From: a virus
Taxonomy: Duplodnaviria > Caudoviricetes
IMG/VR virus record: IMGVR_UViG_3300014039_000019
Location: 1-64,000 of that record
DNA length: 64,000 bases
Reading direction: 5' to 3' (one strand)
Positions 1 to 64,000 of the stretch are shown here, one piece after another (positions within the stretch are counted from its first letter, which is position 1; every line of letters starts with the position of its first letter). A model generated the notes under the pieces. That model made no database searches and was not told where the DNA came from. It worked only from the letters and a program-made list of their open reading frames with translations. The translations under genes were made by a program, and so were the position numbers.

Positions 1-33
1 TAATAACTATGATTATTATTTTGAATATATGGA

Positions 34-297
34 TTGAAATTTAAAAGGAGTGATTTTATGGTTTTATTATTTGTAGATAGCAAATATGAATATTTTAAAG
101 AGTTAACAGGAGAACGTTGTTTCTTTAATTTTGATAAGGATGGAAGAATATTGTTACATTTCTTTAAAAGCGAAAAATATATTAAATTAAAAAAGAGTGG
201 AGACCTAGTATATACAGGAGAATATGCGGTTTTAAGAGACGAAGATAGCATATTTATACTTAAAGATGCAAATAGTAACAACTTAGAAGGAGAATAA
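34..297 (+). CDS. hypothetical phage protein (likely start ATG at 58)
   Basis: ORF; AGGAG RBS before ATG 58. Confidence 0.6.
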   Translation: MKFKRSDFMVLLFVDSKYEYFKELTGERCFFNFDKDGRILLHFFKSEKYIKLKKSGDLVYTGEYAVLRDEDSIFILKDANSNNLEGE

Positions 298-299
298 AT

Positions 300-638
300 A
301 TGTTTTATGATATAAGAAATATATTTTATGAAGCTACAGGAATAGATTTAAATGAATGGACTTTAGTTACAAAAATTAAAGCCAAAAGGATAAAAACACC
401 TCAAACTTCTTCACCATTTCCTTTAATAGAAATGACATTATGGACACATCCTATTCCAAAAGAAAGTATGGTTGTAATATGTGGCGAATTAGGTAGAATT
501 GCAAGGAGACTATTGGCAAACGATGGTATAAATTGTACGATTCATAAAAATATGAAAAATTATATTGCAATAAATGTTTCTTGGGAATCTAATGTAAGGT
601 TAGTTGAAATATTATACGAATTTGTTAAGAAAGGATGA
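300..638 (+). CDS. hypothetical phage protein
   Basis: ORF with AGGAG RBS, tightly packed in operon. Confidence 0.65.
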   Translation: MFYDIRNIFYEATGIDLNEWTLVTKIKAKRIKTPQTSSPFPLIEMTLWTHPIPKESMVVICGELGRIARRLLANDGINCTIHKNMKNYIAINVSWESNVRLVEILYEFVKKG

Positions 639-642
639 TTTT

Positions 643-1218
643 ATGAAAAAAATAATAATTTTATTAGGAGCATCTGCTACTGGTAAAGATACGATAGCAA
701 AACATATATGTAAAAAATATAATATCCCAATAGCCATATCTTATACTACAAGACCTATGAGGGAGAAAGAAACTCAAGGAGTAGAATATTACTTTATATC
801 TGACGAAGAAATGGATGAAAAATTTAAAAATGGAGAAGTAATTGAACATACTTCTTATTATATCCAATCAGAAAATGTAACCTATAGATATGCTAATGTC
901 GTAGAAGAATTTGAAAAAGGTGATTATGTATTAACTATATTAAATCCTCATGGATTGGCTCAATTTAAAAAATCTCAATATAAAAATAATCTAGTATCAA
1001 TTATGCTTGATTGTAATGATAGAACTAGGTTAATCAGAAGTTTGACTAGAGACGATAAAGTTAATGTAAAAGAAGTTTTAGATAGATATAAAAGAGATGA
1101 ATTAGATTTTGTAGAAAATAAACCTAACGTAAATTATGAAATTAGAACAGACAGACCTTTAGAGGAAGTCTTTAATAGTATAGATAAAATAATAAAAAAA
1201 ATATTAAAAGGAGAATAA
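643..1218 (+). CDS. gmk: guanylate kinase
   Basis: Walker A GASATGKDT; signature SYTTRPMRE..E..GVEYYF; start moved to ATG 643 after AAGGA. Confidence 0.9.
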   Translation: MKKIIILLGASATGKDTIAKHICKKYNIPIAISYTTRPMREKETQGVEYYFISDEEMDEKFKNGEVIEHTSYYIQSENVTYRYANVVEEFEKGDYVLTILNPHGLAQFKKSQYKNNLVSIMLDCNDRTRLIRSLTRDDKVNVKEVLDRYKRDELDFVENKPNVNYEIRTDRPLEEVFNSIDKIIKKILKGE

Positions 1219-1222
1219 CATT

Positions 1223-1549
1223 ATGGAAATAACAGTTTTAGTCACAATTCTTATAGTTATATGGGGAGCAATAAGTTTAATAAGCTTTTTTACAGGAAAA
1301 TATATAATAAATAAATCTTGTGAAGATAGAGAACTTATAGAAACGTTAATGAAAACAAAAAAAGGTAAAGACATATTAATAGCTTTTGGCAATACTTTTA
1401 GTGTGGCAATTACTTGCTTAATACCATTAGTACATATACTTCCTTTAATAGGATTTACATATAGCTTTATAATAATGAAAAAAAATTATGATTCTTATAG
1501 AAGTTTAGTTATAAGTGCCGTAAAAGAAATAGAAGAATGTAACGAGTAA
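1223..1549 (+). CDS. small membrane protein
   Basis: two hydrophobic segments; CLIPLVH resembles CFIPIYH of next gene (probable paralogues). Confidence 0.65.
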   Translation: MEITVLVTILIVIWGAISLISFFTGKYIINKSCEDRELIETLMKTKKGKDILIAFGNTFSVAITCLIPLVHILPLIGFTYSFIIMKKNYDSYRSLVISAVKEIEECNE

Positions 1550-1608
1550 TATGAAATGAGATTTATATATGTTTATTGATAACGTTAGATATTTGAAAGG
1601 AGAATAAT

Positions 1609-1956
1609 ATGATGAAAATAATAATTTTAATATATCTTTTAGTAACATTAATTTGTTTAATTTTAATAAAATTATTAAGTGTAAAATTGTCTAAAAATAA
1701 TTATTCTAAAGAGATATTTTCTATTTATTTTGATAGCGAAGAATTAATAAATGAAGCAACAAAAAGTATGAGAACGCCCTCTTTTAAAGAGATAATTAAA
1801 TGTTTTATACCTATATATCATTTTTATACTATGGTATTAGCTATATTAAGCCTTATATATGTGAATAAAGTTCCAAATGTAATCAGAGATATAGCAGAAG
1901 AATTAAGAAAGGAAGAAATTGCAAAAAAAATGGAGAAATATTATGGCAAAAAATAA
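1609..1956 (+). CDS. small membrane protein
   Basis: N-terminal TM, CFIPIYH plus second TM; AGGAG RBS. Confidence 0.65.
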   Translation: MMKIIILIYLLVTLICLILIKLLSVKLSKNNYSKEIFSIYFDSEELINEATKSMRTPSFKEIIKCFIPIYHFYTMVLAILSLIYVNKVPNVIRDIAEELRKEEIAKKMEKYYGKK

Positions 1957-2434
1957 TAACAAAATAGGGAAGAACTTTGAGATCAGGTTATCCAATAAAT
2001 TTAATGAATATAGAAAAAATAAATTAGCCTTTATATCTAAAGTACCTACTGATTGGGTAGTTATTAGAGGAGTAAAAGGCAAGATTGCTACGGCTTACCC
2101 TAGAGGTAAGTCGGAGTTCTTAGATTACTGTGGTTGTTTAAAAGATGGAGAAATAATATTTGTTGAAGCCAAAAGTTGTAACAATAACACCTCCTTCCCC
2201 TTGTCTAATATAAAACCTTATCAATTTGAATTAATAGAAGAATATTTAAACTATACAGATAAAGTTTATATGGTTGTGGAAATGAGACAGACAAATGAAA
2301 CTTTTTTATTTAAAGCTCAATTACTTTTAAATTTTGAAGAAACTTATAATAGAAAAAGTATTCCTTTAAAATGGTTACAAGATAACTGTATTAAGGTTGA
2401 TGATTTAGATATTTTAAAATATATAAAGGAGTAA
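1943..2434 (+). CDS. recU: Holliday junction resolvase RecU
   Basis: GxxFE, KVPT, DYxG, VEAKS, FPLSNIKPYQ motifs; start at ATG 1943 after GGAG. Confidence 0.9.
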   Translation: MAKNNNKIGKNFEIRLSNKFNEYRKNKLAFISKVPTDWVVIRGVKGKIATAYPRGKSEFLDYCGCLKDGEIIFVEAKSCNNNTSFPLSNIKPYQFELIEEYLNYTDKVYMVVEMRQTNETFLFKAQLLLNFEETYNRKSIPLKWLQDNCIKVDDLDILKYIKE

Positions 2435-2437
2435 AAT

Positions 2438-2674
2438 ATGCTTGAATTAAGATTAAAATTAAGAGTTACAAAAATTAAAAAGAAAACACAAGCAAGAGTT
2501 TTTAAAGATTTAAAAATAGGTGATGAAATTCTTTTATCTTCTACACTTGATAATTATGCAGGTTATCAAAAAATGTTAAAAGTAAAGAATCTCGTTACTG
2601 GAGAAGAAGATTTTAAATATTTTACTATTATAAGTAACATACTCGATAAATTTGAATTTGAAGAAATTTCATAA
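2438..2674 (+). CDS. hypothetical protein
   Basis: ORF with AGGAG RBS. Confidence 0.65.
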   Translation: MLELRLKLRVTKIKKKTQARVFKDLKIGDEILLSSTLDNYAGYQKMLKVKNLVTGEEDFKYFTIISNILDKFEFEEIS

Positions 2675-2680
2675 AAATAC

Positions 2681-2709
2681 TTGACAACAATATTATATTA
2701 TGATATAAT
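2681..2709 (+). promoter_or_regulatory. sigma-A promoter, perfect consensus with extended -10
   Basis: TTGACA-17 nt-TATAAT with TG at -15/-14, A-rich upstream. Confidence 0.85.
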
Positions 2710-2734
2710 ATAAATATAGAAAGGAGTGATAGAT

Positions 2735-2893
2735 ATGAAATGGTGTAATTATTTCAATTGTTGGTTTGATGATTTATTTGATATATATGATGAAGAGGTA
2801 ATCTTTAATGAATGTAGTGATAATATATTTATTGATGGATTTGGAGAATGCTTAGATTGTGATGGTTGTCAATATTGCGAAGATATAGATTAA
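2735..2893 (+). CDS. 52-aa acidic Cys-rich protein (not in ORF track)
   Basis: AAGGAG RBS; MKWCNYFNCWFDDLFDIYDEEVIFNECSDNIFIDGFGECLDCDGCQYCEDID. Confidence 0.75.
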   Translation: MKWCNYFNCWFDDLFDIYDEEVIFNECSDNIFIDGFGECLDCDGCQYCEDID

Positions 2894-2894
2894 T

Positions 2895-3140
2895 ATGAAT
2901 GTATATTGGTCACTTACGGAATTAAAAGAATATTGTGAAAATTCTAAATGTAGTGATTGTGAAATATTGGATGCTTTAAATATCTGTTTGAAGGCTAAAG
3001 AATGGAATGTAAATACTAAAAGTTGTGGATTTTGTAAGTATTATGATTCCTCTAAGCCTTCAGGACGGGTATGTATTAAAAGAAAGTGTAGAAGTTTCCA
3101 TTCAGTATCTTGCAATTTATATGAGGAGGTGAATAAATGA
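2895..3140 (+). CDS. Cys-rich (Zn-binding) hypothetical protein
   Basis: CxxxxCxxC and CxxC clusters. Confidence 0.65.
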   Translation: MNVYWSLTELKEYCENSKCSDCEILDALNICLKAKEWNVNTKSCGFCKYYDSSKPSGRVCIKRKCRSFHSVSCNLYEEVNK

Positions 3141-3559
3141 GCAAGTTTATAATGCTTGTAGGGTTGCCCCGTACTGGTAAATCAAGCTATGCCAAACAAT
3201 ATTTGTGGAATAATAATGATACAATAATTGTTTCTTATGACATTTTAGAAATACAAGAATATGGATATTTAAAAAGATTGACTGATAATAAATCTAATTT
3301 TATAGTTAATAAAGCAAAACAGCAAATAGTGGAAAATTTAAATAAAGGTCATACTGTTATTTATGATGAATCAAATATCACTAAAAAGGGTAGAGTAGAT
3401 ATAATTTCTTATGTAAAAGAAAATGTTAAAAATATTGAAATTAATTGCGTTTATTTTAAGAAAAAATTCCCGTCATCACATTTTATATTTAATGGGTTCG
3501 AAAATTTTGAACCGCCGCATATATCAGAGGGGTTTGATAATATTGAAAGGAGAGGGTAA
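3137..3559 (+). CDS. AAA/P-loop kinase (polynucleotide-kinase-like)
   Basis: MLVGLPRTGKSS, IVSYD, VIYDESN, FEPP...EGFD. Confidence 0.8.
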   Translation: MSKFIMLVGLPRTGKSSYAKQYLWNNNDTIIVSYDILEIQEYGYLKRLTDNKSNFIVNKAKQQIVENLNKGHTVIYDESNITKKGRVDIISYVKENVKNIEINCVYFKKKFPSSHFIFNGFENFEPPHISEGFDNIERRG

Positions 3560-3560
3560 T

Positions 3561-3776
3561 ATGGAAATAAAAATTCTTCAAGTAGGAGACAAGGTTAAAA
3601 TAGCAGAGGATTTATCTAATAAGTATACGGATGTAGCAGATGGTATGATTCAATACGCAGGTCGTGTTGCTACTATAACAAAATTATGTGCCAAATACGA
3701 CCCAATAAACTTTAAATTAGATATAGATAATGGAAGATATTTTTGGTATCCTGATGCAATGACTTTGGCAAAATAA
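3561..3776 (+). CDS. small KOW/SH3-like phage protein
   Basis: QVGDKVKI...M..YAG...TI...LDID; start at ATG 3561 after GGAG. Confidence 0.65.
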   Translation: MEIKILQVGDKVKIAEDLSNKYTDVADGMIQYAGRVATITKLCAKYDPINFKLDIDNGRYFWYPDAMTLAK

Positions 3777-3792
3777 TTTAAGGAGAAAATAT

Positions 3793-4380
3793 ATGAATAG
3801 ATTTGAATTTGATGATTATGATTATATATCAAAATTTAAAAAAAAATTTTTTAAAGAGCAATTAGATCAGCATAAAAATAATTTAGAATGGAGTGGTAAT
3901 ATGGATATAAAAATAAAATATTTTGAAGGAGCAAAAGAATTAGAAATAAATCCTAAAGGAAATATGATAGATGTATATTCAAATGAAAATATATTTATCC
4001 CTCAATTTGAAATGGAATTAGTTCGTCTAGGATTTGCTATGGAATTACCTAAAGGTAAAATAGCTAAATTACATCCTAGAAGCAGCACATTTAAAACTTG
4101 GGGTTGTATGTTGGCAAATAGTGTTGGAATTATAGATGAAACATATTGTGGAGATAATGATGAATGGTTAGCACCTCTTGTATGTATTAACCCTAAAGAT
4201 GAAGTTTCCGTACCTGTTGACGAATTTTATTCTAAAAAACAATATGGTACATTTATAAGAAAAGGAGATAAAATATGCCAGTTTGAAATTACCGATGCTA
4301 TGGAGATGCCTACATTTATAAAAGTAGATACTTTAGGTAACAAAGATAGACAAGGTATAGGTAGTACAGGCACTAAATAA
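3793..4380 (+). CDS. dut: trimeric dUTPase (second possible start at 3901)
   Basis: PRSS, GIIDETYCG, GDKICQF, RQGIGSTG motifs. Confidence 0.92.
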   Translation: MNRFEFDDYDYISKFKKKFFKEQLDQHKNNLEWSGNMDIKIKYFEGAKELEINPKGNMIDVYSNENIFIPQFEMELVRLGFAMELPKGKIAKLHPRSSTFKTWGCMLANSVGIIDETYCGDNDEWLAPLVCINPKDEVSVPVDEFYSKKQYGTFIRKGDKICQFEITDAMEMPTFIKVDTLGNKDRQGIGSTGTK

Positions 4381-4381
4381 T

Positions 4382-4588
4382 ATGACTAAAAAACAATTAT
4401 ATATATTACATGAATTAGTTATTAAAGAATTAAGAGAGATAAATCAAGAAGAACACTTTGTAAGTTCTAATGGAAATATATCTGATTCTGAATATTTTAG
4501 AATGAAAATAAATGAAGATTCATATAAAGAATTACTTATTCTTAAAGAATTATTAGAAGAACAATTTAAAAATTATAAGCAGGAGTAA
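4382..4588 (+). CDS. hypothetical protein
   Basis: ORF in operon. Confidence 0.55.
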   Translation: MTKKQLYILHELVIKELREINQEEHFVSSNGNISDSEYFRMKINEDSYKELLILKELLEEQFKNYKQE

Positions 4589-4591
4589 AAT

Positions 4592-4798
4592 ATGAAAAAT
4601 AAAATACTTGAATTTGTAAAAAATTTATTGGTTGGTATTATATTCTCAGCTTTGCTTACTTTATTAGGGGTATTTGTATGCAATACCTCATTAGGAATAA
4701 TAATATTATTAATAGTATTATTATTCATATTCTGCTATGCCGTAGGATATTTAATAAGAATATTAATTAAATATTATAAAGAATATAAACAGGAGTGA
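4592..4798 (+). CDS. two-TM membrane protein
   Basis: two hydrophobic helices, RBS. Confidence 0.65.
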   Translation: MKNKILEFVKNLLVGIIFSALLTLLGVFVCNTSLGIIILLIVLLFIFCYAVGYLIRILIKYYKEYKQE

Positions 4799-4801
4799 AA
4801 T

Positions 4802-5155
4802 ATGAGAAAACTAAAACTTTTAACAAAATATAAACATTTTAAAGAAAAAGAGTATATGGTATTAGGAGTATCAACTCCAATATCGGAAGAATTTTCTTTT
4901 GCGATTGTTGCGGACCAAATCATGCCCGTAATACATACAGAAAAAGAAAGTTTTATAAATGTACTTATTACAACAGATTATAAAGATACAATGTATAGAC
5001 ATTTTAAAAGTGATTGGGACGGTAATTTAGTAATATACATGGCTTTATATGATGATTTCAAAATCTATGTTAGACCATATGATATGTTTATGAGTCTTGT
5101 AGATAAAGAAAAATATCCAAATATAAAACAAAAATATAGATTTGAAGAGATTTAG
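4802..5155 (+). CDS. DUF1653-like protein
   Basis: YKHFK..Y.V, VIYMALY, YVRPYDMFMS.VDKEKYP...QKYRFE. Confidence 0.8.
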   Translation: MRKLKLLTKYKHFKEKEYMVLGVSTPISEEFSFAIVADQIMPVIHTEKESFINVLITTDYKDTMYRHFKSDWDGNLVIYMALYDDFKIYVRPYDMFMSLVDKEKYPNIKQKYRFEEI

Positions 5156-5167
5156 TAGGAGGTAATT

Positions 5168-5527
5168 ATGGGCGATGAAATAATTAAAGTATTAAATCAT
5201 TTAGGAGATAAATTTGGCATTGCTATAGACTGGAGTTCGACAAATGTCTTACCATATCTCCAAGACTTAATGAATAGAATTGCTAAATACGAAATATATA
5301 CAAGTATTGCATATATTCTTCTATTCGTTATAGTATCAATAATATTATATTTAACTGTAAAATTTGTGAAACAAGAGGATATAGCGGCTCTTGCTCCAAT
5401 AGCTTTATGTATTTGGTTAGCTATTTCAGGAATAGGTATTTTTGTTGAAGTTATGGATATTATAGAAGTAACTACTATACCTGAGAAATACGTTATAGAT
5501 ATGATAAAATATGAAACACAAGAGTAG
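5168..5527 (+). CDS. phage membrane protein
   Basis: KFGIAIDW...LPYLQ N-terminus, two TMs; AGGAGG RBS. Confidence 0.7.
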   Translation: MGDEIIKVLNHLGDKFGIAIDWSSTNVLPYLQDLMNRIAKYEIYTSIAYILLFVIVSIILYLTVKFVKQEDIAALAPIALCIWLAISGIGIFVEVMDIIEVTTIPEKYVIDMIKYETQE

Positions 5528-5536
5528 GAGAATTAT

Positions 5537-5821
5537 ATGGAATTCAAAATAGGCGAGACTTATGGTGATAGTACCAGTTTATATTTTATATATTTAGATA
5601 AAACATATACTATAGGTGAATTTATTGATCAGGTACTTAAAGAAAGACCTAATGAATGGGGTTACATAAAAGTATTAGGAATAATAGAAAAATGTGAATA
5701 TTCTAAAGGTAAATTATTAGATAATAAATTCACATCTAAAATATTATCTAAAAAGATAAAATATGTAGATGGTCATGGTGGATATGGATTAATGGATTAT
5801 ATTATTAAAATAGAAGAATAG
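5537..5821 (+). CDS. hypothetical protein
   Basis: ORF with RBS. Confidence 0.65.
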   Translation: MEFKIGETYGDSTSLYFIYLDKTYTIGEFIDQVLKERPNEWGYIKVLGIIEKCEYSKGKLLDNKFTSKILSKKIKYVDGHGGYGLMDYIIKIEE

Positions 5822-5833
5822 GAGAATAATAAA

Positions 5834-6088
5834 ATGAAAAAAATATTAAGAGAATACGAAAATATGAGATTTAGTATTTATAGCGATATATCAGATATAG
5901 ATGCTTATAGACAAAATTATGAGGCAATTAAAAAATATTTTAATAAAGAAATATCTTTTGAGAAATTTTATTCTTTAATAGATGGATGCCCTCCGAATTG
6001 TTGTTATTGGTGTAATGATATTTGTGATGATTGCGATGTTAAAGGAGATTGTGAAGAATGTTGGAAGAGAGCATTGAAACAAGAATAG
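5834..6088 (+). CDS. Cys-rich hypothetical protein
   Basis: CP...C..C...C..CW cluster. Confidence 0.65.
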   Translation: MKKILREYENMRFSIYSDISDIDAYRQNYEAIKKYFNKEISFEKFYSLIDGCPPNCCYWCNDICDDCDVKGDCEECWKRALKQE

Positions 6089-6141
6089 ATATAAAAAAGT
6101 TGACAATATTATTAAAATTATTAAAATTTTGTTAAATTGGA

Positions 6142-6169
6142 ATATTTTTGATACCGTTTTGCATATGCT
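6142..6169 (+). promoter_or_regulatory. possible mother-cell sporulation (sigma-E/K-type) promoter
   Basis: ATA-17 nt-CATATGCT. Confidence 0.35.
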
Positions 6170-6304
6170 ATGATATATGTAGCATATATGTAATAGCTAT
6201 AAAATAGCTAACTGGAATATATGCGGAATGTTCATATCGAATATAGCAATTTGGGTAGGATATGGGCATTTTTAAAAAGTATATAAAAGTATATAAAATT
6301 ATAC

Positions 6305-6343
6305 AAAAAAGGAATAAGAGCCGAGGTTTTGGCTCTTATTTTG
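6305..6343. terminator. bidirectional intrinsic terminator
   Basis: AATAAGAGCC(G)..(T)GGCTCTTATT stem, A-run left and T-run right, between convergent units. Confidence 0.8.
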
Positions 6344-6440
6344 GGTTAAAAAGGTTTATATAGATATAACGCATTTTTATAGAAAATGGTCAATGGCTAA
6401 TCAAACTATCTATATAAACCATATACAAATTTAAAACACT
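6305..6440 (-). ncRNA. candidate small RNA
   Basis: own promoter (6446-6474), 14-bp perfect inverted repeat 6353-6366/6407-6420, terminator, no credible ORF. Confidence 0.5.
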
Positions 6441-6445
6441 CTTAT

Positions 6446-6474
6446 ATAATACATTAAAATCCAAATTTTGTCAA
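6446..6474 (-). promoter_or_regulatory. sigma-A promoter
   Basis: TTGACA-17 nt-TATTAT with TG extension. Confidence 0.7.
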
Positions 6475-6477
6475 TAA

Positions 6478-8730
6478 TTATTTTGGTAATTTTACGATAA
6501 AAGAAGAATATCCTTTCTCTTCATTCCTAACCAAACATAATGCATGAAATCGCTTCAAATTAAGCATATCCGTCTCTGTATACCCTTCCTTATAGAATAA
6601 TCCTTTTAATTCTTCAAAACACTTTATATCCGCTCCTGCAAGAAGAATAAAACTACAACCGCTGCTTAAAATCGCATCTTTACATTTTCTATTACATTGA
6701 TTAAGGAAATGTAAACTTATTGTAGGTATAAAAGAATATTTTCTACATTCAGTTAATATATCTTGAAGAATTGTTTGTGCTGTTGGGAATAAGTTAATTT
6801 CATCAAAGAATATTTCTGTTCTAGTATTTGAGCTGATCTGTTTTGATAACCATACTTTACTTAAATAAAATGTGGCAATTAAATCTCTAATATTTCTATT
6901 AGTAAAATCCTCTTCCCTAGCCTTTATTAATATAACTTTATTTTCATTTAATGCTTCTACGAAATTTATATTCTCTTCTGCCGATTTATTAAAAGCCAAT
7001 TTAGTATATAAATTAGTTTTTAATAAGCTCACTCTATCTATTATACCGTCAATCTTACTATCGTAGTTCTCCACTTCTCCATTTTTATTTTCTTTATCTA
7101 ATTCATTTAAATCATTTATTTCATCCTCAAGTAATTTTTTTTGACCCTCTGAAAGCCATTCTAAAGCATTTCTTCTTACATCAGGGTACATAAGTATGCC
7201 TATTACATCTTTAAAACTGGCATTGAAATCTTTATAAAAGGCTACCGTACAAGCAGAATAAAAATATCTCAACATTCTAGGAGTTAATTTAGTATCTGCG
7301 TTAATAGTATTTAATAAGATGTGTAATTGTGTAGCTTTTTCCATACATTTAGCTAATTTTCTATACTTATCCTCATTATCATTACAGGTTAATTCATTAA
7401 AGCAAAAACCTTGTAATTGATTATAATCACTACAATCAATTTCTATAAGTTTATCTTTAGGAGTTACCTTTTTTATGGTTTCTGATAGATTGCAGTCTCG
7501 AATAGTATCTAACACTACTAGACCATCTCCTTTAGCTATTATAGATTTAGCGAGATTCATCATGTAATAAGTTTTACCACAGCCCATTCCGCCCATCAGA
7601 ACTCTTCCTAGACGACTTAATTCTTTATCTGTAGAATAATAAATAGGCTTATTTTTTAAAGATGTTCCTATAAGAATATCTCCATTAGATAAACATTTTG
7701 GGAATTCTTTATTGTATACACTATTATGTTCTATATTTGGGAATTGTTGAATTAATTCTTCTCCCGGAAGAGCAATAAAATTGCTACATTCATACACAGA
7801 TGTATTTAATTGATTCACATTACTTAACACAGGTTTTAAAATATCCACTTCTTTCTTTACCCTTCTATATATAAATTCATTATCATCTTTTACTTCCCCA
7901 TAAGAATTTACAATAGCATCTGCTATAATTTTATCTCTTCTTTTACTTCCCCCTTTTGTAGAAATTAAAATTTGAGTTTTACACAAGTCACTCATTCCCT
8001 TCTTTAAAGTGTTATTGCTTAAAGAATCAAAATTAACAACTCTTTCGGATTTGTCTTGTTTTACTCCAAACATTAAATCTAAAGTCGAATTAAAGAAATC
8101 TACAGTAAAATCCAATATTTTAATAATAATATTTACCATCTTATTTGAAGTATATTTTACAGAAGTGTTTTTATATTCTTTTATAAATTTTTGACAAGAT
8201 GCCCTAAAATAGTTTGATTGTTTTTCTGATACTGGAATAAAGTTATAAAGTATGCTTGCTTCTTCTTCGTCTTGAAGTAATTCAACTATATTCATATTTG
8301 CGTTTAACAAATCATTGTTTCTCATGTCTGTATTACTAGATAAGAAATCCCTATTTTTATAAACGAGTTGATATTTAGATCCGCCTTTTATTATAGGTAA
8401 ACTATTGACTTCTTTTATCTCTACGGATTTCCATACTTCTTTAAATTTAACTTTAAATTTAGAGTAGAATAATTTAGGTACGATAAAATAAAAATTGATT
8501 TTATCATTTGTGATGTGTATATAGTAGCTTGCTTTGAATTGTGTTTTTATAATAACTTTTTTATTTTCGATTTGTATAAGTTTATTTATATTAACAAACA
8601 TTTTGTTAACAAGATATAGAATAGTAAACGTTCTATTGTTTCTGATTGATTTTGTTGGGATTAACTTTAAATATATATATTCTTGATTTTTAATTTCAAA
8701 ATACTTAGAGATAGGAATACTCTTACGCAT
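6478..8730 (-). CDS. HerA/VirB4/TraG-like P-loop ATPase
   Basis: Walker A GGMGCGKT, LVVLD, Walker B IFFDE, ECRKY; 750 aa. Confidence 0.8.
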   Translation of the reverse strand: MRKSIPISKYFEIKNQEYIYLKLIPTKSIRNNRTFTILYLVNKMFVNINKLIQIENKKVIIKTQFKASYYIHITNDKINFYFIVPKLFYSKFKVKFKEVWKSVEIKEVNSLPIIKGGSKYQLVYKNRDFLSSNTDMRNNDLLNANMNIVELLQDEEEASILYNFIPVSEKQSNYFRASCQKFIKEYKNTSVKYTSNKMVNIIIKILDFTVDFFNSTLDLMFGVKQDKSERVVNFDSLSNNTLKKGMSDLCKTQILISTKGGSKRRDKIIADAIVNSYGEVKDDNEFIYRRVKKEVDILKPVLSNVNQLNTSVYECSNFIALPGEELIQQFPNIEHNSVYNKEFPKCLSNGDILIGTSLKNKPIYYSTDKELSRLGRVLMGGMGCGKTYYMMNLAKSIIAKGDGLVVLDTIRDCNLSETIKKVTPKDKLIEIDCSDYNQLQGFCFNELTCNDNEDKYRKLAKCMEKATQLHILLNTINADTKLTPRMLRYFYSACTVAFYKDFNASFKDVIGILMYPDVRRNALEWLSEGQKKLLEDEINDLNELDKENKNGEVENYDSKIDGIIDRVSLLKTNLYTKLAFNKSAEENINFVEALNENKVILIKAREEDFTNRNIRDLIATFYLSKVWLSKQISSNTRTEIFFDEINLFPTAQTILQDILTECRKYSFIPTISLHFLNQCNRKCKDAILSSGCSFILLAGADIKCFEELKGLFYKEGYTETDMLNLKRFHALCLVRNEEKGYSSFIVKLPK

Positions 8731-8974
8731 TTGTTAATGCTCCTATGATAATGTTTAAAATTATATATATACAAGGTAACATAAATGCCCAACGTTTTCC
8801 TTTTTCATAGCCGAATACATATAGTATAAGTGCAATAAATCCCGCTATTAAACATACGTTAAGTGAATATTCTTGTATAGCTATTAATAATTTATAGCCA
8901 GTTTCTTGTAAAAAATCTATCGGATGTAAAAAATTATCTAAAATATCTATTAATCTATCTAATTTATCTCCCAT
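8723..8974 (-). CDS. small membrane protein (pilin/VirB2-3-like)
   Basis: two C-terminal TMs; overlaps ATPase start. Confidence 0.65.
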   Translation of the reverse strand: MGDKLDRLIDILDNFLHPIDFLQETGYKLLIAIQEYSLNVCLIAGFIALILYVFGYEKGKRWAFMLPCIYIILNIIIGALTNA

Positions 8975-8986
8975 AATATACCCTCC

Positions 8987-9367
8987 TTATAATTTAATCA
9001 TTGTGAATAATTTTGGGTAGAATGATAAAAGTATATAAATTAAAAAATATTGGATACCTGAGTTTGTAGCTTGACGGAAATTAGCTCCTTGAAGTGCATT
9101 TTCTATTATACTTTTTATACCCATACACATACAGCCATATCGAGCAAATATCATTAATAAATTTAATATTTGTGTTGCTGTATTAGATATTTCCATTTCC
9201 GTAGTAGCGCCATAACAAAATAATCCTTTGTGCATTAATATAGCTATTAATATAACTAATCTTTTGTATTCCTTTTTGTTTTTCTTTAAGATATTTAAAC
9301 ATTTTTCTATAGTAGAATATTCATTATCTATCATTTGTCTGTATTCCTTAAAAGTATAAGATTTCAT
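8987..9367 (-). CDS. membrane protein (TrbC/VirB2 pilin-like)
   Basis: signal-like hydrophobic segment then two TM helices. Confidence 0.6.
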   Translation of the reverse strand: MKSYTFKEYRQMIDNEYSTIEKCLNILKKNKKEYKRLVILIAILMHKGLFCYGATTEMEISNTATQILNLLMIFARYGCMCMGIKSIIENALQGANFRQATNSGIQYFLIYILLSFYPKLFTMIKL

Positions 9368-9396
9368 GTATAAATTCCCCCTTTTAGACGATACTA
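9368..9396 (+). promoter_or_regulatory. possible forespore (sigma-F/G-type) promoter
   Basis: GTATA-17 nt-GATACTA upstream of 21-aa ORF. Confidence 0.4.
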
Positions 9397-9428
9397 ATAA
9401 TAAATTATGAATAACCGAGGTGATTAAT

Positions 9429-9494
9429 TTGGATAAAGCATTATTTTGGTTCGCTCTTTCTCTTTTATTTGATTACTTGAGCAAACTCTTTTGA
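9429..9494 (+). CDS. 21-aa hydrophobic peptide (not in ORF track)
   Basis: GAGGTGA RBS, TTG start, MDKALFWFALSLLFDYLSKLF. Confidence 0.55.
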   Translation: MDKALFWFALSLLFDYLSKLF

Positions 9495-9644
9495 TTCAGA
9501 TAACATTTCTTTTCTTAAAATATATTTTATATAATTACTTTTATTGCCGTACTCTGAAAATTTATCTTCTAACCATGAGAATAATAACTTATCCTCCATA
9601 TTATTTTTAAAACTTACATTTATAACCGTCTTATTTCCCTTCAT
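9465..9644 (-). CDS. 59-aa ribbon-helix-helix-like regulator (not in ORF track)
   Basis: AAGGAGG RBS; MKGNKTVINVSFKNNMEDKLLFSWLEDKFSEYGNKSNYIKYILRKEM... Confidence 0.75.
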   Translation of the reverse strand: MKGNKTVINVSFKNNMEDKLLFSWLEDKFSEYGNKSNYIKYILRKEMLSESKEFAQVIK

Positions 9645-9705
9645 TACTTTTCCCTCCTTTTGTTATATTATATGAAAAAGTATGGAAAATATTACACTTT
9701 TTATG

Positions 9706-9750
9706 AAAAAAAATAAAAAAAATAATCACCCTAAAAAATAGAGTGATTAT
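9706..9750 (-). terminator. intrinsic terminator
   Basis: ATAATCAC..GTGATTAT stem with long T-run on - strand. Confidence 0.65.
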
Positions 9751-10028
9751 CCTACTGTTGATTTGAGATAAAAGTGAGGTTTATTGACAACCCTGTACCC
9801 CTTTGTTTCTACTTCTCTCTCTACATAGTCCAAATAATCATTTAAAAATTCAGTTAAGCCATCTTCATATAGCGAATAAATAAGAATAAGGTCTGCTCGA
9901 CTTAATTGTTTCTCATGATTACCTTCATCAATAAATAAGTCAATTAGTCTTAATTCTCTTGCTTCCTCAACTTTAATTTGATGTTGTCGAGGGACAATGG
10001 GAATCTCATAAGGATTTTTTTCTTCCAT
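9747..10028 (-). CDS. hypothetical protein
   Basis: GGAGG RBS, own promoter and structured leader. Confidence 0.7.
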   Translation of the reverse strand: MEEKNPYEIPIVPRQHQIKVEEARELRLIDLFIDEGNHEKQLSRADLILIYSLYEDGLTEFLNDYLDYVEREVETKGYRVVNKPHFYLKSTVG

Positions 10029-10042
10029 TTGTATCCTCCATT

Positions 10043-10116
10043 AAAAAAAATAACCACCGTGAGTAAGATATTATTAGTCTAAGCTCATAATCTGTAATTA
10101 GGGTTACGGTGGTTAT
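10043..10116 (-). promoter_or_regulatory. structured leader / attenuator or sRNA
   Basis: 11-bp inverted repeat ATAACCACCGT/ACGGTGGTTAT around a 45-nt interior, followed by a T-run just before the RBS. Confidence 0.5.
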
Positions 10117-10144
10117 ATATATAAAAATATCGAACTATAATTAA

Positions 10145-10173
10145 ATTATATAACATTATAATAATTTTGTCAA
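10145..10173 (-). promoter_or_regulatory. sigma-A promoter, perfect consensus
   Basis: TTGACA-17 nt-TATAAT. Confidence 0.8.
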
Positions 10174-10478
10174 TCATCAAATTCATCATCAAATTCATCA
10201 TCAAAATCATCTATAAAACTATTTAAATCAGTTTCTTCTTCTACGTTTTCTTCTTCTACTGCCGAAGAACTTGTAGAAGAAGGAATATTTAATCCTGCTA
10301 TCTTCTCTAATAATATATTTATATCTATATTATTGTTTACATAATTTTGTTCTCGTTTCCTTTCTATTTCCGCTAAATCTTTAAGAAATCCAGATGCACT
10401 TCTTTTAGAATTTATATATTCATATAATTCTATTTCATTTTCATAAAATCTTATTCTAACTTCTTTTATTTTTGCCAT
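10170..10478 (-). CDS. ParR-like centromere-binding adaptor
   Basis: RHH-like N-terminus (VRIRFY..E.ELYEYI....SASGFLKDL), acidic tail, overlaps parM-like gene. Confidence 0.7.
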   Translation of the reverse strand: MAKIKEVRIRFYENEIELYEYINSKRSASGFLKDLAEIERKREQNYVNNNIDINILLEKIAGLNIPSSTSSSAVEEENVEEETDLNSFIDDFDDEFDDEFDD

Positions 10479-11386
10479 TTCTTTAACCCCATTAAACGGA
10501 AAGCTCTCGCATTAACCGTAATATCATCTACTAATATTGTTTGAGGATATTCTTTTTTGAAGTATTCATCGCCTGTGTTTGCTCCACCTCCTGCTAAAAT
10601 TAAATTACATGAAGCAGCACTTGGGAAACTTCCTTTAAATTCATTTAATAATTTATTCATAAAGGCATCTTGGAAATCTTTAAGGAAAGAGTAATCTTTT
10701 ATATTAATCATTTTAATTTCTCCGTCAAATACTTTTTTAGCATCTTCAAGACTAATTTTGCAATATTTCATAGAAATATATTTCTTTACATTATGATATA
10801 GCTCTAATAATCCTATATCTAAAGATTCTCCATCTACAAATTTATTTTTTTCATTAAATATAGAAATATCAGTTGTTCCTCCTCCTATATCTACTATAAG
10901 TGATTTGGCTTCTATTTGTGCTTTATTTACAGATTTTAAATTTTTAATTCCATAACCTTCAGGACGAATTGCTACATCTTCTATATAGATAGTTCTAGTA
11001 ACTTTATTCTTACCTGATCCAATAGTTATCTTTTTCATGTTATTTTGTTTTACTAATGCTTTTAATACTTCACCATATTCATTATATTGTCCCGCAGGAA
11101 TTCCTAATACAAGTTTAATTCTATTGTATTTACTTACTTTAGCAAGACCATAATAAAGTAAATCAAAGAAATTATCTTTTTCAAATTTTAAATGTTCATT
11201 TTTAAATTCCCCTTGATTAACTATCCATTTATCGTCTGTTTCGAATATTTCATTATCCCCAAGTTCTTTAATAATAGAATATTTTTCTATTCTACTTTCT
11301 ACGATTAAAGCATCGTTACTTTTATCTCCTAAAAATATACTTGTTATATTGCCTATGTCGGCACCGCATATACTTACATTATTCAT
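10466..11386 (-). CDS. parM: ParM/StbA actin-like partition ATPase
   Basis: ADIGN, LVLGIP, RPEG, IVDIGGGTTD, LAGGGA, NARAF; start ATG 11386 after GGAGG. Confidence 0.9.
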   Translation of the reverse strand: MNNVSICGADIGNITSIFLGDKSNDALIVESRIEKYSIIKELGDNEIFETDDKWIVNQGEFKNEHLKFEKDNFFDLLYYGLAKVSKYNRIKLVLGIPAGQYNEYGEVLKALVKQNNMKKITIGSGKNKVTRTIYIEDVAIRPEGYGIKNLKSVNKAQIEAKSLIVDIGGGTTDISIFNEKNKFVDGESLDIGLLELYHNVKKYISMKYCKISLEDAKKVFDGEIKMINIKDYSFLKDFQDAFMNKLLNEFKGSFPSAASCNLILAGGGANTGDEYFKKEYPQTILVDDITVNARAFRLMGLKKWQK

Positions 11387-11401
11387 ATTAACCCTCCATA
11401 T

Positions 11402-11498
11402 CATTTAAATAGGACTTTTTGCCCTTTCTGATATTATTATATGATAGATATTCAAAAAATACAACTACTTTTTAAAAAAAATCCATTTAAATTGGACT
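11402..11498 (-). promoter_or_regulatory. par promoter flanked by candidate ParR operator/centromere repeats
   Basis: CATTTAAAT(A/T)GGACT at 11402-11416 and 11484-11498 around TTGTAT-17 nt-TATAAT. Confidence 0.5.
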
Positions 11499-11500
11499 AT

Positions 11501-11540
11501 AAATAAAAATAACCCCCCCTAGTCATAAGACTAGAGGGGT
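11501..11540 (-). terminator. terminator ending the late operon
   Basis: ACCCC(C)CTAGTC-ATAA-GACTAGAGGGGT stem with T-rich tail on - strand. Confidence 0.8.
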
Positions 11541-11562
11541 AATTTGTTTATATATCTATTAA

Positions 11563-12183
11563 TTATTCTGATTTAGGAACAAATGTTTTAGAAACACCAT
11601 TTATAGTTACTATTAATTCTCCATTATCATTGAATGATAATTGAGGAATTTTATTATTTACATATGTTTCAGTTGCATATCCTTTTAAAGATTGGTGCTC
11701 TGTTAAATATCCTTTAGAAGTTAACTCTGTTTCAGTAATATATTCATCAGGAATAGTAGTTAAAAACTTGCTATCATTAGTCAATTCACTTACTTTAGTA
11801 GGTACAGTTATTGCATCAATCAAACCTTTTAATATCTTACCTTGTTTAGCCGATAAAGGTTTATTCGTAGTTTCTGTTGTTAAATTATCAATTATATCTG
11901 AAACATTTACCTTACTTGTAGTGACCCCGTCAATTAAAGATTTATTATTTTTTATATATGTAACTATTTCTGATAGCTGATCTAATGTTTCATCATCTGA
12001 ATCAGCAAGTGTATTTAATTTAGTTGTTAGATTTGCTATAAGAGTTCTAATGTCACTATGAGATTCGTTTGAACTATTGTGTTCAGTTATTTCGGTATAT
12101 AAATCATTGTGTAAATCATTTTTTTCATTAAAAATATATTGTTTCAATCCTCTTATTAAAAAATTTATTTGTTTTAAATTCAT
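11563..12183 (-). CDS. tail-fibre-like protein
   Basis: HN...SHSDIR, IIDNLTT...PLSAKQGK, VSELTNDS, YLTEHQSL fibre repeats; shared C-terminal tag. Confidence 0.7.
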   Translation of the reverse strand: MNLKQINFLIRGLKQYIFNEKNDLHNDLYTEITEHNSSNESHSDIRTLIANLTTKLNTLADSDDETLDQLSEIVTYIKNNKSLIDGVTTSKVNVSDIIDNLTTETTNKPLSAKQGKILKGLIDAITVPTKVSELTNDSKFLTTIPDEYITETELTSKGYLTEHQSLKGYATETYVNNKIPQLSFNDNGELIVTINGVSKTFVPKSE

Positions 12184-12195
12184 AAAATCACCTTC

Positions 12196-13710
12196 CTATA
12201 CTGGATAATTTGTATCTACACTTAAAATTATATCTCCAGTTACATTTTCAATTTTTATAGTTGCAGTTTTTGGTGAAGATGAAGTGTTCATTGTTACAAC
12301 ACCTTCATTAGAAGTTATGTCTACACCGTTCATTTCTACTTTATTTACTCTTAAAGTTTTTCCGCTAAATGTAAATTCAAAATTTTTCCCTTTTTCTACT
12401 CCTATAATTGGAGGCATTAATGCTACGCCTTGATTAGAAACACTATATAAAATTGAAATACCATTCTCTGTTAATGCATTTTCAAATTCTTCATCTGTTA
12501 TATCTTCACTTGTTCCAGCTGTTATATTATCATCAAAATATTTTTTAGTTATCAAATCTTTATCTTCTGTTGGCGTACCTTCTTGTGTTAACTTGCCTGC
12601 AAACCAAGCATTACCATTCCAATCTAATGTGTGAGCATTACTTCTTTCCATGCCACTTTTGCCGTTACCAACTATGTGAGCGTATTTACTACTTTTATCT
12701 TCTATATTATATTTACCTTGAACGTGTTGATAATCTGATGAAGCAGTCGTAAAACTACCTTCTACATGAGATGCTTTTCCATAAGCGTTTGTTCCCTCTC
12801 CTTCTGCATGAGAAGTTTGCCCCTTAGCTTTCGTTTCCTCTCCTTCTGCATGAGATGCCCATCCACTAGCAGTTGTATTCTTACCTTCTGCATAAGAACA
12901 TCCTCCTGACGCTTCAACGATTTTCCCAATAGCAACACTATATTCTCCTATAGTTGTTCCTTCTTTCCTATTCATACTCATACTGCCAGTAAATACAGGG
13001 TTTTCTCCAGTAAACAGCATAGGAGTTAAAGGAACACTAATTTCAGAAATCTTGTCATCCCCCATTCTTCTAGTCAACATAATCCATTTATAAGGGGAAT
13101 TAGTAGTAGATGTTAAAGTTACTTGACAAACAATATCCCTAGCACCACTCATTGATTCTACTTTAAGAATTTCTATTTGTATTTCACAATTACCGCTTAT
13201 AGGATTATCTTTAGCTCTACTTTGTCCTCTAAACACTTGATTTATTTGAATATCAACTGTATCTATAAGAGTGTCTAAAGATTGAAGAATAGTACTGCCT
13301 GCATCAAATGATACTTCTGTAGTCGCTAAGTCTGTGAATATTTGTATAGTTTTATTTTCACCTATTTGTTCTTGTATAGTTGGTAATTCAGTCCCCTGAT
13401 CTATTTTCTCTCCACTTTCTTTAAGTAAATATAATTTACCTTCTTCAACTTTTGTCTCACATGGAATACTATCATTAATTTCACTATCGTCTTTGTTATA
13501 TAAACAGCATACATACATTTCCCATTCTTCTGTATTTTTAGGTGTAGGCAATTTAACATTATGAAGTAGTTTAATTAATTCTTTATCATTTATTCCGTAA
13601 GATTTAATTGTTTGATATACTCTGTATATTTGAATTGTCGTTCTAGGATAAGAGATTTTACCATATCCCTTACTATATTTATTATTAAAGTATTTAATTA
13701 ACTTGTTCAT
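12196..13710 (-). CDS. fibre/adhesin with YadA-head-like SHAEG repeats
   Basis: shared N-terminal module; SHAEG repeats; HIVGNG..RSNAHTLDWNGNAWF. Confidence 0.75.
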   Translation of the reverse strand: MNKLIKYFNNKYSKGYGKISYPRTTIQIYRVYQTIKSYGINDKELIKLLHNVKLPTPKNTEEWEMYVCCLYNKDDSEINDSIPCETKVEEGKLYLLKESGEKIDQGTELPTIQEQIGENKTIQIFTDLATTEVSFDAGSTILQSLDTLIDTVDIQINQVFRGQSRAKDNPISGNCEIQIEILKVESMSGARDIVCQVTLTSTTNSPYKWIMLTRRMGDDKISEISVPLTPMLFTGENPVFTGSMSMNRKEGTTIGEYSVAIGKIVEASGGCSYAEGKNTTASGWASHAEGEETKAKGQTSHAEGEGTNAYGKASHVEGSFTTASSDYQHVQGKYNIEDKSSKYAHIVGNGKSGMERSNAHTLDWNGNAWFAGKLTQEGTPTEDKDLITKKYFDDNITAGTSEDITDEEFENALTENGISILYSVSNQGVALMPPIIGVEKGKNFEFTFSGKTLRVNKVEMNGVDITSNEGVVTMNTSSSPKTATIKIENVTGDIILSVDTNYPV

Positions 13711-13751
13711 TTAATCAACTCCTTAAAATAATAACCCCTTTCAATTGATTT

Positions 13752-14912
13752 TTATGCTTTAGGTGTAAATGTTTTTGTTACTCCGTTTATAGTTACTACT
13801 AACTCTCCGTCAGAATTAATATATATATCGTTAGTACTTAATAATTTTTTACCATTATTTTGATTATCGCCTTTGACATATACATCGCCTGCGAACCAAG
13901 CATTGCCTTTCCAATCAAGAGTATAAGCATTACTTCTTTCTGTATCATCAGTACCATTACCAACTATGTGGGCATACTTATCATTAGCATCCTCTATATT
14001 ATATTTACCTTGAACGTGTTGATAATTTGATGATGCTTTAGTACTAAACCCTTCTGCATGAGATGCATAAGCCATAGTATAGGTTTCTGTACAACTTCCT
14101 TCTGCATGAGAATAATCTCCTCTAGCGACTGTATTTCGTCCTTCTGCATGGGAATCCTCTCCATAAGCTAAATTATAAGAACCTTGAGCGCAAGAACAAT
14201 TCCCATCAGCAGTTAAATCCCTCCCAATAGCAATAGAATTACGACTTGAGGCTATTGCTCCTTCACCAACAGCAATACTATTATTATAAGCGAATCCTCC
14301 AATTACAATATTGTCTTTTGGAGTTATATATATATCGCTAATATAATCTGTAATTTCAAAAATTTTAATAATTCTTCCTTGAGGAAATTCATTAGACGAA
14401 TAAATACTCATTTTATTATCTAATGTATTAGTATAATATTTTATACCGTTTGAATCGTAATAAACAGAATCATAAGAAGTAGAATCTTGTACTCGATATA
14501 AGGAATCAAAATCTATCCCTATATAAATAACAAATTTATTTAACTTTTGAAAATCTATATCGTATTTAGAAAAATCTAGTACCCTATAGTTCCCAACCAT
14601 ACTTTCATAATATTCTAAATTATTTAATTCATCTGCGGTTAGCTCAATAGTATATTCATTTAATATTTGTGGCATCATTTTATTTCGAGGTATTCCGTCA
14701 TTAATACATTCTGAATACATTTCCATTTCTTCCATTGTTTTAGGTTTAGGTAATTTAATACTATGTAATAATTTAGTTAATTCATTATCTTCAATATTAT
14801 AGTCTTTAATTATTTGATAAACTTGGTATATCTGCATTGTTGTTCTTGGGAAAGAAATCTTTCTATATTCTTTCCCATAATTTTTATTAAAATATTTAAT
14901 TAATTTATTCAT
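13752..14912 (-). CDS. fibre/adhesin with SHAEG repeats
   Basis: same N-terminal module, SIAIG/SHAEG repeats, shared C-terminal tag. Confidence 0.75.
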   Translation of the reverse strand: MNKLIKYFNKNYGKEYRKISFPRTTMQIYQVYQIIKDYNIEDNELTKLLHSIKLPKPKTMEEMEMYSECINDGIPRNKMMPQILNEYTIELTADELNNLEYYESMVGNYRVLDFSKYDIDFQKLNKFVIYIGIDFDSLYRVQDSTSYDSVYYDSNGIKYYTNTLDNKMSIYSSNEFPQGRIIKIFEITDYISDIYITPKDNIVIGGFAYNNSIAVGEGAIASSRNSIAIGRDLTADGNCSCAQGSYNLAYGEDSHAEGRNTVARGDYSHAEGSCTETYTMAYASHAEGFSTKASSNYQHVQGKYNIEDANDKYAHIVGNGTDDTERSNAYTLDWKGNAWFAGDVYVKGDNQNNGKKLLSTNDIYINSDGELVVTINGVTKTFTPKA

Positions 14913-14920
14913 TATTTCAC

Positions 14921-15739
14921 CTATCTTTCGAATACTTCTACATATTTACTACTAGCAGTTATATAATAGCCTGCTTTAACTAAATACATATGCGTACCAC
15001 AACCAGTATCAGTAACTTCTTTCACTATAGTTACACAAGTTCCTGCTTTAACCTCTCCAATCACAGAAGAAGAATTGAAATCAGGAGTTTTATGTATATT
15101 AACATCTTTAAGAACTCTTAAATATTTTGTTTTAGTAGTTGTAGTATTAGGAATTTGAGTAACATTACCTTTACCATTAGTACAGTTTACGATGTCAGAT
15201 AGTTTTATTTTACCTGCCTTTAAATTGTAACAATCTAATCTAAATTGTTCGTATTTTTTTGGATTTAAAACCATGTAAATTGGACACAATTTATATGCTC
15301 TACCAACAACATCTGTGTGTCTAATTATGTCTTTCTTAGGGTTTAACCCTTTATTTGCGCACAACCAAGCACAAAGATGTACCATAGCTTTATATGTAGC
15401 ATCTGTATAATGGTTATCCTTACCTGTGGTTGCCACTTCAACTCCAACAGCATAAGAATTAGCACTATTAGTACAATAACACATTTCATTCAATGGGATT
15501 AATTGATATATTGTTCCGTCTAGGTCAATTACAAAATGAGCAGATGCGTAGATATATCTTCCGTTTACTTTATATCCGTTTGCCACAACATTGTTAAAAT
15601 AGCTAACTGTATTTTTTCCCGGAACATCTGCTTGACCTGTGTAGTGTATTGCCACTTTAGTATAATTTAATTTAATTCCGGGTCTACCGTATTTATTAAA
15701 TTTCATAAATTTTTCTATTATTTTTGGTTTTTGAACCAT
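14921..15739 (-). CDS. endolysin, N-acetylmuramoyl-L-alanine amidase (Amidase_2) with SH3-like C-terminus
   Basis: IHYT, SAHF, GVEV, RHTD, KLCP zinc-amidase motifs. Confidence 0.9.
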   Translation of the reverse strand: MVQKPKIIEKFMKFNKYGRPGIKLNYTKVAIHYTGQADVPGKNTVSYFNNVVANGYKVNGRYIYASAHFVIDLDGTIYQLIPLNEMCYCTNSANSYAVGVEVATTGKDNHYTDATYKAMVHLCAWLCANKGLNPKKDIIRHTDVVGRAYKLCPIYMVLNPKKYEQFRLDCYNLKAGKIKLSDIVNCTNGKGNVTQIPNTTTTKTKYLRVLKDVNIHKTPDFNSSSVIGEVKAGTCVTIVKEVTDTGCGTHMYLVKAGYYITASSKYVEVFER

Positions 15740-15757
15740 AAAATCATCTCCTTGTTA

Positions 15758-15789
15758 AAATAAAAAGAGCAGAGAACAATCTCTACTCT
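15758..15789 (-). terminator. probable weak terminator
   Basis: AGAG(C)AGAGA..TCTCT(A)CTCT stem with T-run on - strand. Confidence 0.5.
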
Positions 15790-17339
15790 GATTTAGGTAC
15801 AAATGTTTTTGTTACACCATTTATAGTGACCACTAATTCTCCCGCATCATTAAATGATATATCTTTTGTACTTAATAATTTATTTCCTTCATCTTGATTA
15901 TTTCCTCCGACATAAACATCCTTTTTAAACCATGCGTTACCATTCCAATCTAATGTATGTGCATTAGAACGATGACTTTCTCCTGTCCCATTCCCAACGA
16001 TTAAAGTATATCTATCATCTTCATTTATGTTATTATATGCCCCAAAAGCAAGTTGTCCTGCTGAATTTGATTCTACACACATTCCTATGGCAGCACTATT
16101 AGTTCCACGAGCAACGGTTCTTTCTCCAACAGAAAGGCTTCTATCCCCTTGAATTTTCCCATTAGAATTATCGTAATTCGTACCTACTTGAAGTGAATCA
16201 GAAATTGTTGCACTTGCTGGTAAATAAACCCCATTTTGAATTTTAAAGTTTTTATCTATTTCATACAAGCTTATTGATAAAGAAAGATTAATAGAATGGA
16301 ATATACTTTCACAAGTACAATTAAAAGATGTAGTTTTATTTTTTTGAAATACAAGTTTTGTATTTTCTTTACTTGCTACTACATATATATATAATTTTAA
16401 ATCTTTTTCTTTATCAATATACATAACCATTGAAGTATGAAGATATTCTAAGTCTCCTCTATAAGAATGATATAGTCGATAAGTTCTTCCTTTATTTATT
16501 TGAAGATAATAGTCCATGTTTTGATAAGCTAATCCTTCTATTCGTGCGCTATTTATAATCCATGTATGCGTAGACATAGAAGAATTAGAAAAAAAATCAT
16601 CAATAGCAGATTTACTTACATCTGTATTAAATACTTCTCTTAATGTATAATCTTCCTTAGAATCAACATATTTTTTATTAACTAAAATATTACTATCATC
16701 GTTATCAGATATAGTGTCAGAAAATTTTATAGGTTTTTTAATGTTTAAATATTTTTGTGATTTATTAGCCACAAAACATCCATCTAAATCAATATGATTA
16801 GGAGAAATTGATATATAACCGTCTTTATTTCCTAAATGAATAGTTTCAGGCATTAATTCTGTATCAATTTTCTTTAGTTCTATAATTTCATATATTTCTA
16901 AATCTGTTTTAATATCAACATACCCATCTGTTAAATCTATTTCAAAATACTCTTCATTAATTATCGTATCTTCTTGCTCGATGTCATAATATGAATTAGG
17001 ATATATATTAATTTCTCCAATAGAATCTTCATGGTAAAGAGCTGTCCCCCAAGGAGTTAGTTGTGGATACATAAAAAATTGTTGATTTAAAAATTTTATA
17101 TAGTATTTTTTATTTGTATCAATTTCTAAATGTTTATTAAAATAAGTATAACGATAATTATTTGACATATTCCATGTTCTATTTATTAATTCTTCTTTTG
17201 TTATTTTTAAAATTAATTTCTTTTTTACATAACAAGGTAATATATCATAAACATCTGTATTAATTTTTTTATCTACCTGATCTAAAGTTTTATTAAAATC
17301 TTTTTTTAATTCTTGTAATAATATATCTTCGTTTAACAT
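15783..17339 (-). CDS. fibre/adhesin protein
   Basis: VGNG..RSNAHTLDWNGNAWF and C-terminal ISFNDAGELVVTINGVTKTFVPKSE. Confidence 0.7.
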   Translation of the reverse strand: MLNEDILLQELKKDFNKTLDQVDKKINTDVYDILPCYVKKKLILKITKEELINRTWNMSNNYRYTYFNKHLEIDTNKKYYIKFLNQQFFMYPQLTPWGTALYHEDSIGEINIYPNSYYDIEQEDTIINEEYFEIDLTDGYVDIKTDLEIYEIIELKKIDTELMPETIHLGNKDGYISISPNHIDLDGCFVANKSQKYLNIKKPIKFSDTISDNDDSNILVNKKYVDSKEDYTLREVFNTDVSKSAIDDFFSNSSMSTHTWIINSARIEGLAYQNMDYYLQINKGRTYRLYHSYRGDLEYLHTSMVMYIDKEKDLKLYIYVVASKENTKLVFQKNKTTSFNCTCESIFHSINLSLSISLYEIDKNFKIQNGVYLPASATISDSLQVGTNYDNSNGKIQGDRSLSVGERTVARGTNSAAIGMCVESNSAGQLAFGAYNNINEDDRYTLIVGNGTGESHRSNAHTLDWNGNAWFKKDVYVGGNNQDEGNKLLSTKDISFNDAGELVVTINGVTKTFVPKSE

Positions 17340-17350
17340 AAAATCACCTC

Positions 17351-18106
17351 TTATTGTGGGGATTGTTCAGAAATTTCTACTAAACAAGGCTGACTCAATA
17401 CAGATTTATCTTCCATAAAAACATTTAAAATCATGTAGAAATAAACATTATAAGTTATAAAATGTCCGTATACTATATCATTAGGAGAATCATAATTTTG
17501 AAGATATTCTGAATCATCATTTACATTTTCCTTAGACAATTCTTCTAATGCTCCTTGAATATCGGATATTTTAATCATATAAAGTTTTAAAGAATATCTG
17601 TAAGAATCATCTAAAGACTCATCTGCCACATCTTGTATATTATTATCATGAAGCTCTAAAACCAATATATAATCTAAATCTATTTGAGTTAAAGAGATTC
17701 CTATAAGAGTTCTACCATAAATCAAATTGACATTAACAGGTTTATATGAAAGCGCAGAAAGACTTTGAGGACTCGTTCCTTGAGGTGGTCCGGAAGGTGT
17801 TTTTAATGTAACAAAATTCAATTCGATATCTTTATATGAAAAATTTCTTTGGATTACAAAAACATGAATCGCTCCACCTGTTTCTAAAAGATTATTTATT
17901 GATTCTGTATCCTTTATTCTTAGTTCACAATAACCATCATGATTTACATATTGACATTTTATAGGAGTTAATTTACTTCCACCACCAATATTACTTCCAT
18001 CAATTCTATACATCTTACCATCTTTCCCTAAAGCCAACACAGTATCGACTTGTTCTTTATCTTCTAATAATGGTAAATCTGTTACTTTTGTTCTTAAATC
18101 ATTCAT
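17351..18106 (-). CDS. hypothetical tail-region protein
   Basis: ORF with GGAG RBS. Confidence 0.65.
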   Translation of the reverse strand: MNDLRTKVTDLPLLEDKEQVDTVLALGKDGKMYRIDGSNIGGGSKLTPIKCQYVNHDGYCELRIKDTESINNLLETGGAIHVFVIQRNFSYKDIELNFVTLKTPSGPPQGTSPQSLSALSYKPVNVNLIYGRTLIGISLTQIDLDYILVLELHDNNIQDVADESLDDSYRYSLKLYMIKISDIQGALEELSKENVNDDSEYLQNYDSPNDIVYGHFITYNVYFYMILNVFMEDKSVLSQPCLVEISEQSPQ

Positions 18107-18117
18107 TGTATCATCTC

Positions 18118-18444
18118 CTAAATTTCTATTAATTTATTATTTTCATCTGATAAATATGTTCCGTCAGATAACATTAAAGCATCTACTACTAATCCATAAT
18201 AAAGCATTTTATCTAATGTTTCGTTTTCATAGTTTAAACATTCAGAATAAAATTCTCTTTCAGTTATATTTCTAGGTTTAGGTAAGACACATTCTTTAAG
18301 TAATGAAATTAAATATGTATCTGATATATTGCAATCCTTTATTGATTGATATGCTTGATATATTTGGATTGTTGTTCTAGGATATGCTATCTTACCGTAT
18401 TCTTTTCCATAATTTGTGTTAAAGTATTTAATTAATTCATTCAT
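18118..18444 (-). CDS. paralogue family member (shared module plus short tag)
   Basis: MNELIKYFN..YPRTTIQIY..LPKP..E.YSEC. Confidence 0.7.
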   Translation of the reverse strand: MNELIKYFNTNYGKEYGKIAYPRTTIQIYQAYQSIKDCNISDTYLISLLKECVLPKPRNITEREFYSECLNYENETLDKMLYYGLVVDALMLSDGTYLSDENNKLIEI

Positions 18445-18455
18445 TTAATCAACTC

Positions 18456-18863
18456 CTATACAGGTGCGTTACCATATACTCCATCTCTAGTATAAATATT
18501 TATCGCTTTATCTTCTAATCTTATTTCCACACTTTCAGCAGTACATATTATATCCTCATCGTTTTCCACTAAAATAATTTTACCTTTTCTTATAGCTTCT
18601 GCTATTTCATCTATTTCATCTTCCCATTCTTCTTTTGGTATACTTATAGTGTAATATTCATTTCCATCTTCATTTAAAGAAAAATAATCTTTCCATGAAT
18701 CTATTTTAGGCAATTTAACATCTTTTAACATTTCTTGTATTTCATCATTTTGTATACGAGATAAGAATTTATATGTTTTTAATATTTGTAAGTCTGTTTT
18801 TGGGTACGGAAGATAAAATATGCCACCGAATAACTCGTTATATTTATTTATTATTTTATTCAT
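18456..18863 (-). CDS. paralogue family member
   Basis: MNKIINKYN..YPKT..VKLPK. Confidence 0.65.
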   Translation of the reverse strand: MNKIINKYNELFGGIFYLPYPKTDLQILKTYKFLSRIQNDEIQEMLKDVKLPKIDSWKDYFSLNEDGNEYYTISIPKEEWEDEIDEIAEAIRKGKIILVENDEDIICTAESVEIRLEDKAINIYTRDGVYGNAPV

Positions 18864-19210
18864 TGTTCCTTTTCTCCTTCAAGATAATAATACAATACGC
18901 CATTTCTTTCATAAACTTGATGATATCCATATGCATAATATGAATCATATAAATTTTCAATGTATTTATTTCCCGTTTTAGAGATTCTAATATTATCAAT
19001 ATAATCAACACATTCTCTATATATGTCTAATTCTTTAAGAGTTGTTGGTTTTGGTACTTCTATTTTCTCAAATAATTTTCTCAATTCATCATCATCATAT
19101 TCATTTATTTTATTTTGTAAAAATAAGTAAACATAATAAAAGTCTGTTTTAGTTTTTGGGTATTCTATTTTAGAATATTTTTTATTATATAGTTTAATTA
19201 ATTCGTTCAT
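18860..19210 (-). CDS. paralogue family member
   Basis: MNELIKLYN..YPKT..VPKPTT..E.DIYREC. Confidence 0.7.
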   Translation of the reverse strand: MNELIKLYNKKYSKIEYPKTKTDFYYVYLFLQNKINEYDDDELRKLFEKIEVPKPTTLKELDIYRECVDYIDNIRISKTGNKYIENLYDSYYAYGYHQVYERNGVLYYYLEGEKEQ

Positions 19211-19226
19211 ATTTAAACTCCTTTCT

Positions 19227-20033
19227 TTATTGCGGTATTTGACCCATTAAAATACTATTTTCAGATGCTTCTGCTAAAAGTCCTAAACAGGAAGATTTTA
19301 AAATTATTTTCTTTTCTTCTTTATTTATTTTCCAATAAGGTAAGATTCCGTCAACTCCCATATATATAGATTTACCCTTTTTTATTGCATCTAATACTGT
19401 ATAATAATTATCTTTTTGAGTTAAAAAATATTGATTTTTATCCACAGATATTGGAAATGGGATTGAGTCACAATATAAGTCTATTTCGTCTATATTTTTA
19501 GGAAATGGGAGAATAGTCTCGTCTATATAATCACATAAGCTATCATCGTTAATATAATTATTTACAGTAAATATAAAATTATATGCTCTATACATATCCA
19601 TTTTATTTTTAGGATATTCTAACTTAGGCAACTCAAGAGAATTTATATATAATGTTAAAGAACAGTTATTTTCGTTTATAGATATACCATTTGTTCTTAA
19701 AACAATCTCATCTCCCTTTATTATAATCATAACAGAATTATCGTTATATCCATTTACCTTATGCCCGTTTCTTACACTCTGTTTCATAATTCCTTCATAA
19801 ACTTCCCCGTCTGTTTTTAAAATATAACCAATAGATATCGGTCTATTATCTTTTATTTTTGGCACTTTAAATAATGGATAATAATGAATTTCTTGTGGAC
19901 TTATTAAACCAGCATCATTTCTAAAATCATCATATTCATCGGCATTTAATAATTTAACAGGTTTTAAATCTTTACAAATATATTCTCTTTTGTTAGTATA
20001 TCTCTCGTTAAAATAATCAATCAACTCTTTCAT
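19227..20033 (-). CDS. paralogue family member with internal insertion
   Basis: MKELIDYFN ... ~120 aa ... YPKN..Y..Y..LPFPKN..E..LYC. Confidence 0.7.
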   Translation of the reverse strand: MKELIDYFNERYTNKREYICKDLKPVKLLNADEYDDFRNDAGLISPQEIHYYPLFKVPKIKDNRPISIGYILKTDGEVYEGIMKQSVRNGHKVNGYNDNSVMIIIKGDEIVLRTNGISINENNCSLTLYINSLELPKLEYPKNKMDMYRAYNFIFTVNNYINDDSLCDYIDETILPFPKNIDEIDLYCDSIPFPISVDKNQYFLTQKDNYYTVLDAIKKGKSIYMGVDGILPYWKINKEEKKIILKSSCLGLLAEASENSILMGQIPQ

Positions 20034-20615
20034 CTAATCAACTCCTTCAAAGTCTAATTTAATACTAAATACTTCTTCTTCCGTCTTACAATTTCTAATT
20101 TTAACTTCTATCTGTTGTTGTTTTTCTACTAATGGCTCAACATATAATTTTATCTCTTTAGATAATCTTCCTAACTGCTCAAAAGAATAAGATTCACAAA
20201 CATTCTTTGTATCATTCCATTTCAAATTCGATTCTGTTCCAAATATATTATCTAATTGATATGAAAGTAAAGTACTTGTTAACAGTTGTTGTTTTTCCAT
20301 CGTCACATTGTAATATCTTCCTTCTTCATATTTAACAGTAGAAAATAGAGGATTATCTTTAAGATATTGTGCTAAATTATTTTTACTTAATTCAATTCGC
20401 TGCTCTTTTAATTCTTTAAGTGGATCAGCTTCTTCAATCTTTTTTTCTATCTCTTTATAATTAACATCTTCAATGACAGAATAAGCACTAGGAGCCGCAT
20501 TGACTCCTAGTATCACATTCCCTTCATAAATCTCTCCATCTTTATAAATCACATAACCTTCTTTTGGTTTTAATATTCTATAACCTTCTTTTTCTATTAT
20601 CTCTATATTATTCAT
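20034..20615 (-). CDS. tail fibre assembly-like protein (DUF4376-like)
   Basis: YNVT.EKQ..L, WN...C.....EQL..L...I..YV.PLV..QQ..E; start ATG 20615. Confidence 0.65.
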   Translation of the reverse strand: MNNIEIIEKEGYRILKPKEGYVIYKDGEIYEGNVILGVNAAPSAYSVIEDVNYKEIEKKIEEADPLKELKEQRIELSKNNLAQYLKDNPLFSTVKYEEGRYYNVTMEKQQLLTSTLLSYQLDNIFGTESNLKWNDTKNVCESYSFEQLGRLSKEIKLYVEPLVEKQQQIEVKIRNCKTEEEVFSIKLDFEGVD

Positions 20616-20623
20616 ATAATCAC

Positions 20624-23600
20624 CTACGCTAAAGTCCAACCTTTTGCTACCGCATCTGCTATTTGAGCTTCTGATAATCTTTCTAATGTTGCCTTACCTA
20701 ATGTTAGTGTTTCTGCTTGTACTGTTCCTAAACCATTCATAAGAGATTCTATAGTAGCAGTAGGAGTTAATTCTAAATTATACATCTTATATGAACTTGT
20801 TAGCTTTTTAGTATTTCCTTCTTCATCAGTAGCAAATACCCAATCCTTCATAAATTCAAAAGATGTATCATAAGTTAAATACCATTCATTATAATTTGAG
20901 TTTCTATCATCTCTATGAAGATTACTTAAATCTATTCCTTTTATTGATTCAATGTACTTATCTTGTCTAAACATGCCACCAAAATCTGCTTTACTTTCTA
21001 GTCTAGTCATATCTAATTCTACATTTACTAATTTTCTACAATAAGCAAATATATTTCTGTTTTCAGAGCAAGTTTGTGCATCGTCATTAAAATATAATGA
21101 GTAAGGGAATTTAATATAAGCATCTGTAAGCTCTCCACAATTATTACAAAAACTATAAAATCCATAAGAATATGTTCCATTAAATTCTGCTCTAATAGAT
21201 TTCATATTCGCACATCCTTCAAAACAATATTGAGAACTTGTTCTATCAGAGTTAACTACTATAGATGGATTTATTAAACCATGACAACCATAATAAATAT
21301 AATCCATATTATTTACATTATAAGGAAGAGTTTTGTAAATATTATCATCTGTTAATGAAGAGCAACCATAGCAACAAGAACGCATATTACATTTATCATT
21401 AAAATCAGTAGGTAATGGAATTACATTTGTTAATGATTTATCTCCATAATATGTTCCTTCCATTGTTATTACTGTTGCGGGTAAATTAGCTCCCCCAATA
21501 GTTACAGAAGTTAAATTAGGACAATCTCTAAATGCCCAATCCATATATTGTAAAGGAGTACTTTCTGTTATTTCTTCAAGATGTAATTCTGTTAAAGATG
21601 TGCAACCTCTAACAAATCCACTCATTCTCTCTAAGCTAGTTAAAGTAGGTAATGCCAATTCAGTTAATTGAGGGCAATAAGCATACATTTGATTTATATT
21701 TTTAGCATTTACATTTATTGTTCCTACTCTTTTTAATTTAGGGCAGCTAGCGAACCAGTTTGTAGTACTATTAGCACCAGTCATGTTTACACATTCTACT
21801 TCTTCTAGGTTTCGACTATTTTGGAATAAGCTTTCAGAACTCCACCATACATTTGTGCCGCTACAAGTAATTGTTCCAACTTTTACAAGGTTTGAATTTC
21901 TAAAAGTACCATATGCTATGGCATTTCCTTTAAAATTACATTCTTTAATGTATTTAAGATTAGAACCAACAAAAGGTGTATCTCCGTAATTATAATCTGC
22001 TATATTATAATTATTTTCTATTGTAACTGCCTGTTCTTCATAAGAAGATTGTTCTTGAAGTGTTGCATATTTATAAGTTCTTCCTAAATCATCTCTGTCT
22101 TGTAATAATTTAAAAAATCTACCTGCAAATTCCCAAGTAAAATCTGGGTTCGTACAATCATAGAATATGCCTCTTACTCTAGTCAGTCTATTATCTATTA
22201 GATAATCCCAATCATTAGGCATTGTAATCTCTAAATCATCATTAGTAAAATCAACATTTGTAAACCACCAATAAGCTTCTGTCCAGTCAAAGCTAGATAA
22301 ATCTATTTTCCCTTGAACTTTTACTTCAGGATAAGATTCAGAACCTCTTTCTTTTATATTCATATTATTAAAAGAAGGACTTACATATACATTTTTAGTG
22401 TTTACTCCTTTAATAGTACCAGTAGATTGTGGTAATCCAGATAAGCATAACTCTGTTAACTCTCTATTTCCAAAATCTATTCCTTCATATCCGTCTGGGT
22501 GGTCGTCTTTAAAATATATATTTTTTAAAGTACATTTTGATTTTAAACAGTTGTTAGGGTAATTAGTAGTTGAGAATCCACACATCGGTTTAATCCATAT
22601 TGTTTTTAAAGTAGAAGGAAGAATTATTGTACTTAAATCTTGAGTAGTAACATTACAAGTAAATGTTTCTAAATTTTCAAATTTAGTTAAATCTATTGTA
22701 TCAGCATCACTATTGAACCACTTATCTTGCCTATTATCATATTGATGGATTCTAAAAGTTTTTATATTTGGACATTCTGTAATATTAATATTATTAAAAT
22801 CAAAAGAACCGCACATATCGTTCGTAGAATTCCATTGATGACCTGTTTGAGTTTCTCCTATAGTTAATTCTTGAAGATTAGGTAAATATTTTAATGTTAA
22901 TTCCTCTAATCTGTAATTTAATCTAAAAGACATATATTTAGTAGATAGCATACTATTTTCTATATGAATAGAAGTTGCATTACATAACCCTAATCCGAAA
23001 AGCGCCATTTTTCTAAACTTAGTAGCATCTTCATAATCTCCTAACGTATCTGCGCTTCTAGCATTTCCGTTAAAATCATAAAAAGTACTATTATTCCAAC
23101 CGTTCATACTTATATCTGAACGGGCAGTAAGTCTTTCTACTAAAGGACAGTTTATTAATGTAAATGCCGTTATATCACTTGCTCCACTTAAAGCTTCTGT
23201 ATGATATGGAGAATACCAACTGACACTCGTTAAACCTACAATTCTCAAAGCATATTGATTTCTTAAATATAATGATGTTATTGTTTTAGGAAGATATATT
23301 TCTTCTAAGTTACCACCATTATTATTAAAGTTTACACCTGTCATTTTAGTTCCTCTTATATCTAAGTATTTTAAGTTTTGACAAGTAGCTAATTCCATAA
23401 CTTGATAACTGGTTAAACTACCTAAATTGGCACAACCATTAAAATCTATTTTTTGTAAGTAATCACAACCATTTATCTCTGCATTTACTAATTTTGAACT
23501 GTTTCTACATATTACCTCATTTATTCTCGTAGCATTTGACAGAAGTAAATGAGTTGGGTTACAAGTACTTAAATCTCCTAAAGACTTAATATACTCTGCT

Positions 23601-26600
23601 CCATATATAATAACTTCCTGATCTGTTTCAGTAGTGATATTATAACTAAATTTGACTGATTTATTTCTTGGAATCTTTAATGTTTGCATACCTGTTCCAT
23701 CTGCTTCGTCTCTCCATTTTACAGATAGATACATAGGACTATAAGTAGATATATTCATTGATACTATACCTTTTTTGTTACAACGAACAGTAACAAAGTT
23801 AGAAGTAGAAGGTTCATATCCGAATAATGTATCACAATATAATAATCTTTCTTTTAGCCATCTTTTTATTTGGAAATATCTGTTGCCATGACAAGCATAT
23901 AAATATTTTGCTCCGAATCTTAAATATTTATATTCTGTTGATTTGTTGTAGTATCTTACTGGTATCTTATCTATTTGATTATCATAGAAATATTTATACA
24001 TATTATCAAGTGTAAATACTCCATTTCTCATATTTATATATTCTTGTTTTAATTCATTAGCAAAATAAAGTCTTATTTTACTCCATAATTTAGAGTTAGA
24101 TGTATTAAATACTCCACCTTCAACTTCTATGTCAACATCGAAAGTTAAAGCACCTGTATTGTCTAATCCCAAAAGTGTCACTCTGTTACTTTCACCTTTC
24201 GGTTACCGACCATATCTCTATGGCGGAAGAGGTTCTTCTTTAATCAGTCTGGTTACTGATGACCCCTTCTCTCTAGTTTCGTTTTTAGATTATAGCTAGA
24301 GTTCAGACTGTTACATCGTTTTATTATTTAAAACGTCTTTTCGTTCAGTCGTTGTTGGTGATTCTGTGATAATATTAATTGTTTCTTTTAATATATTTTT
24401 TATATTATTTTTTTCAGTATAAGGTATTCTTAATAAGTATATTCCGTTTTCTATGCAATACTTATCTTTAATACGGTCTCGTAATTGGGTTTGTTTTAAT
24501 TGTTCTATTGAAAAATCCATTCCTCTTCCCGTATAATCAGTTGGCATAAAATGTCCTTCTCCATCATATTCTATCGCTAAATTTAAATCGGGGACATATA
24601 TATCGAATCGGATATGACTGATTAATTCATTTTTTAAATTAATATGTTTTTCTTTAACAGAATCATATCCTAAATATAGTAATTCATTTTGAATTATTGA
24701 AGGATATTTAGATATTAAACATCCACAAGAAAACGTGTGTCCGCTTCTTAAAGAATTACTTAAAACAACAGTTATATTTCCACAATCGCATTTGCACTTA
24801 CAAATTGTTTTGCCATATTTATTTTTACCTATTTCTTCAATAACTGTTAATTTTCCGTATTTTTCTCCTACAATACTTTTTATACTCATTTTTTCACTTG
24901 CTTTTTTCTTTCTTATACATCCACAATTTTTAGATAAACCTCTTTTTAAATTTTGGTATTTAACTTTTTTAATTGTTCCGCAATCGCATTTGCAAATAGC
25001 TACTAATGGCTCATTTGCTAAATGTTCTTCGAATCCTAAAATTGTCCACATATTATATTTTTTACCGATTTCAGCTTTTTTGTCAATTTTATCTCCTGAA
25101 CATATTAAACATTTATCCCTATTTTTTAAATTATAGTATCTTACTGTAAATTCATGCCCGTTCGAACATCTTACTAATAATTTTGTTTTTGTATTTTTAT
25201 ATTCTTCTTCTTTAGTTAAAAGAGTATATCCCATTTTTTTTACTTGTTCTTTTATATTTTTATAAGTTATTTTTTTACCCATTTTATCACCTCTTTTCTA
25301 TTATATCCATTTAAATATTGTTGTTAACCTTATTATCACAAAATCTTCCAAGGCGTTGCCTATCTCTAGGTTTTCGCCGCATATTAGAAAAGATTTTACT
25401 TGGACTACTCTTAATCCAAGTCGTACACCTGAATGTACCATTTTACACCATCAAATGTAACTAATTTCATATTTTTTCCAAGCGAATCGACACCACCGAA
25501 TACTTGGACAAATAAATAATATCTAAATACCGATTGTCTATCAAAATAAACATCAAATTGACTTTTAAATAAATCCTCATCAGCGCCACTTACAAAATCA
25601 ACTAATGTTTTTAATTCTGCAAAGTTATCATTACCATTTTGTCTACTTGGAGGATATAAACATTCAAAGTCAGAAGCATAATAATTTTGTTCTGTTTTAC
25701 CACTCTTAGAAGTCCAAGAGTTAAAAGCACCTGCTGTTTCATCTGTATTGGCAGATACTTCATAAGCTAAACATTTATCAAATAAATTATATCCATAAGA
25801 ACGATAACTATATCTATCTAAGTTAAAATCATATAATCCGACAAATTCATCATTTATATATAAAAGTATAGGGAAACCTTCTATGGCTTGTCTAACTTTA
25901 TTATTCTTTAATTGAGCAGGATTCTTTTCCACATATAGATTGTCATTAACGAACATAGCGGACCCTGTATTCATAGCATTAGAAGATTCCATTTGATTAC
26001 ATTTTAAACAGAATAAATTTTCTAAAATACCATTTTTAAAAGGAGTATAAAATACTTGGTTACCATCACTATCTCCTAATTCTATATTGTAATTCTTATT
26101 AGCATATTGAATAGAAGAAGTCCCTTGCCAATACATATTACATCTAGGATATTCAAAAGATGCTCCATATAGATCAGCATTAGGTGAAACATATTTTATT
26201 CTGACTTCTTTTTTATTTGTTAAAGTCATATTACTTATATCCCCATAAACATACATACAAGGCATATAAGCATCGTTATAATTTTTATTATATTCTTCTT
26301 CTTGTTGTTCTATAGGCATATCTGCTATTCTATTTTGCAAAATTTCTTCATCTGATAATTCTCTTTCGTACATCATTATTCTTTTTATTTTACATGAACC
26401 AAAATTACTTGTTCCTTTTTCGCTATTCAAATATATTTTTTCTGCGTGCTTTATTTGTTCGTAAATTATTTGACTACCAGAAGATGAATCCGATAATTGG
26501 AATGGGTCACAGCATACTCCATTAACAAGTATCTTCCCAAATTTAGAAACCCTATCAATCATAAAGGTAATTTGTATATCTTCTCCTTGTCCTATATCTA

Positions 26601-28068
26601 ATTCTGTCTTATGTGATACAGTAGATAAATTAGCTTTATACGGATTAATATATAATCCCGGATAAGGAGCAGAAAGACTCGTACAGTCTATAACTCTAGC
26701 TAAAGGATTTCCTATATCTTCTACACTAAATACCATATCTAAAGTAAATCCTCTTGTAACATTTTCACTAAAAGGTGTCATATCAATTTCTACATATGTA
26801 TTACCATTTAATACTAATTCTCCGTCTATCCAACCATTAGTACCGTAGTTTGAATTATATAATTTTCCTATATATCCGTTTATATCATCTACCCAATAAC
26901 CTCTATCAACATCTGAATTAGTTTTATTTTTAGCGCTAAAAGAAGCAATCAATCCTGCGCTAACATATTCCATAGCTTGATAACTAGAAGCAACCAATTC
27001 AAAAGTTAAATCTAATGTAGCAGTTTTACTTTTATCGGAATTATAAGCTTCTATTCTTATAGTATGCGTTCCTAATTCATAATCAGGAGTAAAAGTCCAA
27101 TAATAGTTTCCGGGTTGTTGAGATAATGTTTTAATAGGTTTCTCAAAATCATCTACATACATATTAACTGTATAATAATCTGTATTAGCTATAGACACCC
27201 TATAGTTAATGTTTATAGGTTGACCTTTTTCATATTGTTTACTTGTATCAAAATTTGAAGTTATAAATAATTGGTCAGTAGCAACAACTATAACGTTAAA
27301 TATCTGTGGAGCAGTAGAATAAATATCCGCAGTTGCATATATCTCGACTCTGTGAACTCCTACCGTTAAACCTTTAATCTCATAAGAGTTATATCCTTTA
27401 CTAGATTTAATTGTGTATTCTGTTCCATCAATAGTAATAATAGTATTTATATCAGTTTGTAAATCACATTCGATATTATAAGTTAAAAGTATTCTATCTT
27501 TAAGAGTGTAGTCTATGTCTGTATTCATTGTTACAGTTAACTTAATACCACCACAAACAATATCCCATGTTAATTGGTTAGACATAAGACCTCCTCTATC
27601 TCTTACATAGATAGAAAGTCTCTTTTTACCACTACCCAAAGCAGGTATTTTAATGGTATTATTACCTTGAGAAATTGTTTGTATAGATGTTTCTACATTA
27701 TTAATTAAAACATATAACGTACCTTCTCCTAAGTTTGGAGATGTATAATAAATAGGAATTGTAAAGTCCTTATCTCCATCAATAGAAGTTTCATTCCAAT
27801 CAGTAGTAAGAGTAGGCATAGTACCTCCTCCCCCACCTCCACTTGGATGGTTTTTAATATGGTCAGTAAGAGTAGAATTGACCGCATCTATAATGTCTCT
27901 ATTAACCTCTATTTGCCCCTTAGCATCGCCTAATTCTCTTAAAGCACCTTCTACGTTATCAGATTCAAAATTGCCCTCTAAATCTAAAAGAGCCACCTCT
28001 AATGCATCAGAGGTAGCTCTTCTTTCATATTTCTTCGTTTCTTTATTATATTTTCTTATTGTAGGCAT
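20624..28068 (-). CDS. spliced CotH-kinase / LamG / leucine-rich-repeat protein, about 2069 aa (exons 28068-25414 and 24178-20624)
   Basis: QGTSS..Y..KNY, LK, EGFP, DSLGKN and YDLD|TLLGLDNTG restored by intron removal; C-terminal LRR/BspA-like repeats. Confidence 0.85.
24179..25413 (-). mobile_element. group I intron in CotH kinase gene
   Basis: P1 ACUUGGAU/GUCCAAGU with U-G at the exon end; P7 GACUG/CAGUC; P9.0 ACUC/GAGU; terminal G; in-frame junction. Confidence 0.92.
24311..25282 (-). CDS. intron-encoded homing endonuclease (Zn repeats plus Vsr-like/EDxHD domain)
   Basis: CSNGH..C..C, two CxCDCG..CGC repeats, FDIYVP..AIEYDGEGH..RD..K..RIPY. Confidence 0.85.
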   Translation of the reverse strand: MGKKITYKNIKEQVKKMGYTLLTKEEEYKNTKTKLLVRCSNGHEFTVRYYNLKNRDKCLICSGDKIDKKAEIGKKYNMWTILGFEEHLANEPLVAICKCDCGTIKKVKYQNLKRGLSKNCGCIRKKKASEKMSIKSIVGEKYGKLTVIEEIGKNKYGKTICKCKCDCGNITVVLSNSLRSGHTFSCGCLISKYPSIIQNELLYLGYDSVKEKHINLKNELISHIRFDIYVPDLNLAIEYDGEGHFMPTDYTGRGMDFSIEQLKQTQLRDRIKDKYCIENGIYLLRIPYTEKNNIKNILKETINIITESPTTTERKDVLNNKTM

Positions 28069-28079
28069 TTAATCACCTC

Positions 28080-31000
28080 TTATTTATTTCTGTCTGAATA
28101 ATTAACAGTAAGTGTATCGAATAAAACTCTTTCATTTTTTGTAGAATCAAAATCATTTACTGTAATTTTTCCTTCTAAATCTTTAGTAAGTACATCTTTA
28201 ACATAATACATATTAAATGTAACTTTATCATATCCGAAGTCTGCCATTATATATGTTGGTTGTACTGGTAGAGTACCAGTATAAGCATACCACCAAGGTT
28301 GTCCGTTACCATTATCATGTATCGAACTTGAGTTTTCAGATTTTAATAAGTTTTGGCCGCTAGGTAAATTAATTGCTTTTTCTTTACCACTTTGTTTATA
28401 ACCTGTTGCTTGGCACATTATATAATATGTTCCGTTAGCTTTATTAGCCGTTCTTGTTATGCTTTCATCTACTATTTTTAATTGAGTAGAACCAGTAGAA
28501 ACAACATCTACATAATTATTATATGGAGCAAGTGTGAATTTTCTAGTAGAAGCATCATATGTAGCGCCTTTATATCCTGTATATAATGGTATACTTCTAC
28601 TGTATGTATGGTTGTGCATTATATTATTTTTATGAACGTTACTTCATAAACCGAGAATTTCTCTCGCCCTAACTTTCATTAGGATATTAGACTATTTCTT
28701 CACCCTATATAATAGAGGCAAACCTTATCCGACATACTTTGTCGTACTCTCTTGCGAGATAGTCTTTGAAGTTTATTCTTATTATTTTATTTTAAGCTCA
28801 TCTTTTAATATTTTTTCAATATCATTGAATTCTAAATAAGAGATTCTTATTATTTTAATATTGTTGTCTATACAGAACTTGGTTTTAACTGTGTCTCTTA
28901 TTTTTCTATCTATAAATGTTTCGTAACCTCCAAAATGCTTTATTATTTTATAATGTTGTATTCCATCATATTCAATACAACAATTATAGTTAGGCAAATA
29001 AAAATCAAAAGGTAAACATTTATAAAATTTACAATTATTAAATTTATATTGAGGAATATACTTAATATTATATTTTTTTAATATTTCTCTTATATTTTTT
29101 TCTCCTTTGCTTTCATTGCAAATAGGGCATCCGCTATTATTGTTAATCACATTATCGTAGGTAGCGTTAAATATATGTCCCTTTTCACATTGTAAAACAA
29201 TTTTTTCTTGATTATTTTTGTATTTAGATAATAAATGAAATCCTTTTTTTTGAAGATTTGTAATTACATCTTTTGCATCGTTAGTCATATTCTCAATCAT
29301 ACATTGTTTGCATCCACTTCCTTTTATAAAACTATCTAAACGAATCTCGTGATAGTGACCATTAGGGCATTGTAACTTTAATTTGGTTTTTTTATTTTTA
29401 TATGGTTCTAACAACTTATATCCTCTTTTTTCTACTAAAGATTGTATATATTCTTGAGAATGTTTTTTATTAGAATATTTTGATTTTGATGCTGATTTAT
29501 TTGTATTGATGTATCTTCTTTCAAAAGTGTATAATGTTACTTGTTCGATATTTCCTTTTTCGTTTTTAAATTTAATTATATCTCGCATATTTAAATTTTT
29601 CTTTTCATTTAAAAGTATCAAGTTATTATTTTTACAAATATTTTTAATTTGAGAATATGTATATTTATATTGTTTATTTAAGGAACAAATCGAACATCTT
29701 TGTCCTTTCTTAAAATTATTAAAAGACATTTCAAAAATATGTCCTTCCGGGCATTTGATTTTCATTTTTTTATGTATATTAATATATTTATTATCTAATA
29801 ATATGTAGCCATGAGAATTTATATATTCTTTTACGTTATTATAATTTAATTTTTTTCCTATTTTACTCACCTCGTAAAATTATTTGAGCTTAAATAAATA
29901 AATTTAGAATCTTACCTGCATGAACATCCATTTTGATATAATTTATTTATTATCATTATATCCAAGTACTTAGGATTTAACCATATACTTATCCTTACGT
30001 TTTTTCTACTTTCGTACCTTCATAACCTCTTTTCAGGGTTATTGTGGTGTAAGGCTTTAGGAATTACCTGCAATTAAATTTGTAATTTTTGAAACCGATT
30101 ACTCGATAACTAGGGCAACATTACCCGCATAATACAAAATCTACCTTATGTTTTTCTATATAAGGAATCCATTGTTGTAGTCTCTTAGTTCTAACTATTG
30201 TAAAAGGACTTAAGTGACAAGTAACAACTGTCCATCTAGGCTTAGTCGCTCTTGCTTCCACCTTAGTTAGATCAGCATCTAAAAATTCTATTTGTTTTCT
30301 TAAAAATTCATCAGTTTCTACTCCTGCATACATATATTCGGTATTAGAATTTATTACTACAAAATGCACAAATCCAACATCAAAACTATAGCTAGAAACC
30401 ATTGGGACTTCTTTATCCCCAACTACATGAGGTTCATAAGCATTTAATAATGGTTGATTTTCGAAAGTACCATAATATTCAAATGCTGTACCAAATTTTT
30501 TGTCTATTAAATCGTTATTTCCACAATTAAGAATATGTGGCATATTTTTTAAATTACCTTCATGATATTTATAATAATATCTCCATTCTTGTGGTCTATT
30601 CGCATTTTGTGAAATATCGCCTGTATTTAAATGACAATCAAAATTAGGAGTACCATTTGAATATTCATAATGTTCTATAGCATCACAAGCTGTTTTTACT
30701 GCTTTATATTCATATTCTGTAAATCCTTGTTCGTCAGTAGTCCATAACATTTTTAAACTATTAGATTGACCATATTCTTTTACTTCAAATGTTTCTATAT
30801 CTGTAAGCATACCTTCTACACCTACTTGATATTCATAAGTTCCATAAGTTAAATTATGAATCATAACTCTATGAATATTTACTACTTGGTTATATAAATT
30901 CACGATATCTTTTTCAGTTTTCTTTTTAATCCATTTTGATTCTCCTTGTTTTCTATATTTAATGATTCCGTCATAATCTGTTACTGGAGTTTCAAAAGTA

Positions 31001-32037
31001 AAAGTTCTTGAAGTATTGCCATCTTCACCGTAACACATATTAACCATTGAAGGACTATATTTATTAAACTGGATTGTTTCTGCACTTGAATTCCAATATC
31101 CATCTGCTAAACTTCTTGGTCTAAATTTTTCAACTTCACAAGTTTGATAATTTATAATACTTGCATCGTCTCTATTATTTTTACCGTTATTAAAATTCAT
31201 TCTTCTTAAAGAACAATATCTACTCATTCCCATATTATAATATCCGCCTTCATATACTGCGATAGTATGAGAATCTTCTGTTCCTCCACCTGCAAGCATA
31301 TCAACCCATCTTTGGTTAGTAGATGTTATTGCTCCTAATTCATTTTTTATATATTTAACTGGTGTTGCTTCGGGTTCTGTTTCTCCCACGCATAAATACA
31401 TTGTAAATCCATTTTCAGAGAAAGATATATTCCATTCTTGGTCGTATTCTTTTATTTTACATCTTACTATATCACTATTTATATTATAAAGAGCATTTCC
31501 TCTAACTAAAAAAGAATGTCCGGCAGGAACTATACCTTTTAAAGCTAAAGAACTCCAACTTCCACCATTAGGTTTATACCAAAGATATAGACCATTCAAA
31601 TTTATATCAACGGTATTGCAATTATATAATTCAACAAAGTTATGACTTACTGCTGTTTCTTTTGTAGTTAATGAACCACCTCCATATATTTGTTGAATAA
31701 CTAAACCACTATTATTTGTAGAATCTATTTTATTACTTGGAATTATTTTTAAAGGAGACTCTAAATTTTGTCCTTCTGTATAAGGAGTGCTAGTATAAGC
31801 TTCTAAAGGGAAAATGTGAATTTTACCACTTTCATCTAATGTTAATCTAAATTCTTTTTTGCCGTCAGAAGACAATAAATTTAAATATTGGTTAGAAGTA
31901 TCTCCTAATAATGCTTTCTTTAAAGTTTCTATACTAGCTATTTTATTTTCAAATCCACTATCTAAATTTGTCCCTAATAATATATAGTCTGTATCATTAA
32001 TAACTATGGTTTTACTAAGTTCATTATATTTAGTCAT
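28080..32037 (-). CDS. spliced lamin-tail-domain / FN3 / purple-acid-phosphatase-family metallophosphoesterase, about 816 aa (exons 32037-30124 and 28616-28080)
   Basis: LTD (IQQIYGGG..FVELYN), TTDEQ, TGDI, GNND, H, and CG|HNH restored across the intron. Confidence 0.85.
28617..30123 (-). mobile_element. group I intron in phosphatase gene (5' boundary 30123 or 30122, see findings)
   Basis: P1 GGGU/GCCC; AAUUGCAGG...CAUGCAGG core; CUUCAAAGACUA / AAGAAAUAGUC; terminal G. Confidence 0.9.
28782..29870 (-). CDS. intron-encoded homing endonuclease (Zn-ribbon repeats plus Vsr-like/EDxHD domain)
   Basis: three C..GH...C..C repeats plus one degenerate; SKGE..FDFYLP.YNCCIEYDGIQH..RD..K. Confidence 0.85.
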   Translation of the reverse strand: MSKIGKKLNYNNVKEYINSHGYILLDNKYINIHKKMKIKCPEGHIFEMSFNNFKKGQRCSICSLNKQYKYTYSQIKNICKNNNLILLNEKKNLNMRDIIKFKNEKGNIEQVTLYTFERRYINTNKSASKSKYSNKKHSQEYIQSLVEKRGYKLLEPYKNKKTKLKLQCPNGHYHEIRLDSFIKGSGCKQCMIENMTNDAKDVITNLQKKGFHLLSKYKNNQEKIVLQCEKGHIFNATYDNVINNNSGCPICNESKGEKNIREILKKYNIKYIPQYKFNNCKFYKCLPFDFYLPNYNCCIEYDGIQHYKIIKHFGGYETFIDRKIRDTVKTKFCIDNNIKIIRISYLEFNDIEKILKDELKIK

Positions 32038-32047
32038 CTTATCACCT

Positions 32048-32623
32048 CTAATTTATTTCTAAAAAAGTATTATCTGCTAATTGTAAATTCGTTCCGTCTG
32101 CTAATCCTAAATAGTTTTTACCTAAAACACTTCCAGTTGATATCTCTAAGAATGTTCCGTCTGCTAATTGTAAATTCGTTCCGTCTGCTAATTGTAGATA
32201 ATCTCCACTTATAGGAGTAATTATTCCTGATCCAACTTTCTTTTCTAAAGCTAAAACTCTTTCTTGCAGGCTTTTAATTGTTTCTAAAAGCTCTTTTATT
32301 ATTCCTTCATGAGCAGATTGATTTCCTAAAGTATCTATTGTTCCTATATCAACCCAATAAACATCTTTATTGCTTGGAGCAGTTGCACTTTCTATAAAAA
32401 CTTCCGAAACACTACCTTGTGCTATTGCTTCCCATACAGGTTCATCTTCTATATTTTCACAAGCATTATAATACTTCGTTTTTTCTTTAAAACAATAAAC
32501 TTCAAATCCGGGAGGATATAAGATATTATTTTTATTTTCTATAAGGTCCGCATAGCTATCACATATCTGTCTTGAGTCTAAGTATAATCTTGAGGACAAA
32601 TCGAAATTACTACCAATAATCAT
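32048..32623 (-). CDS. tail/baseplate accessory protein with LxLADGT repeats
   Basis: LDSRQ N-terminus, coiled coil, repeated C-terminal hairpin motif. Confidence 0.65.
   Translation of the reverse strand: MIIGSNFDLSSRLYLDSRQICDSYADLIENKNNILYPPGFEVYCFKEKTKYYNACENIEDEPVWEAIAQGSVSEVFIESATAPSNKDVYWVDIGTIDTLGNQSAHEGIIKELLETIKSLQERVLALEKKVGSGIITPISGDYLQLADGTNLQLADGTFLEISTGSVLGKNYLGLADGTNLQLADNTFLEIN
32073..32196. repeat. direct repeats encoding LQLADGT
   Basis: TCTGCTAATTGTAAATTCGTTCCGTCTGCTAAT occurs twice, built from 24-nt units. Confidence 0.8.
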
Positions 32624-32638
32624 TTATATCTCTCCTCT

Positions 32639-33805
32639 CTAAAAACTAAATGTGTATTTTATTTGAGATACACTAGCCTTATTTTTTATTTTATAAATAT
32701 AATAATTAACATTATTAATGTTTATTTCTTCTTTATCAAAATCATTTAAATATTCGAATCCGTTTCCGTCTTTTATGCTTTTTAATTCCCCATAACTTTT
32801 TGGGTAAGCATAGAAAACTCTTTTATCGGAATAAGATAGATTTATTGATTTATTTCCTTTTATTTCTACTAATTTTGTTCCTGCTTTAATATTTGTTTCT
32901 GTCAAACTATCAATAAATGTTCCATAGTAAAAAGGATAAACAAATGAAAAAGTTATACTAGAACTTCTTGTATTATTCTTACTGTCTGTAACTGATAATG
33001 TAAAAGTTTTTGTATCTGAAATTGTTGTATTATATGTATAACTTGTATCTTTAACCCCAATCGTACAATCAGTTAAACTAATTGATTTAGGAGTCATACT
33101 TGTAGTCCATGTAAACGTGCAACCGTTTATAGTTTCTACTCCTTTTTCATATACCGTCTTAGATAAATTACTTCTAAAAGAAGTAATAGATATAGGTTTA
33201 TAAGTTAAATCGGAAATTTTTTCACTTAAACTATGTATTCCTTCTTCTATTTTATTCATTCTTACAGAAGAAATTATATCTGCTGTTTTCCAAAATGTTT
33301 TAACATATATTCCATTTTCATCAAATATAGTAACTTCTTCTGCTACATCTCCTACATAAGAAATATCTACTCCTGTTATATCTACTTGCCCGATCTCCGA
33401 ATCATCTTCGTCAAATAATGGCTCTAAAACATGGAATTGATTATAAATAGGAGGAATAGTAATAAATCCATCATCTTCGTCATATAAATCTATTTGGAAA
33501 ACATATGTCCCTACTTCTGCTCTTTCATCTATTAAATCTTCTGTAACAGAAAATTTAGCATATCCATCTTCTACTTTTCTTTTTTCTGTAAAAAATTTTG
33601 TACCATCTGGCTTAATAACTCTAAATCTAGCATATTCGGCATTATAACTAATAATGTAATTAATTTCATTTTCAAATTTAAAACAAGCATTTTTAATTTC
33701 GAAATAATAATCTACGTTTTTATTTTTTCTGTATAGATAAATATTTTTATCCATACTGGCTTTATTCCCATTAACTGTTATCGTATAATTATAAAAAATA
33801 GCCAT
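32639..33805 (-). CDS. BppU-like baseplate upper protein
   Basis: KPDG, IDE..EVG.Y.FQIDLYD, TIPP; Ig-like C-terminus. Confidence 0.75.
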   Translation of the reverse strand: MAIFYNYTITVNGNKASMDKNIYLYRKNKNVDYYFEIKNACFKFENEINYIISYNAEYARFRVIKPDGTKFFTEKRKVEDGYAKFSVTEDLIDERAEVGTYVFQIDLYDEDDGFITIPPIYNQFHVLEPLFDEDDSEIGQVDITGVDISYVGDVAEEVTIFDENGIYVKTFWKTADIISSVRMNKIEEGIHSLSEKISDLTYKPISITSFRSNLSKTVYEKGVETINGCTFTWTTSMTPKSISLTDCTIGVKDTSYTYNTTISDTKTFTLSVTDSKNNTRSSSITFSFVYPFYYGTFIDSLTETNIKAGTKLVEIKGNKSINLSYSDKRVFYAYPKSYGELKSIKDGNGFEYLNDFDKEEININNVNYYIYKIKNKASVSQIKYTFSF

Positions 33806-33815
33806 AAAATATCAC

Positions 33816-34238
33816 CTATTCTGTTGCTTCGCTATCTTCGAAAATAGGTGCAAGTACATGAAACTGTTCTATTACAGGAGGTATGGTTACTCTCCCTTTA
33901 TTTGTCGCATTATCATATAAATCTATTTGAAAAGTATATTTACCTATTTCAGACACTTCATCCATAAATTTATCATCTATATTTAATTTAACTTTACCAT
34001 CTTCAATAGGAATATTTGTTATTCTTTTTTTTACACCATTAGGTTTTAAAATTTTTATATCTGCGGTAGAAGCATTTAGACTTTCTATCATATCTACTGC
34101 ATCAATAAATTTAAAAGGAGCATTTTGTATTGTAAAATAATAAGTTATGTTTTTATTATCTTTATATAAATATATGTTTTTATTTAATTTAGCTTTATCT
34201 CCATCTACGGTTATCGTATAGTCATAAAATATTGCCAT
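33816..34238 (-). CDS. BppU N-terminal domain protein (paralogue of next gene)
   Basis: MAIFY.YTITV.G.KA..KNIYLY, KPNG, FQIDLYD, TIPP..QFHVL.P.F. Confidence 0.75.
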   Translation of the reverse strand: MAIFYDYTITVDGDKAKLNKNIYLYKDNKNITYYFTIQNAPFKFIDAVDMIESLNASTADIKILKPNGVKKRITNIPIEDGKVKLNIDDKFMDEVSEIGKYTFQIDLYDNATNKGRVTIPPVIEQFHVLAPIFEDSEATE

Positions 34239-34256
34239 ACGAAATCACCTCCTTAT

Positions 34257-34285
34257 AAAAAAAATAACGAGGGAAAATCCCTCGT
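34257..34285 (-). terminator. terminator after holin
   Basis: ACGAGGGA-AAA-TCCCTCGT plus T-run. Confidence 0.8.
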
Positions 34286-34289
34286 CATA

Positions 34290-34523
34290 CTATTCATCAT
34301 CGTGTTCATAACCGTTGTTATTCAATATACCTAATCCTACAAATATTGTTAATAAAGAATTCATTAATTGTTCAAAATCATTAGGTAAGCAAGTAAATCC
34401 AAAAGTTTGTGATACTAAAACTATAAGAGATACTACTGATACCCAAAAGTACTTATTTCTTATTTGTTTCTTTAAATTAAGTTTTTTAATTTTAATTTTT
34501 ATTTTTTCTATAAACTTATTCAT
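34290..34523 (-). CDS. holin (phiLC3/SPP1-like)
   Basis: RNKYFWVS, two TMs, LGIL.N; start ATG 34523 after GGAGG. Confidence 0.8.
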   Translation of the reverse strand: MNKFIEKIKIKIKKLNLKKQIRNKYFWVSVVSLIVLVSQTFGFTCLPNDFEQLMNSLLTIFVGLGILNNNGYEHDDE

Positions 34524-34842
34524 CTTCTTTGACCTCCTTATGGTCAATATTTAATTCATTTTCTATTGTATTTAACCTCATTGAATGTTTAAGCATTATT
34601 TTTTCTATTTCAGAGATTCTATTTTTATTTCTTTCATCCTCTTCTCTTGATTCGTTCATTTGTTTTTTTAAATCATTTAATGATTCTAATATAAAATCTA
34701 ATTTAACTTCCACAGTCGCTCTTTCTCTTCCGTTTCTATCGTTTTCTTTGCTTCTAGAAGATAAGAATGACCCTACGCCTATTATCATGGCGATACATGA
34801 AAATACTAACTCTAAAGATATTGTATACATATTAGAATCCAT
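34516..34842 (-). CDS. holin-associated membrane/coiled-coil protein
   Basis: N-terminal TM, VKLD, coiled coil, HxRL. Confidence 0.7.
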   Translation of the reverse strand: MDSNMYTISLELVFSCIAMIIGVGSFLSSRSKENDRNGRERATVEVKLDFILESLNDLKKQMNESREEDERNKNRISEIEKIMLKHSMRLNTIENELNIDHKEVKEDE

Positions 34843-35338
34843 AAACTTCTATCTCTGTCCCTGATTTAAAAGTGAATGAAGTTGAATCGCCATATAATTC
34901 GATAGATTTTATACCATTTGCTTGTTCTTTTACTACTCTAAAGAATCCATTATCAAATAGAACAGAGCTTTCAAGTATATCTTGGTTAAGATATTTTGTG
35001 TCTCTTTCTATAAAAAATCCTTTATCTTCATATGTTTCGTAAATATATCTAGTACCATTGGCATAGGTTGAGGACACTCCTGAAAACTCAATAGTACTAT
35101 TTATTTTACACATAGGTTTACTTGCTACATTAGAAACAACTTTTCCAACGATTATTATTTTTTCACAATTAAAATCATTACCTTCTGTGTCTTTATTAAT
35201 AAATATTTTTGAATTATTTGCAGTTAATTTAACTTCTGATAAAAGCTTCCATTTTTTTTCTTCTTTTACTTCATTATTTTTATTGTCAGAACTCTCTTCC
35301 GTTCTTCCAACACCTACAAATATTGCCATCTTAACCAT
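34832..35338 (-). CDS. hypothetical tail protein (beta-rich)
   Basis: WKLL..V.L N-part and F.SGT.IEVYG C-terminus. Confidence 0.6.
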   Translation of the reverse strand: MVKMAIFVGVGRTEESSDNKNNEVKEEKKWKLLSEVKLTANNSKIFINKDTEGNDFNCEKIIIVGKVVSNVASKPMCKINSTIEFSGVSSTYANGTRYIYETYEDKGFFIERDTKYLNQDILESSVLFDNGFFRVVKEQANGIKSIELYGDSTSFTFKSGTEIEVYGF

Positions 35339-35387
35339 CTCCTTTTTCTTAAAAATACCTTATTGGTTTATATTAAATTTGATATAT

Positions 35388-35771
35388 TTAAAACATATCT
35401 CGTAATATATCATCTAATATAATTATAAAATATGAAAGTATAAACCATAAAAAAGAAAAAGGTAAACATATTTGTCCCATAATATTAAACACAACATTGG
35501 AATAATTCCATATCCCCAATCCTAATTTTATATTCAAAATATATCCAAATATAAATTCAAGGACAGTAATTATTACTGTCCCCAATAACATTTGATGCCA
35601 CATTTTCATTTTTGGAGTTATTTCATTGATTAATCCAATAAGAACACTTACTAATCCTCCGAGAACTATCATAGTCCAATGTGAATGTCCTCTATAAAGC
35701 ATTTCTAAAAGAAAATAAGATATACCGAATATTATAAAAATAAAAAATTCCTTTTTTAAGAATTTATTCAT
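35388..35771 (-). CDS. putative ABC-type permease-like membrane protein (CmpB-like)
   Basis: E.LYRG.SHW.M...GG, IT.LE...G, W.YS...NI.GQIC. Confidence 0.8.
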   Translation of the reverse strand: MNKFLKKEFFIFIIFGISYFLLEMLYRGHSHWTMIVLGGLVSVLIGLINEITPKMKMWHQMLLGTVIITVLEFIFGYILNIKLGLGIWNYSNVVFNIMGQICLPFSFLWFILSYFIIILDDILRDMF

Positions 35772-35772
35772 T

Positions 35773-38700
35773 TTAACTCACTTCCCTTACCTCTGAATAT
35801 AATCCTGAAACATATGCTTCCTTTCCTTTAAAATCTATTTTATTCCATCCGTTTGAGCAAGTTCCTAACCAAGTAAAATGACATCCGTTAACTGCTTGCC
35901 CAATAATATCATAAGAAGTACTTTCGCCTTTTCTTATATTTACTCCGTTTGTAGTTATTACTATTTTATTATTGTTGACTATATCGCCAACTAAAGCAAC
36001 AGCATTTAATTCGTCATATGCGTCTGCTGTTTGTTTATCTTGCATGCATATTTTAATATTTAGTGTATCGTCAGTTTCTTCACATCTATCCATTACAGTA
36101 AATATTTTACCATCCAACTCTGTGTTAGTTCCTTGTAAGAATACTTTACTTCCTAAAGGAATTGAATCTGGAGCAGCACATATTAATTCATTTGGATATC
36201 CTATGCATTCATTGCCCATTGCATCTACAGTTGATGAAGAAGTAGAAGAAGTAGAAACAGTTATTATATCTTGGAATTCTTTTTTTACATTATCGTCATC
36301 ATAAAAATATGGTAATTGGTCATTTTCGATTTTGTAAAAACGAAGATATAATTCAACATTTTTTGCTGTTCCCGGACCAGATCTCAATAACGTATGTCCT
36401 GTATCATGATACCATTGTCTATAAGTCAAATATCCTAAATCCCCATTTTTAAATATTTCTTTAACTTTTTCTTGTACTTGTGAGTTTTGCTTACTTAAAG
36501 AGCCACTATTAACAAGAGTGTATCCATACTTGTCGCATACATATTTACTACATATAAAATTTAATGCACCTTCACCCATATTATATGCAACTAAAGAATG
36601 TATGATATTCCAGTAATGTTTTTTAGCTTGTTGTCTAAGTTCACTACATCCAAATTCTAATTGTAGTCTTCTACCGCTGTCTGTTGAACCATTTAACGTA
36701 CTCATAGATAATGTTACTTGTTTAGTCGTACCATCTAAGTATTTAATGGTTTGAACCCCTGAATTTACTTTTCCTGAATAAGGATTTTTATATCCCTTTA
36801 CAAATACACTTCTTTCAACTTGCATTAATCCATATCCACTACTACTGGAAGGAGAACCTGCTGTTGGATTCCCTCCGCTTTCTGCTGCGATTACCATTGT
36901 TACTATTGCAGGGTCTATACCAAATTTCGGAGCAATTTCATTTATTAATGAACTCCATTGTAAAGTATTAGTATAATTAGAAGAATTAAGAGCAGTTCCA
37001 ATGTTAAGATTTGTTAATATTTTTTTAGCTTCAGAAATTGAAGTTTTATCTGATTTTGAACTTGTAGGATAATAAGTAGATATATGAGTTTTATAAGTCT
37101 TGCCTTTAAGTTCTACTGTCCCACTTTCTGTTTTTGTCCAAGGACATTCAGATAAATATGTAATCCAAGGTAATTTACCATGTTTTGACCATGTTCTTGA
37201 AACACCATTATAACTTTTTTTGAAAGGATTGTTTCCTAGCCCTGTTATTTGAACTTTATTTTTCCAAGAAGGAGTACATTCAATTACTAATCCTTCGCCT
37301 ACATATACTCCAATGTGTCCCTTAACCCATACTGCTTCGCCAAGTTGTATATCCTCCCAAGAATCACCATTAGAGGAGTTATAACTTTTTACATCCTTAC
37401 ATACGGCAATACATCCATCTGCATTTACATCTTGTACTCCATTACTACCATAAACCGCTCCACCTAAATTTTGAGTAGTATCTGCGTTCCAACCCCAAAG
37501 AACTGATTTGATAAGATTGACGCAGTCGAAACTCCAAATTAATTTCCCAGTAGCAATAGCTTTTCTGTAAGCTTCCATTCTGCTGCTTGTATAAAACCAA
37601 GGATAAGCACTCGCTCTATTAGCAATTAATGCACTTGTAAGTTTTTGTCCTACTGCTCCATATACATACATTGTTTCATGGTCTTGAACTATCTCATTTA
37701 ATTTTGCTACTAATTGATATTGATTTGTAATTTTACCAGTCACCCTCGGAAAGTCTTTAAAACTTATATTAGAAGGAGTAGGTACAACCTCTACATTATC
37801 ACTCATAACATAAGAAATATTATAATCTACTTCATAAGATTGAATAGCGCTATTATCTGTTTTTCTAAAAGTAAATCTAACTTTTTTTGCTTCCGCAGGT
37901 ACTAATTCATCGAATATGGTATCTCCTACACTTTTATAAGATAAAAGTCCATTGCTTGAATTATAATAAAGCACATTTGCAATTACCATATTTTTATTTT
38001 TTAATTTAAGTTTTATACCTTTTACATTTCCTAAATTTATATATCCTTTATTCCTAACATAATTATTTGAATCGACATTTGCTCCTGTAGACAAAGATAT
38101 ATTACCATTTTCTAATAAATTTTCAGTAGGTGTTTCAGTTGGGTCATCTCCTATGTCCCATCCTCCGCCCCCACTAGACGAAGCTGTTAATTGAGGTCTC
38201 GATATTAAGCTGATCTTTTCAGTAGATGTATTTGATAAAGCAACTTTCCTTAAACCATTTACATTTGTATCATTTGAGACATCATAGACATATATAACAC
38301 CACTTTCTATACTTGATACTAATGCGACATGTCCGATTCTCATAAATCTTGTTCCCCATGTACTTACCTGATTGACTGGAGTTTCAGAATAAAATATTAT
38401 ATCTCCAACTTGTAGATTTTTAAAATTTTCACCCCAATATTCTTTAGGAAGAATCCATCCTTGTTGTATACAATATCTAGCTTGTTCAGATGATGTTCTA
38501 GGTAATTCGATGGCATATGAACAATTAGAAGTTCTAGCATTATTTGAACTAGCCCAATTTAAATATTTAGAATCAGAATAAGTTATGTATCTATAAGCTA
38601 AAGAAATTAAAGTTGCATCATCAATATAATATTTCCCACTTGAATTTGTTACATCACTCTTAGAACTTACAGAAGATAATATTGTATTTGTTCCATAACA

Positions 38701-39627
38701 AAAATCAGAGGCACTATCAATATATGATTTTGCTACTCCTACTATATTACTACCTCCAGTAAAATTAGATAAGTTTGCAACATATCCATAACTCGCACTA
38801 TATACCTTACCTATTAATCTTGTTCCACCATAAGAAATTTCTATTCTGTAATCCGTAGAGATTCTAGGAATAAATGCTCCGAAAATACAGTCATCTCCAA
38901 CCATATATAAACTTGTAGATTGAGAAAATTTCATCGGAGTGTTATCTCTTGTTCTAAAATTAACAACCGCATTATAATCAGGCAAAGGAACTTCTGTACT
39001 ATTTACCAATAAAGATAATGAACTTAATGTTCCAAATATGTATATATTGTTTGTTCTAGCTATAACCGAAGCTTTAGAAGAAGTTTTATCAATATTTGTT
39101 GTTACTTGAGTAGGAGCGGTTACTCCATCTCCGTCTACTGTTATACTTTCACCTCTTGGAAGTCCTAAACTCAATATAAAATTATTATCTGTTGGTTCTT
39201 CTATTACGGCTGTAGCTTCTGAACCTGCTGGTAGTGTTGTTACAGTCCCTATTTTTATAGAAATATCTGTTGAGGAACTTCCACCGCCACCACTACTACT
39301 TCCGCCACCAATATCGGCAACGGAAAATAAATTTATCCAGTTTTTCTCACCTTTATGTCTCCATTTAACCCATACACCATCAAAGACCATTTCTACTTCC
39401 CCTGATCCTTCTGTGGCTGATATTGGTAAAGTTGCTCCATCTCCGATAGTAGTCCCATCTTTTGATTGTAAGAATATATTATTATTTGCATTTATTTTTA
39501 TATCTATAGGAACTGCTTTTAATAGGTCTTGTACTTTTATTCTTTTAGTACTTTCCGTATCTTCTATTATAAGAAAATCATCTTCGGAATATATACTTTT
39601 AATATTTAAATCTTCTATAAAACTCAA
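35773..39627 (-). CDS. tail-associated peptidoglycan hydrolase: two NlpC/P60-like domains, SLT transglycosylase, 3D-like domain, SH3
   Basis: FDC..GHIGVY..IEC; AESGG..GLMQV..AYNMG; CAAP..IPLGSKV..DG..TVMDR; VNIR.G....Y.II..GW SH3. Confidence 0.85.
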   Translation of the reverse strand: MSFIEDLNIKSIYSEDDFLIIEDTESTKRIKVQDLLKAVPIDIKINANNNIFLQSKDGTTIGDGATLPISATEGSGEVEMVFDGVWVKWRHKGEKNWINLFSVADIGGGSSSGGGGSSSTDISIKIGTVTTLPAGSEATAVIEEPTDNNFILSLGLPRGESITVDGDGVTAPTQVTTNIDKTSSKASVIARTNNIYIFGTLSSLSLLVNSTEVPLPDYNAVVNFRTRDNTPMKFSQSTSLYMVGDDCIFGAFIPRISTDYRIEISYGGTRLIGKVYSASYGYVANLSNFTGGSNIVGVAKSYIDSASDFCYGTNTILSSVSSKSDVTNSSGKYYIDDATLISLAYRYITYSDSKYLNWASSNNARTSNCSYAIELPRTSSEQARYCIQQGWILPKEYWGENFKNLQVGDIIFYSETPVNQVSTWGTRFMRIGHVALVSSIESGVIYVYDVSNDTNVNGLRKVALSNTSTEKISLISRPQLTASSSGGGGWDIGDDPTETPTENLLENGNISLSTGANVDSNNYVRNKGYINLGNVKGIKLKLKNKNMVIANVLYYNSSNGLLSYKSVGDTIFDELVPAEAKKVRFTFRKTDNSAIQSYEVDYNISYVMSDNVEVVPTPSNISFKDFPRVTGKITNQYQLVAKLNEIVQDHETMYVYGAVGQKLTSALIANRASAYPWFYTSSRMEAYRKAIATGKLIWSFDCVNLIKSVLWGWNADTTQNLGGAVYGSNGVQDVNADGCIAVCKDVKSYNSSNGDSWEDIQLGEAVWVKGHIGVYVGEGLVIECTPSWKNKVQITGLGNNPFKKSYNGVSRTWSKHGKLPWITYLSECPWTKTESGTVELKGKTYKTHISTYYPTSSKSDKTSISEAKKILTNLNIGTALNSSNYTNTLQWSSLINEIAPKFGIDPAIVTMVIAAESGGNPTAGSPSSSSGYGLMQVERSVFVKGYKNPYSGKVNSGVQTIKYLDGTTKQVTLSMSTLNGSTDSGRRLQLEFGCSELRQQAKKHYWNIIHSLVAYNMGEGALNFICSKYVCDKYGYTLVNSGSLSKQNSQVQEKVKEIFKNGDLGYLTYRQWYHDTGHTLLRSGPGTAKNVELYLRFYKIENDQLPYFYDDDNVKKEFQDIITVSTSSTSSSTVDAMGNECIGYPNELICAAPDSIPLGSKVFLQGTNTELDGKIFTVMDRCEETDDTLNIKICMQDKQTADAYDELNAVALVGDIVNNNKIVITTNGVNIRKGESTSYDIIGQAVNGCHFTWLGTCSNGWNKIDFKGKEAYVSGLYSEVREVS

Positions 39628-39804
39628 CTAATTCACCTCCTTACTTCCTTCATCTAAATAACTTTGTAATAATGCGGTTAATTTTTTAATTTCTTCTTCT
39701 TGTTGCTGTATTAGAGCTTCTTTTAATATTACTATTTCTTGAAGCTCTAATACCCTTTCTAATGCTACTTTGTACGCATATTCTGTTTTAACTTGTTTAT
39801 TCAT
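39628..39804 (-). CDS. 58-aa coiled-coil protein (not in ORF track)
   Basis: GGAG RBS; MNKQVKTEYAYKVALERVLELQEIVILKEALIQQQEEEIKKL... Confidence 0.7.
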   Translation of the reverse strand: MNKQVKTEYAYKVALERVLELQEIVILKEALIQQQEEEIKKLTALLQSYLDEGSKEVN

Positions 39805-39818
39805 AAAACCACTCTCCC

Positions 39819-42800
39819 TTATTTAGTAATAGTTATTTCTAATTTAAGTCCGTCATAATGAGAATATTGATTTTGAGGATTTCCATTATCATCAACATAG
39901 AATTGAAGTTCGCTTGCTCCATTTAATAAAGCGCTATTTATTGATGTACTACTTATAGGTATTGTTTTTATATCTCCTCTAGCAAATTTAACACTACTAT
40001 TTTGATAGAAACTAGAATAAGAACCTGTAGTTGGATTACCAAATCTCATTACTGGATATGGAACTGCTGCAGCTATACCATGACTTGTAGATAATCTGTG
40101 ACAAGTTAATGAAATACTATCTATTGATTTTGCAGAACTTAAAAAGTCTAGTGCATCTTGAGGTAAAGTAGCTTTTCCTCTGTGTTTCTTATAAGTTTTA
40201 TATCTACCTTGCGCTATTTTACCAGTAAATCCTGAAGTAGCTAATCCTGTTCCTTCAGGTATACTCTTTAGATTGATTAATGTAAATGTCTTAGTTACTG
40301 TTGATGGTTCAGTAACTTCTCCACCACCAGTACCTCCACCACCAGATGAATTATACCAATTATCTGTATCTGTTTCAGTTAAAGTCCCTCTTTGATGTAT
40401 AAAACCTCTATTGATACTATCGTTTTGTTCTGTTGTTGATGTAATCATACCTCCGGAAACTATCATTCCTCCGTCTATTGCTGTTCTTCTGTATTTTGTT
40501 TTTCCTTTAGTATTAAAGAAACAAATTTGTGAAGCATTTATACTTGATACTGGAGTTTCAAAATGAAGCAAATCACATAACCCTACGATACCTCTCGCTC
40601 CATTAGTGTATTTTGCAAAAGCACCAAAATAACTTGTATTAGTAGTTGAAAGATTTTTACTTTTAAACCCAGTAATTTGACAATAACAATTATCTACTAC
40701 AATCGTATCTAATCCTTTTGATTCATAAGAGTATAATGTTGCTCCATCAGTCGAAGTTAATTGTTTATTACCTTCTAATATAGTATCAATAGTATTATTT
40801 CTTATATTAAAATTACCATATGCTATACAACTTTTATCGTAATTCAATTTTAATGAGCCATGTCCCAAAAATCCTTCTACACGAACATCCTCATTGTATG
40901 TCCCTGCAGCTATTTCTATGACGATATTTTCATTATCAAAATATGTTCCGTATTTTTCTTTTATGGTATTTAAAACTTCATTAATAGAACTAGCTTTATT
41001 ATTAGAATCTTCTCCTTGCCCGTTTCCTGTCTTAGTTTCTGCTACATACCAAGTTTTAGGCATATTTGTTTCAGCAGTACTTTTAACTAAGTTTGTACCA
41101 TTAATTTTGTTTGTATTTAGATTTGAAATGAAACACTCATCCATAGTAAAATATGCTATCGGTGTACCATTTGATTCTTTAAAGATATATAGTCCTCTAC
41201 CATTAATATTAGTTCTTGCCATTGGAGTAGAACCATCTATAACTTCACCATTATCGTCAAAACTTGATTCATCATACATTTTCACTACTATACCTTCGGA
41301 AGAAACAGTAGTTATATTGTTTTCTATTTTACTATTCATATTTGTGAATCTTAATGTGAAGTCATCAATTGTTTGAGTCAAGGAACTTTGTCTTGCAAAA
41401 ACAACAGAGCCATCTGATTCTTTAGCTTCTTTAACAGTATTAATAATTTCTGTAGGAGTTAATTTTGAAAGGGATTCGTTTGTAGTTTTTTGATATGTAT
41501 CTAAGTTTTCTGATATTTCCCCAACTTTAGTAGTTATTTTACCTATTTCTGTAGTAATAGATTGGTATTGTTCCATTCTTTCACTACGTTCATCATTTAT
41601 TTTTTTATCTGAAATGGCATCAATAGCCTCATTTACTCTCTTTTTATAATTAGAAAGAGCATCTCTATATTTTGTCATTGCAGTATTAATTTTGTTTCTA
41701 TCAGAATCGTCTACGATACTTGTTTTTTGAAGTAAAGTGTTAATTTCATTTACTAATGCTGTGTGCATAGAGACATAATTATCATATGCAGTTTTTAAAT
41801 TTGTTTTTGGAGTGGTAACACTATCTTTATCAACCAGATCTCCATTGTTGTATACAGAGGCATAATCAGCATCTATATCTAGTTTTTCAGTTTGTAATGC
41901 CTGCAAAGATTGTTTAATGCTTAATTTTTCTGCATCACTTAATATACCGTCTTTGAATACTCCGTCTAAATTAGTTTGTAAATCAGATATTGTTTTATTA
42001 ATATTGTCGATATTTTTTTGTAATTCATCTTTAGTTTTTTCAACAAAAGTCTTTATACTTTCTTGAACCATTTCTGAATAAACCACACTATAATTTTTCA
42101 ATGCAGTATCGTGGTCTTCGATATATGGATTTAAGATATCTCTATCTTCTGTAGATAACATATCCGTTCTAGCTAATAAATTATCTAAAGCTGTGCATAA
42201 TGCATCATATTTTTGAACATATGTATTATATGCATTTGTAAGTTTTGTTTTACTATCATTTGATAAGTTTTGTAACATATCATTATATTTAGTAGTTACT
42301 GCATCTTTTTTAGTTTTAAAAGTATTAAAATTTTCTCTTATTTGAGCCTTTTCTTCATTTGTTAATACGGAATCATCAAATATATCTTCCATACTATCAT
42401 TTAAAGATTCTAAAGCTTCTTCTACTTCAACTATTTCTTTATTCATTGCAGATTTTAAATTATCTAAAATATTCTTAGTAATATTATTCATAACAACTTG
42501 ATGTTGTTGTGTAAAAGCATCTAATTTAGTTTTATAGTTATCATAGGCAGATGTATAACTGTTTCTTAAAGCAGTAGTTATTCTGCCTGTTGAATTAATA
42601 ATATCATTAATTTTAGAAACATAATTGTTGTAGGCTGTTTCATAATGATTATAAGCTCGTTTATAATTTGCTCTCGTTAAAACAGATAAATTCTTATTTT
42701 TCCAAATTTCAATATATTTATTTTTTAACTCAACTTTTGAAAGTTCTAATTCTTTTAATTGTGATTGAAGAATTCTTCTTTCACTTTTATCAACTATATT

Positions 42801-45215
42801 ATCTGAAATTGCATCTTCAACAGAAGTATTAATATCGTCAATATCCTTTTCTAATGTCTTAATTCTATCATCAAATCCATTTGTATATGATTTTGTTTGT
42901 TCATTTGCAATATTTTCTATAACTGTATTCGCATTTACTATAAAATCAGATAAAGCATTACTTACTCCATCTATAGCATTATTTATATTAGTTCTATCAA
43001 TGTCATCAATTAAGTCTGTTTTAGCCAATACAGTATCTATTGCAGAATTTAAAGCATTATATTTTTCAACATATAAATCATATTTATTTTTTAAAGTCGT
43101 TTTATCAGAAGCAGTAATGTATGCTGATCCTATAAGAGAATTGTATTGTGCAGTAACATCTGCATTTTGTACTTCTAAAATTTTTCTCTTTGAAGCAACT
43201 TCTTTTCTTTCTGCTTTATCAATTACATTATCCGCAAAAGTATCATCATAACCAGTTTCTATATTATCTATTTTTTTATTAATATCTTCTATGTCTTTAC
43301 TAAACGCAGAATTTAATATATTTGCTTCATTTTCAGATATGTATATCAAAGCATTATTTGCTGCTTTAGTATATTCTCCAATAGCATCTAAGACTGTACT
43401 ATATAAAGAATCTACAGAGGCTTTATCTTCGTCTGTAACTAAATCATCTTTATTCAAAATTCTTGTAACTTCTGTAGTTATATTATCATAAGCAGTTTTA
43501 AACGCATTATATTTTTCATCTAATGTAGTTCTGGCAGATGTCTCTGTTGTCATACTTGCCTTTAAAATAATTCGATTATATTGACTAGTAACTTCATTTT
43601 CTTGCATTTTTAAATTATTTAAAGAGGTCTCAATTGAAGCTCTTTCTATTTGGTCAATTACATTGTCTAAAAAAGTATCTCCAATTGTGCTATCTAAATC
43701 ATCTAATTTATTTCCTACATCTTGGATTTGAATATTAAGCTCACCCTTTGCATTGTCTATTTCTTGGCGATATTTATTATTTTCTGATTTTGATAACATC
43801 TTACCTAAAAATGTATTAAATTCATTTACTGTTGCTCTATATTCTTCTAAAGCAGTAATTATTTTTATTTTTTCTATTTCATTAAAGAAGTTATCTTCGC
43901 AAGCTTGATTTATTGCGTTTATTAATCTATTATATGTGTATGTGTAATTTAAAAACTGTTTCTTCATATTTGTGAAATCTTCTTCATCCAAGTTTAAAGT
44001 TTCCAAATAAACATCATATTTTTCTGTTAAATCATTGCTTTCTTTTTCTAGTTCTTTAAGTTTTTCATTTAATAAATTTCTTTCTATTGTTGTAATTGTT
44101 CCATCGGCAGATGAATCTTCTACCCATGTATTTAATGAGTCTAATTTTGCTAAGATATCATCAAATTGAGCTTGTAAACTGGATTTTTCTAAGCTTAATG
44201 AACTTCTCATATTCGTTGTAACCGCACTTAAACTCATTAATATTTTATTTTTTTCTATATTCAATCTCGAAATTTCTTCGTATATTGTTCCTCCTATACC
44301 TATAAATAGGAAGTCATCACAAGTTTTCTTTAAATCATCTAGTCTTGCTCTACAAGTACTTGCTAATCCTATAAGTATAGATGTTTCTGTAGGTGTTACA
44401 ATTTTATCTTGAGTTGAATCCCATAAAGTTCTTTGGAAATTATTTAATGCTCCATCTAAAGCTTCTTTTTCACTTTTTAATAAATTTGCATTTTCTGTTT
44501 CTTGTTTACCTTCCATTACATCTATTAACTCATCTATATAAATAAAAAAACTATTTTTTTCAGATTCAATTTTATTCATTTCATTAATTAATTCATAATT
44601 TTCCTCATTTGAAACTAATGAATCGGCAAATACATCTCTCATTTTTATAATAAAATCTGAAAGCATAGTATTTAAACTAATTGAGTATGCAACTATTTGT
44701 TCTCTTAATTCATTTTCTCTGTTACTATCTGAATACTCTTTATTTAATTCTTGAGCTAGTAATTCTATTTCTTTAGCAGTTTGTTGTATTTTCGTATATA
44801 TATCTGTACTACCGCTTAAATCATTTCTTAATAATCCAATCGTCTTTGTAATCCCATCTACAGTCTGATTGATAGAGGTATATTTTCTTTCAATATCGTT
44901 TACTCTTTCTACAATATTTGATAAACTAGAAGAATTATCTTCTCCACTATTGCTATCAAAATTTATTGTGATTTCTTGTTGATTTGGTAATATAAAAGTT
45001 CCTTTATCGTTTATTATAACCAAAAATAATCCTTCTTTACTTTCTAATATGGTATTAGAAGTTTTTAAATCATAAGGAGATTCATTTTTATCCCAATAAA
45101 AATACTTATGGTTACTATACATATTTTTTATACTATAAAAAACATTTTTATATCCAATTACCATATTTTGAACACTAATATAAGTAAAGGAAGGGGTATT
45201 AGATAGACAAGCCAT
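39819..45215 (-). CDS. large tail spike/central fibre with helical repeats
   Basis: about seven ~135-aa helical repeats; C-terminal WYV...GNG.G beta-helix-like region. Confidence 0.75.
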   Translation of the reverse strand: MACLSNTPSFTYISVQNMVIGYKNVFYSIKNMYSNHKYFYWDKNESPYDLKTSNTILESKEGLFLVIINDKGTFILPNQQEITINFDSNSGEDNSSSLSNIVERVNDIERKYTSINQTVDGITKTIGLLRNDLSGSTDIYTKIQQTAKEIELLAQELNKEYSDSNRENELREQIVAYSISLNTMLSDFIIKMRDVFADSLVSNEENYELINEMNKIESEKNSFFIYIDELIDVMEGKQETENANLLKSEKEALDGALNNFQRTLWDSTQDKIVTPTETSILIGLASTCRARLDDLKKTCDDFLFIGIGGTIYEEISRLNIEKNKILMSLSAVTTNMRSSLSLEKSSLQAQFDDILAKLDSLNTWVEDSSADGTITTIERNLLNEKLKELEKESNDLTEKYDVYLETLNLDEEDFTNMKKQFLNYTYTYNRLINAINQACEDNFFNEIEKIKIITALEEYRATVNEFNTFLGKMLSKSENNKYRQEIDNAKGELNIQIQDVGNKLDDLDSTIGDTFLDNVIDQIERASIETSLNNLKMQENEVTSQYNRIILKASMTTETSARTTLDEKYNAFKTAYDNITTEVTRILNKDDLVTDEDKASVDSLYSTVLDAIGEYTKAANNALIYISENEANILNSAFSKDIEDINKKIDNIETGYDDTFADNVIDKAERKEVASKRKILEVQNADVTAQYNSLIGSAYITASDKTTLKNKYDLYVEKYNALNSAIDTVLAKTDLIDDIDRTNINNAIDGVSNALSDFIVNANTVIENIANEQTKSYTNGFDDRIKTLEKDIDDINTSVEDAISDNIVDKSERRILQSQLKELELSKVELKNKYIEIWKNKNLSVLTRANYKRAYNHYETAYNNYVSKINDIINSTGRITTALRNSYTSAYDNYKTKLDAFTQQHQVVMNNITKNILDNLKSAMNKEIVEVEEALESLNDSMEDIFDDSVLTNEEKAQIRENFNTFKTKKDAVTTKYNDMLQNLSNDSKTKLTNAYNTYVQKYDALCTALDNLLARTDMLSTEDRDILNPYIEDHDTALKNYSVVYSEMVQESIKTFVEKTKDELQKNIDNINKTISDLQTNLDGVFKDGILSDAEKLSIKQSLQALQTEKLDIDADYASVYNNGDLVDKDSVTTPKTNLKTAYDNYVSMHTALVNEINTLLQKTSIVDDSDRNKINTAMTKYRDALSNYKKRVNEAIDAISDKKINDERSERMEQYQSITTEIGKITTKVGEISENLDTYQKTTNESLSKLTPTEIINTVKEAKESDGSVVFARQSSLTQTIDDFTLRFTNMNSKIENNITTVSSEGIVVKMYDESSFDDNGEVIDGSTPMARTNINGRGLYIFKESNGTPIAYFTMDECFISNLNTNKINGTNLVKSTAETNMPKTWYVAETKTGNGQGEDSNNKASSINEVLNTIKEKYGTYFDNENIVIEIAAGTYNEDVRVEGFLGHGSLKLNYDKSCIAYGNFNIRNNTIDTILEGNKQLTSTDGATLYSYESKGLDTIVVDNCYCQITGFKSKNLSTTNTSYFGAFAKYTNGARGIVGLCDLLHFETPVSSINASQICFFNTKGKTKYRRTAIDGGMIVSGGMITSTTEQNDSINRGFIHQRGTLTETDTDNWYNSSGGGGTGGGEVTEPSTVTKTFTLINLKSIPEGTGLATSGFTGKIAQGRYKTYKKHRGKATLPQDALDFLSSAKSIDSISLTCHRLSTSHGIAAAVPYPVMRFGNPTTGSYSSFYQNSSVKFARGDIKTIPISSTSINSALLNGASELQFYVDDNGNPQNQYSHYDGLKLEITITK

Positions 45216-45231
45216 ATCCTCACCATCCTTA

Positions 45232-46956
45232 TTAGTCTATATTAACTTTATTTTGTTTTAATAAGTTCCATAGTCTTCTATTTTTATTCATTTGTTTATT
45301 ATCTGATTTAGCAGATTTTAAAACATCTAATATTACTTTCTTTGTATTTGATTCTAGTTTTTTATTTGACAATGTTATTTCTAATTTTTTATCTTTAAAA
45401 GAATAATTATATCCAACTAAATAAAATAATTCTTCCTCTTCATTATCATATATAGCTACAATATCTCCTAAGCCTAATGAACCGCTCCAATGTTGTCTAT
45501 AATCGTTATCTACTAATCTATTTAAAAAGTCATCTATATCTATAGATATTTCTCTAGTAGGACAACATCTTAATTCTAATTCTCTTGTTCCACAAGATAT
45601 AATTTCTGTAGCACTATAAAAAGCATCATTAGAATATGTATCATAATAAATAAATTGTTTTAATTCATTTAATAATTCATCTGAAAATAATCTTTCTCCA
45701 TTTACTAAGCAGCTTTCTTTATTACATTGAATGTTGACTTGTTTTATTTGTTCCTCTATTTCTGTTATTCTTTGTTCAGTTAATAAAGTGTTAGCTTTAA
45801 AAATTGCTTCCTGATCTAATCCGGCAGATAAATTTAATTCCATTTCTATAGCGCTATCTGTATTACCTTGACTTCTATAGTTGGCCGCCATTTCTTTTAA
45901 CTGTTTATTATATTCTATATGGAAAAACCATTGAGTTTTATAATCTGTTAATTTATTTTCTTCTGCAAGTTTTTCTTCTCTTAATTGTCTTAACTTACCT
46001 TCATTTTCTTTTAAAATTTCATCGTATTCACTTAATTTAGATATTAGTTCATCACTCATTTCTTTATTTTTTATAAAATAAGAATAGTTTTCTATATAAT
46101 TTTTCCCATTTAACGTATAATCGCTTACGATACATTTTTCTTCATTCCCTATTAATGTAAGTCTAGTTATAATATCTGATGAATCATCTGTTTTTTCTAA
46201 ACTTCTAATATAGTTATCATAAGATAATACAATTTTTAAATCGTCTCCAAAATTATCTATATAATATAAATTAATTAATTGATTGACTCTATCGAAAACA
46301 GGAACACACTCAAATTCTTCTGATATATTTTCAGAAATAAATTCATACCAACTAATATCTATATCCTCCAACCATCTCATTCTTCTAGTAAAATGTTTCT
46401 TTAATTCTATTAACTCTCCTTGTTTTGTAAATATATAATTCCCCTCTTTATCCATTAAATAATCCGAACCTTTAACATAATCAGAATATAAAACTTCTTC
46501 GTCAATATGACCAAATTTCCATCCCGTTTCTTGATACATATATTCATTAAGATTGATTATAATATTATCTCCATTTGAGTAATCTGAATCATTTAACATA
46601 ATTCCTATATTCGATAAAACTATATTAATTTTTCCAAGTTTTTTTTCTAATCCATAAACTTGTAAGGTTTTAGTTTCCTCATCTCTATTATAAGTACAGG
46701 TTTTTACTACAAAATACTCTCCATCTAAAGATATTAATCTTTCTGTTCTTATTTCATCAAAAAAAATAAATGGTTCTTTATTCCCATAATATTTATTTAT
46801 TATTATAGAAAGTGAATCCACTTCTCTAATACTTCTTTTAACCGATTCCAAGCATTCCATTGGTAAAGTGCAGATTATATCTTTATTTGCTTTATGTAAT
46901 AATAATTCATTGTAGCTATTTTTCATTTCTTTTAAAATTACATTCATACTTATCAC
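45232..46956 (-). CDS. Tal / baseplate hub (prophage tail endopeptidase-like)
   Basis: follows Dit; ETGW..G.ID, F.C..VFD, IITRL...G, YIENYSYF, LGLGD. Confidence 0.8.
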   Translation of the reverse strand: MISMNVILKEMKNSYNELLLHKANKDIICTLPMECLESVKRSIREVDSLSIIINKYYGNKEPFIFFDEIRTERLISLDGEYFVVKTCTYNRDEETKTLQVYGLEKKLGKINIVLSNIGIMLNDSDYSNGDNIIINLNEYMYQETGWKFGHIDEEVLYSDYVKGSDYLMDKEGNYIFTKQGELIELKKHFTRRMRWLEDIDISWYEFISENISEEFECVPVFDRVNQLINLYYIDNFGDDLKIVLSYDNYIRSLEKTDDSSDIITRLTLIGNEEKCIVSDYTLNGKNYIENYSYFIKNKEMSDELISKLSEYDEILKENEGKLRQLREEKLAEENKLTDYKTQWFFHIEYNKQLKEMAANYRSQGNTDSAIEMELNLSAGLDQEAIFKANTLLTEQRITEIEEQIKQVNIQCNKESCLVNGERLFSDELLNELKQFIYYDTYSNDAFYSATEIISCGTRELELRCCPTREISIDIDDFLNRLVDNDYRQHWSGSLGLGDIVAIYDNEEEELFYLVGYNYSFKDKKLEITLSNKKLESNTKKVILDVLKSAKSDNKQMNKNRRLWNLLKQNKVNID

Positions 46957-47706
46957 CTATAAAACTATCGGAAATTCAGTTTTAATATTAACTTTTCCAT
47001 ATCCAGTTAACGTTAAATCGTTATTTCCGGGCATAAATTTTATCCATTTTCTATTACATTTATTTAATTTATTTTCTTTATTTTCGTTTAAAACGGTTAG
47101 CATTTTATTATCTGTAATAATTTTTTCATTAAGTGTTAGATTTGAAATTTGAAAATCATTTATTTTTACAACACTAACACTATCTTGAGTTCCCTCAACC
47201 GTGATTATTGGGTAGCAAATTTCTTCACTTGGATTTTCTACACTTAATAAATATTCTCCATTTAAAAGAACATCTGTTTCAAATTGTTTATAAAAATAAT
47301 GACTATATGGTTGGAAAGTAACTTCTATAAATCCTTGATTTGAAAAAGTTAATTTATCTTGTATTTTAACACATTTTAAATAGAGTATATAATTTGGATA
47401 ATCTTCTGTAACAAAAGGTGCAAAATTATCGGTAATTAACCATGATTTTATTCTTTTAAAAATTTCATCTGAAAAAGTTGCTAAATTTCCTTGTTTATCA
47501 ACATAAGCTAAATTTAAAACTATTTGTTCTGGTGCTTCACTTTCTTCTTTATATGTTGGATAGATTTTATTTGTACCTTCCATATTTAAAGAAATAGAAT
47601 AAGGCACTTTCATATCGTTTACTATGTTATTTTCAAAATATACTAATCGTACGTTATATTCATCACACGAAATATTATTGAAAATAAATTTATCAGAAAT
47701 AAACAT
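46957..47706 (-). CDS. distal tail protein (Dit)
   Basis: after tape measure; F.FN, I..WL, YPII.V, W.KF.PG.N.L. Confidence 0.85.
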   Translation of the reverse strand: MFISDKFIFNNISCDEYNVRLVYFENNIVNDMKVPYSISLNMEGTNKIYPTYKEESEAPEQIVLNLAYVDKQGNLATFSDEIFKRIKSWLITDNFAPFVTEDYPNYILYLKCVKIQDKLTFSNQGFIEVTFQPYSHYFYKQFETDVLLNGEYLLSVENPSEEICYPIITVEGTQDSVSVVKINDFQISNLTLNEKIITDNKMLTVLNENKENKLNKCNRKWIKFMPGNNDLTLTGYGKVNIKTEFPIVL

Positions 47707-47720
47707 TCATTTCCCTCCTT

Positions 47721-47750
47721 AAAAAAAATAGGGACTAAATTAGTCCCTAT
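47721..47750 (-). terminator. terminator after tape measure
   Basis: ATAGGGACTAA/TTAGTCCCTAT plus T-run. Confidence 0.8.
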
Positions 47751-50700
47751 AAATTATTTGATATGTATTTTAATTCTTTATCTATAGCATCCGTTAAATC
47801 ATCTATTGATGCTTTGCTTAAATCTCCAGTTACAGTTATATTAATATCTCCAACATTTAATGTTTTCGAATTTGATTTGGAATCTATTAGGTCTTTATAA
47901 TTTGTACCATATTGTTTTAATTCCAATCTATCATATATATCTGAATATTGTTTTAAAACTTCCATCGCACTTGTTAAATTATTTACTAAATTATTTTTTA
48001 TAGAATCTCCCATAATTCCAAGTGCTTCACCAGAAGTCTCTGCAAAATTAATTAGTGTATCTTGTAGATTTTTTACATTTCCATCAATATCTGTAAAAGT
48101 TCCATTACTTAAAGCATCTTGAACCATTTGAGCAATTTTTTGAGCAGACCACGTTTCTTCTAATTGTTTTATTCTATCCTCTGATTTCTTTTCTTCTTCA
48201 TCTATTTTTTTATCGTACATTTCTTCTATTTTTGAATCTAATCTATCTTGTTGTAAGTCTTGTAATGCTTTTTCTTCTTCTCTTAATTCATCATATGCCT
48301 CTTGTAATTTACTTCTAGTAGATAAAGATGTGTCATTTTCTAATGCAGAAATTTTACTTCTTAATTTATTTATTTTTGCTAATTGTTCGTCATAATCATC
48401 TTTATAATCAACTTCACTTCTGTAATCTTGATAAGCTTTCTTTTGTTCTTCTAAAGCTTTAACCCTTGCATCTTTTTCTTCTTCTATTTTGTCTTTTCTT
48501 TTATCTATTTGGTCTTCGTAGATTTTTGTTATTTCTTCTTCTATATCTTTTGTTAAGTCTAATTTTTTATCTTGTATATCTTTTATTTCTGCTCCTAGTT
48601 GTTCCCATTTTACGATAGCATCAGGTAAATCTTTTGATTGTAGGTCTAAGAATTCTTCTAATAAATCATTAACTCTTTCCAGATCTGATGTGTTTTGATA
48701 TTTGTCAAGAATTTCTTTTTGATTAGTAACCCAATTATTTTCATCAAATTTAAATCCATACGCAGATAAGCTTTCTTTATATATATCTATCATTTCATTA
48801 TATTGGTCAATTGTTTTTTGCAAGTTAATTCTTTGTTTGTCAATTGCCTCAGCCTGTTTATTATATAAATCAATTTTATCTTTACCTACGGCTGAATCTA
48901 GCTTTGCATTTAATAAACTTAATACATTATCTAATGAATTAAATTCGCTAGATAATTCTGTTACACCATTTTTAAATTTATAAAGTTTATCTTCTCTAAG
49001 AAGTTGTTCTATTTCATCTTTATTTTTTTCAATAGCTTTTTGGGCATCCATCCATTCTTGCCCTGCTTTTGGCAATTCTGTGTATTGTATCTTGATATAT
49101 TCGTTTACAAGATTATTAGCTTCATCTAGTTTTTCTTTATATTTATCAAGGTTATCTTTTGCTTTTTCTGTAGCCTTGCTTAATGATTTTTTCTTAGATT
49201 CACTTTTACCAGTGTAATCACTTTCAGCTTTTTGTGCTTTTTCATATGCCTTTTCCAATTTATCATATTGTTCTTGCATACTTATTAAATTTTCTTGTTG
49301 ATTAGTAAAATTATCTTGTTGATTAAATTTAAAACCATAGTCTTTAGACAATTTTGATTTTAATACTTCTTTTTCTTTTACTAATCCTTTATAATATTCT
49401 TTTTGTAAAATAACTTGTTCTGTATACAATTCATTTTGTAATTGTAATTCTTTAGCTCTTTTTAAGCCTACTGAACTATCCATTATTTTATCTAATAAAG
49501 TTAATTGATTAGAACATCTACTTATTCTATTCTCTAATTCTTGGAATATAGAAATACTATTTTTTAAAGAATAAAGAATTTTGTCTGCATCAAGAGTTAT
49601 ATGAGTTGGAATGCCGACACTCTTGTTTATGGTATTGAATGGATTTTCAGATAACGCAGAAACGCCATCAGAGCCTTCTACAGGGGCATTAGATACATCC
49701 CCTACCGAATATGTGGTTACATCTCCTTCAACAGGCACGGATACGTTTACGGACTCTGTAGGAGTATCAGATATATTTTGGAAATCTGTTACTGAATTAT
49801 GGAGACTGACAGGTATAGATATTCCGCTCGCAACTCTACCTATCATAGCTAAAGCATTTGTAAGAGTTTTACTTACTATACCTTTAAATGTAACAGTTTT
49901 AGTTTCGTCTTTAGCCTTTTGAGAAACAGTATCTTCTTGTTTTGTAGTAGTTGCATATCCACTTGTATTTATTTCAACATTCTTATTTTCATCTTTTGCC
50001 TTCTGTGCTACTGTATCTTCTTGTGCGACAGTAATAGTAAATCCATTAGTGTTTATTGTAACAGTTTTATTTTCATCTTTTGCCTTTTGAGTAACCGTGT
50101 CAGCTTGCGATACAGTATTTGTAAATCCATTAGTTAAGAAACTAAAGTTTTTAAATACAGGTTTTGCTCCATTTTCAACATTTGTATTTTCTTGTATTAC
50201 CTGTGGGTATCCTTCACTCTTAAATACCACAGATTTTTCTACAGGTGTACTTTGAATAGAATCAACTTTTTCGTCTATATCGCCAGTCTCTAAATATGTT
50301 CTTACTATTTTTTCTTTTAATGCAATCGCATCGACAGTATTTAATCCTTCTAAAGCTTCAACTATATTTGTTGCGACAGTAATTTGTTTTTCTTCGTCAA
50401 GCGCATCTATTTGTTCTCTTAATTGATTGATGTCTCCTTTAGCAAGAGCATCGTTTATATTTATTGCTACTTCTTTTTCTGTATCTGTTGTCATTATTTC
50501 GTCTAATCTTTTCTTAACTGCATCTATTGTATTTTGTCCTACTACTTTTAATCCTACTTTTGAAGCAATATCGCTATGTTCCAATAAATAGCCAACCACA
50601 TCTTTGTAACTATTTAATTTGTTGAAATCTCCACCCATTTTACATATAAGACTAATAGTACTGTCTTTGTCTATAGGGAGTTTAGCCATTGTTTGTTCAA

Positions 50701-53700
50701 CTAATTTTAGTTTACTTTCATCAATTGTCCCTGTTGTAAATAGATTTTTAACTGAATCACTTGCATTGATATGCTTAAATTCAGTAAGTTTCTTTTTAAG
50801 ATTTGCCAATTTTGTTTCTGTATCTTTTGTATCTAAATCTACTTTTATATTGTTATCTCTATTTTTATTTATGTCGTTAATTTGTCTCATGATGTCAGTA
50901 TCTATTTTATCTCCACCAGCAAGCGAAATAGGAATTTTTAGTTCTGCTTCTGTAAGCTCTCCATTAAACATTTTTTCAAGGAGTTCAGTAGCCTTTGCGT
51001 CTCCTACTTTACCTGTATTTTCAATAGTAGTTGCTAAAGTAGCCACTAATGATGCCTCAACTTTTGTTATTGTATTCTTCCCGTCAGTAACTCCTTCTAT
51101 TATCTTTTGTAATTGTGGAGGTAAGTTCTTATAACCCTCACCCTTAGCAACATCAGTTATAAGTTTGATTTTTTGTTCAAGAGTAAGAGTATCACTTGTC
51201 ATATTTTGCATAAACTCTTCTAACTCTAAAAATTGAGATTGAAGTTGCATAGCTAGCTCGTCTTTATTTATAGTGATATCGAATAAATTCTTTCCAAATC
51301 CTGATAAGAATTTTTCCAATTTCATTTTGCTTAAATCTAAGCCGCCTTCTAACTGACTTGTAAACCCTGTTATCCATTGACTAGCATCTATACCAGTTAT
51401 TTTTTCTAACTCTTTTGCAACTCCTGCTATTTGTTTTTGATATCCCTCTATATTACCTGTTTGTTGAAATACTTCATTTGCTTGTCTTAAAGTTTCGTTC
51501 CATTTTTGAACATCTTTATAATGGTCAACTGAATATTCAGATATCTTATCAAAACCTTTTAAAAATTCATTTCTTTTACTTAAATTATCTGCAACTAATT
51601 CATTAGACCAATCATATAATCCAATTAAATCTTTCATCTCTGCTTTTTGTCTATTGCCAAGTAAAGAATAAGATTTATATTTAGTAGACATTAATTCATT
51701 AAATGCTACGGCTTCTTGTTGAGATTCATATTCTGCATATTGAGCATTTTTTTCTGCGTAACTTTTATTTAAATTTGCTATTGATTCTTGTTGATTAGCG
51801 TATGCCTTAGCGTACTGTTTACAACCTTTTTCAAAATCTTTTAAACTTAACCCAAATAAATTTGCTGGGTCTTGGAATGGATTTTTTACGGCATTTTTTG
51901 TTATAACCTCATCATATACATTTGTTTTTAATGTTCCATTAGTTCTATAATCTCCAACTAATTTACCTGCGTCTTGAGCTGCAGAAGCCTGTTGTGCAAT
52001 TAATAGTTGATTTTCTTTTTCTATCGCTATTTCTAATTTTTCAATCAATGCATCCGTACTATTCCCCAATGCCAAAATAGGGTCTTGATTTTCGTCATAA
52101 CCCATTACTAACTCTGGGAACATTTCTGCAAGTTGTTGTTTATATCCGCTTAAACGAGCCATTTCATCAGAAGTTAGATCAGCTTTATTTGCAAGCTTTT
52201 CGTAATCTTCAGCCATAGATTTTAAAGCAGTCCTTTTATCATTTAAATTAGATATCTCTGCTTGAGTTGATTGTATTCCTGCTTTTGATGTTTCATAAGC
52301 TTTTTCGGTTTTATGAACATAATTGTCAATAGCACTAACTGCTGCGCTTATTCCACCTATAGCTAAAGACAATAACGCACCATTTAATAACGAAACTCCA
52401 ACAGACATAGCTATAGATTTAGCTCCACCTAAAACCATTGATTTAGCGGTTTCTTTGACACCTTTTGTTACTTTTTCTGCTTGAACTGCTCCTTTAGATA
52501 ATGTATCGCCAGTTCTTTTTAAGTTTCCTTCTGCATCTTTCGTACATACCATAAAACTTGTCGAAGTGCTTTTTAATGTTCTTTGTATTCTATTACTATT
52601 TGACTGAACATCGCTAGCTAAAGCTTTGGTATTTTTAGACATTACCCTTCTCATATTTTGAGAAGCGTTTGCCATATTATTTGATACAACTGTTACTTGT
52701 GATTGGGCTTGTTTAAAGTTTTTAACAAATCCGCTACCTATAACACTTAAATTACTTCCTGTTGCTTTAGCTTTTATAGCATTAAATAAGGTAGCTATTG
52801 AAGCTATCGCTACTGGAGTTGCCATATTTATTTTATTTAAAGCGCCTAAAAAATTATTAATTCCTTCAATGCCTGCGGCTAATCCTCCGACTGCATTTTT
52901 AGCCATATCTGATGTAATAGTAGTTGTTACTAATTGTCTAAATTGGTCTTTTAAAGCCACTATTTTACCTTCAAGACTGTCTATAAATCTTTCATTTTCT
53001 TTTTCGGCACTACCAACTGTAAATCCTTGATTATATTCGTCTTGATATTGTAAAACTGTTTCCCAGTTATTTAACATGGCTTGTAATGTATTTGCATGAT
53101 ATTTTTGTCCTATAGCTTCTGTAATAGTAGCTCTTTTAACTTCATTTAATGAATCCCATTTATCATGTAATTCATCTAGTATTTCGAAAGAACTCTTTAT
53201 AGTTCCTTTTTGCATATCTACTACATTAATTCCAGCCATATCTCTTAATGTTTTTGCAGTTTTATTTAATGTTACTCGTCCTGTCTTTGCAGAATAAGTA
53301 ACCCCATTTAAGCTAGTTGCCATAGATTTTAATGCATTACCAACTTTTGAAGCATCTTGTACGGTTTCATTAGCACCTATAATCATACCTATACTTTGGC
53401 TTAAAGTATTACCACTTGCTTTTAATTGAGATGCTGAACGTTGTAGTGCTTCCCCTACATCGGCAGATGTAACTGCAAAGTTGTTCGGTTGTCTTCATAT
53501 GGGTTCGCTACTTCCCATACAGTTCTCTTATGAACTTCTCTAGCTTTCACTAGAAGCCGAGACTATATCTTCATCTTGTTTTTTTTAACAAGAGCTTTCC
53601 ACTTCCACTCGCTTGAGTGTACTTCCCTGTCGAGAATAGTCGTTGAAGTTTATTCTTGGTTTATTTCTTTAGTTAATATATTTTCAATATTATTAAATTC

Positions 53701-56700
53701 CCAATAAGGAATTCTAACTAATCTAATGTTATTTTTATCGCAATATATATTCTTAATTGTATCTCTTATTTTCGTATCTATAAAACTATTTTGTCCACCA
53801 AAATACTCACTAATATAATAATGTTGCCTACCATCATATTCAAGACAACAGTTATAATCAGGCAAGTAAAAATCAAAAGCTAAGGTATTTTTATATTTAC
53901 AATCTTTAAACCTATATTGTTCTATATAATTTATATTATTTTTATCTAAATATTCTTTAATTTTTTCTTCGCCTTTAAAAATAGTTTTACATTTTGGACA
54001 TCTTCTACCTTCTTTAAAATGATGATAAGACACTTTATGTATATGTCCATTTGGGCATATTGTTTTTAATTTTGTTCCACAATTTTTATAAGACTCTTTA
54101 TCAGATATAACTTGGTATCCTTCTTTTCTAAATTCTGAAACTATATTTTCAAAAGAATATTTAAATCTCGGTTTACATTTAGGACATCTGCAATTACCTC
54201 TCCTAAAAGAATCATAAGACAATGCTTCTGTTATATGCCCATTAGGACATTTAAGTTTCAATTTTTGTTTATTTGATTTATATAAACATAAAACTTCATA
54301 ACCGTATTTACTAAAATATTCTTCTATATATTTCTGTGTTAATCTTTTACTCATTTAATCACCTCTCTTCTATTATATCCATTTATATATTGCATTTAAC
54401 ATTATTTTAAAATAAACTTTAGAATCTTACCTGCTGATTACCCAATCTTTATTTTTTTTAAACATTCACGCCTATCGTTTCCAATTACGTTGTAGTATTA
54501 AAGCTCTTAGGGTTTCCCAGTCAATTCAAAAAGTTAAATAATACAATCGCTTGTATTACTGGGCGATTAGTTTACATTCACCCGCATAATTTGCCTGATC
54601 CATATAATCTGCTAATTGACTATATGCACTACCTGCACCTTTAACCTTATCAGTCATAGGTTTTAATGATTTAGCAACTCCGCCATATGCAGAAGCTATA
54701 GTTTTAATATATTTATCTGCCGTCTGCTCGTCAATTTCTGCTACGTTAGCATACATATTGACACTCTTAGCATATTGCATAGCATCTTTTACATTATCTA
54801 TACCTAATTGGAAGGCAGATGCAGTTGAGTTTATGATGTCTACAGAACTTCTTGCAACTTGTTGTCCTGTTTCATAAGCCATTTCTTTGACTTCTTGTAA
54901 TTCTTGTTTTGTACCTGTGAAGCTTGCAGGAGCAACTTTTTCCATATCTCTAAAAGCACTATCTAATTCTACTATTGTATCGTTTATTGCATAGATACCT
55001 TTAGTTATTTGCATACCTAAAATATTACCTAAAGAATAAGTAGATAAAGTAGAATATAAGTTAGAAACGAATTTGCTAGCTGACTTCATAGAAGTACTTA
55101 TTCCTGTCGATGCGCTTTTAGCCGCTCTATTTGCGTTTTGGAATCCTTTTTCTAATTTTGAAGCTTCGCTATTAATTCTTCTTAATTGAGCCTCTGCTTC
55201 TTTAAAAGATACTTTTCCTAATCCTTGCAATTCATCTTTCAGTTTTCTTATAGGAGCTACATCTTTACCTATAGATTGGAATTTCTTTTCTAATTCATTT
55301 AATCTTTGTGTAGCTGTTTGAATAGATGTGTCTAAATTAAATCCTTTTATATCAACGTTGGATTTAGATTTTAATTCATCAAATTCCTTTTCTAATTCAT
55401 TAAGACTTGCAACTAATCTTTTTACGTCACTTTCTGCTGCTTCTGAATTTAAATCTATCTTTGTTCCAGATAAAGTTTTAATTCTTTGTATAAGGTTGTC
55501 AATATTTTGTGTATCTCCGAAAAATTTTGTTTTCTTAAATATTTCGACCTGACTTTGAAGTTGTTGTAATTGGCTCTTTGCTTGAGTCGCTTGATTTCCT
55601 AACTTTTCACTAAAAGTAATATTATTATCTATACTTTTTAATTCCTTATCCAGTCTTTGAATTTCAGAAATTAATAAAGATATTTGTTCGTATGGTTTAT
55701 CCATTTTTAAAATGTCGTCTAAACGGACAGTTTTTAAATAATCAACCATGCTTTTAACTTCTTGTATTCTACCTGTTTGAGATGAAGGTATATTTGTCTT
55801 ACTCATAACATTAGACAATTTAGATTCTAATGAAGTAACACTTTTTTCTATATTTGTAAATTCTTTTGCAAAATTTGTTATCGAAGCTAAATTACCTTCT
55901 GGAAGTTTAACATTCCTCATTAATGAAACTGTAGCTTCTATTCTAGTATCAATTTTTTCTAATTCAGCGCTTAATAATTGATATGATTGTGTATTGATAT
56001 TTGTTTTAGATAAAGTTTTTTCTAATGAGTTTTTTTGACCTATTAATTTGTTATATTCTTTTAAGGCATCCGCTTGAGTTTTTATGCCTGTTGTATTTTT
56101 AGCTATAGAATTTATCTCATTATTTAGCCTCTTTAGCTTACTCTCTGCCTCTTCTAAAGGAACGTTAGCCAAATTACTTAATTCTGTTTTTATCTTTTCT
56201 GCACTAGAGGTATCTTTACCCATTGATTGGAGTGCTTTAGTTAAAGTATTAATCCTTTCTAAACTAGAATTTACACTTGTAGTAAAATCAAATGATTTTT
56301 TTGCACTTGTTGAAATCGCACTTAAATCCCTTAATTCACCTTCTACAAGTTGAATTGTTTCAGATAAATTTCTCAAATCTGTTGTTGCAGTTTTTGAATC
56401 AATATTTATTTTTGCATTTTTTAAATCAGAGTTAAATAAAGCTATAACTTGTTGAAGTCTATTTTGTAAATCTGTTGTGTTTAAAAATCCTTTTACATTT
56501 TTTAATTTATCTAACTCTTGCCCTAATTGTGCAACTTTCTGATAGGCTGCTTCAACCCTAGTATTAAAATCGCTATTAATTGTTATATCTTTTGCTGTAG
56601 TTTTTACTTTTTGCAAATCGCCTAAAAGAGTTGCCATATGTTCGTGAGAGTTTGATATATTTAAGATATTATCTAATTTAGTACCTTTTATTCTATCAAT

Positions 56701-58191
56701 TTCCTTCTTTAAAGCCTCTAACTGTTTGATTTGGTCACCAGTTAAATTCTTGTTTTTGAACATATTATCAATGGTTTGAGAAGCTTTTGTAGCTTGATTT
56801 TGAAGAGTTTCAAATGAACTAGCCAAACTTCTAGTTATATCCGGATTAATATTCTTACCTTTTATTGAATCTAATTCTGATGCTACTTTTTTAATATTAG
56901 ATAAGTTTTCTTGTAATTTTTTATTTAAAACATCATAAGACTGTGTATTTGTAGTCTTAGACATTTGTTTTTCTAATGAAGCTCTCTCATTCATTAATTT
57001 ATTAAAACGAGCCATCGCAGATGTAGCTTTCGGAACTTCTGCTGATACTTCGCTTATTTGTGCTTTAATTTTAGAAAATTCTTCTTGAGCTTGGACAAAA
57101 GTTAATTTATTTAATCCTTCTAATCTAGCTTTTAAAGAATCTATTTGAGATGTATCTTTCCCTAAACTTGTAAATTTAGTTCTTAATTCTTCTAATTGTT
57201 TCATTGATGCAGATACATTTATTTTAAAGACATCCATCTTTTTATTTCTTTGCATATCTGTTACCAATTTATTATAATCGCTATCTAATTTTTTTATTTT
57301 ATCATTAAGAGAAACTACATCTGCTTCAGCAGTTTTGCTATTAATTCTTATATTAACGTTGCTTAATTCTTTTGCTCTAGTAAATAATTTATCAATAGCA
57401 TTATTATTTCCGTAACCTTTAGTATATAAAGATTTAATTTTATTTTGAAGAATACTTGCATCTGATTCAGCTTTTCTAATACTTTTTGCCAAAGCATCAG
57501 ATAGTTCAATCTTCCTAAAAGCTTGCGTAAGCTCTGATGCCCTTGTCATAAGTTTAGACATTTCGGCATAAGGTTTATCTGCTTTTAAAATATTTTCAAG
57601 ATTTGCAGACGATTTAAAATTATCTAATTGTCTTTGTAAAGTTTTTAGATCAGCCGTTTGCGTACCTGTTAAATTTCTTTTCCCTAAAGCATTTTCTAAC
57701 GCAGTACCTAACTCTGTTGCTTTTTTAATAGTAGATTCAAAAGAGCTTGTTAAACTTGCAGTAATATCTGATTTAATAGTTTTTTTGTTTAAAGCATCAA
57801 TTTTACTACCAACCGATTCAATGTCTTTATTCACTTTTGTTAAATCTTTAGATAAAGATTTGTATGCCTGTCCTTTATATGTCTGTTTAGACATTTGTGT
57901 TTCTAATTTATTCTTTTGAGATATTAATTTTTTATATTCAGAAATTAACTCTTTGGCACTCTTTGTTTCATTTTGAAACATTTTAGAATTGCCTTTTGTA
58001 TTTGTACCTTTACTTAAACTATTTATTTGTTCTTTAAGTTTTGTTATTTGACTAAGCAAATCCTTGTCATCTATTCCAACCTTAATTTTCTTTGCATTTT
58101 TTTCTAAATCTGCGATAACTTTTGATAATTCAGATGAAGAATCTCCTTTTTGAACGGTTGGAAAGACTTTAATTCTTATATCTTCAGCCAA
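47747..58191 (-). CDS. spliced tail tape measure protein, about 3116 aa (exons 58191-54580 and 53485-47747)
   Basis: junction DQANYAG|NNFAVTSADVGEALQRSASQL restores the TP901-type TMP core; long helical protein between chaperone and Dit. Confidence 0.92.
53486..54579 (-). mobile_element. group I intron in tape measure gene
   Basis: P1 GGGU/GCCC; AAUCAGCAGG; CUUCAACGACUA / AAGAUAUAGUC; P9.0 GG/CC; terminal G; in-frame junction. Confidence 0.93.
53650..54354 (-). CDS. intron-encoded homing endonuclease
   Basis: two CPNGH..CPKC repeats; KGEEKI..FDFYLPDYNCCLEYDGRQH..RD..K..RIPYWE. Confidence 0.87.
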   Translation of the reverse strand: MSKRLTQKYIEEYFSKYGYEVLCLYKSNKQKLKLKCPNGHITEALSYDSFRRGNCRCPKCKPRFKYSFENIVSEFRKEGYQVISDKESYKNCGTKLKTICPNGHIHKVSYHHFKEGRRCPKCKTIFKGEEKIKEYLDKNNINYIEQYRFKDCKYKNTLAFDFYLPDYNCCLEYDGRQHYYISEYFGGQNSFIDTKIRDTIKNIYCDKNNIRLVRIPYWEFNNIENILTKEINQE

Positions 58192-58221
58192 TTAAATCCA
58201 CCACCTTTATACGCATAAGAA

Positions 58222-58244
58222 TTACCACTTATACGAAGTGGTAA
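58222..58244. terminator. hairpin between gene 58256 and tape measure
   Basis: TTACCACTT-ATACG-AAGTGGTAA. Confidence 0.55.
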
Positions 58245-58255
58245 CTTAATTTTTT

Positions 58256-58693
58256 CTATAAAACATTTAATCCTCTAATTCTTAATTTTTCTTTTAATTC
58301 TAATGGAATCTTTACATCTATTTCGTTTCGGGCATCTTCTTCTATATTTGTCGCAGGATAAAATACAGGATTAGTATCCGAATATCCGGGTGCCCAAACT
58401 GTACCTTCTTCCCAACGATTTAATGGGAAATAATGGCTACCGTGTTTATTTACCCATTTGCCGTTATCTCTAAAAACCCCATCAATTTCTTTATCTCCAA
58501 TTTGTTCATATTCGCAGATATTTTCCATTCCACCAGTTCTATCATACATATTTGGTATTCTTTCTTCATAACCAGTCTCCATCATAAGAGTTTCGTGCAT
58601 AATTTTTCTCATTTCTTCTCCTAATGCCGGAAGTTCATCTGTTACAGTTTTTTGTATGTATGCCACGACCTGATCTAAGTTATCAAATACCAT
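58256..58693 (-). CDS. tail morphogenesis protein (HK97 gp10-like, tentative)
   Basis: position; YDRTG motif. Confidence 0.55.
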   Translation of the reverse strand: MVFDNLDQVVAYIQKTVTDELPALGEEMRKIMHETLMMETGYEERIPNMYDRTGGMENICEYEQIGDKEIDGVFRDNGKWVNKHGSHYFPLNRWEEGTVWAPGYSDTNPVFYPATNIEEDARNEIDVKIPLELKEKLRIRGLNVL

Positions 58694-59175
58694 TATTTTT
58701 CAACCTCCTCCCTACTTTCTTTCATATCTTTTATTTCTTTTTCTAATTCTTTACATTCATTTCCTAGCAATTCTATTTTTTCACTCATTAATAAATTTTT
58801 CTTCAATATTAATCCTTTTTCTATCTCACTTAATTGCTGAGATTGACCCAATAATACTTCTAAATATATTTCATCTAAAATTTCTCTAACTTCATTTAAT
58901 ATAAGTACCATATCCTTATTAGGATTATTTAATGTATCTATTATATCTTCATCAACTTCTATATTCGTACATACTGGAAATAAAATATTATAAATATCCT
59001 CTACATCTTCCGCATCTAATACATTTTTATCTTTTATTATTTCTTGTAAATCCTCTCTAATCTCTTCTCTTTCTTCGTTTAATATATTGTAAACTGTTAC
59101 TTTTTCTAATTCACCGTTTATATCAACAACAAATTCTTTTCTTATTTTTTCTAATTTAAAATCACTTATTTTCAT
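58693..59175 (-). CDS. tail assembly chaperone (putative)
   Basis: acidic helical protein right after the tail tube. Confidence 0.6.
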   Translation of the reverse strand: MKISDFKLEKIRKEFVVDINGELEKVTVYNILNEEREEIREDLQEIIKDKNVLDAEDVEDIYNILFPVCTNIEVDEDIIDTLNNPNKDMVLILNEVREILDEIYLEVLLGQSQQLSEIEKGLILKKNLLMSEKIELLGNECKELEKEIKDMKESREEVEK

Positions 59176-59204
59176 TTTTTATTTCTCCCTTCTAAAAATA
59201 GATA

Positions 59205-59241
59205 AAAAAAAATGCGCCAACAGAAATTAATCTGCTGACGC
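59205..59241 (-). terminator. terminator after tail tube
   Basis: GCG.CA.CAGA..TCTGCTGACGC stem with T-run. Confidence 0.7.
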
Positions 59242-59250
59242 TATAAATTA

Positions 59251-60536
59251 TTATACAGTTTTTTTGTCTATTTCTAATATTAAGTCTTGGTCATCAACTA
59301 ATATGTCCCAAGTTAAACTAAAGTCTGATATTTCTTGTGCTGATATTGTTAAGTCAGCATTAGGTTGCGCTTTCGCTTTGCTGAATTTTATTGATTTAAC
59401 TTCTGTACTACCATCTTCATTAACAACTTCAAATGTACCTTCCATTTTGTAATATTTGCTTGGTATAGTACCTTTAACTTGTATTTTAGTACCAGTTATT
59501 TCACCACCAAGCATTTGAGCTAAGAAGAAGTCATCTATAACTTGTGCATCCATTTGTAATGCCTAATGTTCACATAGGTTCGTAACGCCTATATCGTTCA
59601 TCTAAGAACTGCCTTATCTTTCGATAAGAGAGCAGACTATATCACTTCCCTGATTTTCTTACAGGGATTCCTCCACTTCCATTTAAGGGGTTCTCACCCA
59701 CTCCATTAACTTGAGCCGTACTCCTATTGCCTATTTCAAGGCTACTCACGATATTACTCGCTTTCGGTTAGTCGTTGAAGTTTATACATTTGTTTGTTTA
59801 AAATTTTATCTATATTATCAAATTCCCAATAAGGAATTGTTATTAATTTAATTTTATTTTCTGTGCAATAATTTTTCTTTTTCAAATCATGTTTTCTTTG
59901 TATTTCAAATTTTTCTTTACCTCCAAAATATTTTACTGGTTCATAATGTTGCACTCCTTGATATTCGATACAGCAATTATAATCGGGCAAATAAAAGTCA
60001 TAAGATAAATTACACCCTCCTTCACCTTTTAATGAAGGATATACTTTTTGTCTTTCATAAATAATTTTATTATTATTTAAATAATTTATTATTTTTTCTT
60101 CCGTCCATTTTGTTCTCATATTATCACCCTTCATATTTAACAAACAAATATATCTTACCTGCTGATTGCCCATTGTCAGATATAATAATTATATCCAAAG
60201 CACTTAGGGTTTAACCATATGCCATCTAATTAATTTTTTCTACTTTCGCAACATTCACGCTTAGGATTTAACCTTACGTTGTAGTTTAATTAGCTTTAGG
60301 GGTTTCCAGCAATTCAAAGGATTTGCTATGCTAATTACTTAACATAGGGAACGTTATTTTATTCCTTTTCTTTGACCTGCTATAGTTATACATAAATCTC
60401 CTCTTTTGTAAGCTTCGAAGTTTTCTGATTCAGTTGTTATATTAAAACTATTAAGAAAATCTATAGTAGTAGTATCTTCAGGATTAGCTAAATTTGTTAA
60501 AGTTAAGTCGCAAGCACTTTTTATTGCATATCCCAT
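59251..60536 (-). CDS. spliced major tail tube protein, about 161 aa (exons 60536-60362 and 59561-59251)
   Basis: joined ..AGQRKG-T-LQMDAQV..; beta-rich acidic tube-like sequence; followed by terminator and chaperone. Confidence 0.8.
59562..60361 (-). mobile_element. group I intron in tail tube gene (5' boundary 60361 or 60360, see findings)
   Basis: P1 GGAAU/GUUCC; AAUUGCUGGAAA, AAUCAGCAGG, CUUCAACGACUA, GAUAUAGUC; P9.0 CU/AG; terminal G. Confidence 0.9.
59754..60119 (-). CDS. intron-encoded endonuclease, nuclease domain only (probably internally deleted)
   Basis: MRTKWT fused directly to EEKI..YDFYLPDYNCCIEYQGVQH..HD..K..IPYWE; no Zn repeats. Confidence 0.75.
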   Translation of the reverse strand: MRTKWTEEKIINYLNNNKIIYERQKVYPSLKGEGGCNLSYDFYLPDYNCCIEYQGVQHYEPVKYFGGKEKFEIQRKHDLKKKNYCTENKIKLITIPYWEFDNIDKILNKQMYKLQRLTESE

Positions 60537-60551
60537 AATCAATCTTCCTTT

Positions 60552-61316
60552 CTATTTTTTTAATTTTGTTATTTTTTGCCAAGATTTTATCTTCTTAGGA
60601 CTATATTTACCTCCGCTTGCCATTTTCCATTGTTTTTCTTCTGAAACTCTCAATGTTTCAACTGAATAAGCATCTCTTAACCACCATACGGTTGTATTTT
60701 TAATTTCTTCATAAGAACGTATATTTTGTAAATACATTATTTCTCTAACCATATTTTCGAAAAGTATGCCATCATCATTTTTTCTGCTTTGGAGGTATTT
60801 TCTTCTTTGTTCTTTAAATCTTTCTACAAGTTTTGGGTCTCCTTTAATTTCTCCTTCTTCTTTTGGTTTTTCAAAAAGACACATTTCCAACACAACTTCA
60901 CAAAGTACTAGGAAATTATCGTCCGAAATAAATGCTAATGGATTTCCATGTTCTCCTTCTTTTTTCCTAGTTCCTTTTTCATCTATTCTAAGAATAATTT
61001 TGTCTCCGCCATCTTCATCTTTAAAAAACTCCATATCTTCAAGAGAAGTATTATATAATAAGGTTAACCCTTTATAAAAAGAGTTCATTATTAATTTTGA
61101 TTCATTCATTATCTGTAAAAAATAAGAAAAATAAAATTTATTTTTTTTACATAATTCATCATAAGATAATGTTATTCCCATATAATATGGTTTAATAAAA
61201 TCTATAAAATCATAATCATACATAAAATAATCTACTATTGGTTGATTTATATATCCTAATGTATATTTTTTTAAATTTAATGGTTGTCCAGTTACATATT
61301 CTTTAGTAAAGTACAT
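60552..61316 (-). CDS. hypothetical morphogenesis protein
   Basis: ORF in head-tail cluster. Confidence 0.65.
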   Translation of the reverse strand: MYFTKEYVTGQPLNLKKYTLGYINQPIVDYFMYDYDFIDFIKPYYMGITLSYDELCKKNKFYFSYFLQIMNESKLIMNSFYKGLTLLYNTSLEDMEFFKDEDGGDKIILRIDEKGTRKKEGEHGNPLAFISDDNFLVLCEVVLEMCLFEKPKEEGEIKGDPKLVERFKEQRRKYLQSRKNDDGILFENMVREIMYLQNIRSYEEIKNTTVWWLRDAYSVETLRVSEEKQWKMASGGKYSPKKIKSWQKITKLKK

Positions 61317-61834
61317 TACATACCTTCAAAATATTCTAGTTTATAAATGGACATATACCCTGTGAATCCATTTGGCATATTATACATCGGATATGTTTGT
61401 TCCAAAGTAGGGAATCCAATCCCTTTTAAGTTTTTATTTGTTTTTAACATTTTTTCTATATCTTTGTAAATTAAAATATCTCTCAAACCATTTAATGTAA
61501 ATCTACAATCATTATGACATATTACTCCAACTTCAAACTTAAACTGCTGTATTTTATAGCTTGGTTGGTAAAATCCTGTATAAGGGAAATCTCTATAAAT
61601 ATTAACGAAAACAGAAATATCTGATTCCTTTAATACTTCGGGAACTTTTCTATTTATAAAAACCTTTTTCTCTTTAAGTTTTTTAATTGGATTTTCTATA
61701 TCTTCTAAAGAATATATATCATTTTGTTTTTCTTCATTATAATATATCATTTTGTTTATTTTTTTATCTAACATAATCTCATTAGAGAGCTTAATAAGGT
61801 ATTTATTAGGAAATTGCTCAATCATATTAAACAC
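61316..61834 (-). CDS. tail completion/terminator protein (putative)
   Basis: position; V.CH...R...I..ML, GIG, GY...Y pattern. Confidence 0.6.
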   Translation of the reverse strand: MFNMIEQFPNKYLIKLSNEIMLDKKINKMIYYNEEKQNDIYSLEDIENPIKKLKEKKVFINRKVPEVLKESDISVFVNIYRDFPYTGFYQPSYKIQQFKFEVGVICHNDCRFTLNGLRDILIYKDIEKMLKTNKNLKGIGFPTLEQTYPMYNMPNGFTGYMSIYKLEYFEGM

Positions 61835-62822
61835 CCCTTACGGTAATAATAAACATATCTATTGTTTCTTTTGTGTTTTTATCTCTAGCAATAAGCATTA
61901 TATTTTCTCCTACAGACTCTATGTTAGATGATTGTTCTATAGTACATTTATTATGTTCTCTTTTTATAATTTCTGTATTTGGATAATGTGCATCTAATAT
62001 AAATTCTACTTCTTTATCTGATTTAACCACATATTCATTTTGTTCTCCTAAATAAATATAATTTAAACCTTGCACATCATCTTTAATATCTTTAGTATCA
62101 TTTTTTTCAATATTATAAGCTAGCTTATTATCCCTGTCATCTTCTGAAATCAATACTGTTTGTAATGTTAATGCTTTAATTAAACCATTAGCTCCAGTAT
62201 ATCTTCCGTTATATTCAAAATCATTAATATGTGTAACTCTAAATATTGAATTTCTAGTAAGCATTATTCTTACACCTTCACCAATTGTTCTAGTCACAGG
62301 ATTAGAGCCATAAAAAATATGTCTCTTTGCATCTCCCATACTTAAATATCTAGTATCATTAATCCCATCACTATACATAGTTAAGTTAACTACAGATACA
62401 GGTATATGATAAATTTCTTTATTGTATAAATAATTAATAATTTGATTACATCTTTTTAACGTAAAATGAATGTATGCATCCATTTCTTTGTGTTCTTTAA
62501 AAATAAATAACCAATAACAATTATCAAAATAACAATAACAACCTATATCTACATTTGTCCCAACTGGTAAATATATTTCTTTTTCATCTAATGCCGTTTG
62601 GTCATTATCTGTAATATTATTAACTATTGCCGTAACAGTTTTTGTATTTTCTGTTATGATAGTCTCATCTACATCGGTTACTTGTATATCAATTGCCGTA
62701 GGTATTCTTTGTAATGATTTTTCAAATGTTTTTCTAGCTGTATATCTTAATTTTTCTTTTTTATTCTTTTGACCACGCAAAGTAAAAATTTTGTATTCTT
62801 CTAAAAAATTACTCAAATCCAT
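61827..62822 (-). CDS. head-closure/adaptor protein (putative)
   Basis: position; G.Y....YWL, LKRCN pattern. Confidence 0.6.
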   Translation of the reverse strand: MDLSNFLEEYKIFTLRGQKNKKEKLRYTARKTFEKSLQRIPTAIDIQVTDVDETIITENTKTVTAIVNNITDNDQTALDEKEIYLPVGTNVDIGCYCYFDNCYWLFIFKEHKEMDAYIHFTLKRCNQIINYLYNKEIYHIPVSVVNLTMYSDGINDTRYLSMGDAKRHIFYGSNPVTRTIGEGVRIMLTRNSIFRVTHINDFEYNGRYTGANGLIKALTLQTVLISEDDRDNKLAYNIEKNDTKDIKDDVQGLNYIYLGEQNEYVVKSDKEVEFILDAHYPNTEIIKREHNKCTIEQSSNIESVGENIMLIARDKNTKETIDMFIITVRGV

Positions 62823-63240
62823 CGTATCCTTTATATGAATAATCTACTTTTCTTTGCCTAAAATCCTCTTCATGTAATTTTTTCAAAGTAATTAGCATTT
62901 TTAATAAATTGGCATTTGAAGTCTTTTTAAAGTCGTGGTCAGTAATTATGTTCCTTAAATTATCTTCACTATTAACAATTCTTTGTAACCATCTACATAC
63001 CATACCCAAAGCAAGAATTTCTATCTCGTCTTCTGTTAGATCAGCTTTAATATAACCTGTTATTCCATCATCTTCGGAAACGATAGTTAAATCCTTTTCA
63101 CAAGTATCGAATTTTATGGTCGCTCCACGAAGATATCTAGTCATTGTTTTCATTTGTATTTCTTCAGGTGCTAAAGCCAATCCATCATCTTCAATTTGAT
63201 TTAGGAAAACAACGAATATCTTTTCTATTGGAGTACTCAT
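62809..63240 (-). CDS. head-tail connector (putative)
   Basis: TP...IF..FL..I.D, DLT.DEIEILA.GM...W, DF...S.ANLL. Confidence 0.7.
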   Translation of the reverse strand: MSTPIEKIFVVFLNQIEDDGLALAPEEIQMKTMTRYLRGATIKFDTCEKDLTIVSEDDGITGYIKADLTEDEIEILALGMVCRWLQRIVNSEDNLRNIITDHDFKKTSNANLLKMLITLKKLHEEDFRQRKVDYSYKGYDGFE

Positions 63241-63251
63241 TTTAACACCTT

Positions 63252-63824
63252 CTAATTTGATTTAAATATAAAAGCATTATTAAATTCTCTTTCTACTACA
63301 GAACGTTTACCCATAGAATCAAATTTATTTAGGTGAGCTAAATAAATTGCTCTTTGACATAATCTTCTAGCCAATTCAGGTGATTCATTTTTAAGAGTTT
63401 CTGCAAAATCATCAACAGAACCGTCCTCTAGCATTTTATCTAAACAATCTAAAGTAAGAATTTTGTCGCCATATATCCTAGTTAAATCAAGTATGTTAAG
63501 CACATCTTCTAATTCATATTCTTCACTATATACATCTACTACTGATAAAAATAATTTTCTCATAGTCGGAGAGTTTTTCATTTTTAATAATAAGTCTAAC
63601 CCTACTATAGCTGTTTCTCCGGGTTCATTCATTCTTATAGAATCATATCCATTTTCATAAATAAATGAGCCATTAGTTAAATTCATTACTTCAACATCTA
63701 TTTTGGATGCTTCTCTTTTTAATTCTCTCATTATTTCTGCTCTTGTTCTTTTTTTAACTTTTTCTGTTTTTTCAACTGTTTCCTTACTTAAATTAGTTTT
63801 TTCCTCTACTTTTTTACTTGTCAT
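63252..63824 (-). CDS. hypothetical protein downstream of capsid
   Basis: ORF with GGAG RBS. Confidence 0.65.
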   Translation of the reverse strand: MTSKKVEEKTNLSKETVEKTEKVKKRTRAEIMRELKREASKIDVEVMNLTNGSFIYENGYDSIRMNEPGETAIVGLDLLLKMKNSPTMRKLFLSVVDVYSEEYELEDVLNILDLTRIYGDKILTLDCLDKMLEDGSVDDFAETLKNESPELARRLCQRAIYLAHLNKFDSMGKRSVVEREFNNAFIFKSN

Positions 63825-63850
63825 TTACTATCATCTCCCTATTTTAATAA

Positions 63851-64000
63851 CTAAGCTATATCATATCTACCGAAGTTAACTGCTTTTACAACACCTATAT
63901 GTACTCTTCTAGTGAATAGGTATTCGATTTCTCTATCATTTCTTTCTCCAGATTTATCTTCTAATATAAATGCTTTTCCTTCAAAACCTACCATTATTGG
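63851..64000 (-). CDS. C-terminus of major capsid protein (partial, tentative)
   Basis: open frame PIMVGFEGKAFILEDKSGERNDREIEYLFTRRVHIGVVKAVNFGRYDIA*; position upstream of head-tail genes. Confidence 0.6.
   Translation of the reverse strand, partial: PIMVGFEGKAFILEDKSGERNDREIEYLFTRRVHIGVVKAVNFGRYDIA

Follow-up and report, generated by a model that had tools for sequence, protein, structure and literature searches.

The window analysed comprised 64,000 nucleotides (IMGVR_UViG_3300014039_000019:1-64000) from the 143-kb genome of a clostridial-type phage that has not been cultured. On the minus strand, six ORFs (W504, W386, W108, W135, W116 and W268) were found to begin with a common N-terminal module of about 70 residues (Table 1). 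The initial annotation had claimed this module for the ORFs at 12196, 13752, 18118, 18456, 18860 and 19227, and all six were confirmed in place on the minus strand, aligned over ~70 N-terminal residues. With W108 as a six-frame query, the module-coding places of the whole 143-kb genome were exactly these six ORFs and no others (E-values against W108: W386 5e-27, W504 7e-23, W116 1e-8, W268 5e-7, W135 9e-3); these values and the module HMM scores over the six ORFs (86–121 bits) place the paralogy far above chance. Residues N9, P22, Y32 and P55 were invariant in the six-paralogue alignment. At the DNA level the module copies were merely 71–75% identical, so recent gene conversion among them was ruled out. 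An internal two-fold repeat, also proposed in the initial annotation, was not upheld: the likeness was limited to 10 residues (KISFPRTTMQ / KLPKPKTMEE), and its hhalign score of 11.6 was not significant, since shuffling the columns 20 times gave values as high as 11.3.

Table 1 Module-bearing ORFs, module-less fibre genes and candidate partners in the 64,000-nt window
Feature	Position	Strand	Description
W206, module-less fibre segment	11563..12183	-	Pfam Phage_fiber_rpt; ends in hairpin motif
W504 gene	12196-13710	-	module, linker, SHAEG/YadA-like fibre body
W504 module, residues 1-70	13501..13710	-	six-frame search, alignment, HMM
W386 gene	13752-14912	-	module, SHAEG repeats, C-terminal hairpin motif variant
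W386 module, residues 1-70	14703..14912	-	six-frame search, alignment, HMM, structure model
W518, module-less SHAEG fibre	15783..17339	-	ends in lineage-specific hairpin motif
W251, module-less putative passenger	17351..18106	-	conserved downstream partner of W108
W108, stand-alone carrier	18118..18444	-	module 18235-18444; conserved 38-aa C-peptide
W135, trio member	18456..18863	-	module 18660-18863; C-terminal 'KGK' domain
W116, trio member	18860..19210	-	module 19004-19210; Tyr-rich C-terminal strand region
W268, trio member, split module	19227..20033	-	helix 1 19986-20033; inserted beta-domain 19638-19985; helices 2-4 19458-19637; 'KGK' C-domain 19230-19457
W201	20034..20639	-	highly conserved; directly upstream of trio; phrog_1348 'tail fiber protein'
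W388 and W140, paralogues	32639..34238	-	N-domain co-occurs with module in all module-bearing lineages checked

The module was rightly called unrecognised: it was without match in Pfam, PHROGs, NCBIfam and PADLOC, and nothing credible was returned by PDB sequence profiles. No known non-structural domain was matched. The locus (megablast against 50,697 phage records), W116 (tblastn against phages) and W108 (tblastn against plasmids) gave no match, a scan of viral contigs with a distant module subfamily found nothing, and genome-contig scans gave cargo matches only in one case and nothing in another. When 1.84 billion proteins were searched with a profile, a check of the kind advised in the initial annotation, 129 module representatives of 46 to 1598 aa were found. 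The module started at residue 1–13 in 120 of them; 7 were split forms and 2 spurious repeat proteins. Conserved residues were common to all module types, and 1 to at least 8 module genes were present per genome. The family amounts to ~130 sequence clusters outside every domain library, and its profile would let annotators locate a highly diverse group of candidate receptor-binding proteins and depolymerases, together with the exchange boundary, in uncultured clostridial-type phages.

In AlphaFold models the module was a compact four-helix domain (pLDDT 93–97), followed by a disordered linker (residues 74–90). Foldseek against PDB and BFVD gave no clear fold match (E at least 2.9 throughout), and the best row of a wide VIA-align search (Z 5.1) was at noise level, none of the known anchor domains being recognisable as a relative. 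A weak likeness to the SLH domain of 8bz2_A was seen at Z 4.1 (rmsd 3.0, 58 aligned) and, when the W268 model was compared, at Z 4.6 (rmsd 2.6, 58 aligned), both at noise level; Pfam SLH matched none of the module proteins. This likeness would suit proteins acting outside the virion, the module targeting lysis-released enzymes or adhesins, e.g. to the cell wall of the host in an SLH-like manner, or having a regulatory role. Gene order in most relatives, where module-A genes come after holin and endolysin, fits the same idea; such a position is unusual for structural genes and counts against the module as an anchor on the virion. However, four lineages have module genes amid their tail genes. 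The one of L032 comes directly after the gene for a Phage_tail_C protein and the one of L033 adjoins a W388-type gene, both inside the tail module. Dit (46957-47706) and Tal-like (45232-46956) genes lie upstream of the module genes, and further tail-protein ORFs are at 39819-45215 and 35773-39627. No obvious signal peptide was found by eye, the domain libraries Pfam, NCBIfam and PADLOC offered no match, and the cargos have counterparts among proteins annotated as tail spikes or tail fibres. A role outside the virion is very unlikely.

The cargos among module proteins included BNR sialidase with LamG, GH16, CotH, GDSL, DUF285/LRR, Ig-like, phage fibre repeat and pectate-lyase-like parts, and in tblastn the SHAEG cargo hit genes of other phages that carry tail spike or tail fiber annotations. 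N-terminal homology ended at residues 70–78 in 51 of 82 informative pairs, and identical modules were found on different cargos (386 versus 881 aa; 497 versus 1895 aa). In short, the module stands N-terminally on fibre and spike proteins and is kept while the C-terminal parts are exchanged at a discrete boundary, as is characteristic of anchors; cargo swapping would proceed by recombination at the disordered linker joining the module to the following part. The module is under purifying selection, with a median dN/dS of 0.16 for module-A copies, and in the small proteins it is the most constrained part (dN/dS 0.06–0.24 versus 0.13–0.60 in distal parts).

The C-termini of the six ORFs had been described as unrelated, which does not apply to all of them. 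W386 and W504 have a common SHAEG/YadA-like fibre body (phrog_25468 at 2e-20 for W504 and 2e-11 for W386; 27 bits for W386 against Pfam YadA_head PF05658, cut-off 25), and W135 and W268 a common C-terminal 'KGK' domain (hhalign probability 97.5%, E 6e-12). Among the module-less fibres, W518 travels as a cassette with W108 and W251, and the counterpart of W206 in relatives makes up the C-terminus of long fibres that start with the module. A hairpin motif, FN[DE]xGELVVTI..K.FVPK, forms the exact end of W206 and W518 and occurs as a variant in W386. It was present in 26 of 135 module-family proteins, including minimal proteins of 116–155 aa that consist of module, linker and hairpin motif and nothing else. 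Motif and module are confined to one lineage, and in phiCD211 and the MAG prophages carrying the same cargo the motif was absent. Such joint restriction, with motif-type ends on W206, W518 and, as a variant, W386, would be compatible with a fibre-to-fibre connector, the module binding the C-terminal hairpin motif of another fibre to give branched or serial assemblies. Many module proteins are, however, without the motif, some phages have one module protein only, and foldon-like trimerisation is a simpler account of the motif; a connector is distinctly unlikely. The T4 fibritin foldon is a short C-terminal beta-hairpin-like motif at the end of a fibre protein, as is the hairpin motif, and a trimerisation role for the latter is conjectured by this analogy only.

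W108 consists of the module and 38 further residues only and is followed by the module-less W251 and W518, the arrangement of a stand-alone adaptor. Length and C-peptide were retained in orthologues at 92% (L007, L030), 75% (P0002) and 37% (P0088) identity, with a dN/dS of 0.06 in the module and 0.13 in the C-peptide. The pair of W108 followed by W251 was retained in L007, L030 and the distant L026, a second carrier–passenger pair recurs in L010 and L030, and in G001 (99% complete) the single module protein, of 138 aa, is encoded upstream of large fibres that lack the module. In P0070, the module is fused to a weakly W251-like domain. Gene pairing and this weak fusion suggest that W108 may bind W251 as its passenger; the C-terminal peptide of W108 would hold the module-less fibre, that is W251 and probably also W518.

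Short module proteins could also be read as debris, with W108, W116, W135 and W268 as non-functional N-terminal stubs from cassette recombination. True stubs do occur in relatives (in L013, 85 and 317 aa; in G002, an ORF of 59 aa that contains an in-frame TAG). Yet all four ORFs are full-length in 7–8 related phages, the dN/dS of their non-module parts (0.13–0.60) is below 1, the C-peptide of W108 persists at 37% overall identity, and the 4-nt overlap (ATGA) between the end of W116 and the start of W135 is retained. On account of this conservation, the stub reading was rejected; it is largely refuted and hardly credible.

W268, W116 and W135 form a trio that is conserved in 8 related loci, and PDB sequence profiles of each returned no solved relative. 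The insertion of ~120 aa reported inside the module of W268 proved real: helix 1 (residues 1–16) is parted from helices 2–4 (residues ~133–192) by a beta-rich domain of ~115 aa, and four-helix PDB chains that align to the module also align across residues 1–193 of the W268 model. The best fold rows for the insert were tip domains of phage receptor-binding proteins, phage K gp144 (Z 5.5, rmsd 3.9, 87 aligned) and T7 gp17 (Z 5.3, rmsd 3.2, 78 aligned), a suggestive resemblance in the model that lies below any safe threshold. Complex prediction gave an ipSAE of 0.65 for W135 against W268 plus W116 and 0.32 for the best control, from shallow alignments (8–14 rows) and with one of three runs reaching only 0.30; the mark reached was attained by 58 of 80 solved complexes and by 2 of 110 mismatched pairs. 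The runs agreed in at least 41% of contacts, and partner pLDDT was at least 69. Among the listed contacts with the least expected error, every one joined the C-terminal part of W116 to that of W135, and none was module–module. A hetero-complex of the three proteins is thus predicted, and the hetero-oligomeric scaffold of the initial annotation survives for this trio only, with its best contacts made by C-terminal parts and not by modules. The trio would assemble through its C-terminal parts into a three-chain particle bearing three modules.

The trio model also contains some module–module and module–C-domain contacts. These contacts, the conserved residues shared by all module types and the existence of minimal proteins built only of module, linker and hairpin motif would all be in keeping with an assembly or oligomerisation element, that is, an N-terminal cap nucleating or registering trimers, or a fibre-chaperone tag, that makes no baseplate contact. 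The monomeric module, however, folds confidently alone and is tethered by a disordered linker, fibre folding nuclei are usually C-terminal, and a folding tag would hardly account for stand-alone carrier/passenger pairs. An assembly element is improbable.

The module is best read as a new lineage-restricted family of anchor domains of receptor-binding proteins. It is probably a self-folding, four-helix, virion-proximal anchor of ~70 residues in modular tail fibres and receptor-binding proteins. The initial annotation had proposed a docking adaptor for interchangeable heads, and this is supported by the N-terminal position, the cargo types, the breakpoints at the domain end, the purifying selection, the pairs of carriers and module-less fibres and the tail-gene location; attachment to the virion itself we infer. 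The module would reach its cargo by three routes: by fusion (W386, W504), on a stand-alone carrier (W108) and in the trio. Against an anchor stands the variable number of module genes per genome, with which an invariant set of sockets would need to cope. The socket would be formed by the W388/W140 N-domain proteins or by W201, all of which are candidate docking partners. For the 'BppU-like' label that W388 and W140 had been given, no support was found: W388 gave no match in Pfam, PHROGs, NCBIfam and PDB sequences, and W140 none in PHROGs and NCBIfam. Homology of W201 to the W268 insert was considered and dropped, the likeness being one 13-residue motif only. A more far-reaching version is doubtful: W268, W116 and W135 would form a heterotrimeric pseudo-fibre with an asymmetric hub of three non-identical modules, and the module, a fold without known relative, would be a universal plug. 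With it, a single Gram-positive siphophage could display as many as five different receptor-binding proteins in combination, along with passengers that lack the module and ride on tiny adaptors.

The choice of specificity modules open to a phage is set by the anchors of its receptor-binding proteins. Such anchors have been mapped well in Gram-negative phages, but little is known of them in large Firmicute siphophages. The N-terminus of T7 gp17 and the head-binding domain of the P22 tailspike are N-terminal anchors, and the SP6/K1-5 adaptor and G7C gp66/gp63.1 are adaptors that carry a separate receptor-binding protein. Fused as well as stand-alone anchors have been described for Klebsiella phage receptor-binding proteins (PMC8262889): anchors of 135–178 aa were delineated, KP32 gp37 and KP36 gp50 have N-terminal anchor domains, and KP34 gp49 with gp57, and KP32 gp37 carrying gp38, are stand-alone anchors bearing a separate receptor-binding protein. 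The module resembles the KP32, KP36, T7 and P22 anchors in its N-terminal position, its conservation against an exchanged C-terminus, the discrete boundary and the depolymerase-type cargos. It differs in having no recognisable sequence or fold similarity to them, in being all-helical with ~70 residues, in being followed by a disordered linker and in occurring in 6–8 paralogous copies per genome. W108 and the 138-aa protein of L010 are like KP34 gp49-type adaptors in having an anchor and no receptor-binding part, and in lying directly upstream of anchor-less fibres in conserved pairs; they differ in being tiny (108–138 aa), in having their anchor in common with fused receptor-binding proteins of the same genome, and in that passenger binding is deduced from gene pairing and a weak fusion. 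Most likely, a new protein family here puts into practice a known principle, the anchoring of interchangeable fibres and small adaptors. Three features go beyond textbook anchors: the hetero-complex predicted for three paralogues, the stand-alone carriers of very small size and the domain inserted in the module.

Branched systems with several receptor-binding proteins (CBA120 TSP1-4, phiK64-1, phi92) belong to Gram-negative myo- and podophages and use gp10-like XD domains or T7-like anchors. As in the module phages, one phage encodes several different receptor-binding proteins that all need mounting, but a single repeated small helical module is not known from these systems. In the lactococcal phages TP901-1 and Tuc2009, BppU, BppA and BppL follow Dit and Tal, and receptor-binding proteins are held through N-terminal domains. 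The module phage is likewise a Gram-positive siphophage with Dit and Tal, whereas its proteins are without detectable homology to BppU, BppA and BppL. The lineage is that of large clostridial-type siphophages distantly related to phiCD211. It is probably plasmid-like; its ParM was closest to those of Clostridium and Clostridioides plasmids (43% identity).

ORFs of the window were named W plus their length in amino acids, and all those discussed lie on the minus strand. The six ORFs W504, W386, W108, W135, W116 and W268 were confirmed at the positions listed in the table and align over their first ~70 residues, here called the module; the part C-terminal to it is the cargo. With W108 as query, all six reading frames of the whole genome gave matches at exactly these six places (E 5e-27 to 9e-3). 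In W268, the insert noted inside the module was also found, as ~115 residues following helix 1, after which the module resumes. An internal two-fold repeat, proposed in the initial annotation, was not borne out: the likeness covers only 10 residues, with an hhalign score of 11.6 vs up to 11.3 for shuffled columns. The C-termini, described as unrelated, are not all so, as W386 and W504 have a common SHAEG/YadA-like body and W135 and W268 are paralogous along their whole length except for the W268 insert (hhalign probability 97.5%). The ~15 nt 5' of the W504, W108 and W268 start codons are nearly identical (AAGGAGTTGATTAAATG, coding strand; 13711-13728, 18445-18462 and 20034-20051), so the duplicated unit takes in the ribosome-binding site.

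Features of the window, with dN/dS by protein part where estimated
Feature	Position	Strand	Assignment or remark	dN/dS
ParM partition gene	10466-11404	-	phrog_691	
W504	12196-13710	-	module protein	
W386	13752-14912	-	module protein	
Endolysin	14921-15739		between W518 and W386	
W108	18118-18444	-	module protein	module 0.06; C-peptide 0.13
W135	18456-18863	-	module protein	module 0.24; C-terminus 0.36
W116	18860-19210	-	module protein	module 0.08; C-terminus 0.46
W268	19227-20033	-	module protein	helix 1 0.11; insert 0.60; helices 2-4 0.45; C-domain 0.57
W201	20034-20639	-	directly upstream of W268	
CotH-LRR tail gene, two halves	25411-28068 and 20624-24181	-	split around HNH-endonuclease ORF 24311-25282	
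W388 and W140	32639-34238	-	paralogues	
Tal-like minor tail protein	45232-46956	-	phrog_6211	
Dit	46957-47706	-	phrog_33	

The module was modelled with AlphaFold2 from a 119-sequence alignment and is predicted to be a compact four-helix domain (helices 2-16, 25-37, 43-51 and 60-70; pLDDT 93-97, pTM 0.70), with the proline motifs YPxT and LPxP in the loops preceding helices 2 and 4 and predicted disorder in residues 74-90. No known domain was found for it in Pfam, PHROGs, NCBIfam or PADLOC, and a PDB sequence profile search returned nothing credible. Foldseek against PDB and BFVD gave no match at E < 1, and the best hit of an exhaustive VIA-align pass (Z 5.1) was within the noise expected of a helical domain so small. 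The six-copy module is real and is explained by no library entry.

In the W268 model (mean pLDDT 80.8), helix 1 leads into a beta-rich insert (17-130), after which come helices 2-4 (144-188) and a small alpha/beta C-domain. The isolated module is matched by designed four-helix chains, and these align over residues 1..193 of the W268 model as well; therefore, the module seems to be reassembled across the insert. The best fold matches of the insert were tip domains of phage receptor-binding proteins, namely phage K gp144 (Z 5.5, rmsd 3.9, 87 aligned) and T7 gp17 (Z 5.3, rmsd 3.2, 78 aligned), which gives no more than a hint of resemblance. W268 residues 69-81 (19791-19829) and W201 residues 28-40 (20520-20558) have in common the 13-residue motif GY[IV][LI].[TK]DGE[VI]YEG (8/13 identical, E 0.002 for a single comparison), which may be a small beta element or chance.

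The module profile was searched against 1.84 billion representative proteins at E up to 1e-3, giving 129 matches: 120 with the module from residues 1-13 onwards, 7 split like W268 and 2 spurious repeat proteins. Together with word-index matches, the profile-search matches formed a set of 135 proteins with lengths of 46-1598 aa (median 390). Cargos identified by Pfam were BNR sialidase with LamG, GH16 with LamG, CotH, GDSL lipase, DUF285/LRR, Ig-like domains and phage fibre repeats; a pectate-lyase-like beta-helix also occurs. In phages of Flavobacterium and Verrucomicrobia, genes with the annotation tail spike or tail fiber match the SHAEG cargo of W386. The module was not found in 50,697 phage records, 72,556 plasmid records, the tail-distal region of phage phiCD211 or the 4-22 kb loci of ten MAG/genome contigs with the same cargo type. 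The cargo is thus widespread and the module lineage-specific, as expected of a component that has to match the tail of the phage itself. Most likely, the module is a putative virion anchor for interchangeable receptor-binding proteins, either fused to them or on separate carriers, close to the docking adaptor for interchangeable heads that the initial annotation proposed beside a hetero-oligomeric scaffold. Such anchoring is a known principle; unusual here are the small all-helical fold without a relative, the number of paralogous copies (six to eight per genome), the insertion of a domain within the module and the predicted hetero-complex of three paralogues.

Nine IMG/VR loci and one NCBI contig (L030) were compared as relatives. 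They follow one scheme: the CotH-LRR giant gene, W201, the trio W268-W116-W135, holin and endolysin, a module-A set and ParM, where the module-A set consists of one to five variable proteins with a highly conserved module between endolysin and ParM. The trio proteins are conserved, with identities in relatives of 55-66% for W268, 78-87% for W116 and 69-83% for W135. Module-A proteins are mosaic, with different cargos on identical modules (386 vs 881 aa, 497 vs 1895 aa). Of 82 informative pairs, 51 lose N-terminal homology at residues 70-78, which is the end of the predicted domain and the start of the linker. Purifying selection acts on the module (median dN/dS 0.16 over the 153 pairs with usable estimates of 171 among 19 copies). 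DNA identity among the copies of the window is only 71-75%, with no long exact blocks; conservation thus acts on the protein, and recent gene conversion was rejected as its cause. W108, W116, W135 and W268 are kept full-length in relatives with dN/dS < 1 in their non-module parts, and by this pattern of conservation all four short proteins are judged functional. What decay looks like is seen in true stubs: a W386 orthologue now in two pieces of 85 and 317 aa (L013:2074-3235) and a broken module gene of genome G002 (C1:36568-36812), a 59-aa ORF with an in-frame TAG.

Some module proteins travel with a module-less neighbour, as putative carrier and passenger. The 38-aa C-peptide of W108 is kept in family protein P0088 (37% identical overall), which is followed by a homologue of the module-less W251 (31% identity, E 2e-15); the W108-W251 pair recurs in L007 and L030, and in P0070 the module is joined directly to a W251-like domain (weak match, E 8e-5). 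In a second pair, a module protein ending in '...KSKKIIIKKGE' precedes a module-less protein starting with 'SDANIIEINGIEVNLEDA'; it occurs in different gene contexts at L010:8001-11272 (138 aa then 949 aa) and L030:13716-16468 (402 aa then 512 aa). Genome G001 (99% complete) has one module gene, no trio, and large module-less fibres directly after the module gene. These arrangements fit a module that could be supplied in cis or in trans. The same dichotomy is known from Klebsiella phages, where receptor-binding proteins with fused anchors stand against the stand-alone anchor protein KP34 gp49 (PMC8262889).

In the window the end of W116 and the start of W135 share ATGA, and in relatives the trio genes abut or overlap. 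Complex prediction of W135 against W268 and W116, with an orthologue alignment for each, gave a median ipSAE of 0.65 (runs 0.70, 0.65 and 0.30), contact agreement of at least 41% and partner pLDDT of at least 69; the best control reached 0.32 (W268 replaced), and two partner-replaced controls 0.00. Among solved complexes 58 of 80 attain the mark of the tool, as do 2 of 110 mismatched pairs; these counts are only rough for the trio because custom alignments and three chains were used. None of the three proteins had a solved relative in PDB sequence searches, which makes it unlikely that the trio passed because the tool reproduced a complex it already knew. The contacts predicted with most confidence are a strand pairing of W116 104-111 with W135 103-117; the homologous C-domain of W268 (219-222, 232-239) and its helix 4 also contact W135 in the model. 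The prediction supports a putative binding of W268, W116 and W135 to each other, and suggests a particle of three chains, joined mainly through their C-terminal parts and displaying three modules in the manner of a homotrimeric fibre.

The motif FN[DE]xGELVVTI(NG/GE)VxKxFVPK forms the exact end of the module-less proteins W206 (11572-11634) and W518 (15792-15854), and W386 ends in a variant of it (about 13755-13825). The motif is present in 26 of the 135 family proteins, including minimal ones of 116-155 aa made up of module, linker and motif and nothing else. It was found only in loci of this phage lineage; phiCD211 and MAG prophages with similar cargo lack it. The simplest guess is a foldon-like trimerisation element; a binding site for the modules of other fibres is the rival reading.

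As for a possible socket, a protein with the N-domain of W388/W140 was present in every module-bearing lineage checked (G000, G001, G002, L029 and L033/L034), its gene directly abutting a module gene in L033/L034; the domain was absent from the module-less phiCD211 and not detected in the examined part of L032. In G001, a 327-aa protein (L010:3448-4431; G001:C1:53383-54366) joins the W388 N-domain (70% identity) to the W201 C-domain, while in the window W388 and W201 are separate genes ~12 kb apart. Because of this co-occurrence and fusion, W388/W140 and W201 are the first candidate sockets on which the module may dock. The label 'BppU-like' given to W388/W140 found no support, Pfam being empty for W388, PHROGs and NCBIfam for both, and the PDB sequence search with W388 also being empty.

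Of a 143,173 bp IMG/VR virus record (96% complete by CheckV), the window covers the first 64 kb; its G+C content is ~24-32%. Besides Dit, the Tal-like protein and ParM, its long minus-strand late operon holds giant tail proteins, the CotH/LRR protein and the six module genes. The Tal-like protein is 36-38% identical over its full length to those of phiCD211 and phiCDIF1296T, and these large Clostridioides difficile siphophages are the nearest cultured relatives; the phiCD211 group comprises big plasmidial siphoviruses (PMC5786514). For ParM, the closest sequences are the ParM proteins of Clostridium and Clostridioides plasmids (43%). No bacterial genome in the species collection searched carries the lineage; the host is probably of clostridial type.

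In most relatives the endolysin gene directly follows the trio, with a ~112-aa holin-like ORF before it. In the window and L030 the W108-W251-W518 cassette lies upstream of the lysis genes; in L007 its place is downstream of the endolysin. The CotH-LRR tail gene is a single unbroken 2,068-aa ORF in L030 (1-5360) and is also contiguous in L007 (36-4955), L008 and others; its insertion is thus present or absent between relatives, which is consistent with the group I intron noted earlier.

Follow-up and report, generated by a model that had tools for sequence, protein, structure and literature searches.

In prophages of the Bacillus cereus group, group I introns reside in the tape measure (TMP-IVS1/2/3), tail tube and terminase genes (Tourasse and Kolsto 2008, PMC2504315), and the E33L prophage carries two introns in its tape measure gene and one in its terminase gene (PMC2504315). 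These introns, many of which carry homing endonuclease genes, are inserted in frame in the genes for the tape measure and the tail tube, begin with in-frame stop codons, can occur several to a prophage and are patchily distributed among related phages; the introns described here are like them in these respects. The two systems differ in that the prophage nucleases are of the GIY-YIG or HNH type, whereas all four nucleases here have a Vsr fold, and in that here four introns occupy four tail-module genes, two of them with an offset wobble pair. Several introns in one tail gene are also found in Twort, whose tail tube gene orf142 has three. The terminase-gene introns of Bastillevirinae (PMC11878797) carry nucleases of the same PHROG 559 as those found here, labelled HNH yet bearing a VSR signature, and their ribozyme, too, frequently escapes detection to one side of the nuclease loop, but their hosts are terminase genes of Herelleviridae myoviruses, whereas ours belong to a siphovirus-type tail module.

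Relatives of the introns themselves are annotated in other phages. In Bacillus phage AR9, gp204, a virion structural protein encoded beside the tape measure gene, is annotated as a three-piece join. Its intron, again in a tail-module gene, is about 78% identical to the 3' arm of our intron 4, has the same P2, P/Q, R/S, P9 and P9.1 and retains a decayed remnant of the same nuclease, although its junction is canonical (GGGU|UAAC, U-G at -1), unlike that of intron 4. The homologous tape measure gene is interrupted in phiCD211 (annotated Intron_gpI) and pCD1602_4; both of these Clostridioides introns are without an ORF, that of pCD1602_4 (39.7 bits against RF00028) occupying the same AG|NN site as our intron 3 and that of phiCD211 lying 45 codons downstream of it. 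Genes for the tape measure, the tail tube, the terminase and the head were known as hosts before (PMC2504315; PMC11878797; AR9 gp204; phiCD211), and a preliminary description of the present DNA overstated how much rarer introns are in late genes. For a CotH-domain protein or a metallophosphoesterase, we found no earlier report as an intron host in the literature.

The nucleases find their counterpart in I-Bth0305I, a homing endonuclease of the EDxHD family from the group I intron in the recA gene of phage 0305phi8-36 (PMC3239194, PDB 3r3p), which is likewise intron-encoded in a Bacillota phage and joins an N-terminal DNA-binding region to a C-terminal Vsr-fold nuclease. Its DNA-binding part, however, is NUMOD/HTH, whereas here it is of zinc-ribbon type (CapR, DUF4379) or absent, and its ORF interrupts P5, whereas the ORFs here lie in the P6 region. 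The nucleases of this locus share the fold and lifestyle of I-Bth0305I in a different architecture.

Four precise inserts in tail-module genes

The window, the whole stretch of 64,000 nucleotides analyzed here (positions 1 to 64,000 of IMG/VR record IMGVR_UViG_3300014039_000019), belongs to the 143-kb genome of an uncultured phage with 27% GC and a siphovirus-type tail module. Four inserts, all on the minus strand, lie in four different tail-module genes. As references for their borders we used uninterrupted alleles from Bacillus phage G, phiCD211 and about 20 close IMG/VR relatives. At all four sites a precise insert, missing from the uninterrupted homologous alleles, breaks one continuous coding sequence, and the coordinates first proposed proved to be nucleotide-exact, with the insertions base-exact between exons that are 88-97% identical to those of the relatives.

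Intron 1 (24179..25413, minus strand; 1235 nt) divides the gene for a giant CotH-domain protein into exon 1 (25414..28068, minus strand; 885 aa), in which the Pfam CotH match breaks off at the end of the ORF, and exon 2 (20624..24178, minus strand; about 1184 aa). Its borders follow from phage G gp353, whose alignment runs gap-free through 25414|24178 (residues 903|904; YDLD|T), exon 1 corresponding to residues 2-903 and exon 2 to the protein from residue 904, and from seven close relatives in which the two exons are adjacent. Intron 2 (28617..30123, minus strand; 1507 nt) breaks the GHxH motif of an LTD/purple-acid-phosphatase-type metallophosphoesterase, between exon 1 (30124..32037, minus strand; 638 aa) and exon 2 (28080..28616, minus strand); VLCG(30124)|HNHTYSRS(28616) of the window corresponds to VICG|HHHCYHRS in phage G gp352, and the site is uninterrupted in nine contigs as well. 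Intron 3 (53486..54579, minus strand; 1094 nt) lies at AG|NNFA in the tape measure gene, where DQANYAG closes exon 1 at 54580 (54580..58191, minus strand; 1204 aa, matching Clostridioides phage tape measure genes) and NNFAVTSAD opens exon 2 at 53485 (47747..53485, minus strand; 1912 aa including the stop codon), with the Dit gene next. The phiCD211 tape measure is continuous at this point and three close relatives are empty there. The claim that three inserts sit in conserved motifs is borne out by domain matches that bridge junctions 1 and 2 in uninterrupted relatives (CotH, 44.7 bits; Metallophos, 32.7 bits) and by a tape-measure core motif that extends across junction 3.

At the fourth site, ten relatives read AAAAGGAA|CATTAC and are missing the 800 nt of intron 4 (59562..60361, minus strand), which in the window separates exon 1 (60362..60536, minus strand; 58 codons plus one base) from exon 2 (59251..59561, minus strand) of the gene for a small virion structural protein. 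An uninterrupted allele (P0035, 161 aa) matches phrog_2729 across the junction (E 9e-19), and the protein is homologous to PHICD211_20013 of phiCD211; these homologies and the position of the gene suggest a tail tube protein. The AF2 model of the uninterrupted protein, computed from an alignment of only 7 sequences, had a pLDDT of 39. A tblastn search with exon 2 of this site against the phage collection gave no match, nor did a megablast search with the 20.6-32.1 kb region that holds sites 1 and 2.

The preliminary description had assigned the inserts to virion-module genes of one late operon. Their position in the tail module stands, but the association of the CotH-domain protein and the phosphoesterase with the virion is suggested by that position only, and three strong terminator-like hairpins between the sites, all on the coding (minus) strand, speak against a simple single operon: one immediately downstream of the site-4 gene (59214..59241; 11 bp, T9), one immediately downstream of the tape measure gene (47728..47750; 10 bp, T8) and one at 34288-34264. 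That splicing could serve as a timing or stress checkpoint is speculation.

Ribozyme cores and their nucleases

All four inserts have R and S elements forming P7, together with P8 and P9 hairpins that show compensatory changes, in line with the core elements first noticed. There are four R...S core motifs in the window, one in each insert and all of them on the coding strand (24305..24354, 28689..28768, 53560..53645 and 59634..59777 for introns 1 to 4, all minus strand), and the complete 143-kb genome has no others; 0.18 occurrences would be expected by chance from 200 dinucleotide shuffles. Over 11 copies of P8 and P9, 93.8% is paired and 6 of the 12 pairs show compensatory changes; the covariation score is 0.476 versus 0.241, with none of 500 shuffles as high. 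A guide sequence is complementary to its own 5' exon at every distinct site examined, and G is the last base of each intron, at 24179, 28617, 53486 and 59562. Each ORF has, to either side, 130-250 nt of conserved, covarying ribozyme sequence.

No intron came up when the window was scanned with Rfam at its gathering score, or when two large stretches were scanned at E<=10. This result is uninformative, because the annotated phiCD211 intron likewise goes unmatched in the same copy of Rfam; the gathering score of RF00028 is 50 bits and matches appear only once the ORF is cut away. On ORF-free arms RF00028 was the sole intron family matched, with 36.4 bits (E 6e-7) for the 3' arm of intron 3, 26.0 bits (E 8e-4) and 21.5 bits (E 0.018) for the 3' and 5' arms of intron 4, in which P, Q, R and S are covered, and 22.8 bits (E 0.007) for the 3' arm of intron 2. 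An Infernal-type search with group I models, as suggested in advance, gives only sub-threshold matches for introns 2-4. RF00028 did not match the ORF-free arms of intron 1 itself, and two of its homologs, an ORF-less cousin (L060; 18.2 bits, E 0.018) and the Microcystis phage MaeS intron (20.8 bits, E 0.002), gave sub-threshold matches. The 3' domain of intron 1 covaries with both: the lineage has 39 pairs, 11 of them compensatory, including P7, which is GACUG/CAGUC around P8 CGUUUU/AAAACG in intron 1 and varies to GACUA/UAGUC. We rejected inteins because in-frame stops occur at or within a few codons of the start of each insert (UAA is the first codon of introns 1 and 2), and group II introns because no group II family of Rfam was matched even at E 10 and the ORFs encode nucleases, not an RT-maturase.

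Judged from their sequences, introns 2-4 are one lineage, within which introns 2 and 4 share a peripheral extension, and intron 1 is a second. Introns 1 and 3 have in common only the region just upstream of the nuclease ORF (81.5% over 65 nt), and this shared stretch, together with the paralogous ORFs, suggests that a nuclease cassette moved between introns. All four are probably of the IA type, the type usual in phages.

Rfam alignments and the ORF-less cousin place the ORF between Q/P6 and R, consistent with its having been described as looped out of the P6 region. Each intron does carry an endonuclease ORF, as had been claimed, and the four are I-Bth0305I-like, Vsr-fold paralogs of PHROG 559, of which the genome holds these copies only. 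Nuclease ORF 1 (24311..25282, minus strand; 323 aa; phrog_559, E 1e-42) combines an N-terminal zinc-ribbon-type region (weak CapR/zinc-ribbon Pfam matches) with the C-terminal Vsr-fold nuclease, and its final ~70 nt overlap P7-P8-P7' of intron 1. Nuclease ORF 2 (28782..29870, minus strand; 362 aa; phrog_559, E 3e-73; Pfam DUF4379, 3e-13, and CapR, 9e-10) starts at a GUG inside a Shine-Dalgarno sequence, with AUA at 29861 in the position of the AUG of paralog 1. Nuclease ORF 3 (53650..54354, minus strand; phrog_559, E 8e-62; CapR, 8e-10) has 234 aa, and nuclease ORF 4 (59754..60119, minus strand; phrog_559/9084), whose AUG stands beside a ribosome-binding site, has 121 aa and is without the DNA-binding region.

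The AF2 model of nuclease 4 (pLDDT 93) has I-Bth0305I (3r3p) as its best match in a Foldseek fold search (probability 1.0), and in the VIA structural comparison the Z scores for 3r3p (10.6), Vsr (10.5/10.3) and 3hrl (10.2) are tied. The nuclease domain superposes on 3r3p with an rmsd of 2.8 over 98 residues and 21-23% identity in the structural alignment. Searches of the PDB with the sequence of nuclease 2 and with the nuclease profile gave nothing useful, with no sequence-level match to 3r3p. Five positions do not vary among 29 nuclease sequences (D41, E52, G55, D78, K81) and two more, Q57 and H58, hardly do; the conserved D, E, H, D and K are candidates for the composite EDxHD catalytic residues. 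At the N-terminus, a NUMOD/HTH region is absent and Pfam gives CapR and DUF4379 treble-clef/zinc-ribbon matches. The HNH label of PHROG 559 was rejected on the grounds that there is no HNH Pfam match and that the fold is Vsr-like; the family was reported earlier as VSR-type and intron-borne (PMC11878797).

Intron distribution, mobility and alternative origins

A survey of relatives for presence and absence, as had been proposed for this locus, showed that intron content varies, which indicates mobility. Only the genome of the window was found to have intron 1, and an exact 17-mer scan of IMG/VR for members of its type returned chance matches only, beyond a contig already known. Intron 2 is present in four genomes in all, the window and three other contigs, with about 94% identity. 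In relatives, intron 3 is present, variant or absent, or a neighbour inserted 10 nt away takes its place. When phiCD211 and pCD1602_4 were searched broadly for its DNA sequence at E<=10, only noise came back. Intron 4 is absent from all ten relatives. ORF-less versions of the same inserts exist, and the intron-less close relatives offer alleles that the nucleases could target.

The nucleotide-exact borders, the ribozyme core with its covariation, the split domains and the members of the family annotated as introns in phiCD211 and AR9 support the view that the inserts are four group I introns, and we hold it to be very probable that they are mobile group I introns, each with a Vsr-fold homing endonuclease paralog in its P6 loop. 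Splicing, the activity and target of the nucleases and homing are what we infer from this identity. Each intron would be transcribed within its tail-module gene, and its self-excision, presumably by guanosine-initiated two-step transesterification, would be needed to restore the reading frame. The nuclease would presumably cut intron-less alleles in co-infecting relatives, and recombinational repair would then copy the intron into the cut allele. What speaks against this view is that the RF00028 matches stay under the gathering score and are missing for intron 1 itself, that the U-G wobble of introns 2 and 4 is offset, that nuclease ORF 2 has no AUG at the start homologous to that of its paralog, and that nuclease 4 is without a DNA-binding region.

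Vsr-type nucleases are known from fractured genes (PMC2677866), and one might therefore regard the inserts as free-standing endonuclease genes that split their hosts, the halves being made as separate, cooperating polypeptides; in-frame GUG or AUG triplets do occur at the 3' ends of inserts 1 and 2, by chance. Such an origin is very improbable given the covarying ribozyme arms that flank every ORF, the ORF-less versions of the same inserts and splits that fall inside single catalytic domains, including GHxH; moreover, no split-intein-like sequence was seen at the inserts, and no Shine-Dalgarno sequence was seen ahead of the downstream halves, except a weak one at site 1. The metagenomic derivation of the record, and the fact that introns 1 and 4 were seen in this record only, raise the question of assembly chimeras, but insertions that are base-exact between exons closely matching those of relatives, guide sequences that fit the local exons and the recurrence of introns 2 and 3 in independent contigs from several samples make this extremely improbable.

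The 5' splice sites of introns 2 and 4

A P1 had been noted for each intron, and helices can indeed be formed in all four, but the canonical U-G pair at the splice site holds for introns 1 (CUUGGAU/GUCCAAG) and 3 (GGGU|GA/UCGCCC), whereas it is offset in introns 2 and 4. In intron 2 the junction is GGG|UAAUG...AAUG|CAC and the predicted P1 GGGUAA/UUGCCC; in intron 4 they are GGAA|UAAAAU...UUAGG|CAUUAC and GGAAU/GUUCC. The last exon base is thus G or A, not the canonical U, and the predicted wobble U is the first base of the intron, so that canonical cleavage would add one U to the joined exons and put them out of frame. Moving the two borders over by a single base was rejected, as the introns would then end in C and the histidine of GHxH would be destroyed, and taking the preceding G as the register leads to early stop codons; none of the registers set by hand was better than the borders defined by the DNA.

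Tentatively, and as a reading that we consider plausible rather than probable, introns 2 and 4 may be cut at these DNA-defined borders. The cut would then follow a Watson-Crick pair, G-C or A-U, and lie one nucleotide upstream of the U-G. The alternative to excision at the borders is a canonical cut, with the phage relying on +1 recoding to read two tail-module genes. By a rival reading, intron 2, intron 4 or both are group I-derived inserts whose frame is not restored by ordinary splicing, either because they are cut after the U-G and a +1 frameshift results (with inactivation of the gene or rescue by ribosomal recoding) or because they are recent, poorly adapted arrivals with inefficient splicing. 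In accordance with this, the border set by intron-less alleles leaves the U-G of both predicted helices one base within the intron, canonical ligation would, on our reading, soon reach a stop codon, intron 4 occurs in none of the ten relatives, and the AR9 member of the same intron family has a canonical junction. We nevertheless consider it unlikely: in the three other contigs intron 2 has kept both its GGG|U junction and an uninterrupted nuclease ORF, which argues for function, and once the DNA-defined insert is taken out exactly, GHxH and the conserved protein are restored. Furthermore, one member of the intron family (L048) lacks a wobble altogether, its position -1 being a C that pairs with G, which implies that the lineage tolerates non-wobble splice sites. 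If cleavage at the DNA-defined borders is correct, this would be a natural lineage of group I ribozymes in which something other than the wobble pair sets the 5' splice site, and the offset in two introns poses a cheap and sharply testable question on how 5' splice sites are chosen.

While the phenomenon is already known, the present case is unusually dense, with four introns in four tail-module genes. Automatic annotation turns these four genes, the tape measure gene among them, into eight gene fragments. The locus adds two host genes for phage group I introns, those of a CotH-domain protein and a metallophosphoesterase, and further members to the little-studied Vsr-fold homing endonucleases. 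Together with about 20 close relatives it forms a natural series of presence and absence, with 0-2 introns per gene, twins 10 nt apart and introns with and without an ORF, that can be used to study homing, intron turnover and exclusion between phages in the tail module as opposed to the usual genes of DNA metabolism.

Insert borders and the tail module

The preliminary description placed four introns at 24179-25413 (site 1, in the gene for a giant CotH-domain protein), 28617-30123 (site 2, metallophosphoesterase), 53486-54579 (site 3, tape measure) and 59562-60361 (site 4, small virion structural protein), and uninterrupted homologues and alleles confirm these borders exactly to the base. At site 1, 28062..25414 matches residues 2-903 of the 2055-aa gp353 of Bacillus phage G and 24178..23072 matches residues 904-1270, the two stretches being gapless in gp353; the intact metallophosphoesterase gp352 adjoins gp353 in the same order as in the window, and VLCG|HNHTYSRS at site 2 corresponds to VICG|HHHCYHRS in gp352. 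The first tape measure exon closes with DQANYAG (54580) and the second opens with NNFAVTSAD (53485), and in the Clostridioides phage phiCD211 both stretches flanking site 3 are adjacent in a single frame. Ten IMG/VR contigs read AAAAGGAA|CATTAC at site 4, with the 800 nt missing and exons 93-97% identical. Among close relatives, empty alleles occur at site 1 in seven contigs, at site 3 in three and at site 2 in five, with four more distant contigs also empty at site 2. The claim that conserved motifs are split also stands, with single CotH (44.7 bits) and Metallophos (32.7 bits) domains spanning junctions 1 and 2 in uninterrupted relatives and junction 2 lying within the terminal GHxH metal-binding motif. 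The uninterrupted site-4 protein aligns to phrog_2729 (E 9e-19) in one stretch over the junction.

The source record comprises 143,173 bp (27.2% GC, estimated 96% complete), of which the window is the first 64 kb. Every gene concerned lies on the minus strand, and the order of transcription runs from the small virion structural protein gene (site 4) through two small ORFs, the tape measure (site 3), Dit, a minor tail protein and several very large proteins to the metallophosphoesterase (site 2), the CotH-domain protein (site 1) and a tail-fibre-like gene. This region is a siphovirus-type tail module, and we infer from gene position alone that the CotH protein and the phosphoesterase are virion-associated. 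The proposal of one late operon was not sustained: three strong terminator-like hairpins stand on the coding strand between the intron sites, of which one immediately follows the site-4 gene and another the tape measure gene, and the genes therefore form a co-oriented array that is not demonstrably one operon. The sequence shows no sign of the suggested timing or stress checkpoint. The succession of metallophosphoesterase and CotH-domain protein (~2050 aa) is kept at 30-35% identity between 20624-32037 of the window and gp352-gp353 of phage G (L007:2395-11165), a 498-kb genome that shares this gene pair with the 143-kb phage; the conserved order suggests that the two proteins function together in the tail region.

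Ribozyme cores and splice sites

Standard Rfam scans of the window returned no intron, which is a weak negative because the annotated Intron_gpI of phiCD211 likewise fails in the Rfam copy used. When the ORFs were left out and the non-coding arms alone were scanned, the group I intron model RF00028 (cut-off 50 bits) was the sole intron family found, with all scores below the cut-off: 36.4 bits (E 6e-7) for intron 3, 26.0 bits (3' arm) and 21.5 bits (5' arm) for intron 4, and 22.8 bits for intron 2. The search with group I models gave sub-threshold matches for introns 2-4 on ORF-free arms; neither the standard scans nor intron 1 itself gave a match to RF00028. In the alignment of intron 4 the core elements are P AAUUGCUGG, Q AAUCAGCAGG, R UUCAACGACUA and S GAUAUAGUCU, and an ORF-less insert exactly at the tape measure AG|NN site of the Clostridioides phage pCD1602_4 reaches 39.7 bits. 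The combined pattern of R and S, which form P7, occurs four times in the window and nowhere else in the genome, once per insert and on the coding strand, against an expectation of 0.18 in shuffles. In 11 different copies, drawn from the window and from relatives, the P8 hairpin before S and the GNRA-capped P9 after it are 93.8% paired, with 6 of 12 pairs compensatory; none of 500 shuffles attains the covariation observed. All four inserts end in G, and each has an in-frame stop codon at its start or soon after.

Intron 1 is a separate ribozyme lineage. It has a 7-bp P1 (CUUGGAU/GUCCAAG) ending in U-G, a P4/P5 region, a P7 (GACUG/CAGUC), P8 and a terminal G. An ORF-less cousin of 303 nt, 65 nt upstream in one relative, matches RF00028 at model positions 47-158 (E 0.018), and the intron 1 ORF falls where this alignment puts the P6 loop. 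The tape-measure intron of Microcystis phage MaeS (RF00028 E 0.002) has its 3' domain in common with intron 1, and a comparison of all three sequences shows 11 compensatory pairs among 39 predicted, among them the P7 pair by which the lineages differ. In MaeS (MT362618.1; L080, ~330-1632) this group I intron of a cyanophage tape measure gene is unannotated and carries a Vsr-type nuclease ORF, and the CDSs on either side carry separate hypothetical-protein annotations.

The assertion that each intron has a P1 holds in part: the helices are present in all four, but in introns 2 and 4 the U-G pair lies one base inside the border. A canonical U precedes the 5' splice site of introns 1 and 3; the exon ends in GGG before intron 2 and in GGAA before intron 4, and the insert itself opens with the U that would pair with the G of the guide sequence (predicted P1 GGGUAA/UUGCCC and GGAAU/GUUCC, respectively). 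These borders are set by intron-less alleles, independent of any RNA model. A cut after the U would leave an extra base and result in early stop codons, and a shift of both borders would leave introns ending in C, with the first GHxH histidine lost at intron 2; both placements were rejected. The GGG|U junction is conserved in the three other contigs with intron 2. A tape-measure intron of the same family in three relatives has a C paired to G at -1, without wobble, and the upstream phosphoesterase intron and the family member of phage AR9 have canonical 5' splice sites. Cleavage by ribozymes 2 and 4 may fall one nucleotide 5' of the wobble, or the frame may be restored by other means.

Nucleases and intron mobility

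The four nuclease ORFs (323, 362, 234 and 121 aa for introns 1-4) are mutual paralogs, the sole copies in the genome, and are assigned to PHROG 559/9084. The three longer ones have N-terminal zinc-ribbon-type CapR/DUF4379 modules, and ORF 4 is the nuclease domain alone. Across 29 homologs D41, Y43, E52, G55, D78 and K81 are kept and Q57 and H58 are nearly invariant, around the motif FDFYLP...IEY(Q/D)GxQH. The top match of the predicted structure (pLDDT 93) is the catalytic domain of the homing endonuclease I-Bth0305I (Foldseek probability 1.0, Z 10.6, rmsd 2.8 over 98 residues), tied with Vsr (Z 10.3-10.5) and a DUF559-type protein (Z 10.2). Since the fold match is to I-Bth0305I/Vsr, the 'HNH' label of PHROG 559 is wrong, as PMC11878797 likewise finds. 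Fold and lifestyle are those of the EDxHD family (PMC3239194), whereas the DNA-binding part differs.

In nuclease ORF 2 (29859-29870), AUA occupies the position of the AUG of paralog 1, as also in relative L066, and a GUG within the Shine-Dalgarno sequence is the sole conventional start codon in frame; non-AUG initiation or a down-tuned nuclease may be the outcome. Upstream of the nuclease ORF in all four introns lies TGGATATAAT (minus strand, 60188-60197, 54372-54381, 29955-29964 and 25300-25309), a 10-mer whose seven occurrences in the 143-kb genome are all on the minus strand. The copy in intron 1 sits in a near-consensus TTAACA-16-TATAAT promoter-like site (25327-25300), and the element may serve as an internal promoter driving nuclease expression.

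The survey of related genomes shows that intron content differs among contigs ~90% identical in exons. Intron 1 was found in the window's genome only, intron 4 in none of 10 relatives and intron 2 in three other contigs, and the phosphoesterase gene carries zero, one or two introns. Introns of the tape measure gene occupy site 3, a position 10 nt upstream of it, or the two together around a ~10-nt mini-exon, and one contig has a further intron downstream. The twin introns (L051:5005-5808, same coordinates in L052) consist of ~448 nt and an ORF-less 346 nt around the mini-exon; a further intron-like core is seen in L049 (7888-8027). Introns 1 and 3 are 81.5% identical just upstream of their ORFs despite ribozymes of different lineages, which fits a nuclease cassette moving between introns. 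By analogy with the PhiPA3/PhiKZ case cited in PMC11878797, exclusion of intron-less relatives by the nucleases is plausible.

The tape measure gene of pCD1602_4 (L009, CP069348.1) contains two unannotated ORF-less inserts, one (10678-10952) sharing the AG|NN site of intron 3 and the other (11088-11376), not recognised by Rfam, at the site of phiCD211's annotated intron. The same phage has a strong Fusobacteriales-1 RNA match at 3189-3307 (97.3 bits, cut-off 52.1), directly after 2388-3116, which encodes an intron-nuclease homolog.

Earlier cases and the present locus

The rarity of late-gene introns had been overstated. Prophage group I introns in tape measure (three sites), tail tube and terminase genes were described in 2008, with three late-gene introns in one prophage (PMC2504315), and Twort orf142, with three introns, is a tail tube protein gene (PMC11878797). 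The tape measure gene of phiCD211 has one annotated intron, and AR9 gp204, beside the AR9 tape measure gene, carries two annotated introns belonging to the family of intron 4. Small 'hypothetical proteins', gp205 and gp206 (L072:2495-2930), are annotated inside both gp204 introns, and appear to be degenerate relics of the same Vsr-type nuclease (e.g. ...LLRIPY...). The four-intron locus is a dense, well-documented new example of a known phenomenon, with two new host genes (for the CotH-domain protein and the metallophosphoesterase) and a uniform Vsr-fold nuclease family, and the one-base offset of introns 2 and 4 is the only element that may be new mechanistically.

Follow-up and report, generated by a model that had tools for sequence, protein, structure and literature searches.

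The window, by which we mean the whole 64,000-nucleotide stretch of DNA analyzed here, covers the initial 64 kb of a virus record of 143 kb. Its late genes are encoded on the minus strand, and its tape-measure protein most closely resembles those of phiCD211-like Clostridioides phages. The gene of interest is a predicted virion-module metallophosphatase of this phiCD211-like Clostridia phage, and it is interrupted within the GHxH motif by a mobile group I intron of the IA2 type. The locus comprises the following features.

30124–32037, minus strand: phosphatase exon 1, 638 aa, ending in ..VDFVLCG; last codon GGG, with a stop codon directly after
28617–30123, minus strand: inserted element, 1507 nt, starting with U and ending with G, delimited by presence/absence against the contigs L005, L006, L007, L008, and L011 and the genome G005
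28080–28616, minus strand: phosphatase exon 2, HNHTYSRS..., 178 aa plus stop codon
30123–30126, minus strand: P1 5' strand GGGU, in which U30123 forms the wobble pair with G30116 yet is absent from intronless alleles
30113–30116, minus strand: internal guide sequence GCCC, invariant in four sequences
30091–30110, minus strand: P2 hairpin with a GUAA loop, its stem kept by paired changes in an alignment of the window with L107
29911–30085, minus strand: P3 5' strand, P4 5' strand (P element AAUUGCAGG), long P5 extension, and P4 3' strand (Q element), placed by the Rfam alignment of the homologue L109
28782–29870, minus strand: homing endonuclease ORF in the P6 loop, 362 aa
28689–28771, minus strand: R element with the P7 5' strand, P7.1/7.2 insertion, P3 3' strand, P8, and S element with the P7 3' strand (AAAUAGUCU), placed by a partial RF00028 match (28667–28819) and compensatory pairs
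28629–28683, minus strand: P9, P9.1, and P9.2 hairpins, with changes on both sides of P9.1 and P9.2
28617–28628, minus strand: 3' tail AAUAAUAUAAUG, ending in the terminal G28617; its length and position match those of conventional relatives

The exon 1 ORF shares 34.7% identity with gp352 of Bacillus phage G, which is annotated as a metallophosphoesterase and contains the uninterrupted sequence ..VICGHHH... In the intronless relatives, the two exons are contiguous, and when those of the window are joined they encode LCGHNH, aligning with VICGHHH of gp352. GHxH is a conserved metal-binding motif of calcineurin-like phosphoesterases. In Pfam searches of the separate exons, Pur_ac_phosph_N (28.5 bits, cut-off 30) and LTD were matched, while Metallophos was not. 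Exon 2 is contained in a 179-aa ORF (28619–28080) starting M-HNHTYSRS.

Ribozyme fold and endonuclease

A search of the whole window with Rfam at gathering cut-offs returned nothing, and an E-value scan of the region yielded only noise. Searched genome-wide with RF00028, the record contains sub-threshold cores at 28667–28819, 53538–53719, and 59612–59843, and the 3' half of the phosphatase intron in the window scores 22.8 bits (E = 7e-5). Because a long ORF disrupts the match to the model, scoring was done on ORF-less homologues. That of the phosphatase intron (L109) reaches 45.4 bits (E = 2e-10), just below the 50-bit cut-off, and the conserved splice-site U of RF00028 aligns to its junction U. 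The cut-off is exceeded by an ORF-less tube intron (64.3 bits) and by the ORF-less tape-measure introns of relatives (82 bits). In the 3' half of the phosphatase intron alone, seven base pairs have changed on both sides across three lineages, and these compensatory changes, together with the RF00028 matches of the ORF-less homologues, indicate that the ribozyme is under selection.

The 12-nt tail following P9.2 is homologous to the tails of conventional relatives (10–13 nt), which supports G28617 as the terminal G. A second candidate for the terminal G, located 20 nt upstream, would add 7 codons in frame. It was discarded because it falls within the loop of P9.2 and because another G would be required in the third lineage; in the parallel case of the tube intron, any upstream extension of the exon 2 frame in the window immediately meets an in-frame UAG.

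The ORF within P6 matches the phage homing-endonuclease families phrog_559 (E = 3e-73) and phrog_9084 as well as Pfam DUF4379 and CapR zinc-finger repeats, and its product is 45% identical to the nuclease of the tape-measure intron. When the nuclease sequence was searched against the PDB, nothing matched, and a resemblance to Vsr-like EDxHD homing endonucleases was accordingly not confirmed. The ORF is absent or degenerate in L109 and L101.

A one-base excess at the phosphatase and tube sites

Seven related IMG/VR contigs were compared at the phosphatase site. Five of them (L005, L006, L007, L008, and L011) are intronless, conform to TGY GGN|CAY AAC CAY, and read TGC GGC|CAT/CAC AAC or TGT GGT|CAT AAC, while the other two (L009 and L010) carry the intron with junctions identical to those of the window, which, like many independent public assemblies, reads TGC GGG-[U...AAUG]-CAC AAC CAU. 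The insertion measures 1507 nt, whereas textbook cleavage, immediately behind the U of GGGU/GCCC, would release 1506 nt and leave one base too many. By rule, the last exon base is a U, rarely a C, paired with the guide G; here the exon ends in G30124, which lies in a G-C pair. The elements of this observation had already been set out in a first-pass annotation, and a check of the minus strand agrees with its reading of exon 1 as UGC GGG U with a GGGU/GCCC P1 (30126–30123/30116–30113) and of G28617 as being followed by CAC AAC CAU.

As GGG is a short homopolymer, an extra G or T at the junction might be suspected to be an error of sequencing or assembly. However, the same junction occurs in SPAdes, MEGAHIT, and Logan assemblies as well as in diverged lineages. 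GGG-T...ATG-CAC is found in L009, L010, and at least ten independent ENA/Logan assemblies from several studies, and the exon 2 ORF that marks the intron-bearing phosphatase allele is present in 26 index blocks of public assemblies. An identical junction exists in two diverged host-gene lineages, L109 (83% exon 2 identity, with an ORF-less intron) and L107 (44%). Since the junction is stable across independent assemblies as well as three host-gene lineages, including one with an ORF-less derivative, the extra base is real and the chance of an artifact is negligible, in agreement with the original argument against sequencing error. Apart from contigs already known, pattern scans of IMG/VR for both junctions produced only chance matches, and a megablast search of the region against phage records found no match.

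That the tube intron shares the anomaly was likewise borne out. We compared six related genomes for the presence or absence of insertions, with the following outcome.

Window 24179–25413: intron in the CotH gene, conventional
G002: second CotH-site intron, conventional
G003 and G004: intron at phosphatase residue 506, conventional
G005 13550–14735: intron, conventional
Window 53486–54579: tape-measure intron, conventional; the intronless phiCD211 reads NYAG|NNFA
G001 and G003: mini-intron in the tape-measure gene, 14 nt upstream of the tape-measure intron, able to splice only after a C
Window 28617–30123, minus strand: phosphatase intron, one-base excess
Window 59562–60361, minus strand: tube intron in a phrog_2729 virion gene, one-base excess

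The tube gene reads GGA ACA TTA in five intronless alleles and GGAA-[T...GG]-CATTA in the window, with boundaries that cannot slide and with A rather than G as the last exon base (GGAA|U). Of the nine positions of the intronless junction GGAA|CAUUA, eight are complementary to the tube guide UAACGUUCC. A stub ORF marking the interrupted tube allele was located in 46 index blocks of public assemblies, among which are ORF-less forms of 428–430 nt and a diverged lineage, where P1 is longer owing to a synonymous AAA-to-AAG change and ACU replaces ACA as the Thr codon at the junction. A virion gene disabled in this way would not persist so widely. There is no second copy of either the phosphatase or the tube gene in the genome and hence no compensating paralogue.

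Position of the 5' splice site

Translation of the three main candidate junctions agreed in each case with the first-pass annotation. A conventional cut, joining U30123 to C28616, yields CG-SQPYIQ-stop; joining G30124 to C28616 yields CG-HNHTYSRS, which matches the intronless alleles and gp352; and keeping the U while losing the C, by joining U30123 to A28615, yields CG-YNH, placing Tyr in the motif. By hand enumeration, none of the remaining U/G splice-site pairings restores the frame. The five intronless alleles and phage G gp352 establish that the functional junction is G|H with no spare base, and the intronless protein, with the first His of GHxH in place, would be produced only by a cut before the U.

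From these comparisons, we infer that the 5' site is probably shifted and that cleavage occurs one base pair upstream of the U-G wobble. U30123 would still pair with the guide G30116, but would belong to the intron rather than the exon; the ribozyme would cut between G30124 and U30123, and G30124 would then be joined to C28616, which follows the terminal G28617, thereby restoring ...LCG-HNH... exactly as in the intronless alleles. Such a site would be of the type shown experimentally for the ribozymes of group B (IS607-type) IStrons. The shifted site proposed in the first-pass annotation is thus supported on several grounds: it gives the sole junction that reproduces both the intronless alleles and GHxH, the fold has been kept by compensatory changes in three lineages while exon 2 is free of decay, and related group B IStrons cut likewise according to both RT-PCR and in vitro data.

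A frame-preserving product would also result from a conventional 5' site combined with a 3' site one base downstream, after C28616. The resulting CG-YNH would, however, have Tyr in place of a metal-binding His, the base removed is the very C that the His codon of the intronless alleles requires, and the terminal base of the intron would not be a G. In group I introns, the 3' site follows a G held in the G-binding pocket. We therefore find this arrangement scarcely credible.

It is also conceivable that the gene exists in pieces, with the two halves made as separate polypeptides that assemble without exon ligation. UAA directly follows GGG and AUG directly precedes CAC in all three lineages, and gene callers do list the 179-aa M-HNH protein. 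Yet the AUG has no Shine-Dalgarno sequence, is located within the structured 3' tail of the intron, and would be removed by splicing, while the ribozyme itself is conserved by covariation. Moreover, phage group I introns typically have a UAA right at their start. This scenario is accordingly regarded as very unlikely. A similarly low probability is assigned to conventional splicing followed by translational recoding, in which tRNA-Gly would slip by +1 from GGG to GGU on the spliced GGG-U-CAC. The GGG-U sequence does permit a Gly tRNA to re-pair in the +1 frame to give CG-HNH, but the tube junction has no comparable slippery site (GGA AUC A; AAG GGA AUC in L092), and the only phage tRNAs are those for Tyr, Trp, and Met, with no frameshift suppressor among them.

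Another possibility is that the intron is cut conventionally after U30123, such that the mRNA retains the U and encodes a truncated phosphatase (638 aa plus SQPYIQ). In this case, the intron would be spreading selfishly in a dispensable gene, and the U would have been imported from a site of the tape-measure type. The tape-measure and phosphatase sites do share TTATGCGGGT in different frames as well as the same P1, as expected if ectopic homing had imported the GT of the donor. The intron is also more conserved than the host genes across lineages; its presence in three of them may reflect recent homing rather than long co-existence. Furthermore, the phosphatase may be dispensable, in which case persistence of the intron at this site is not by itself proof of correct splicing. 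On the other hand, a one-base deletion would suffice to repair the frame and none is seen in the three lineages. Exon 2 has no stops, and its dN/dS between intron-bearing alleles (0.04–0.10) is in the same range as that between intronless ones, a sign of strong purifying selection acting on the HNH frame. The ribozyme has been kept even in an ORF-less copy, the same architecture exists in a widespread single-copy virion gene, and cleavage before the U is proven for related ribozymes. Collectively, the conserved ribozyme, the purifying selection on exon 2, the lack of a compensating deletion, and the persistence of this architecture in a virion gene present in one copy all favor production of an in-frame mRNA, and we consider a truncated product to be improbable.

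The tape-measure intron provides a counterpoint to the shifted site, since it has the same GGGU/GCCC P1 and yet splices conventionally (GGU|AAC, encoding AG|NNFA), from which it follows that the P1 sequence alone does not explain the shift. The two introns also have in common a 10-nt 5' flank, TTATGCGGGT, homologous P9.2 hairpins and tails, and the aforementioned similarity of their nucleases. They differ in what lies beyond the U-G pair: the tape-measure P1 runs two pairs further, and in conventional relatives one or two pairs follow, whereas the U-G of the tube intron itself closes the loop. The correlate proposed in 2014, a U-G directly closing the loop, consequently fits the tube intron, but it fits the phosphatase intron only loosely, as the predicted P1 there allows one A-U pair after the U-G, followed by a 4-nt loop. 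The shared flank, together with nucleases that are 45% identical, suggests from sequence comparison that the phosphatase intron originated by ectopic homing between look-alike sites. The sequence TTATGCGGGT is found at window positions 54580–54591 (tape-measure) and 30123–30132 (phosphatase), and the native phosphatase site already reads TTATG(C/T)GG.

Precedent in IStrons and other introns of the phage group

A one-base excess of this kind is not new, having been published in 2014. Group B IStrons sit after AGGG, TGGG, or GAGG, and homologues free of the element lack the junction U (Tourasse, Stabell & Kolsto 2014, PMC4227781). According to RT-PCR, BcISt1 of Bacillus cereus splices after the G to leave ligated exons without the U, and its full-length circle contains the U as the first base of the element (PMC4227781). 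The same authors point out that the U-G of group B IStrons is displaced by one pair and predicted to lead straight into a loop. The IS607-type IStron of C. botulinum (CbISt/CboIStron, flank TGGG) has been found to splice scarlessly in cells as well as in vitro (bioRxiv 10.1101/2023.11.20.567912), and a 2026 preprint reports 98% precise junctions and an effect of the 3' exon upon splicing efficiency, but not accuracy. It had further been proposed that exon 2 needs an initial C to pair with the guide G. This part finds no support in the precedent, as the 3' flanks of IStrons are highly variable, and the idea draws here on two sites at which the codon would call for C regardless.

Over its first 165 nt, in the 5' half, the phosphatase intron shares 77% identity (E = 1e-20) with an element of Staphylococcus phage StAP1, which follows TATGGG, begins with T, and continues into a TnpB gene (OrfB_IS605, Cas12f1-like TNB). 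The TnpB gene after the ribozyme identifies this element as an IStron. Between this similarity and the IStron experiments, the shifted cut is biochemically established in related ribozymes, and we infer the same for the phosphatase intron. The StAP1 IStron is unannotated and resides in a cultured Silviavirus phage (72372–74140), where the annotated "exonuclease (II)" (AAA_23, SbcC/Rad50-like) ends TAT GGG|T at the point where the ribozyme begins.

Like group B IStrons, the phosphatase intron has an IA2-type fold with P7.1/7.2 and P9–P9.2, is inserted after a site ending in GG (here TGCGGG), has at its junction a U (TGCGGG|U) which is paired with the guide G but does not occur in homologues without the element, and carries a GAAUAA/GAACA-type motif after P9.2. 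Unlike them, it lacks both a transposase/TnpB module and a guide-RNA right end, with no more than a 12-nt tail following P9.2, and its mobility stems from the homing endonuclease in P6, its sole ORF. Its 3' end is AUG, whereas that of IStrons is CGG, and the sister tube intron differs from them in having A instead of G at exon position -1. Broad similarity was also apparent to introns of Staphylococcus, Bacillus, and Enterococcus phages. With conventional phage IA2 introns (T4 td, Twort orf142, SPO1 polymerase; RF00028), the phosphatase intron shares the P/Q/R/S core, the terminal G, a P6-borne ORF, a stop codon where the intron begins, and a location within a conserved motif of a phage gene. 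The distinction is that the wobble U is the last exon base in those introns and the first intron base here.

The present case is thus probably a further natural example of a rare habit already shown experimentally in related transposon-borne introns, and it entails no new mechanism. It would carry the habit of cutting before the U from IStrons to classical homing-endonuclease introns in virion genes. Because annotation pipelines and covariance models put the 5' site after the U, frameshifted or truncated phage genes will be predicted for such introns. More tentatively, and with some doubt on our part, bringing its own wobble U could be a general trick by which endonuclease-driven phage introns colonize sites that lack a U (after a G here, after an A in the tube gene), with the register, after or before the U, being set within a ribozyme family by whether or not P1 continues past the U-G. 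If so, the tape-measure and phosphatase introns would constitute a natural matched pair for such a register rule, having the same GGGU/GCCC P1 within one genome. With this pair and the public intronless and intron-bearing alleles, the question of 5'-site selection raised in 2014 becomes directly testable.

Several further insertions were encountered. At phosphatase residue 506/507, in a CG|NND motif, a second and conventional intron of ~1287 nt (e.g. L009 5519–6805) is carried by four relatives (L007–L010), but not by the window. A third site was evident in the distant phosphatase homologue L107 (1760–2150), after ..WTTDQQS, and its intron looks conventional (GAGU/GCUC, ..UUUGG|UGG AGU). A 1.58-kb insertion in G005 relative to four relatives (15151–16741; L057) was considered as an intein and rejected, since it has stops in all frames; its ends are unlike those of a group I intron. 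The mini-intron of the tape-measure gene is an ORF-less element of 448 nt (G001 75907–76360 and G003, in the L023/L024 region) inserted at AGGC|AAAC, where the C forms a C-G pair with the guide. In phiCD211 (L110 28891–29156), an annotated Intron_gpI is located downstream of the tape-measure site of the window and splits the tape-measure gene into two CDS. Finally, several intron 3' tails repeat the first 5–6 nt of the downstream exon, namely AUAACG|AAUAACG (window 53486–53496), ACAACCG|AACAAC (L009 near 6795–6812), and CAUUAGG|CAUUA (window 59562–59571).

Follow-up and report, generated by a model that had tools for sequence, protein, structure and literature searches.

The window analyzed here, a stretch of 64,000 nucleotides, is part of a 143-kb IMG/VR phage record and carries a tail-tube gene on its minus strand, which is interrupted by a group I intron (Table 1). 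The two exons, when joined, encode a protein of 162 residues. The N-terminus of the tube ORF (MGYAIK) is also that of two intron-less homologs, P0001 and P0003, both of which read Q-R-K-G-T-L-Q-M across the junction site. An AlphaFold model of the tube protein (22 homologs) has a pLDDT of 73, and its top Foldseek match in the PDB is 9jgh_C (E 5.6e-8, TMq 0.75), with the tail-tube proteins 8xkn_B and 8ygm_A (8ygm being the tube of phage SPR) among the further top matches. The gene is followed by two chaperone-sized genes and the tape-measure gene, and because of this position and the tail-tube matches in the PDB, the tail-tube label is considered sound. In the model, the splice junction falls inside a long beta-strand at the core of the protein. 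The nearest solved folds also include the SPR tail tube as the trigger of the DSR2 defense (8ygm, 8ygc). Three ENA contigs of less than 3 kb (P0004, P0006, and P0007) have parts of the tube gene fused to bacterial SmpB, ribosomal protein L6 or a fiber-like protein, and are probably chimeric assemblies.

Table 1. Features of the tail-tube gene, its intron, and the phosphatase intron, in window coordinates.
Feature	Position	Strand	Remarks
Exon 1, tail-tube gene	60362..60536	-	58 codons and the first base of the Thr59 codon; boundary from comparison with intron-less alleles
Exon 2, tail-tube gene	59251..59561	-	Opens with CA of the Thr59 codon; stop codon included
Group I intron, IA2 type, 800 nt	59562..60361	-	DNA absent from intron-less alleles; U60361 first, G59562 last
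P1 5' strand	60361..60365	-	GGAA (exon) and U60361; U-G pair tops the stem and closes the loop
Internal guide sequence GUUCC	60348..60352	-	G60352 would pair with U60361 before step 1 and could pair with exon-2 C59561 in P10
P2 hairpin, 9 bp, GUAA loop	60326..60347	-	Directly abuts the guide sequence
Homing-endonuclease ORF in P6 loop	59754..60173	-	Likely start at 60119 (366 nt); 3' end overlaps P6', J6/7, and P7
R element (J6/7 and P7 5' strand)	59769..59777	-	Rfam alignment
S element (J8/7 and P7 3' strand)	59635..59643	-	Rfam alignment
11-nt 3' tail after P9.2	59562..59572	-	Last base is terminal G59562; GAACAx tail motif
Second offset intron, purple-acid-phosphatase-like gene	28617..30123	-	Exon ends GGG; U pairs with G of guide GCCC; terminal G, then CAC AAC CAU

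The tube intron has the core of an IA2 ribozyme, with a long insert from P7 to P3' and three hairpins after P7'; P3, P4-P6, the R and S elements, P8, and P9 can all be assigned from the alignment to Rfam. A P9.0 pairing is compatible with the sequence. The search of the window at the Rfam gathering threshold gave no match. Against RF00028, the tube intron of the window, in which the endonuclease ORF fills P6, scores 25 bits, and an ORF-less allele from another contig (L004) reaches 47.3 bits (E 5.7e-11), slightly short of the Rfam cut-off of 50. The P1 pairing given in the first-pass annotation of this DNA (GGAAU with GUUCC) was found at the positions listed in Table 1. Its loop has 8 nt, and P1 together with the abutting P2 folds with a z-score of -5.2. 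Extra P5 hairpins, which the same annotation had taken as a mark of the anomalous introns, do not hold as such a mark, since the hairpin is missing from two ORF-less tube alleles, L004 and L026, whose boundaries are the same. The endonuclease ORF matches phrog_559 (7e-33) and phrog_9084 (2e-31), with no match in Pfam, NCBIfam or the PDB. The likeness of the 3' tail to the ligated exons was considered as a possible copy of the target, which was rejected as the tail motif is family-wide.

Three sister genomes (G002, G003, and G005) have alleles without the intron that share at least 18 identical bases with the window on each side of the insertion site, and therefore the inserted DNA is uniquely U60361 to G59562. 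On the minus strand, exon 1 reads ...AAA GGA A and is followed by U60361, the intron ends in ...UUAGG, and exon 2 begins with CA UUA CAA AUG. The 11 nt that follow P9.2 can be aligned position by position with the tail of canonical relatives, whose last G corresponds to G59562; this identifies G59562 as the terminal G, as first proposed. Five contigs from other samples (L004, L026, L034, L035, and L036), three of which have an ORF-less tube intron, share both boundaries with the window while their exons differ synonymously. An indel error at a boundary, which had been named as a possible refutation, is thus excluded, as is any other sequencing or base-calling error, because six independent contigs have the same boundaries. 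One of these alleles (L026) came from a scan of metagenome contigs with 18-mers, where it was the one true addition, next to 12 unrelated matches that are probably due to chance. In public sequencing runs, words of the window were present at a share of at most 0.21, with RNA runs at 0.06-0.09.

According to the textbook rule and the biochemistry of the Tetrahymena ribozyme, cleavage occurs 3' of the wobble U. Joining the exons after U60361 and after G59562 confirms the +1 frameshift that had been predicted for canonical ligation, with a stop codon 11 codons later. When U60361 is dropped, the product reads GGA ACA UUA and encodes K-G-T-L-Q-M, identical to the intron-less homologs, so that the earlier claim of a restored frame also stands on alignment with P0001 and P0003. 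The ligated exons pair with the guide at 8 of 9 positions, as had been described. Compared with the intron-less alleles, the 3' end of the intron is ordinary in that it ends in G, and the 5' exon ends in A60362, leaving the wobble U in the intron. The residue at the junction is constrained: the Thr59 column has Thr in 14 of the 22 homologs, polar residues in the rest, and a hydrophobic residue in none. Purifying selection acts on exon 2 from the first codon onward (pS 0.45 and pN 0.09 versus another intron-bearing lineage).

The offset recurs in another intron of the window, which is located in a purple-acid-phosphatase-like gene (Table 1). There is a single G near its 3' end, directly before CAC AAC CAU, and intron-less alleles of the gene (G002, L039, and L040) encode C-G-H-N-H. 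Exon 2 opens with the leading His of GHxH, a motif that closes the Pfam Metallophos domain, and is conserved from this codon onward (pS 0.43, pN 0.025). The Gly codon at the site is GGG in the intron-bearing alleles, whereas it is GGC in the intron-less ones. Taken together, the codons downstream of it also set the two kinds of allele apart, with CAC AAC CAT ACA in the intron-bearing allele and CAT ACT or CAC ACT in the intron-less ones. The same 10-nt 5' flank and start of the P1 loop occur in the canonical tape-measure (TMP) intron (53486-54579) and in this offset intron (30113-30132), which suggests that ectopic homing into a similar site gave rise to one of the two from the other.

Related introns were collected by scanning IMG/VR with P4-P5 words of the tube and phosphatase introns, which gave 71 loci, and further introns were found through homologs matching exon 2 only. 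Automated calling of P1 and reading frame across the 71 loci was discarded as too noisy. Both ends were fixed for eight introns, namely the tube and phosphatase introns, L078, L079, L104, L065, and introns 1 and 2 of L139. In each of the eight, the canonical join shifts the frame and leads to an early stop, and the offset join recovers the protein encoded by the closest intron-less homolog. Where the first base of the intron differs from the first base of exon 2, only the offset join restores the expected residue: Thr in the tube protein, His of GHxH in the phosphatase, and Asp in L065 as compared with L104. The terminal G is invariant in the eight introns and the next position is variable (C, C, C, U, U, A, U, and A), as expected if this G occupies the G site. 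Canonical introns were also recovered in the same phages, including TMP-B, an intron of G003 that interrupts a GNND motif, and one of 523 nt in G005, and therefore the offset is not created by the method.

The related introns vary in sequence at the cut. Intron L078, at the phosphatase site in another phage, has compensatory changes relative to the phosphatase intron of the window, with U-A in place of G-C at the -1 pair and C-G in place of U-G at the +1 pair. In the tape-measure gene, “intron A” (L068, L071, L075 and relatives, G002/G003/G005) lies 13 nt upstream of the site of the TMP intron of the window; its cut site has a C-G pair, and P1 is free of wobble pairs throughout. Several sister introns are inserted after GGG, GGGG or GGAG, and some offset variants are only 370-460 nt long and contain no ORFs.

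A 5' exon ending before the wobble U is known from group B IStrons, which have IA2 ribozymes with a 5' exon ending in G and U as the first intron base (Tourasse, Stabell and Kolsto, 2014; PMC4227781). In RT-PCR of BcISt1, the ligated exons lacked the U, which was retained in the full-length circle, and several partial circles were obtained, including one without the first base (PMC4227781). For this register, the authors propose a correlation with a U-G pair that closes the P1 loop and has no stable pair above it (PMC4227781). The core of the tube intron is 78.7% identical over 146 nt to the IStron ribozymes of c-st and D-1873. In the c-st IStron, the exon ends in GAGG followed by U, a 5-nt guide (G plus 4) abuts P2, and exon 2 is open for 73 codons in the offset reading only.

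The tube intron resembles the group B IStrons (BcISt1 of Bacillus cereus and CbISt of the Clostridium botulinum phages c-st and D-1873) in its IA2 ribozyme with the U of the U-G pair as first base, in having this pair atop P1 beside the loop, in the 5-nt guide abutting P2, and in the GAACAx/GAAUAx tail after P9.2, a motif that precedes the IS in IStrons. On the other hand, group B IStrons have an IS607-family component with AU-rich inverted repeats after P9.2, whereas the tube intron has 11 nt there and no IS607-family ORF A or B, its only ORF being the homing endonuclease in P6. The IStrons have a target ending in GG and a 3' end of CGG, in contrast to the GGAA target of the tube intron, with A at -1, and its 3' end of AGG. 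The tube intron also differs in lying in an essential virion gene and spreading by homing. Because it has no transposase and carries its endonuclease in P6, it is not an IStron. The tube ribozyme is a member or close kin of the group B IStron lineage, and most likely functions in the same manner.

Other relatives keep the canonical register. The introns of Twort-like staphylococcal phages (two ORF-less introns of phiIPLA-RODI, and Twort orf142) are likewise hosted by the tail-tube gene, and their 5' half is 78% identical to that of the tube intron. RODI intron 2 even has the same P2, abutting the guide. Unlike the tube intron, the RODI exon ends in the wobble U, as checked against the intron-less Kayvirus allele, the guide consists of G plus 3 nt, and there are two pairs above the U-G pair. 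The lysK intron of phage K has the P1 stem of the phosphatase intron (GGGU with GCCC) and a 3' half that is 78% identical to that of the tube intron, but is canonical by coding, with an exon that ends in GGU and two A-U pairs possible above the U-G pair. Published mobile group I introns in structural genes of Firmicutes phages often start with or soon reach a stop codon, as the tube intron does; in the passages of that publication retrieved by term searches, no mention of a shifted 5' splice site was found.

From sequence comparison we infer the following chemistry at the tube intron, together with a candidate for what sets its register. A mobile IA2 group I intron in the tail-tube gene, with a ribozyme from a lineage that is also found in group B IStrons, would be cut at its 5' end one base pair below the U-G pair, as in the rest of the tube-intron lineage. 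Exogenous G would attack the A60362-U60361 bond, so that the exon ends in A, Watson-Crick paired to U60351, and the wobble U60361 becomes the first base of the intron. The exon would then join after the ordinary terminal G59562, giving GGA ACA UUA, the message of the intron-less phages. G60352 may pair with U60361 first and then with exon-2 C59561 to form P10. A 5' cut before the wobble U was the first option in the earlier annotation, and we consider it very likely to be correct, as it alone restores Thr, the His of GHxH, and Asp, and is supported by the eight related introns and by the IStron RT-PCR (PMC4227781).

The register may be determined by a U-G pair that closes the P1 loop without a stable pair above, as suggested by Tourasse et al. 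(PMC4227781). No pair above the U-G pair is possible in the tube intron and at most one weak A-U pair in the other offset introns, whereas the canonical relatives RODI, lysK, TMP-B, and Quidividi have two or more, and these counts fit the correlation proposed in 2014 (PMC4227781). The same P1 stem is canonical in the lysK and TMP-B introns and offset in the phosphatase and L079 introns. The sequence of P1 alone does not explain the register, because the lysK intron is canonical with the P1 stem of the phosphatase intron. P10 pairing favors the offset register in the tube intron and is weak in the phosphatase intron, and the -1 base is A in the tube intron versus G in the published IStron cases. 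The distance from P2 to the partner of the last exon base is 4 nt in introns with a first type of P2 (RODI-2, tube, L104, and L139 intron 2) and 9 nt in those with a second type (intron A, phosphatase, and L078). Such a ruler was rejected as a register rule since it holds within P2 types only, and lysK and TMP-B are canonical despite sharing the P1 stem of the offset L079 and phosphatase introns; we regard it as a hint.

Several other explanations of the one-base offset were weighed. If splicing were fully canonical, the extra U would stay in the message and the frame would have to be restored by +1 ribosomal frameshifting or similar recoding, as the first-pass annotation had also suggested. 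Programmed frameshifts are used in phage tail genes, and the GGG-U of the phosphatase could permit a slip of the Gly-tRNA, but a slip on GGA in the tube gene would not be cognate, no slippery site or stimulator is common to the eight junctions, and recoding would not reproduce the wild-type residues. It would also leave unexplained why an exact deletion of the U recreates the wild-type codons, in a protein that is required in hundreds of copies per virion, and DNA scans of tube genes found neither alleles with an extra T nor an Ile codon at the junction. We thus consider recoding very unlikely. Mutants of Tetrahymena J1/2 are known to miscleave by one base, and the ribozyme might accordingly cleave imprecisely, at both positions, with part of the message in frame. 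The partial circles of BcISt1, among them the one that starts a base late, can be read in this sense (PMC4227781). An imprecise cut is nonetheless very unlikely, as the arrangement is kept in several essential virion genes across many lineages and the exons are under strong purifying selection.

The remaining option of the annotation, a canonical 5' cut after U60361 combined with a 3' site one base past the terminal G (after C59561), would leave the 5' rule uniform, with the guide G facing a pyrimidine at -1. In L078, L079, L104, and L139 intron 1, where the first base of the intron equals that of exon 2, it predicts the same mRNA as the cut before the U. The two differ at the other junctions: the shifted 3' site would give GGA AUA UUA in the tube gene, with Ile59 at a column that is never hydrophobic among the 22 homologs, Tyr in place of the metal-binding His of GHxH, and Val in place of Asp in L065. 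In the second step, cleavage is 3' of the nucleotide in the G site, and a shifted site does not explain a G that is invariant in eight introns and followed by a variable base; in BcISt1, moreover, RT-PCR has the U leaving with the intron (PMC4227781). A shift of the 3' site is therefore highly improbable in our judgment. Phage genes that were split by endonuclease insertions are known, and exact splicing would not be needed if exon 1, ending at a stop codon in the intron, and exon 2, starting at Met62, were made as two polypeptides. An in-frame AUG is indeed present three codons past the junction, with a purine-rich stretch upstream, but the break would fall within the long core beta-strand of the modeled tube fold, conservation of the phosphatase exon 2 begins at the very first codon although this exon has no ribosome-binding site, and the ribozyme core is conserved even in the ORF-less copies. 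Such a gene in pieces can hardly be credited.

The predicted cleavage before the wobble U in the tube intron of this gut phage is a new example of a rare but known quirk and not a new mechanism, because the same behavior has been published for group B IStrons (PMC4227781). What goes beyond the published IStron cases is the A at the last exon position, the location in essential virion genes, and the existence of eight or more natural variants. The one-base shift known from IStrons is thereby extended to ordinary homing introns of essential phage genes, and the variants, some of which are short and ORF-less, offer a compact test system for the question of cleavage register left by the 2014 paper (PMC4227781). 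In phage annotation, the textbook rule applied to offset introns results in false frameshifted or split structural genes. It is possible, though we hold this tentatively and at somewhat short of even chances, that the virion genes of SPbeta-like gut and wastewater phages commonly harbor a whole lineage of endonuclease-bearing and ORF-less introns with a 5' site set by the geometry of P1 and not by the wobble pair. A-U, G-C, U-A or C-G would be tolerated at the cut, and the same lineage may also be the source from which the ribozymes of group B IStrons were recruited.

Further elements related to these introns were encountered in other contigs. The tail-tube gene of a distant relative (L139:1503-2848) contains two introns of the offset type, separated by a mini-exon of 23 nt. 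The second of these is inserted at a K-K-G/D motif that resembles the R-K-G/T site of the window, which hints at movement between look-alike sites. In another contig (L138:100-1290), the intron site of the tube gene is five codons downstream of that of the window, the exon has A or G as its final base, and P1 contains no pyrimidine-G pair. Five guide/exon pairs resembling those of intron A are found in L064, L070, L072, and L074. The exact 23-nt P4-P5 word of the tube intron also occurs in two IMG/VR contigs (L091 and L127) with IStron-like elements, which have a TnpB/OrfB-like ORF after P9.
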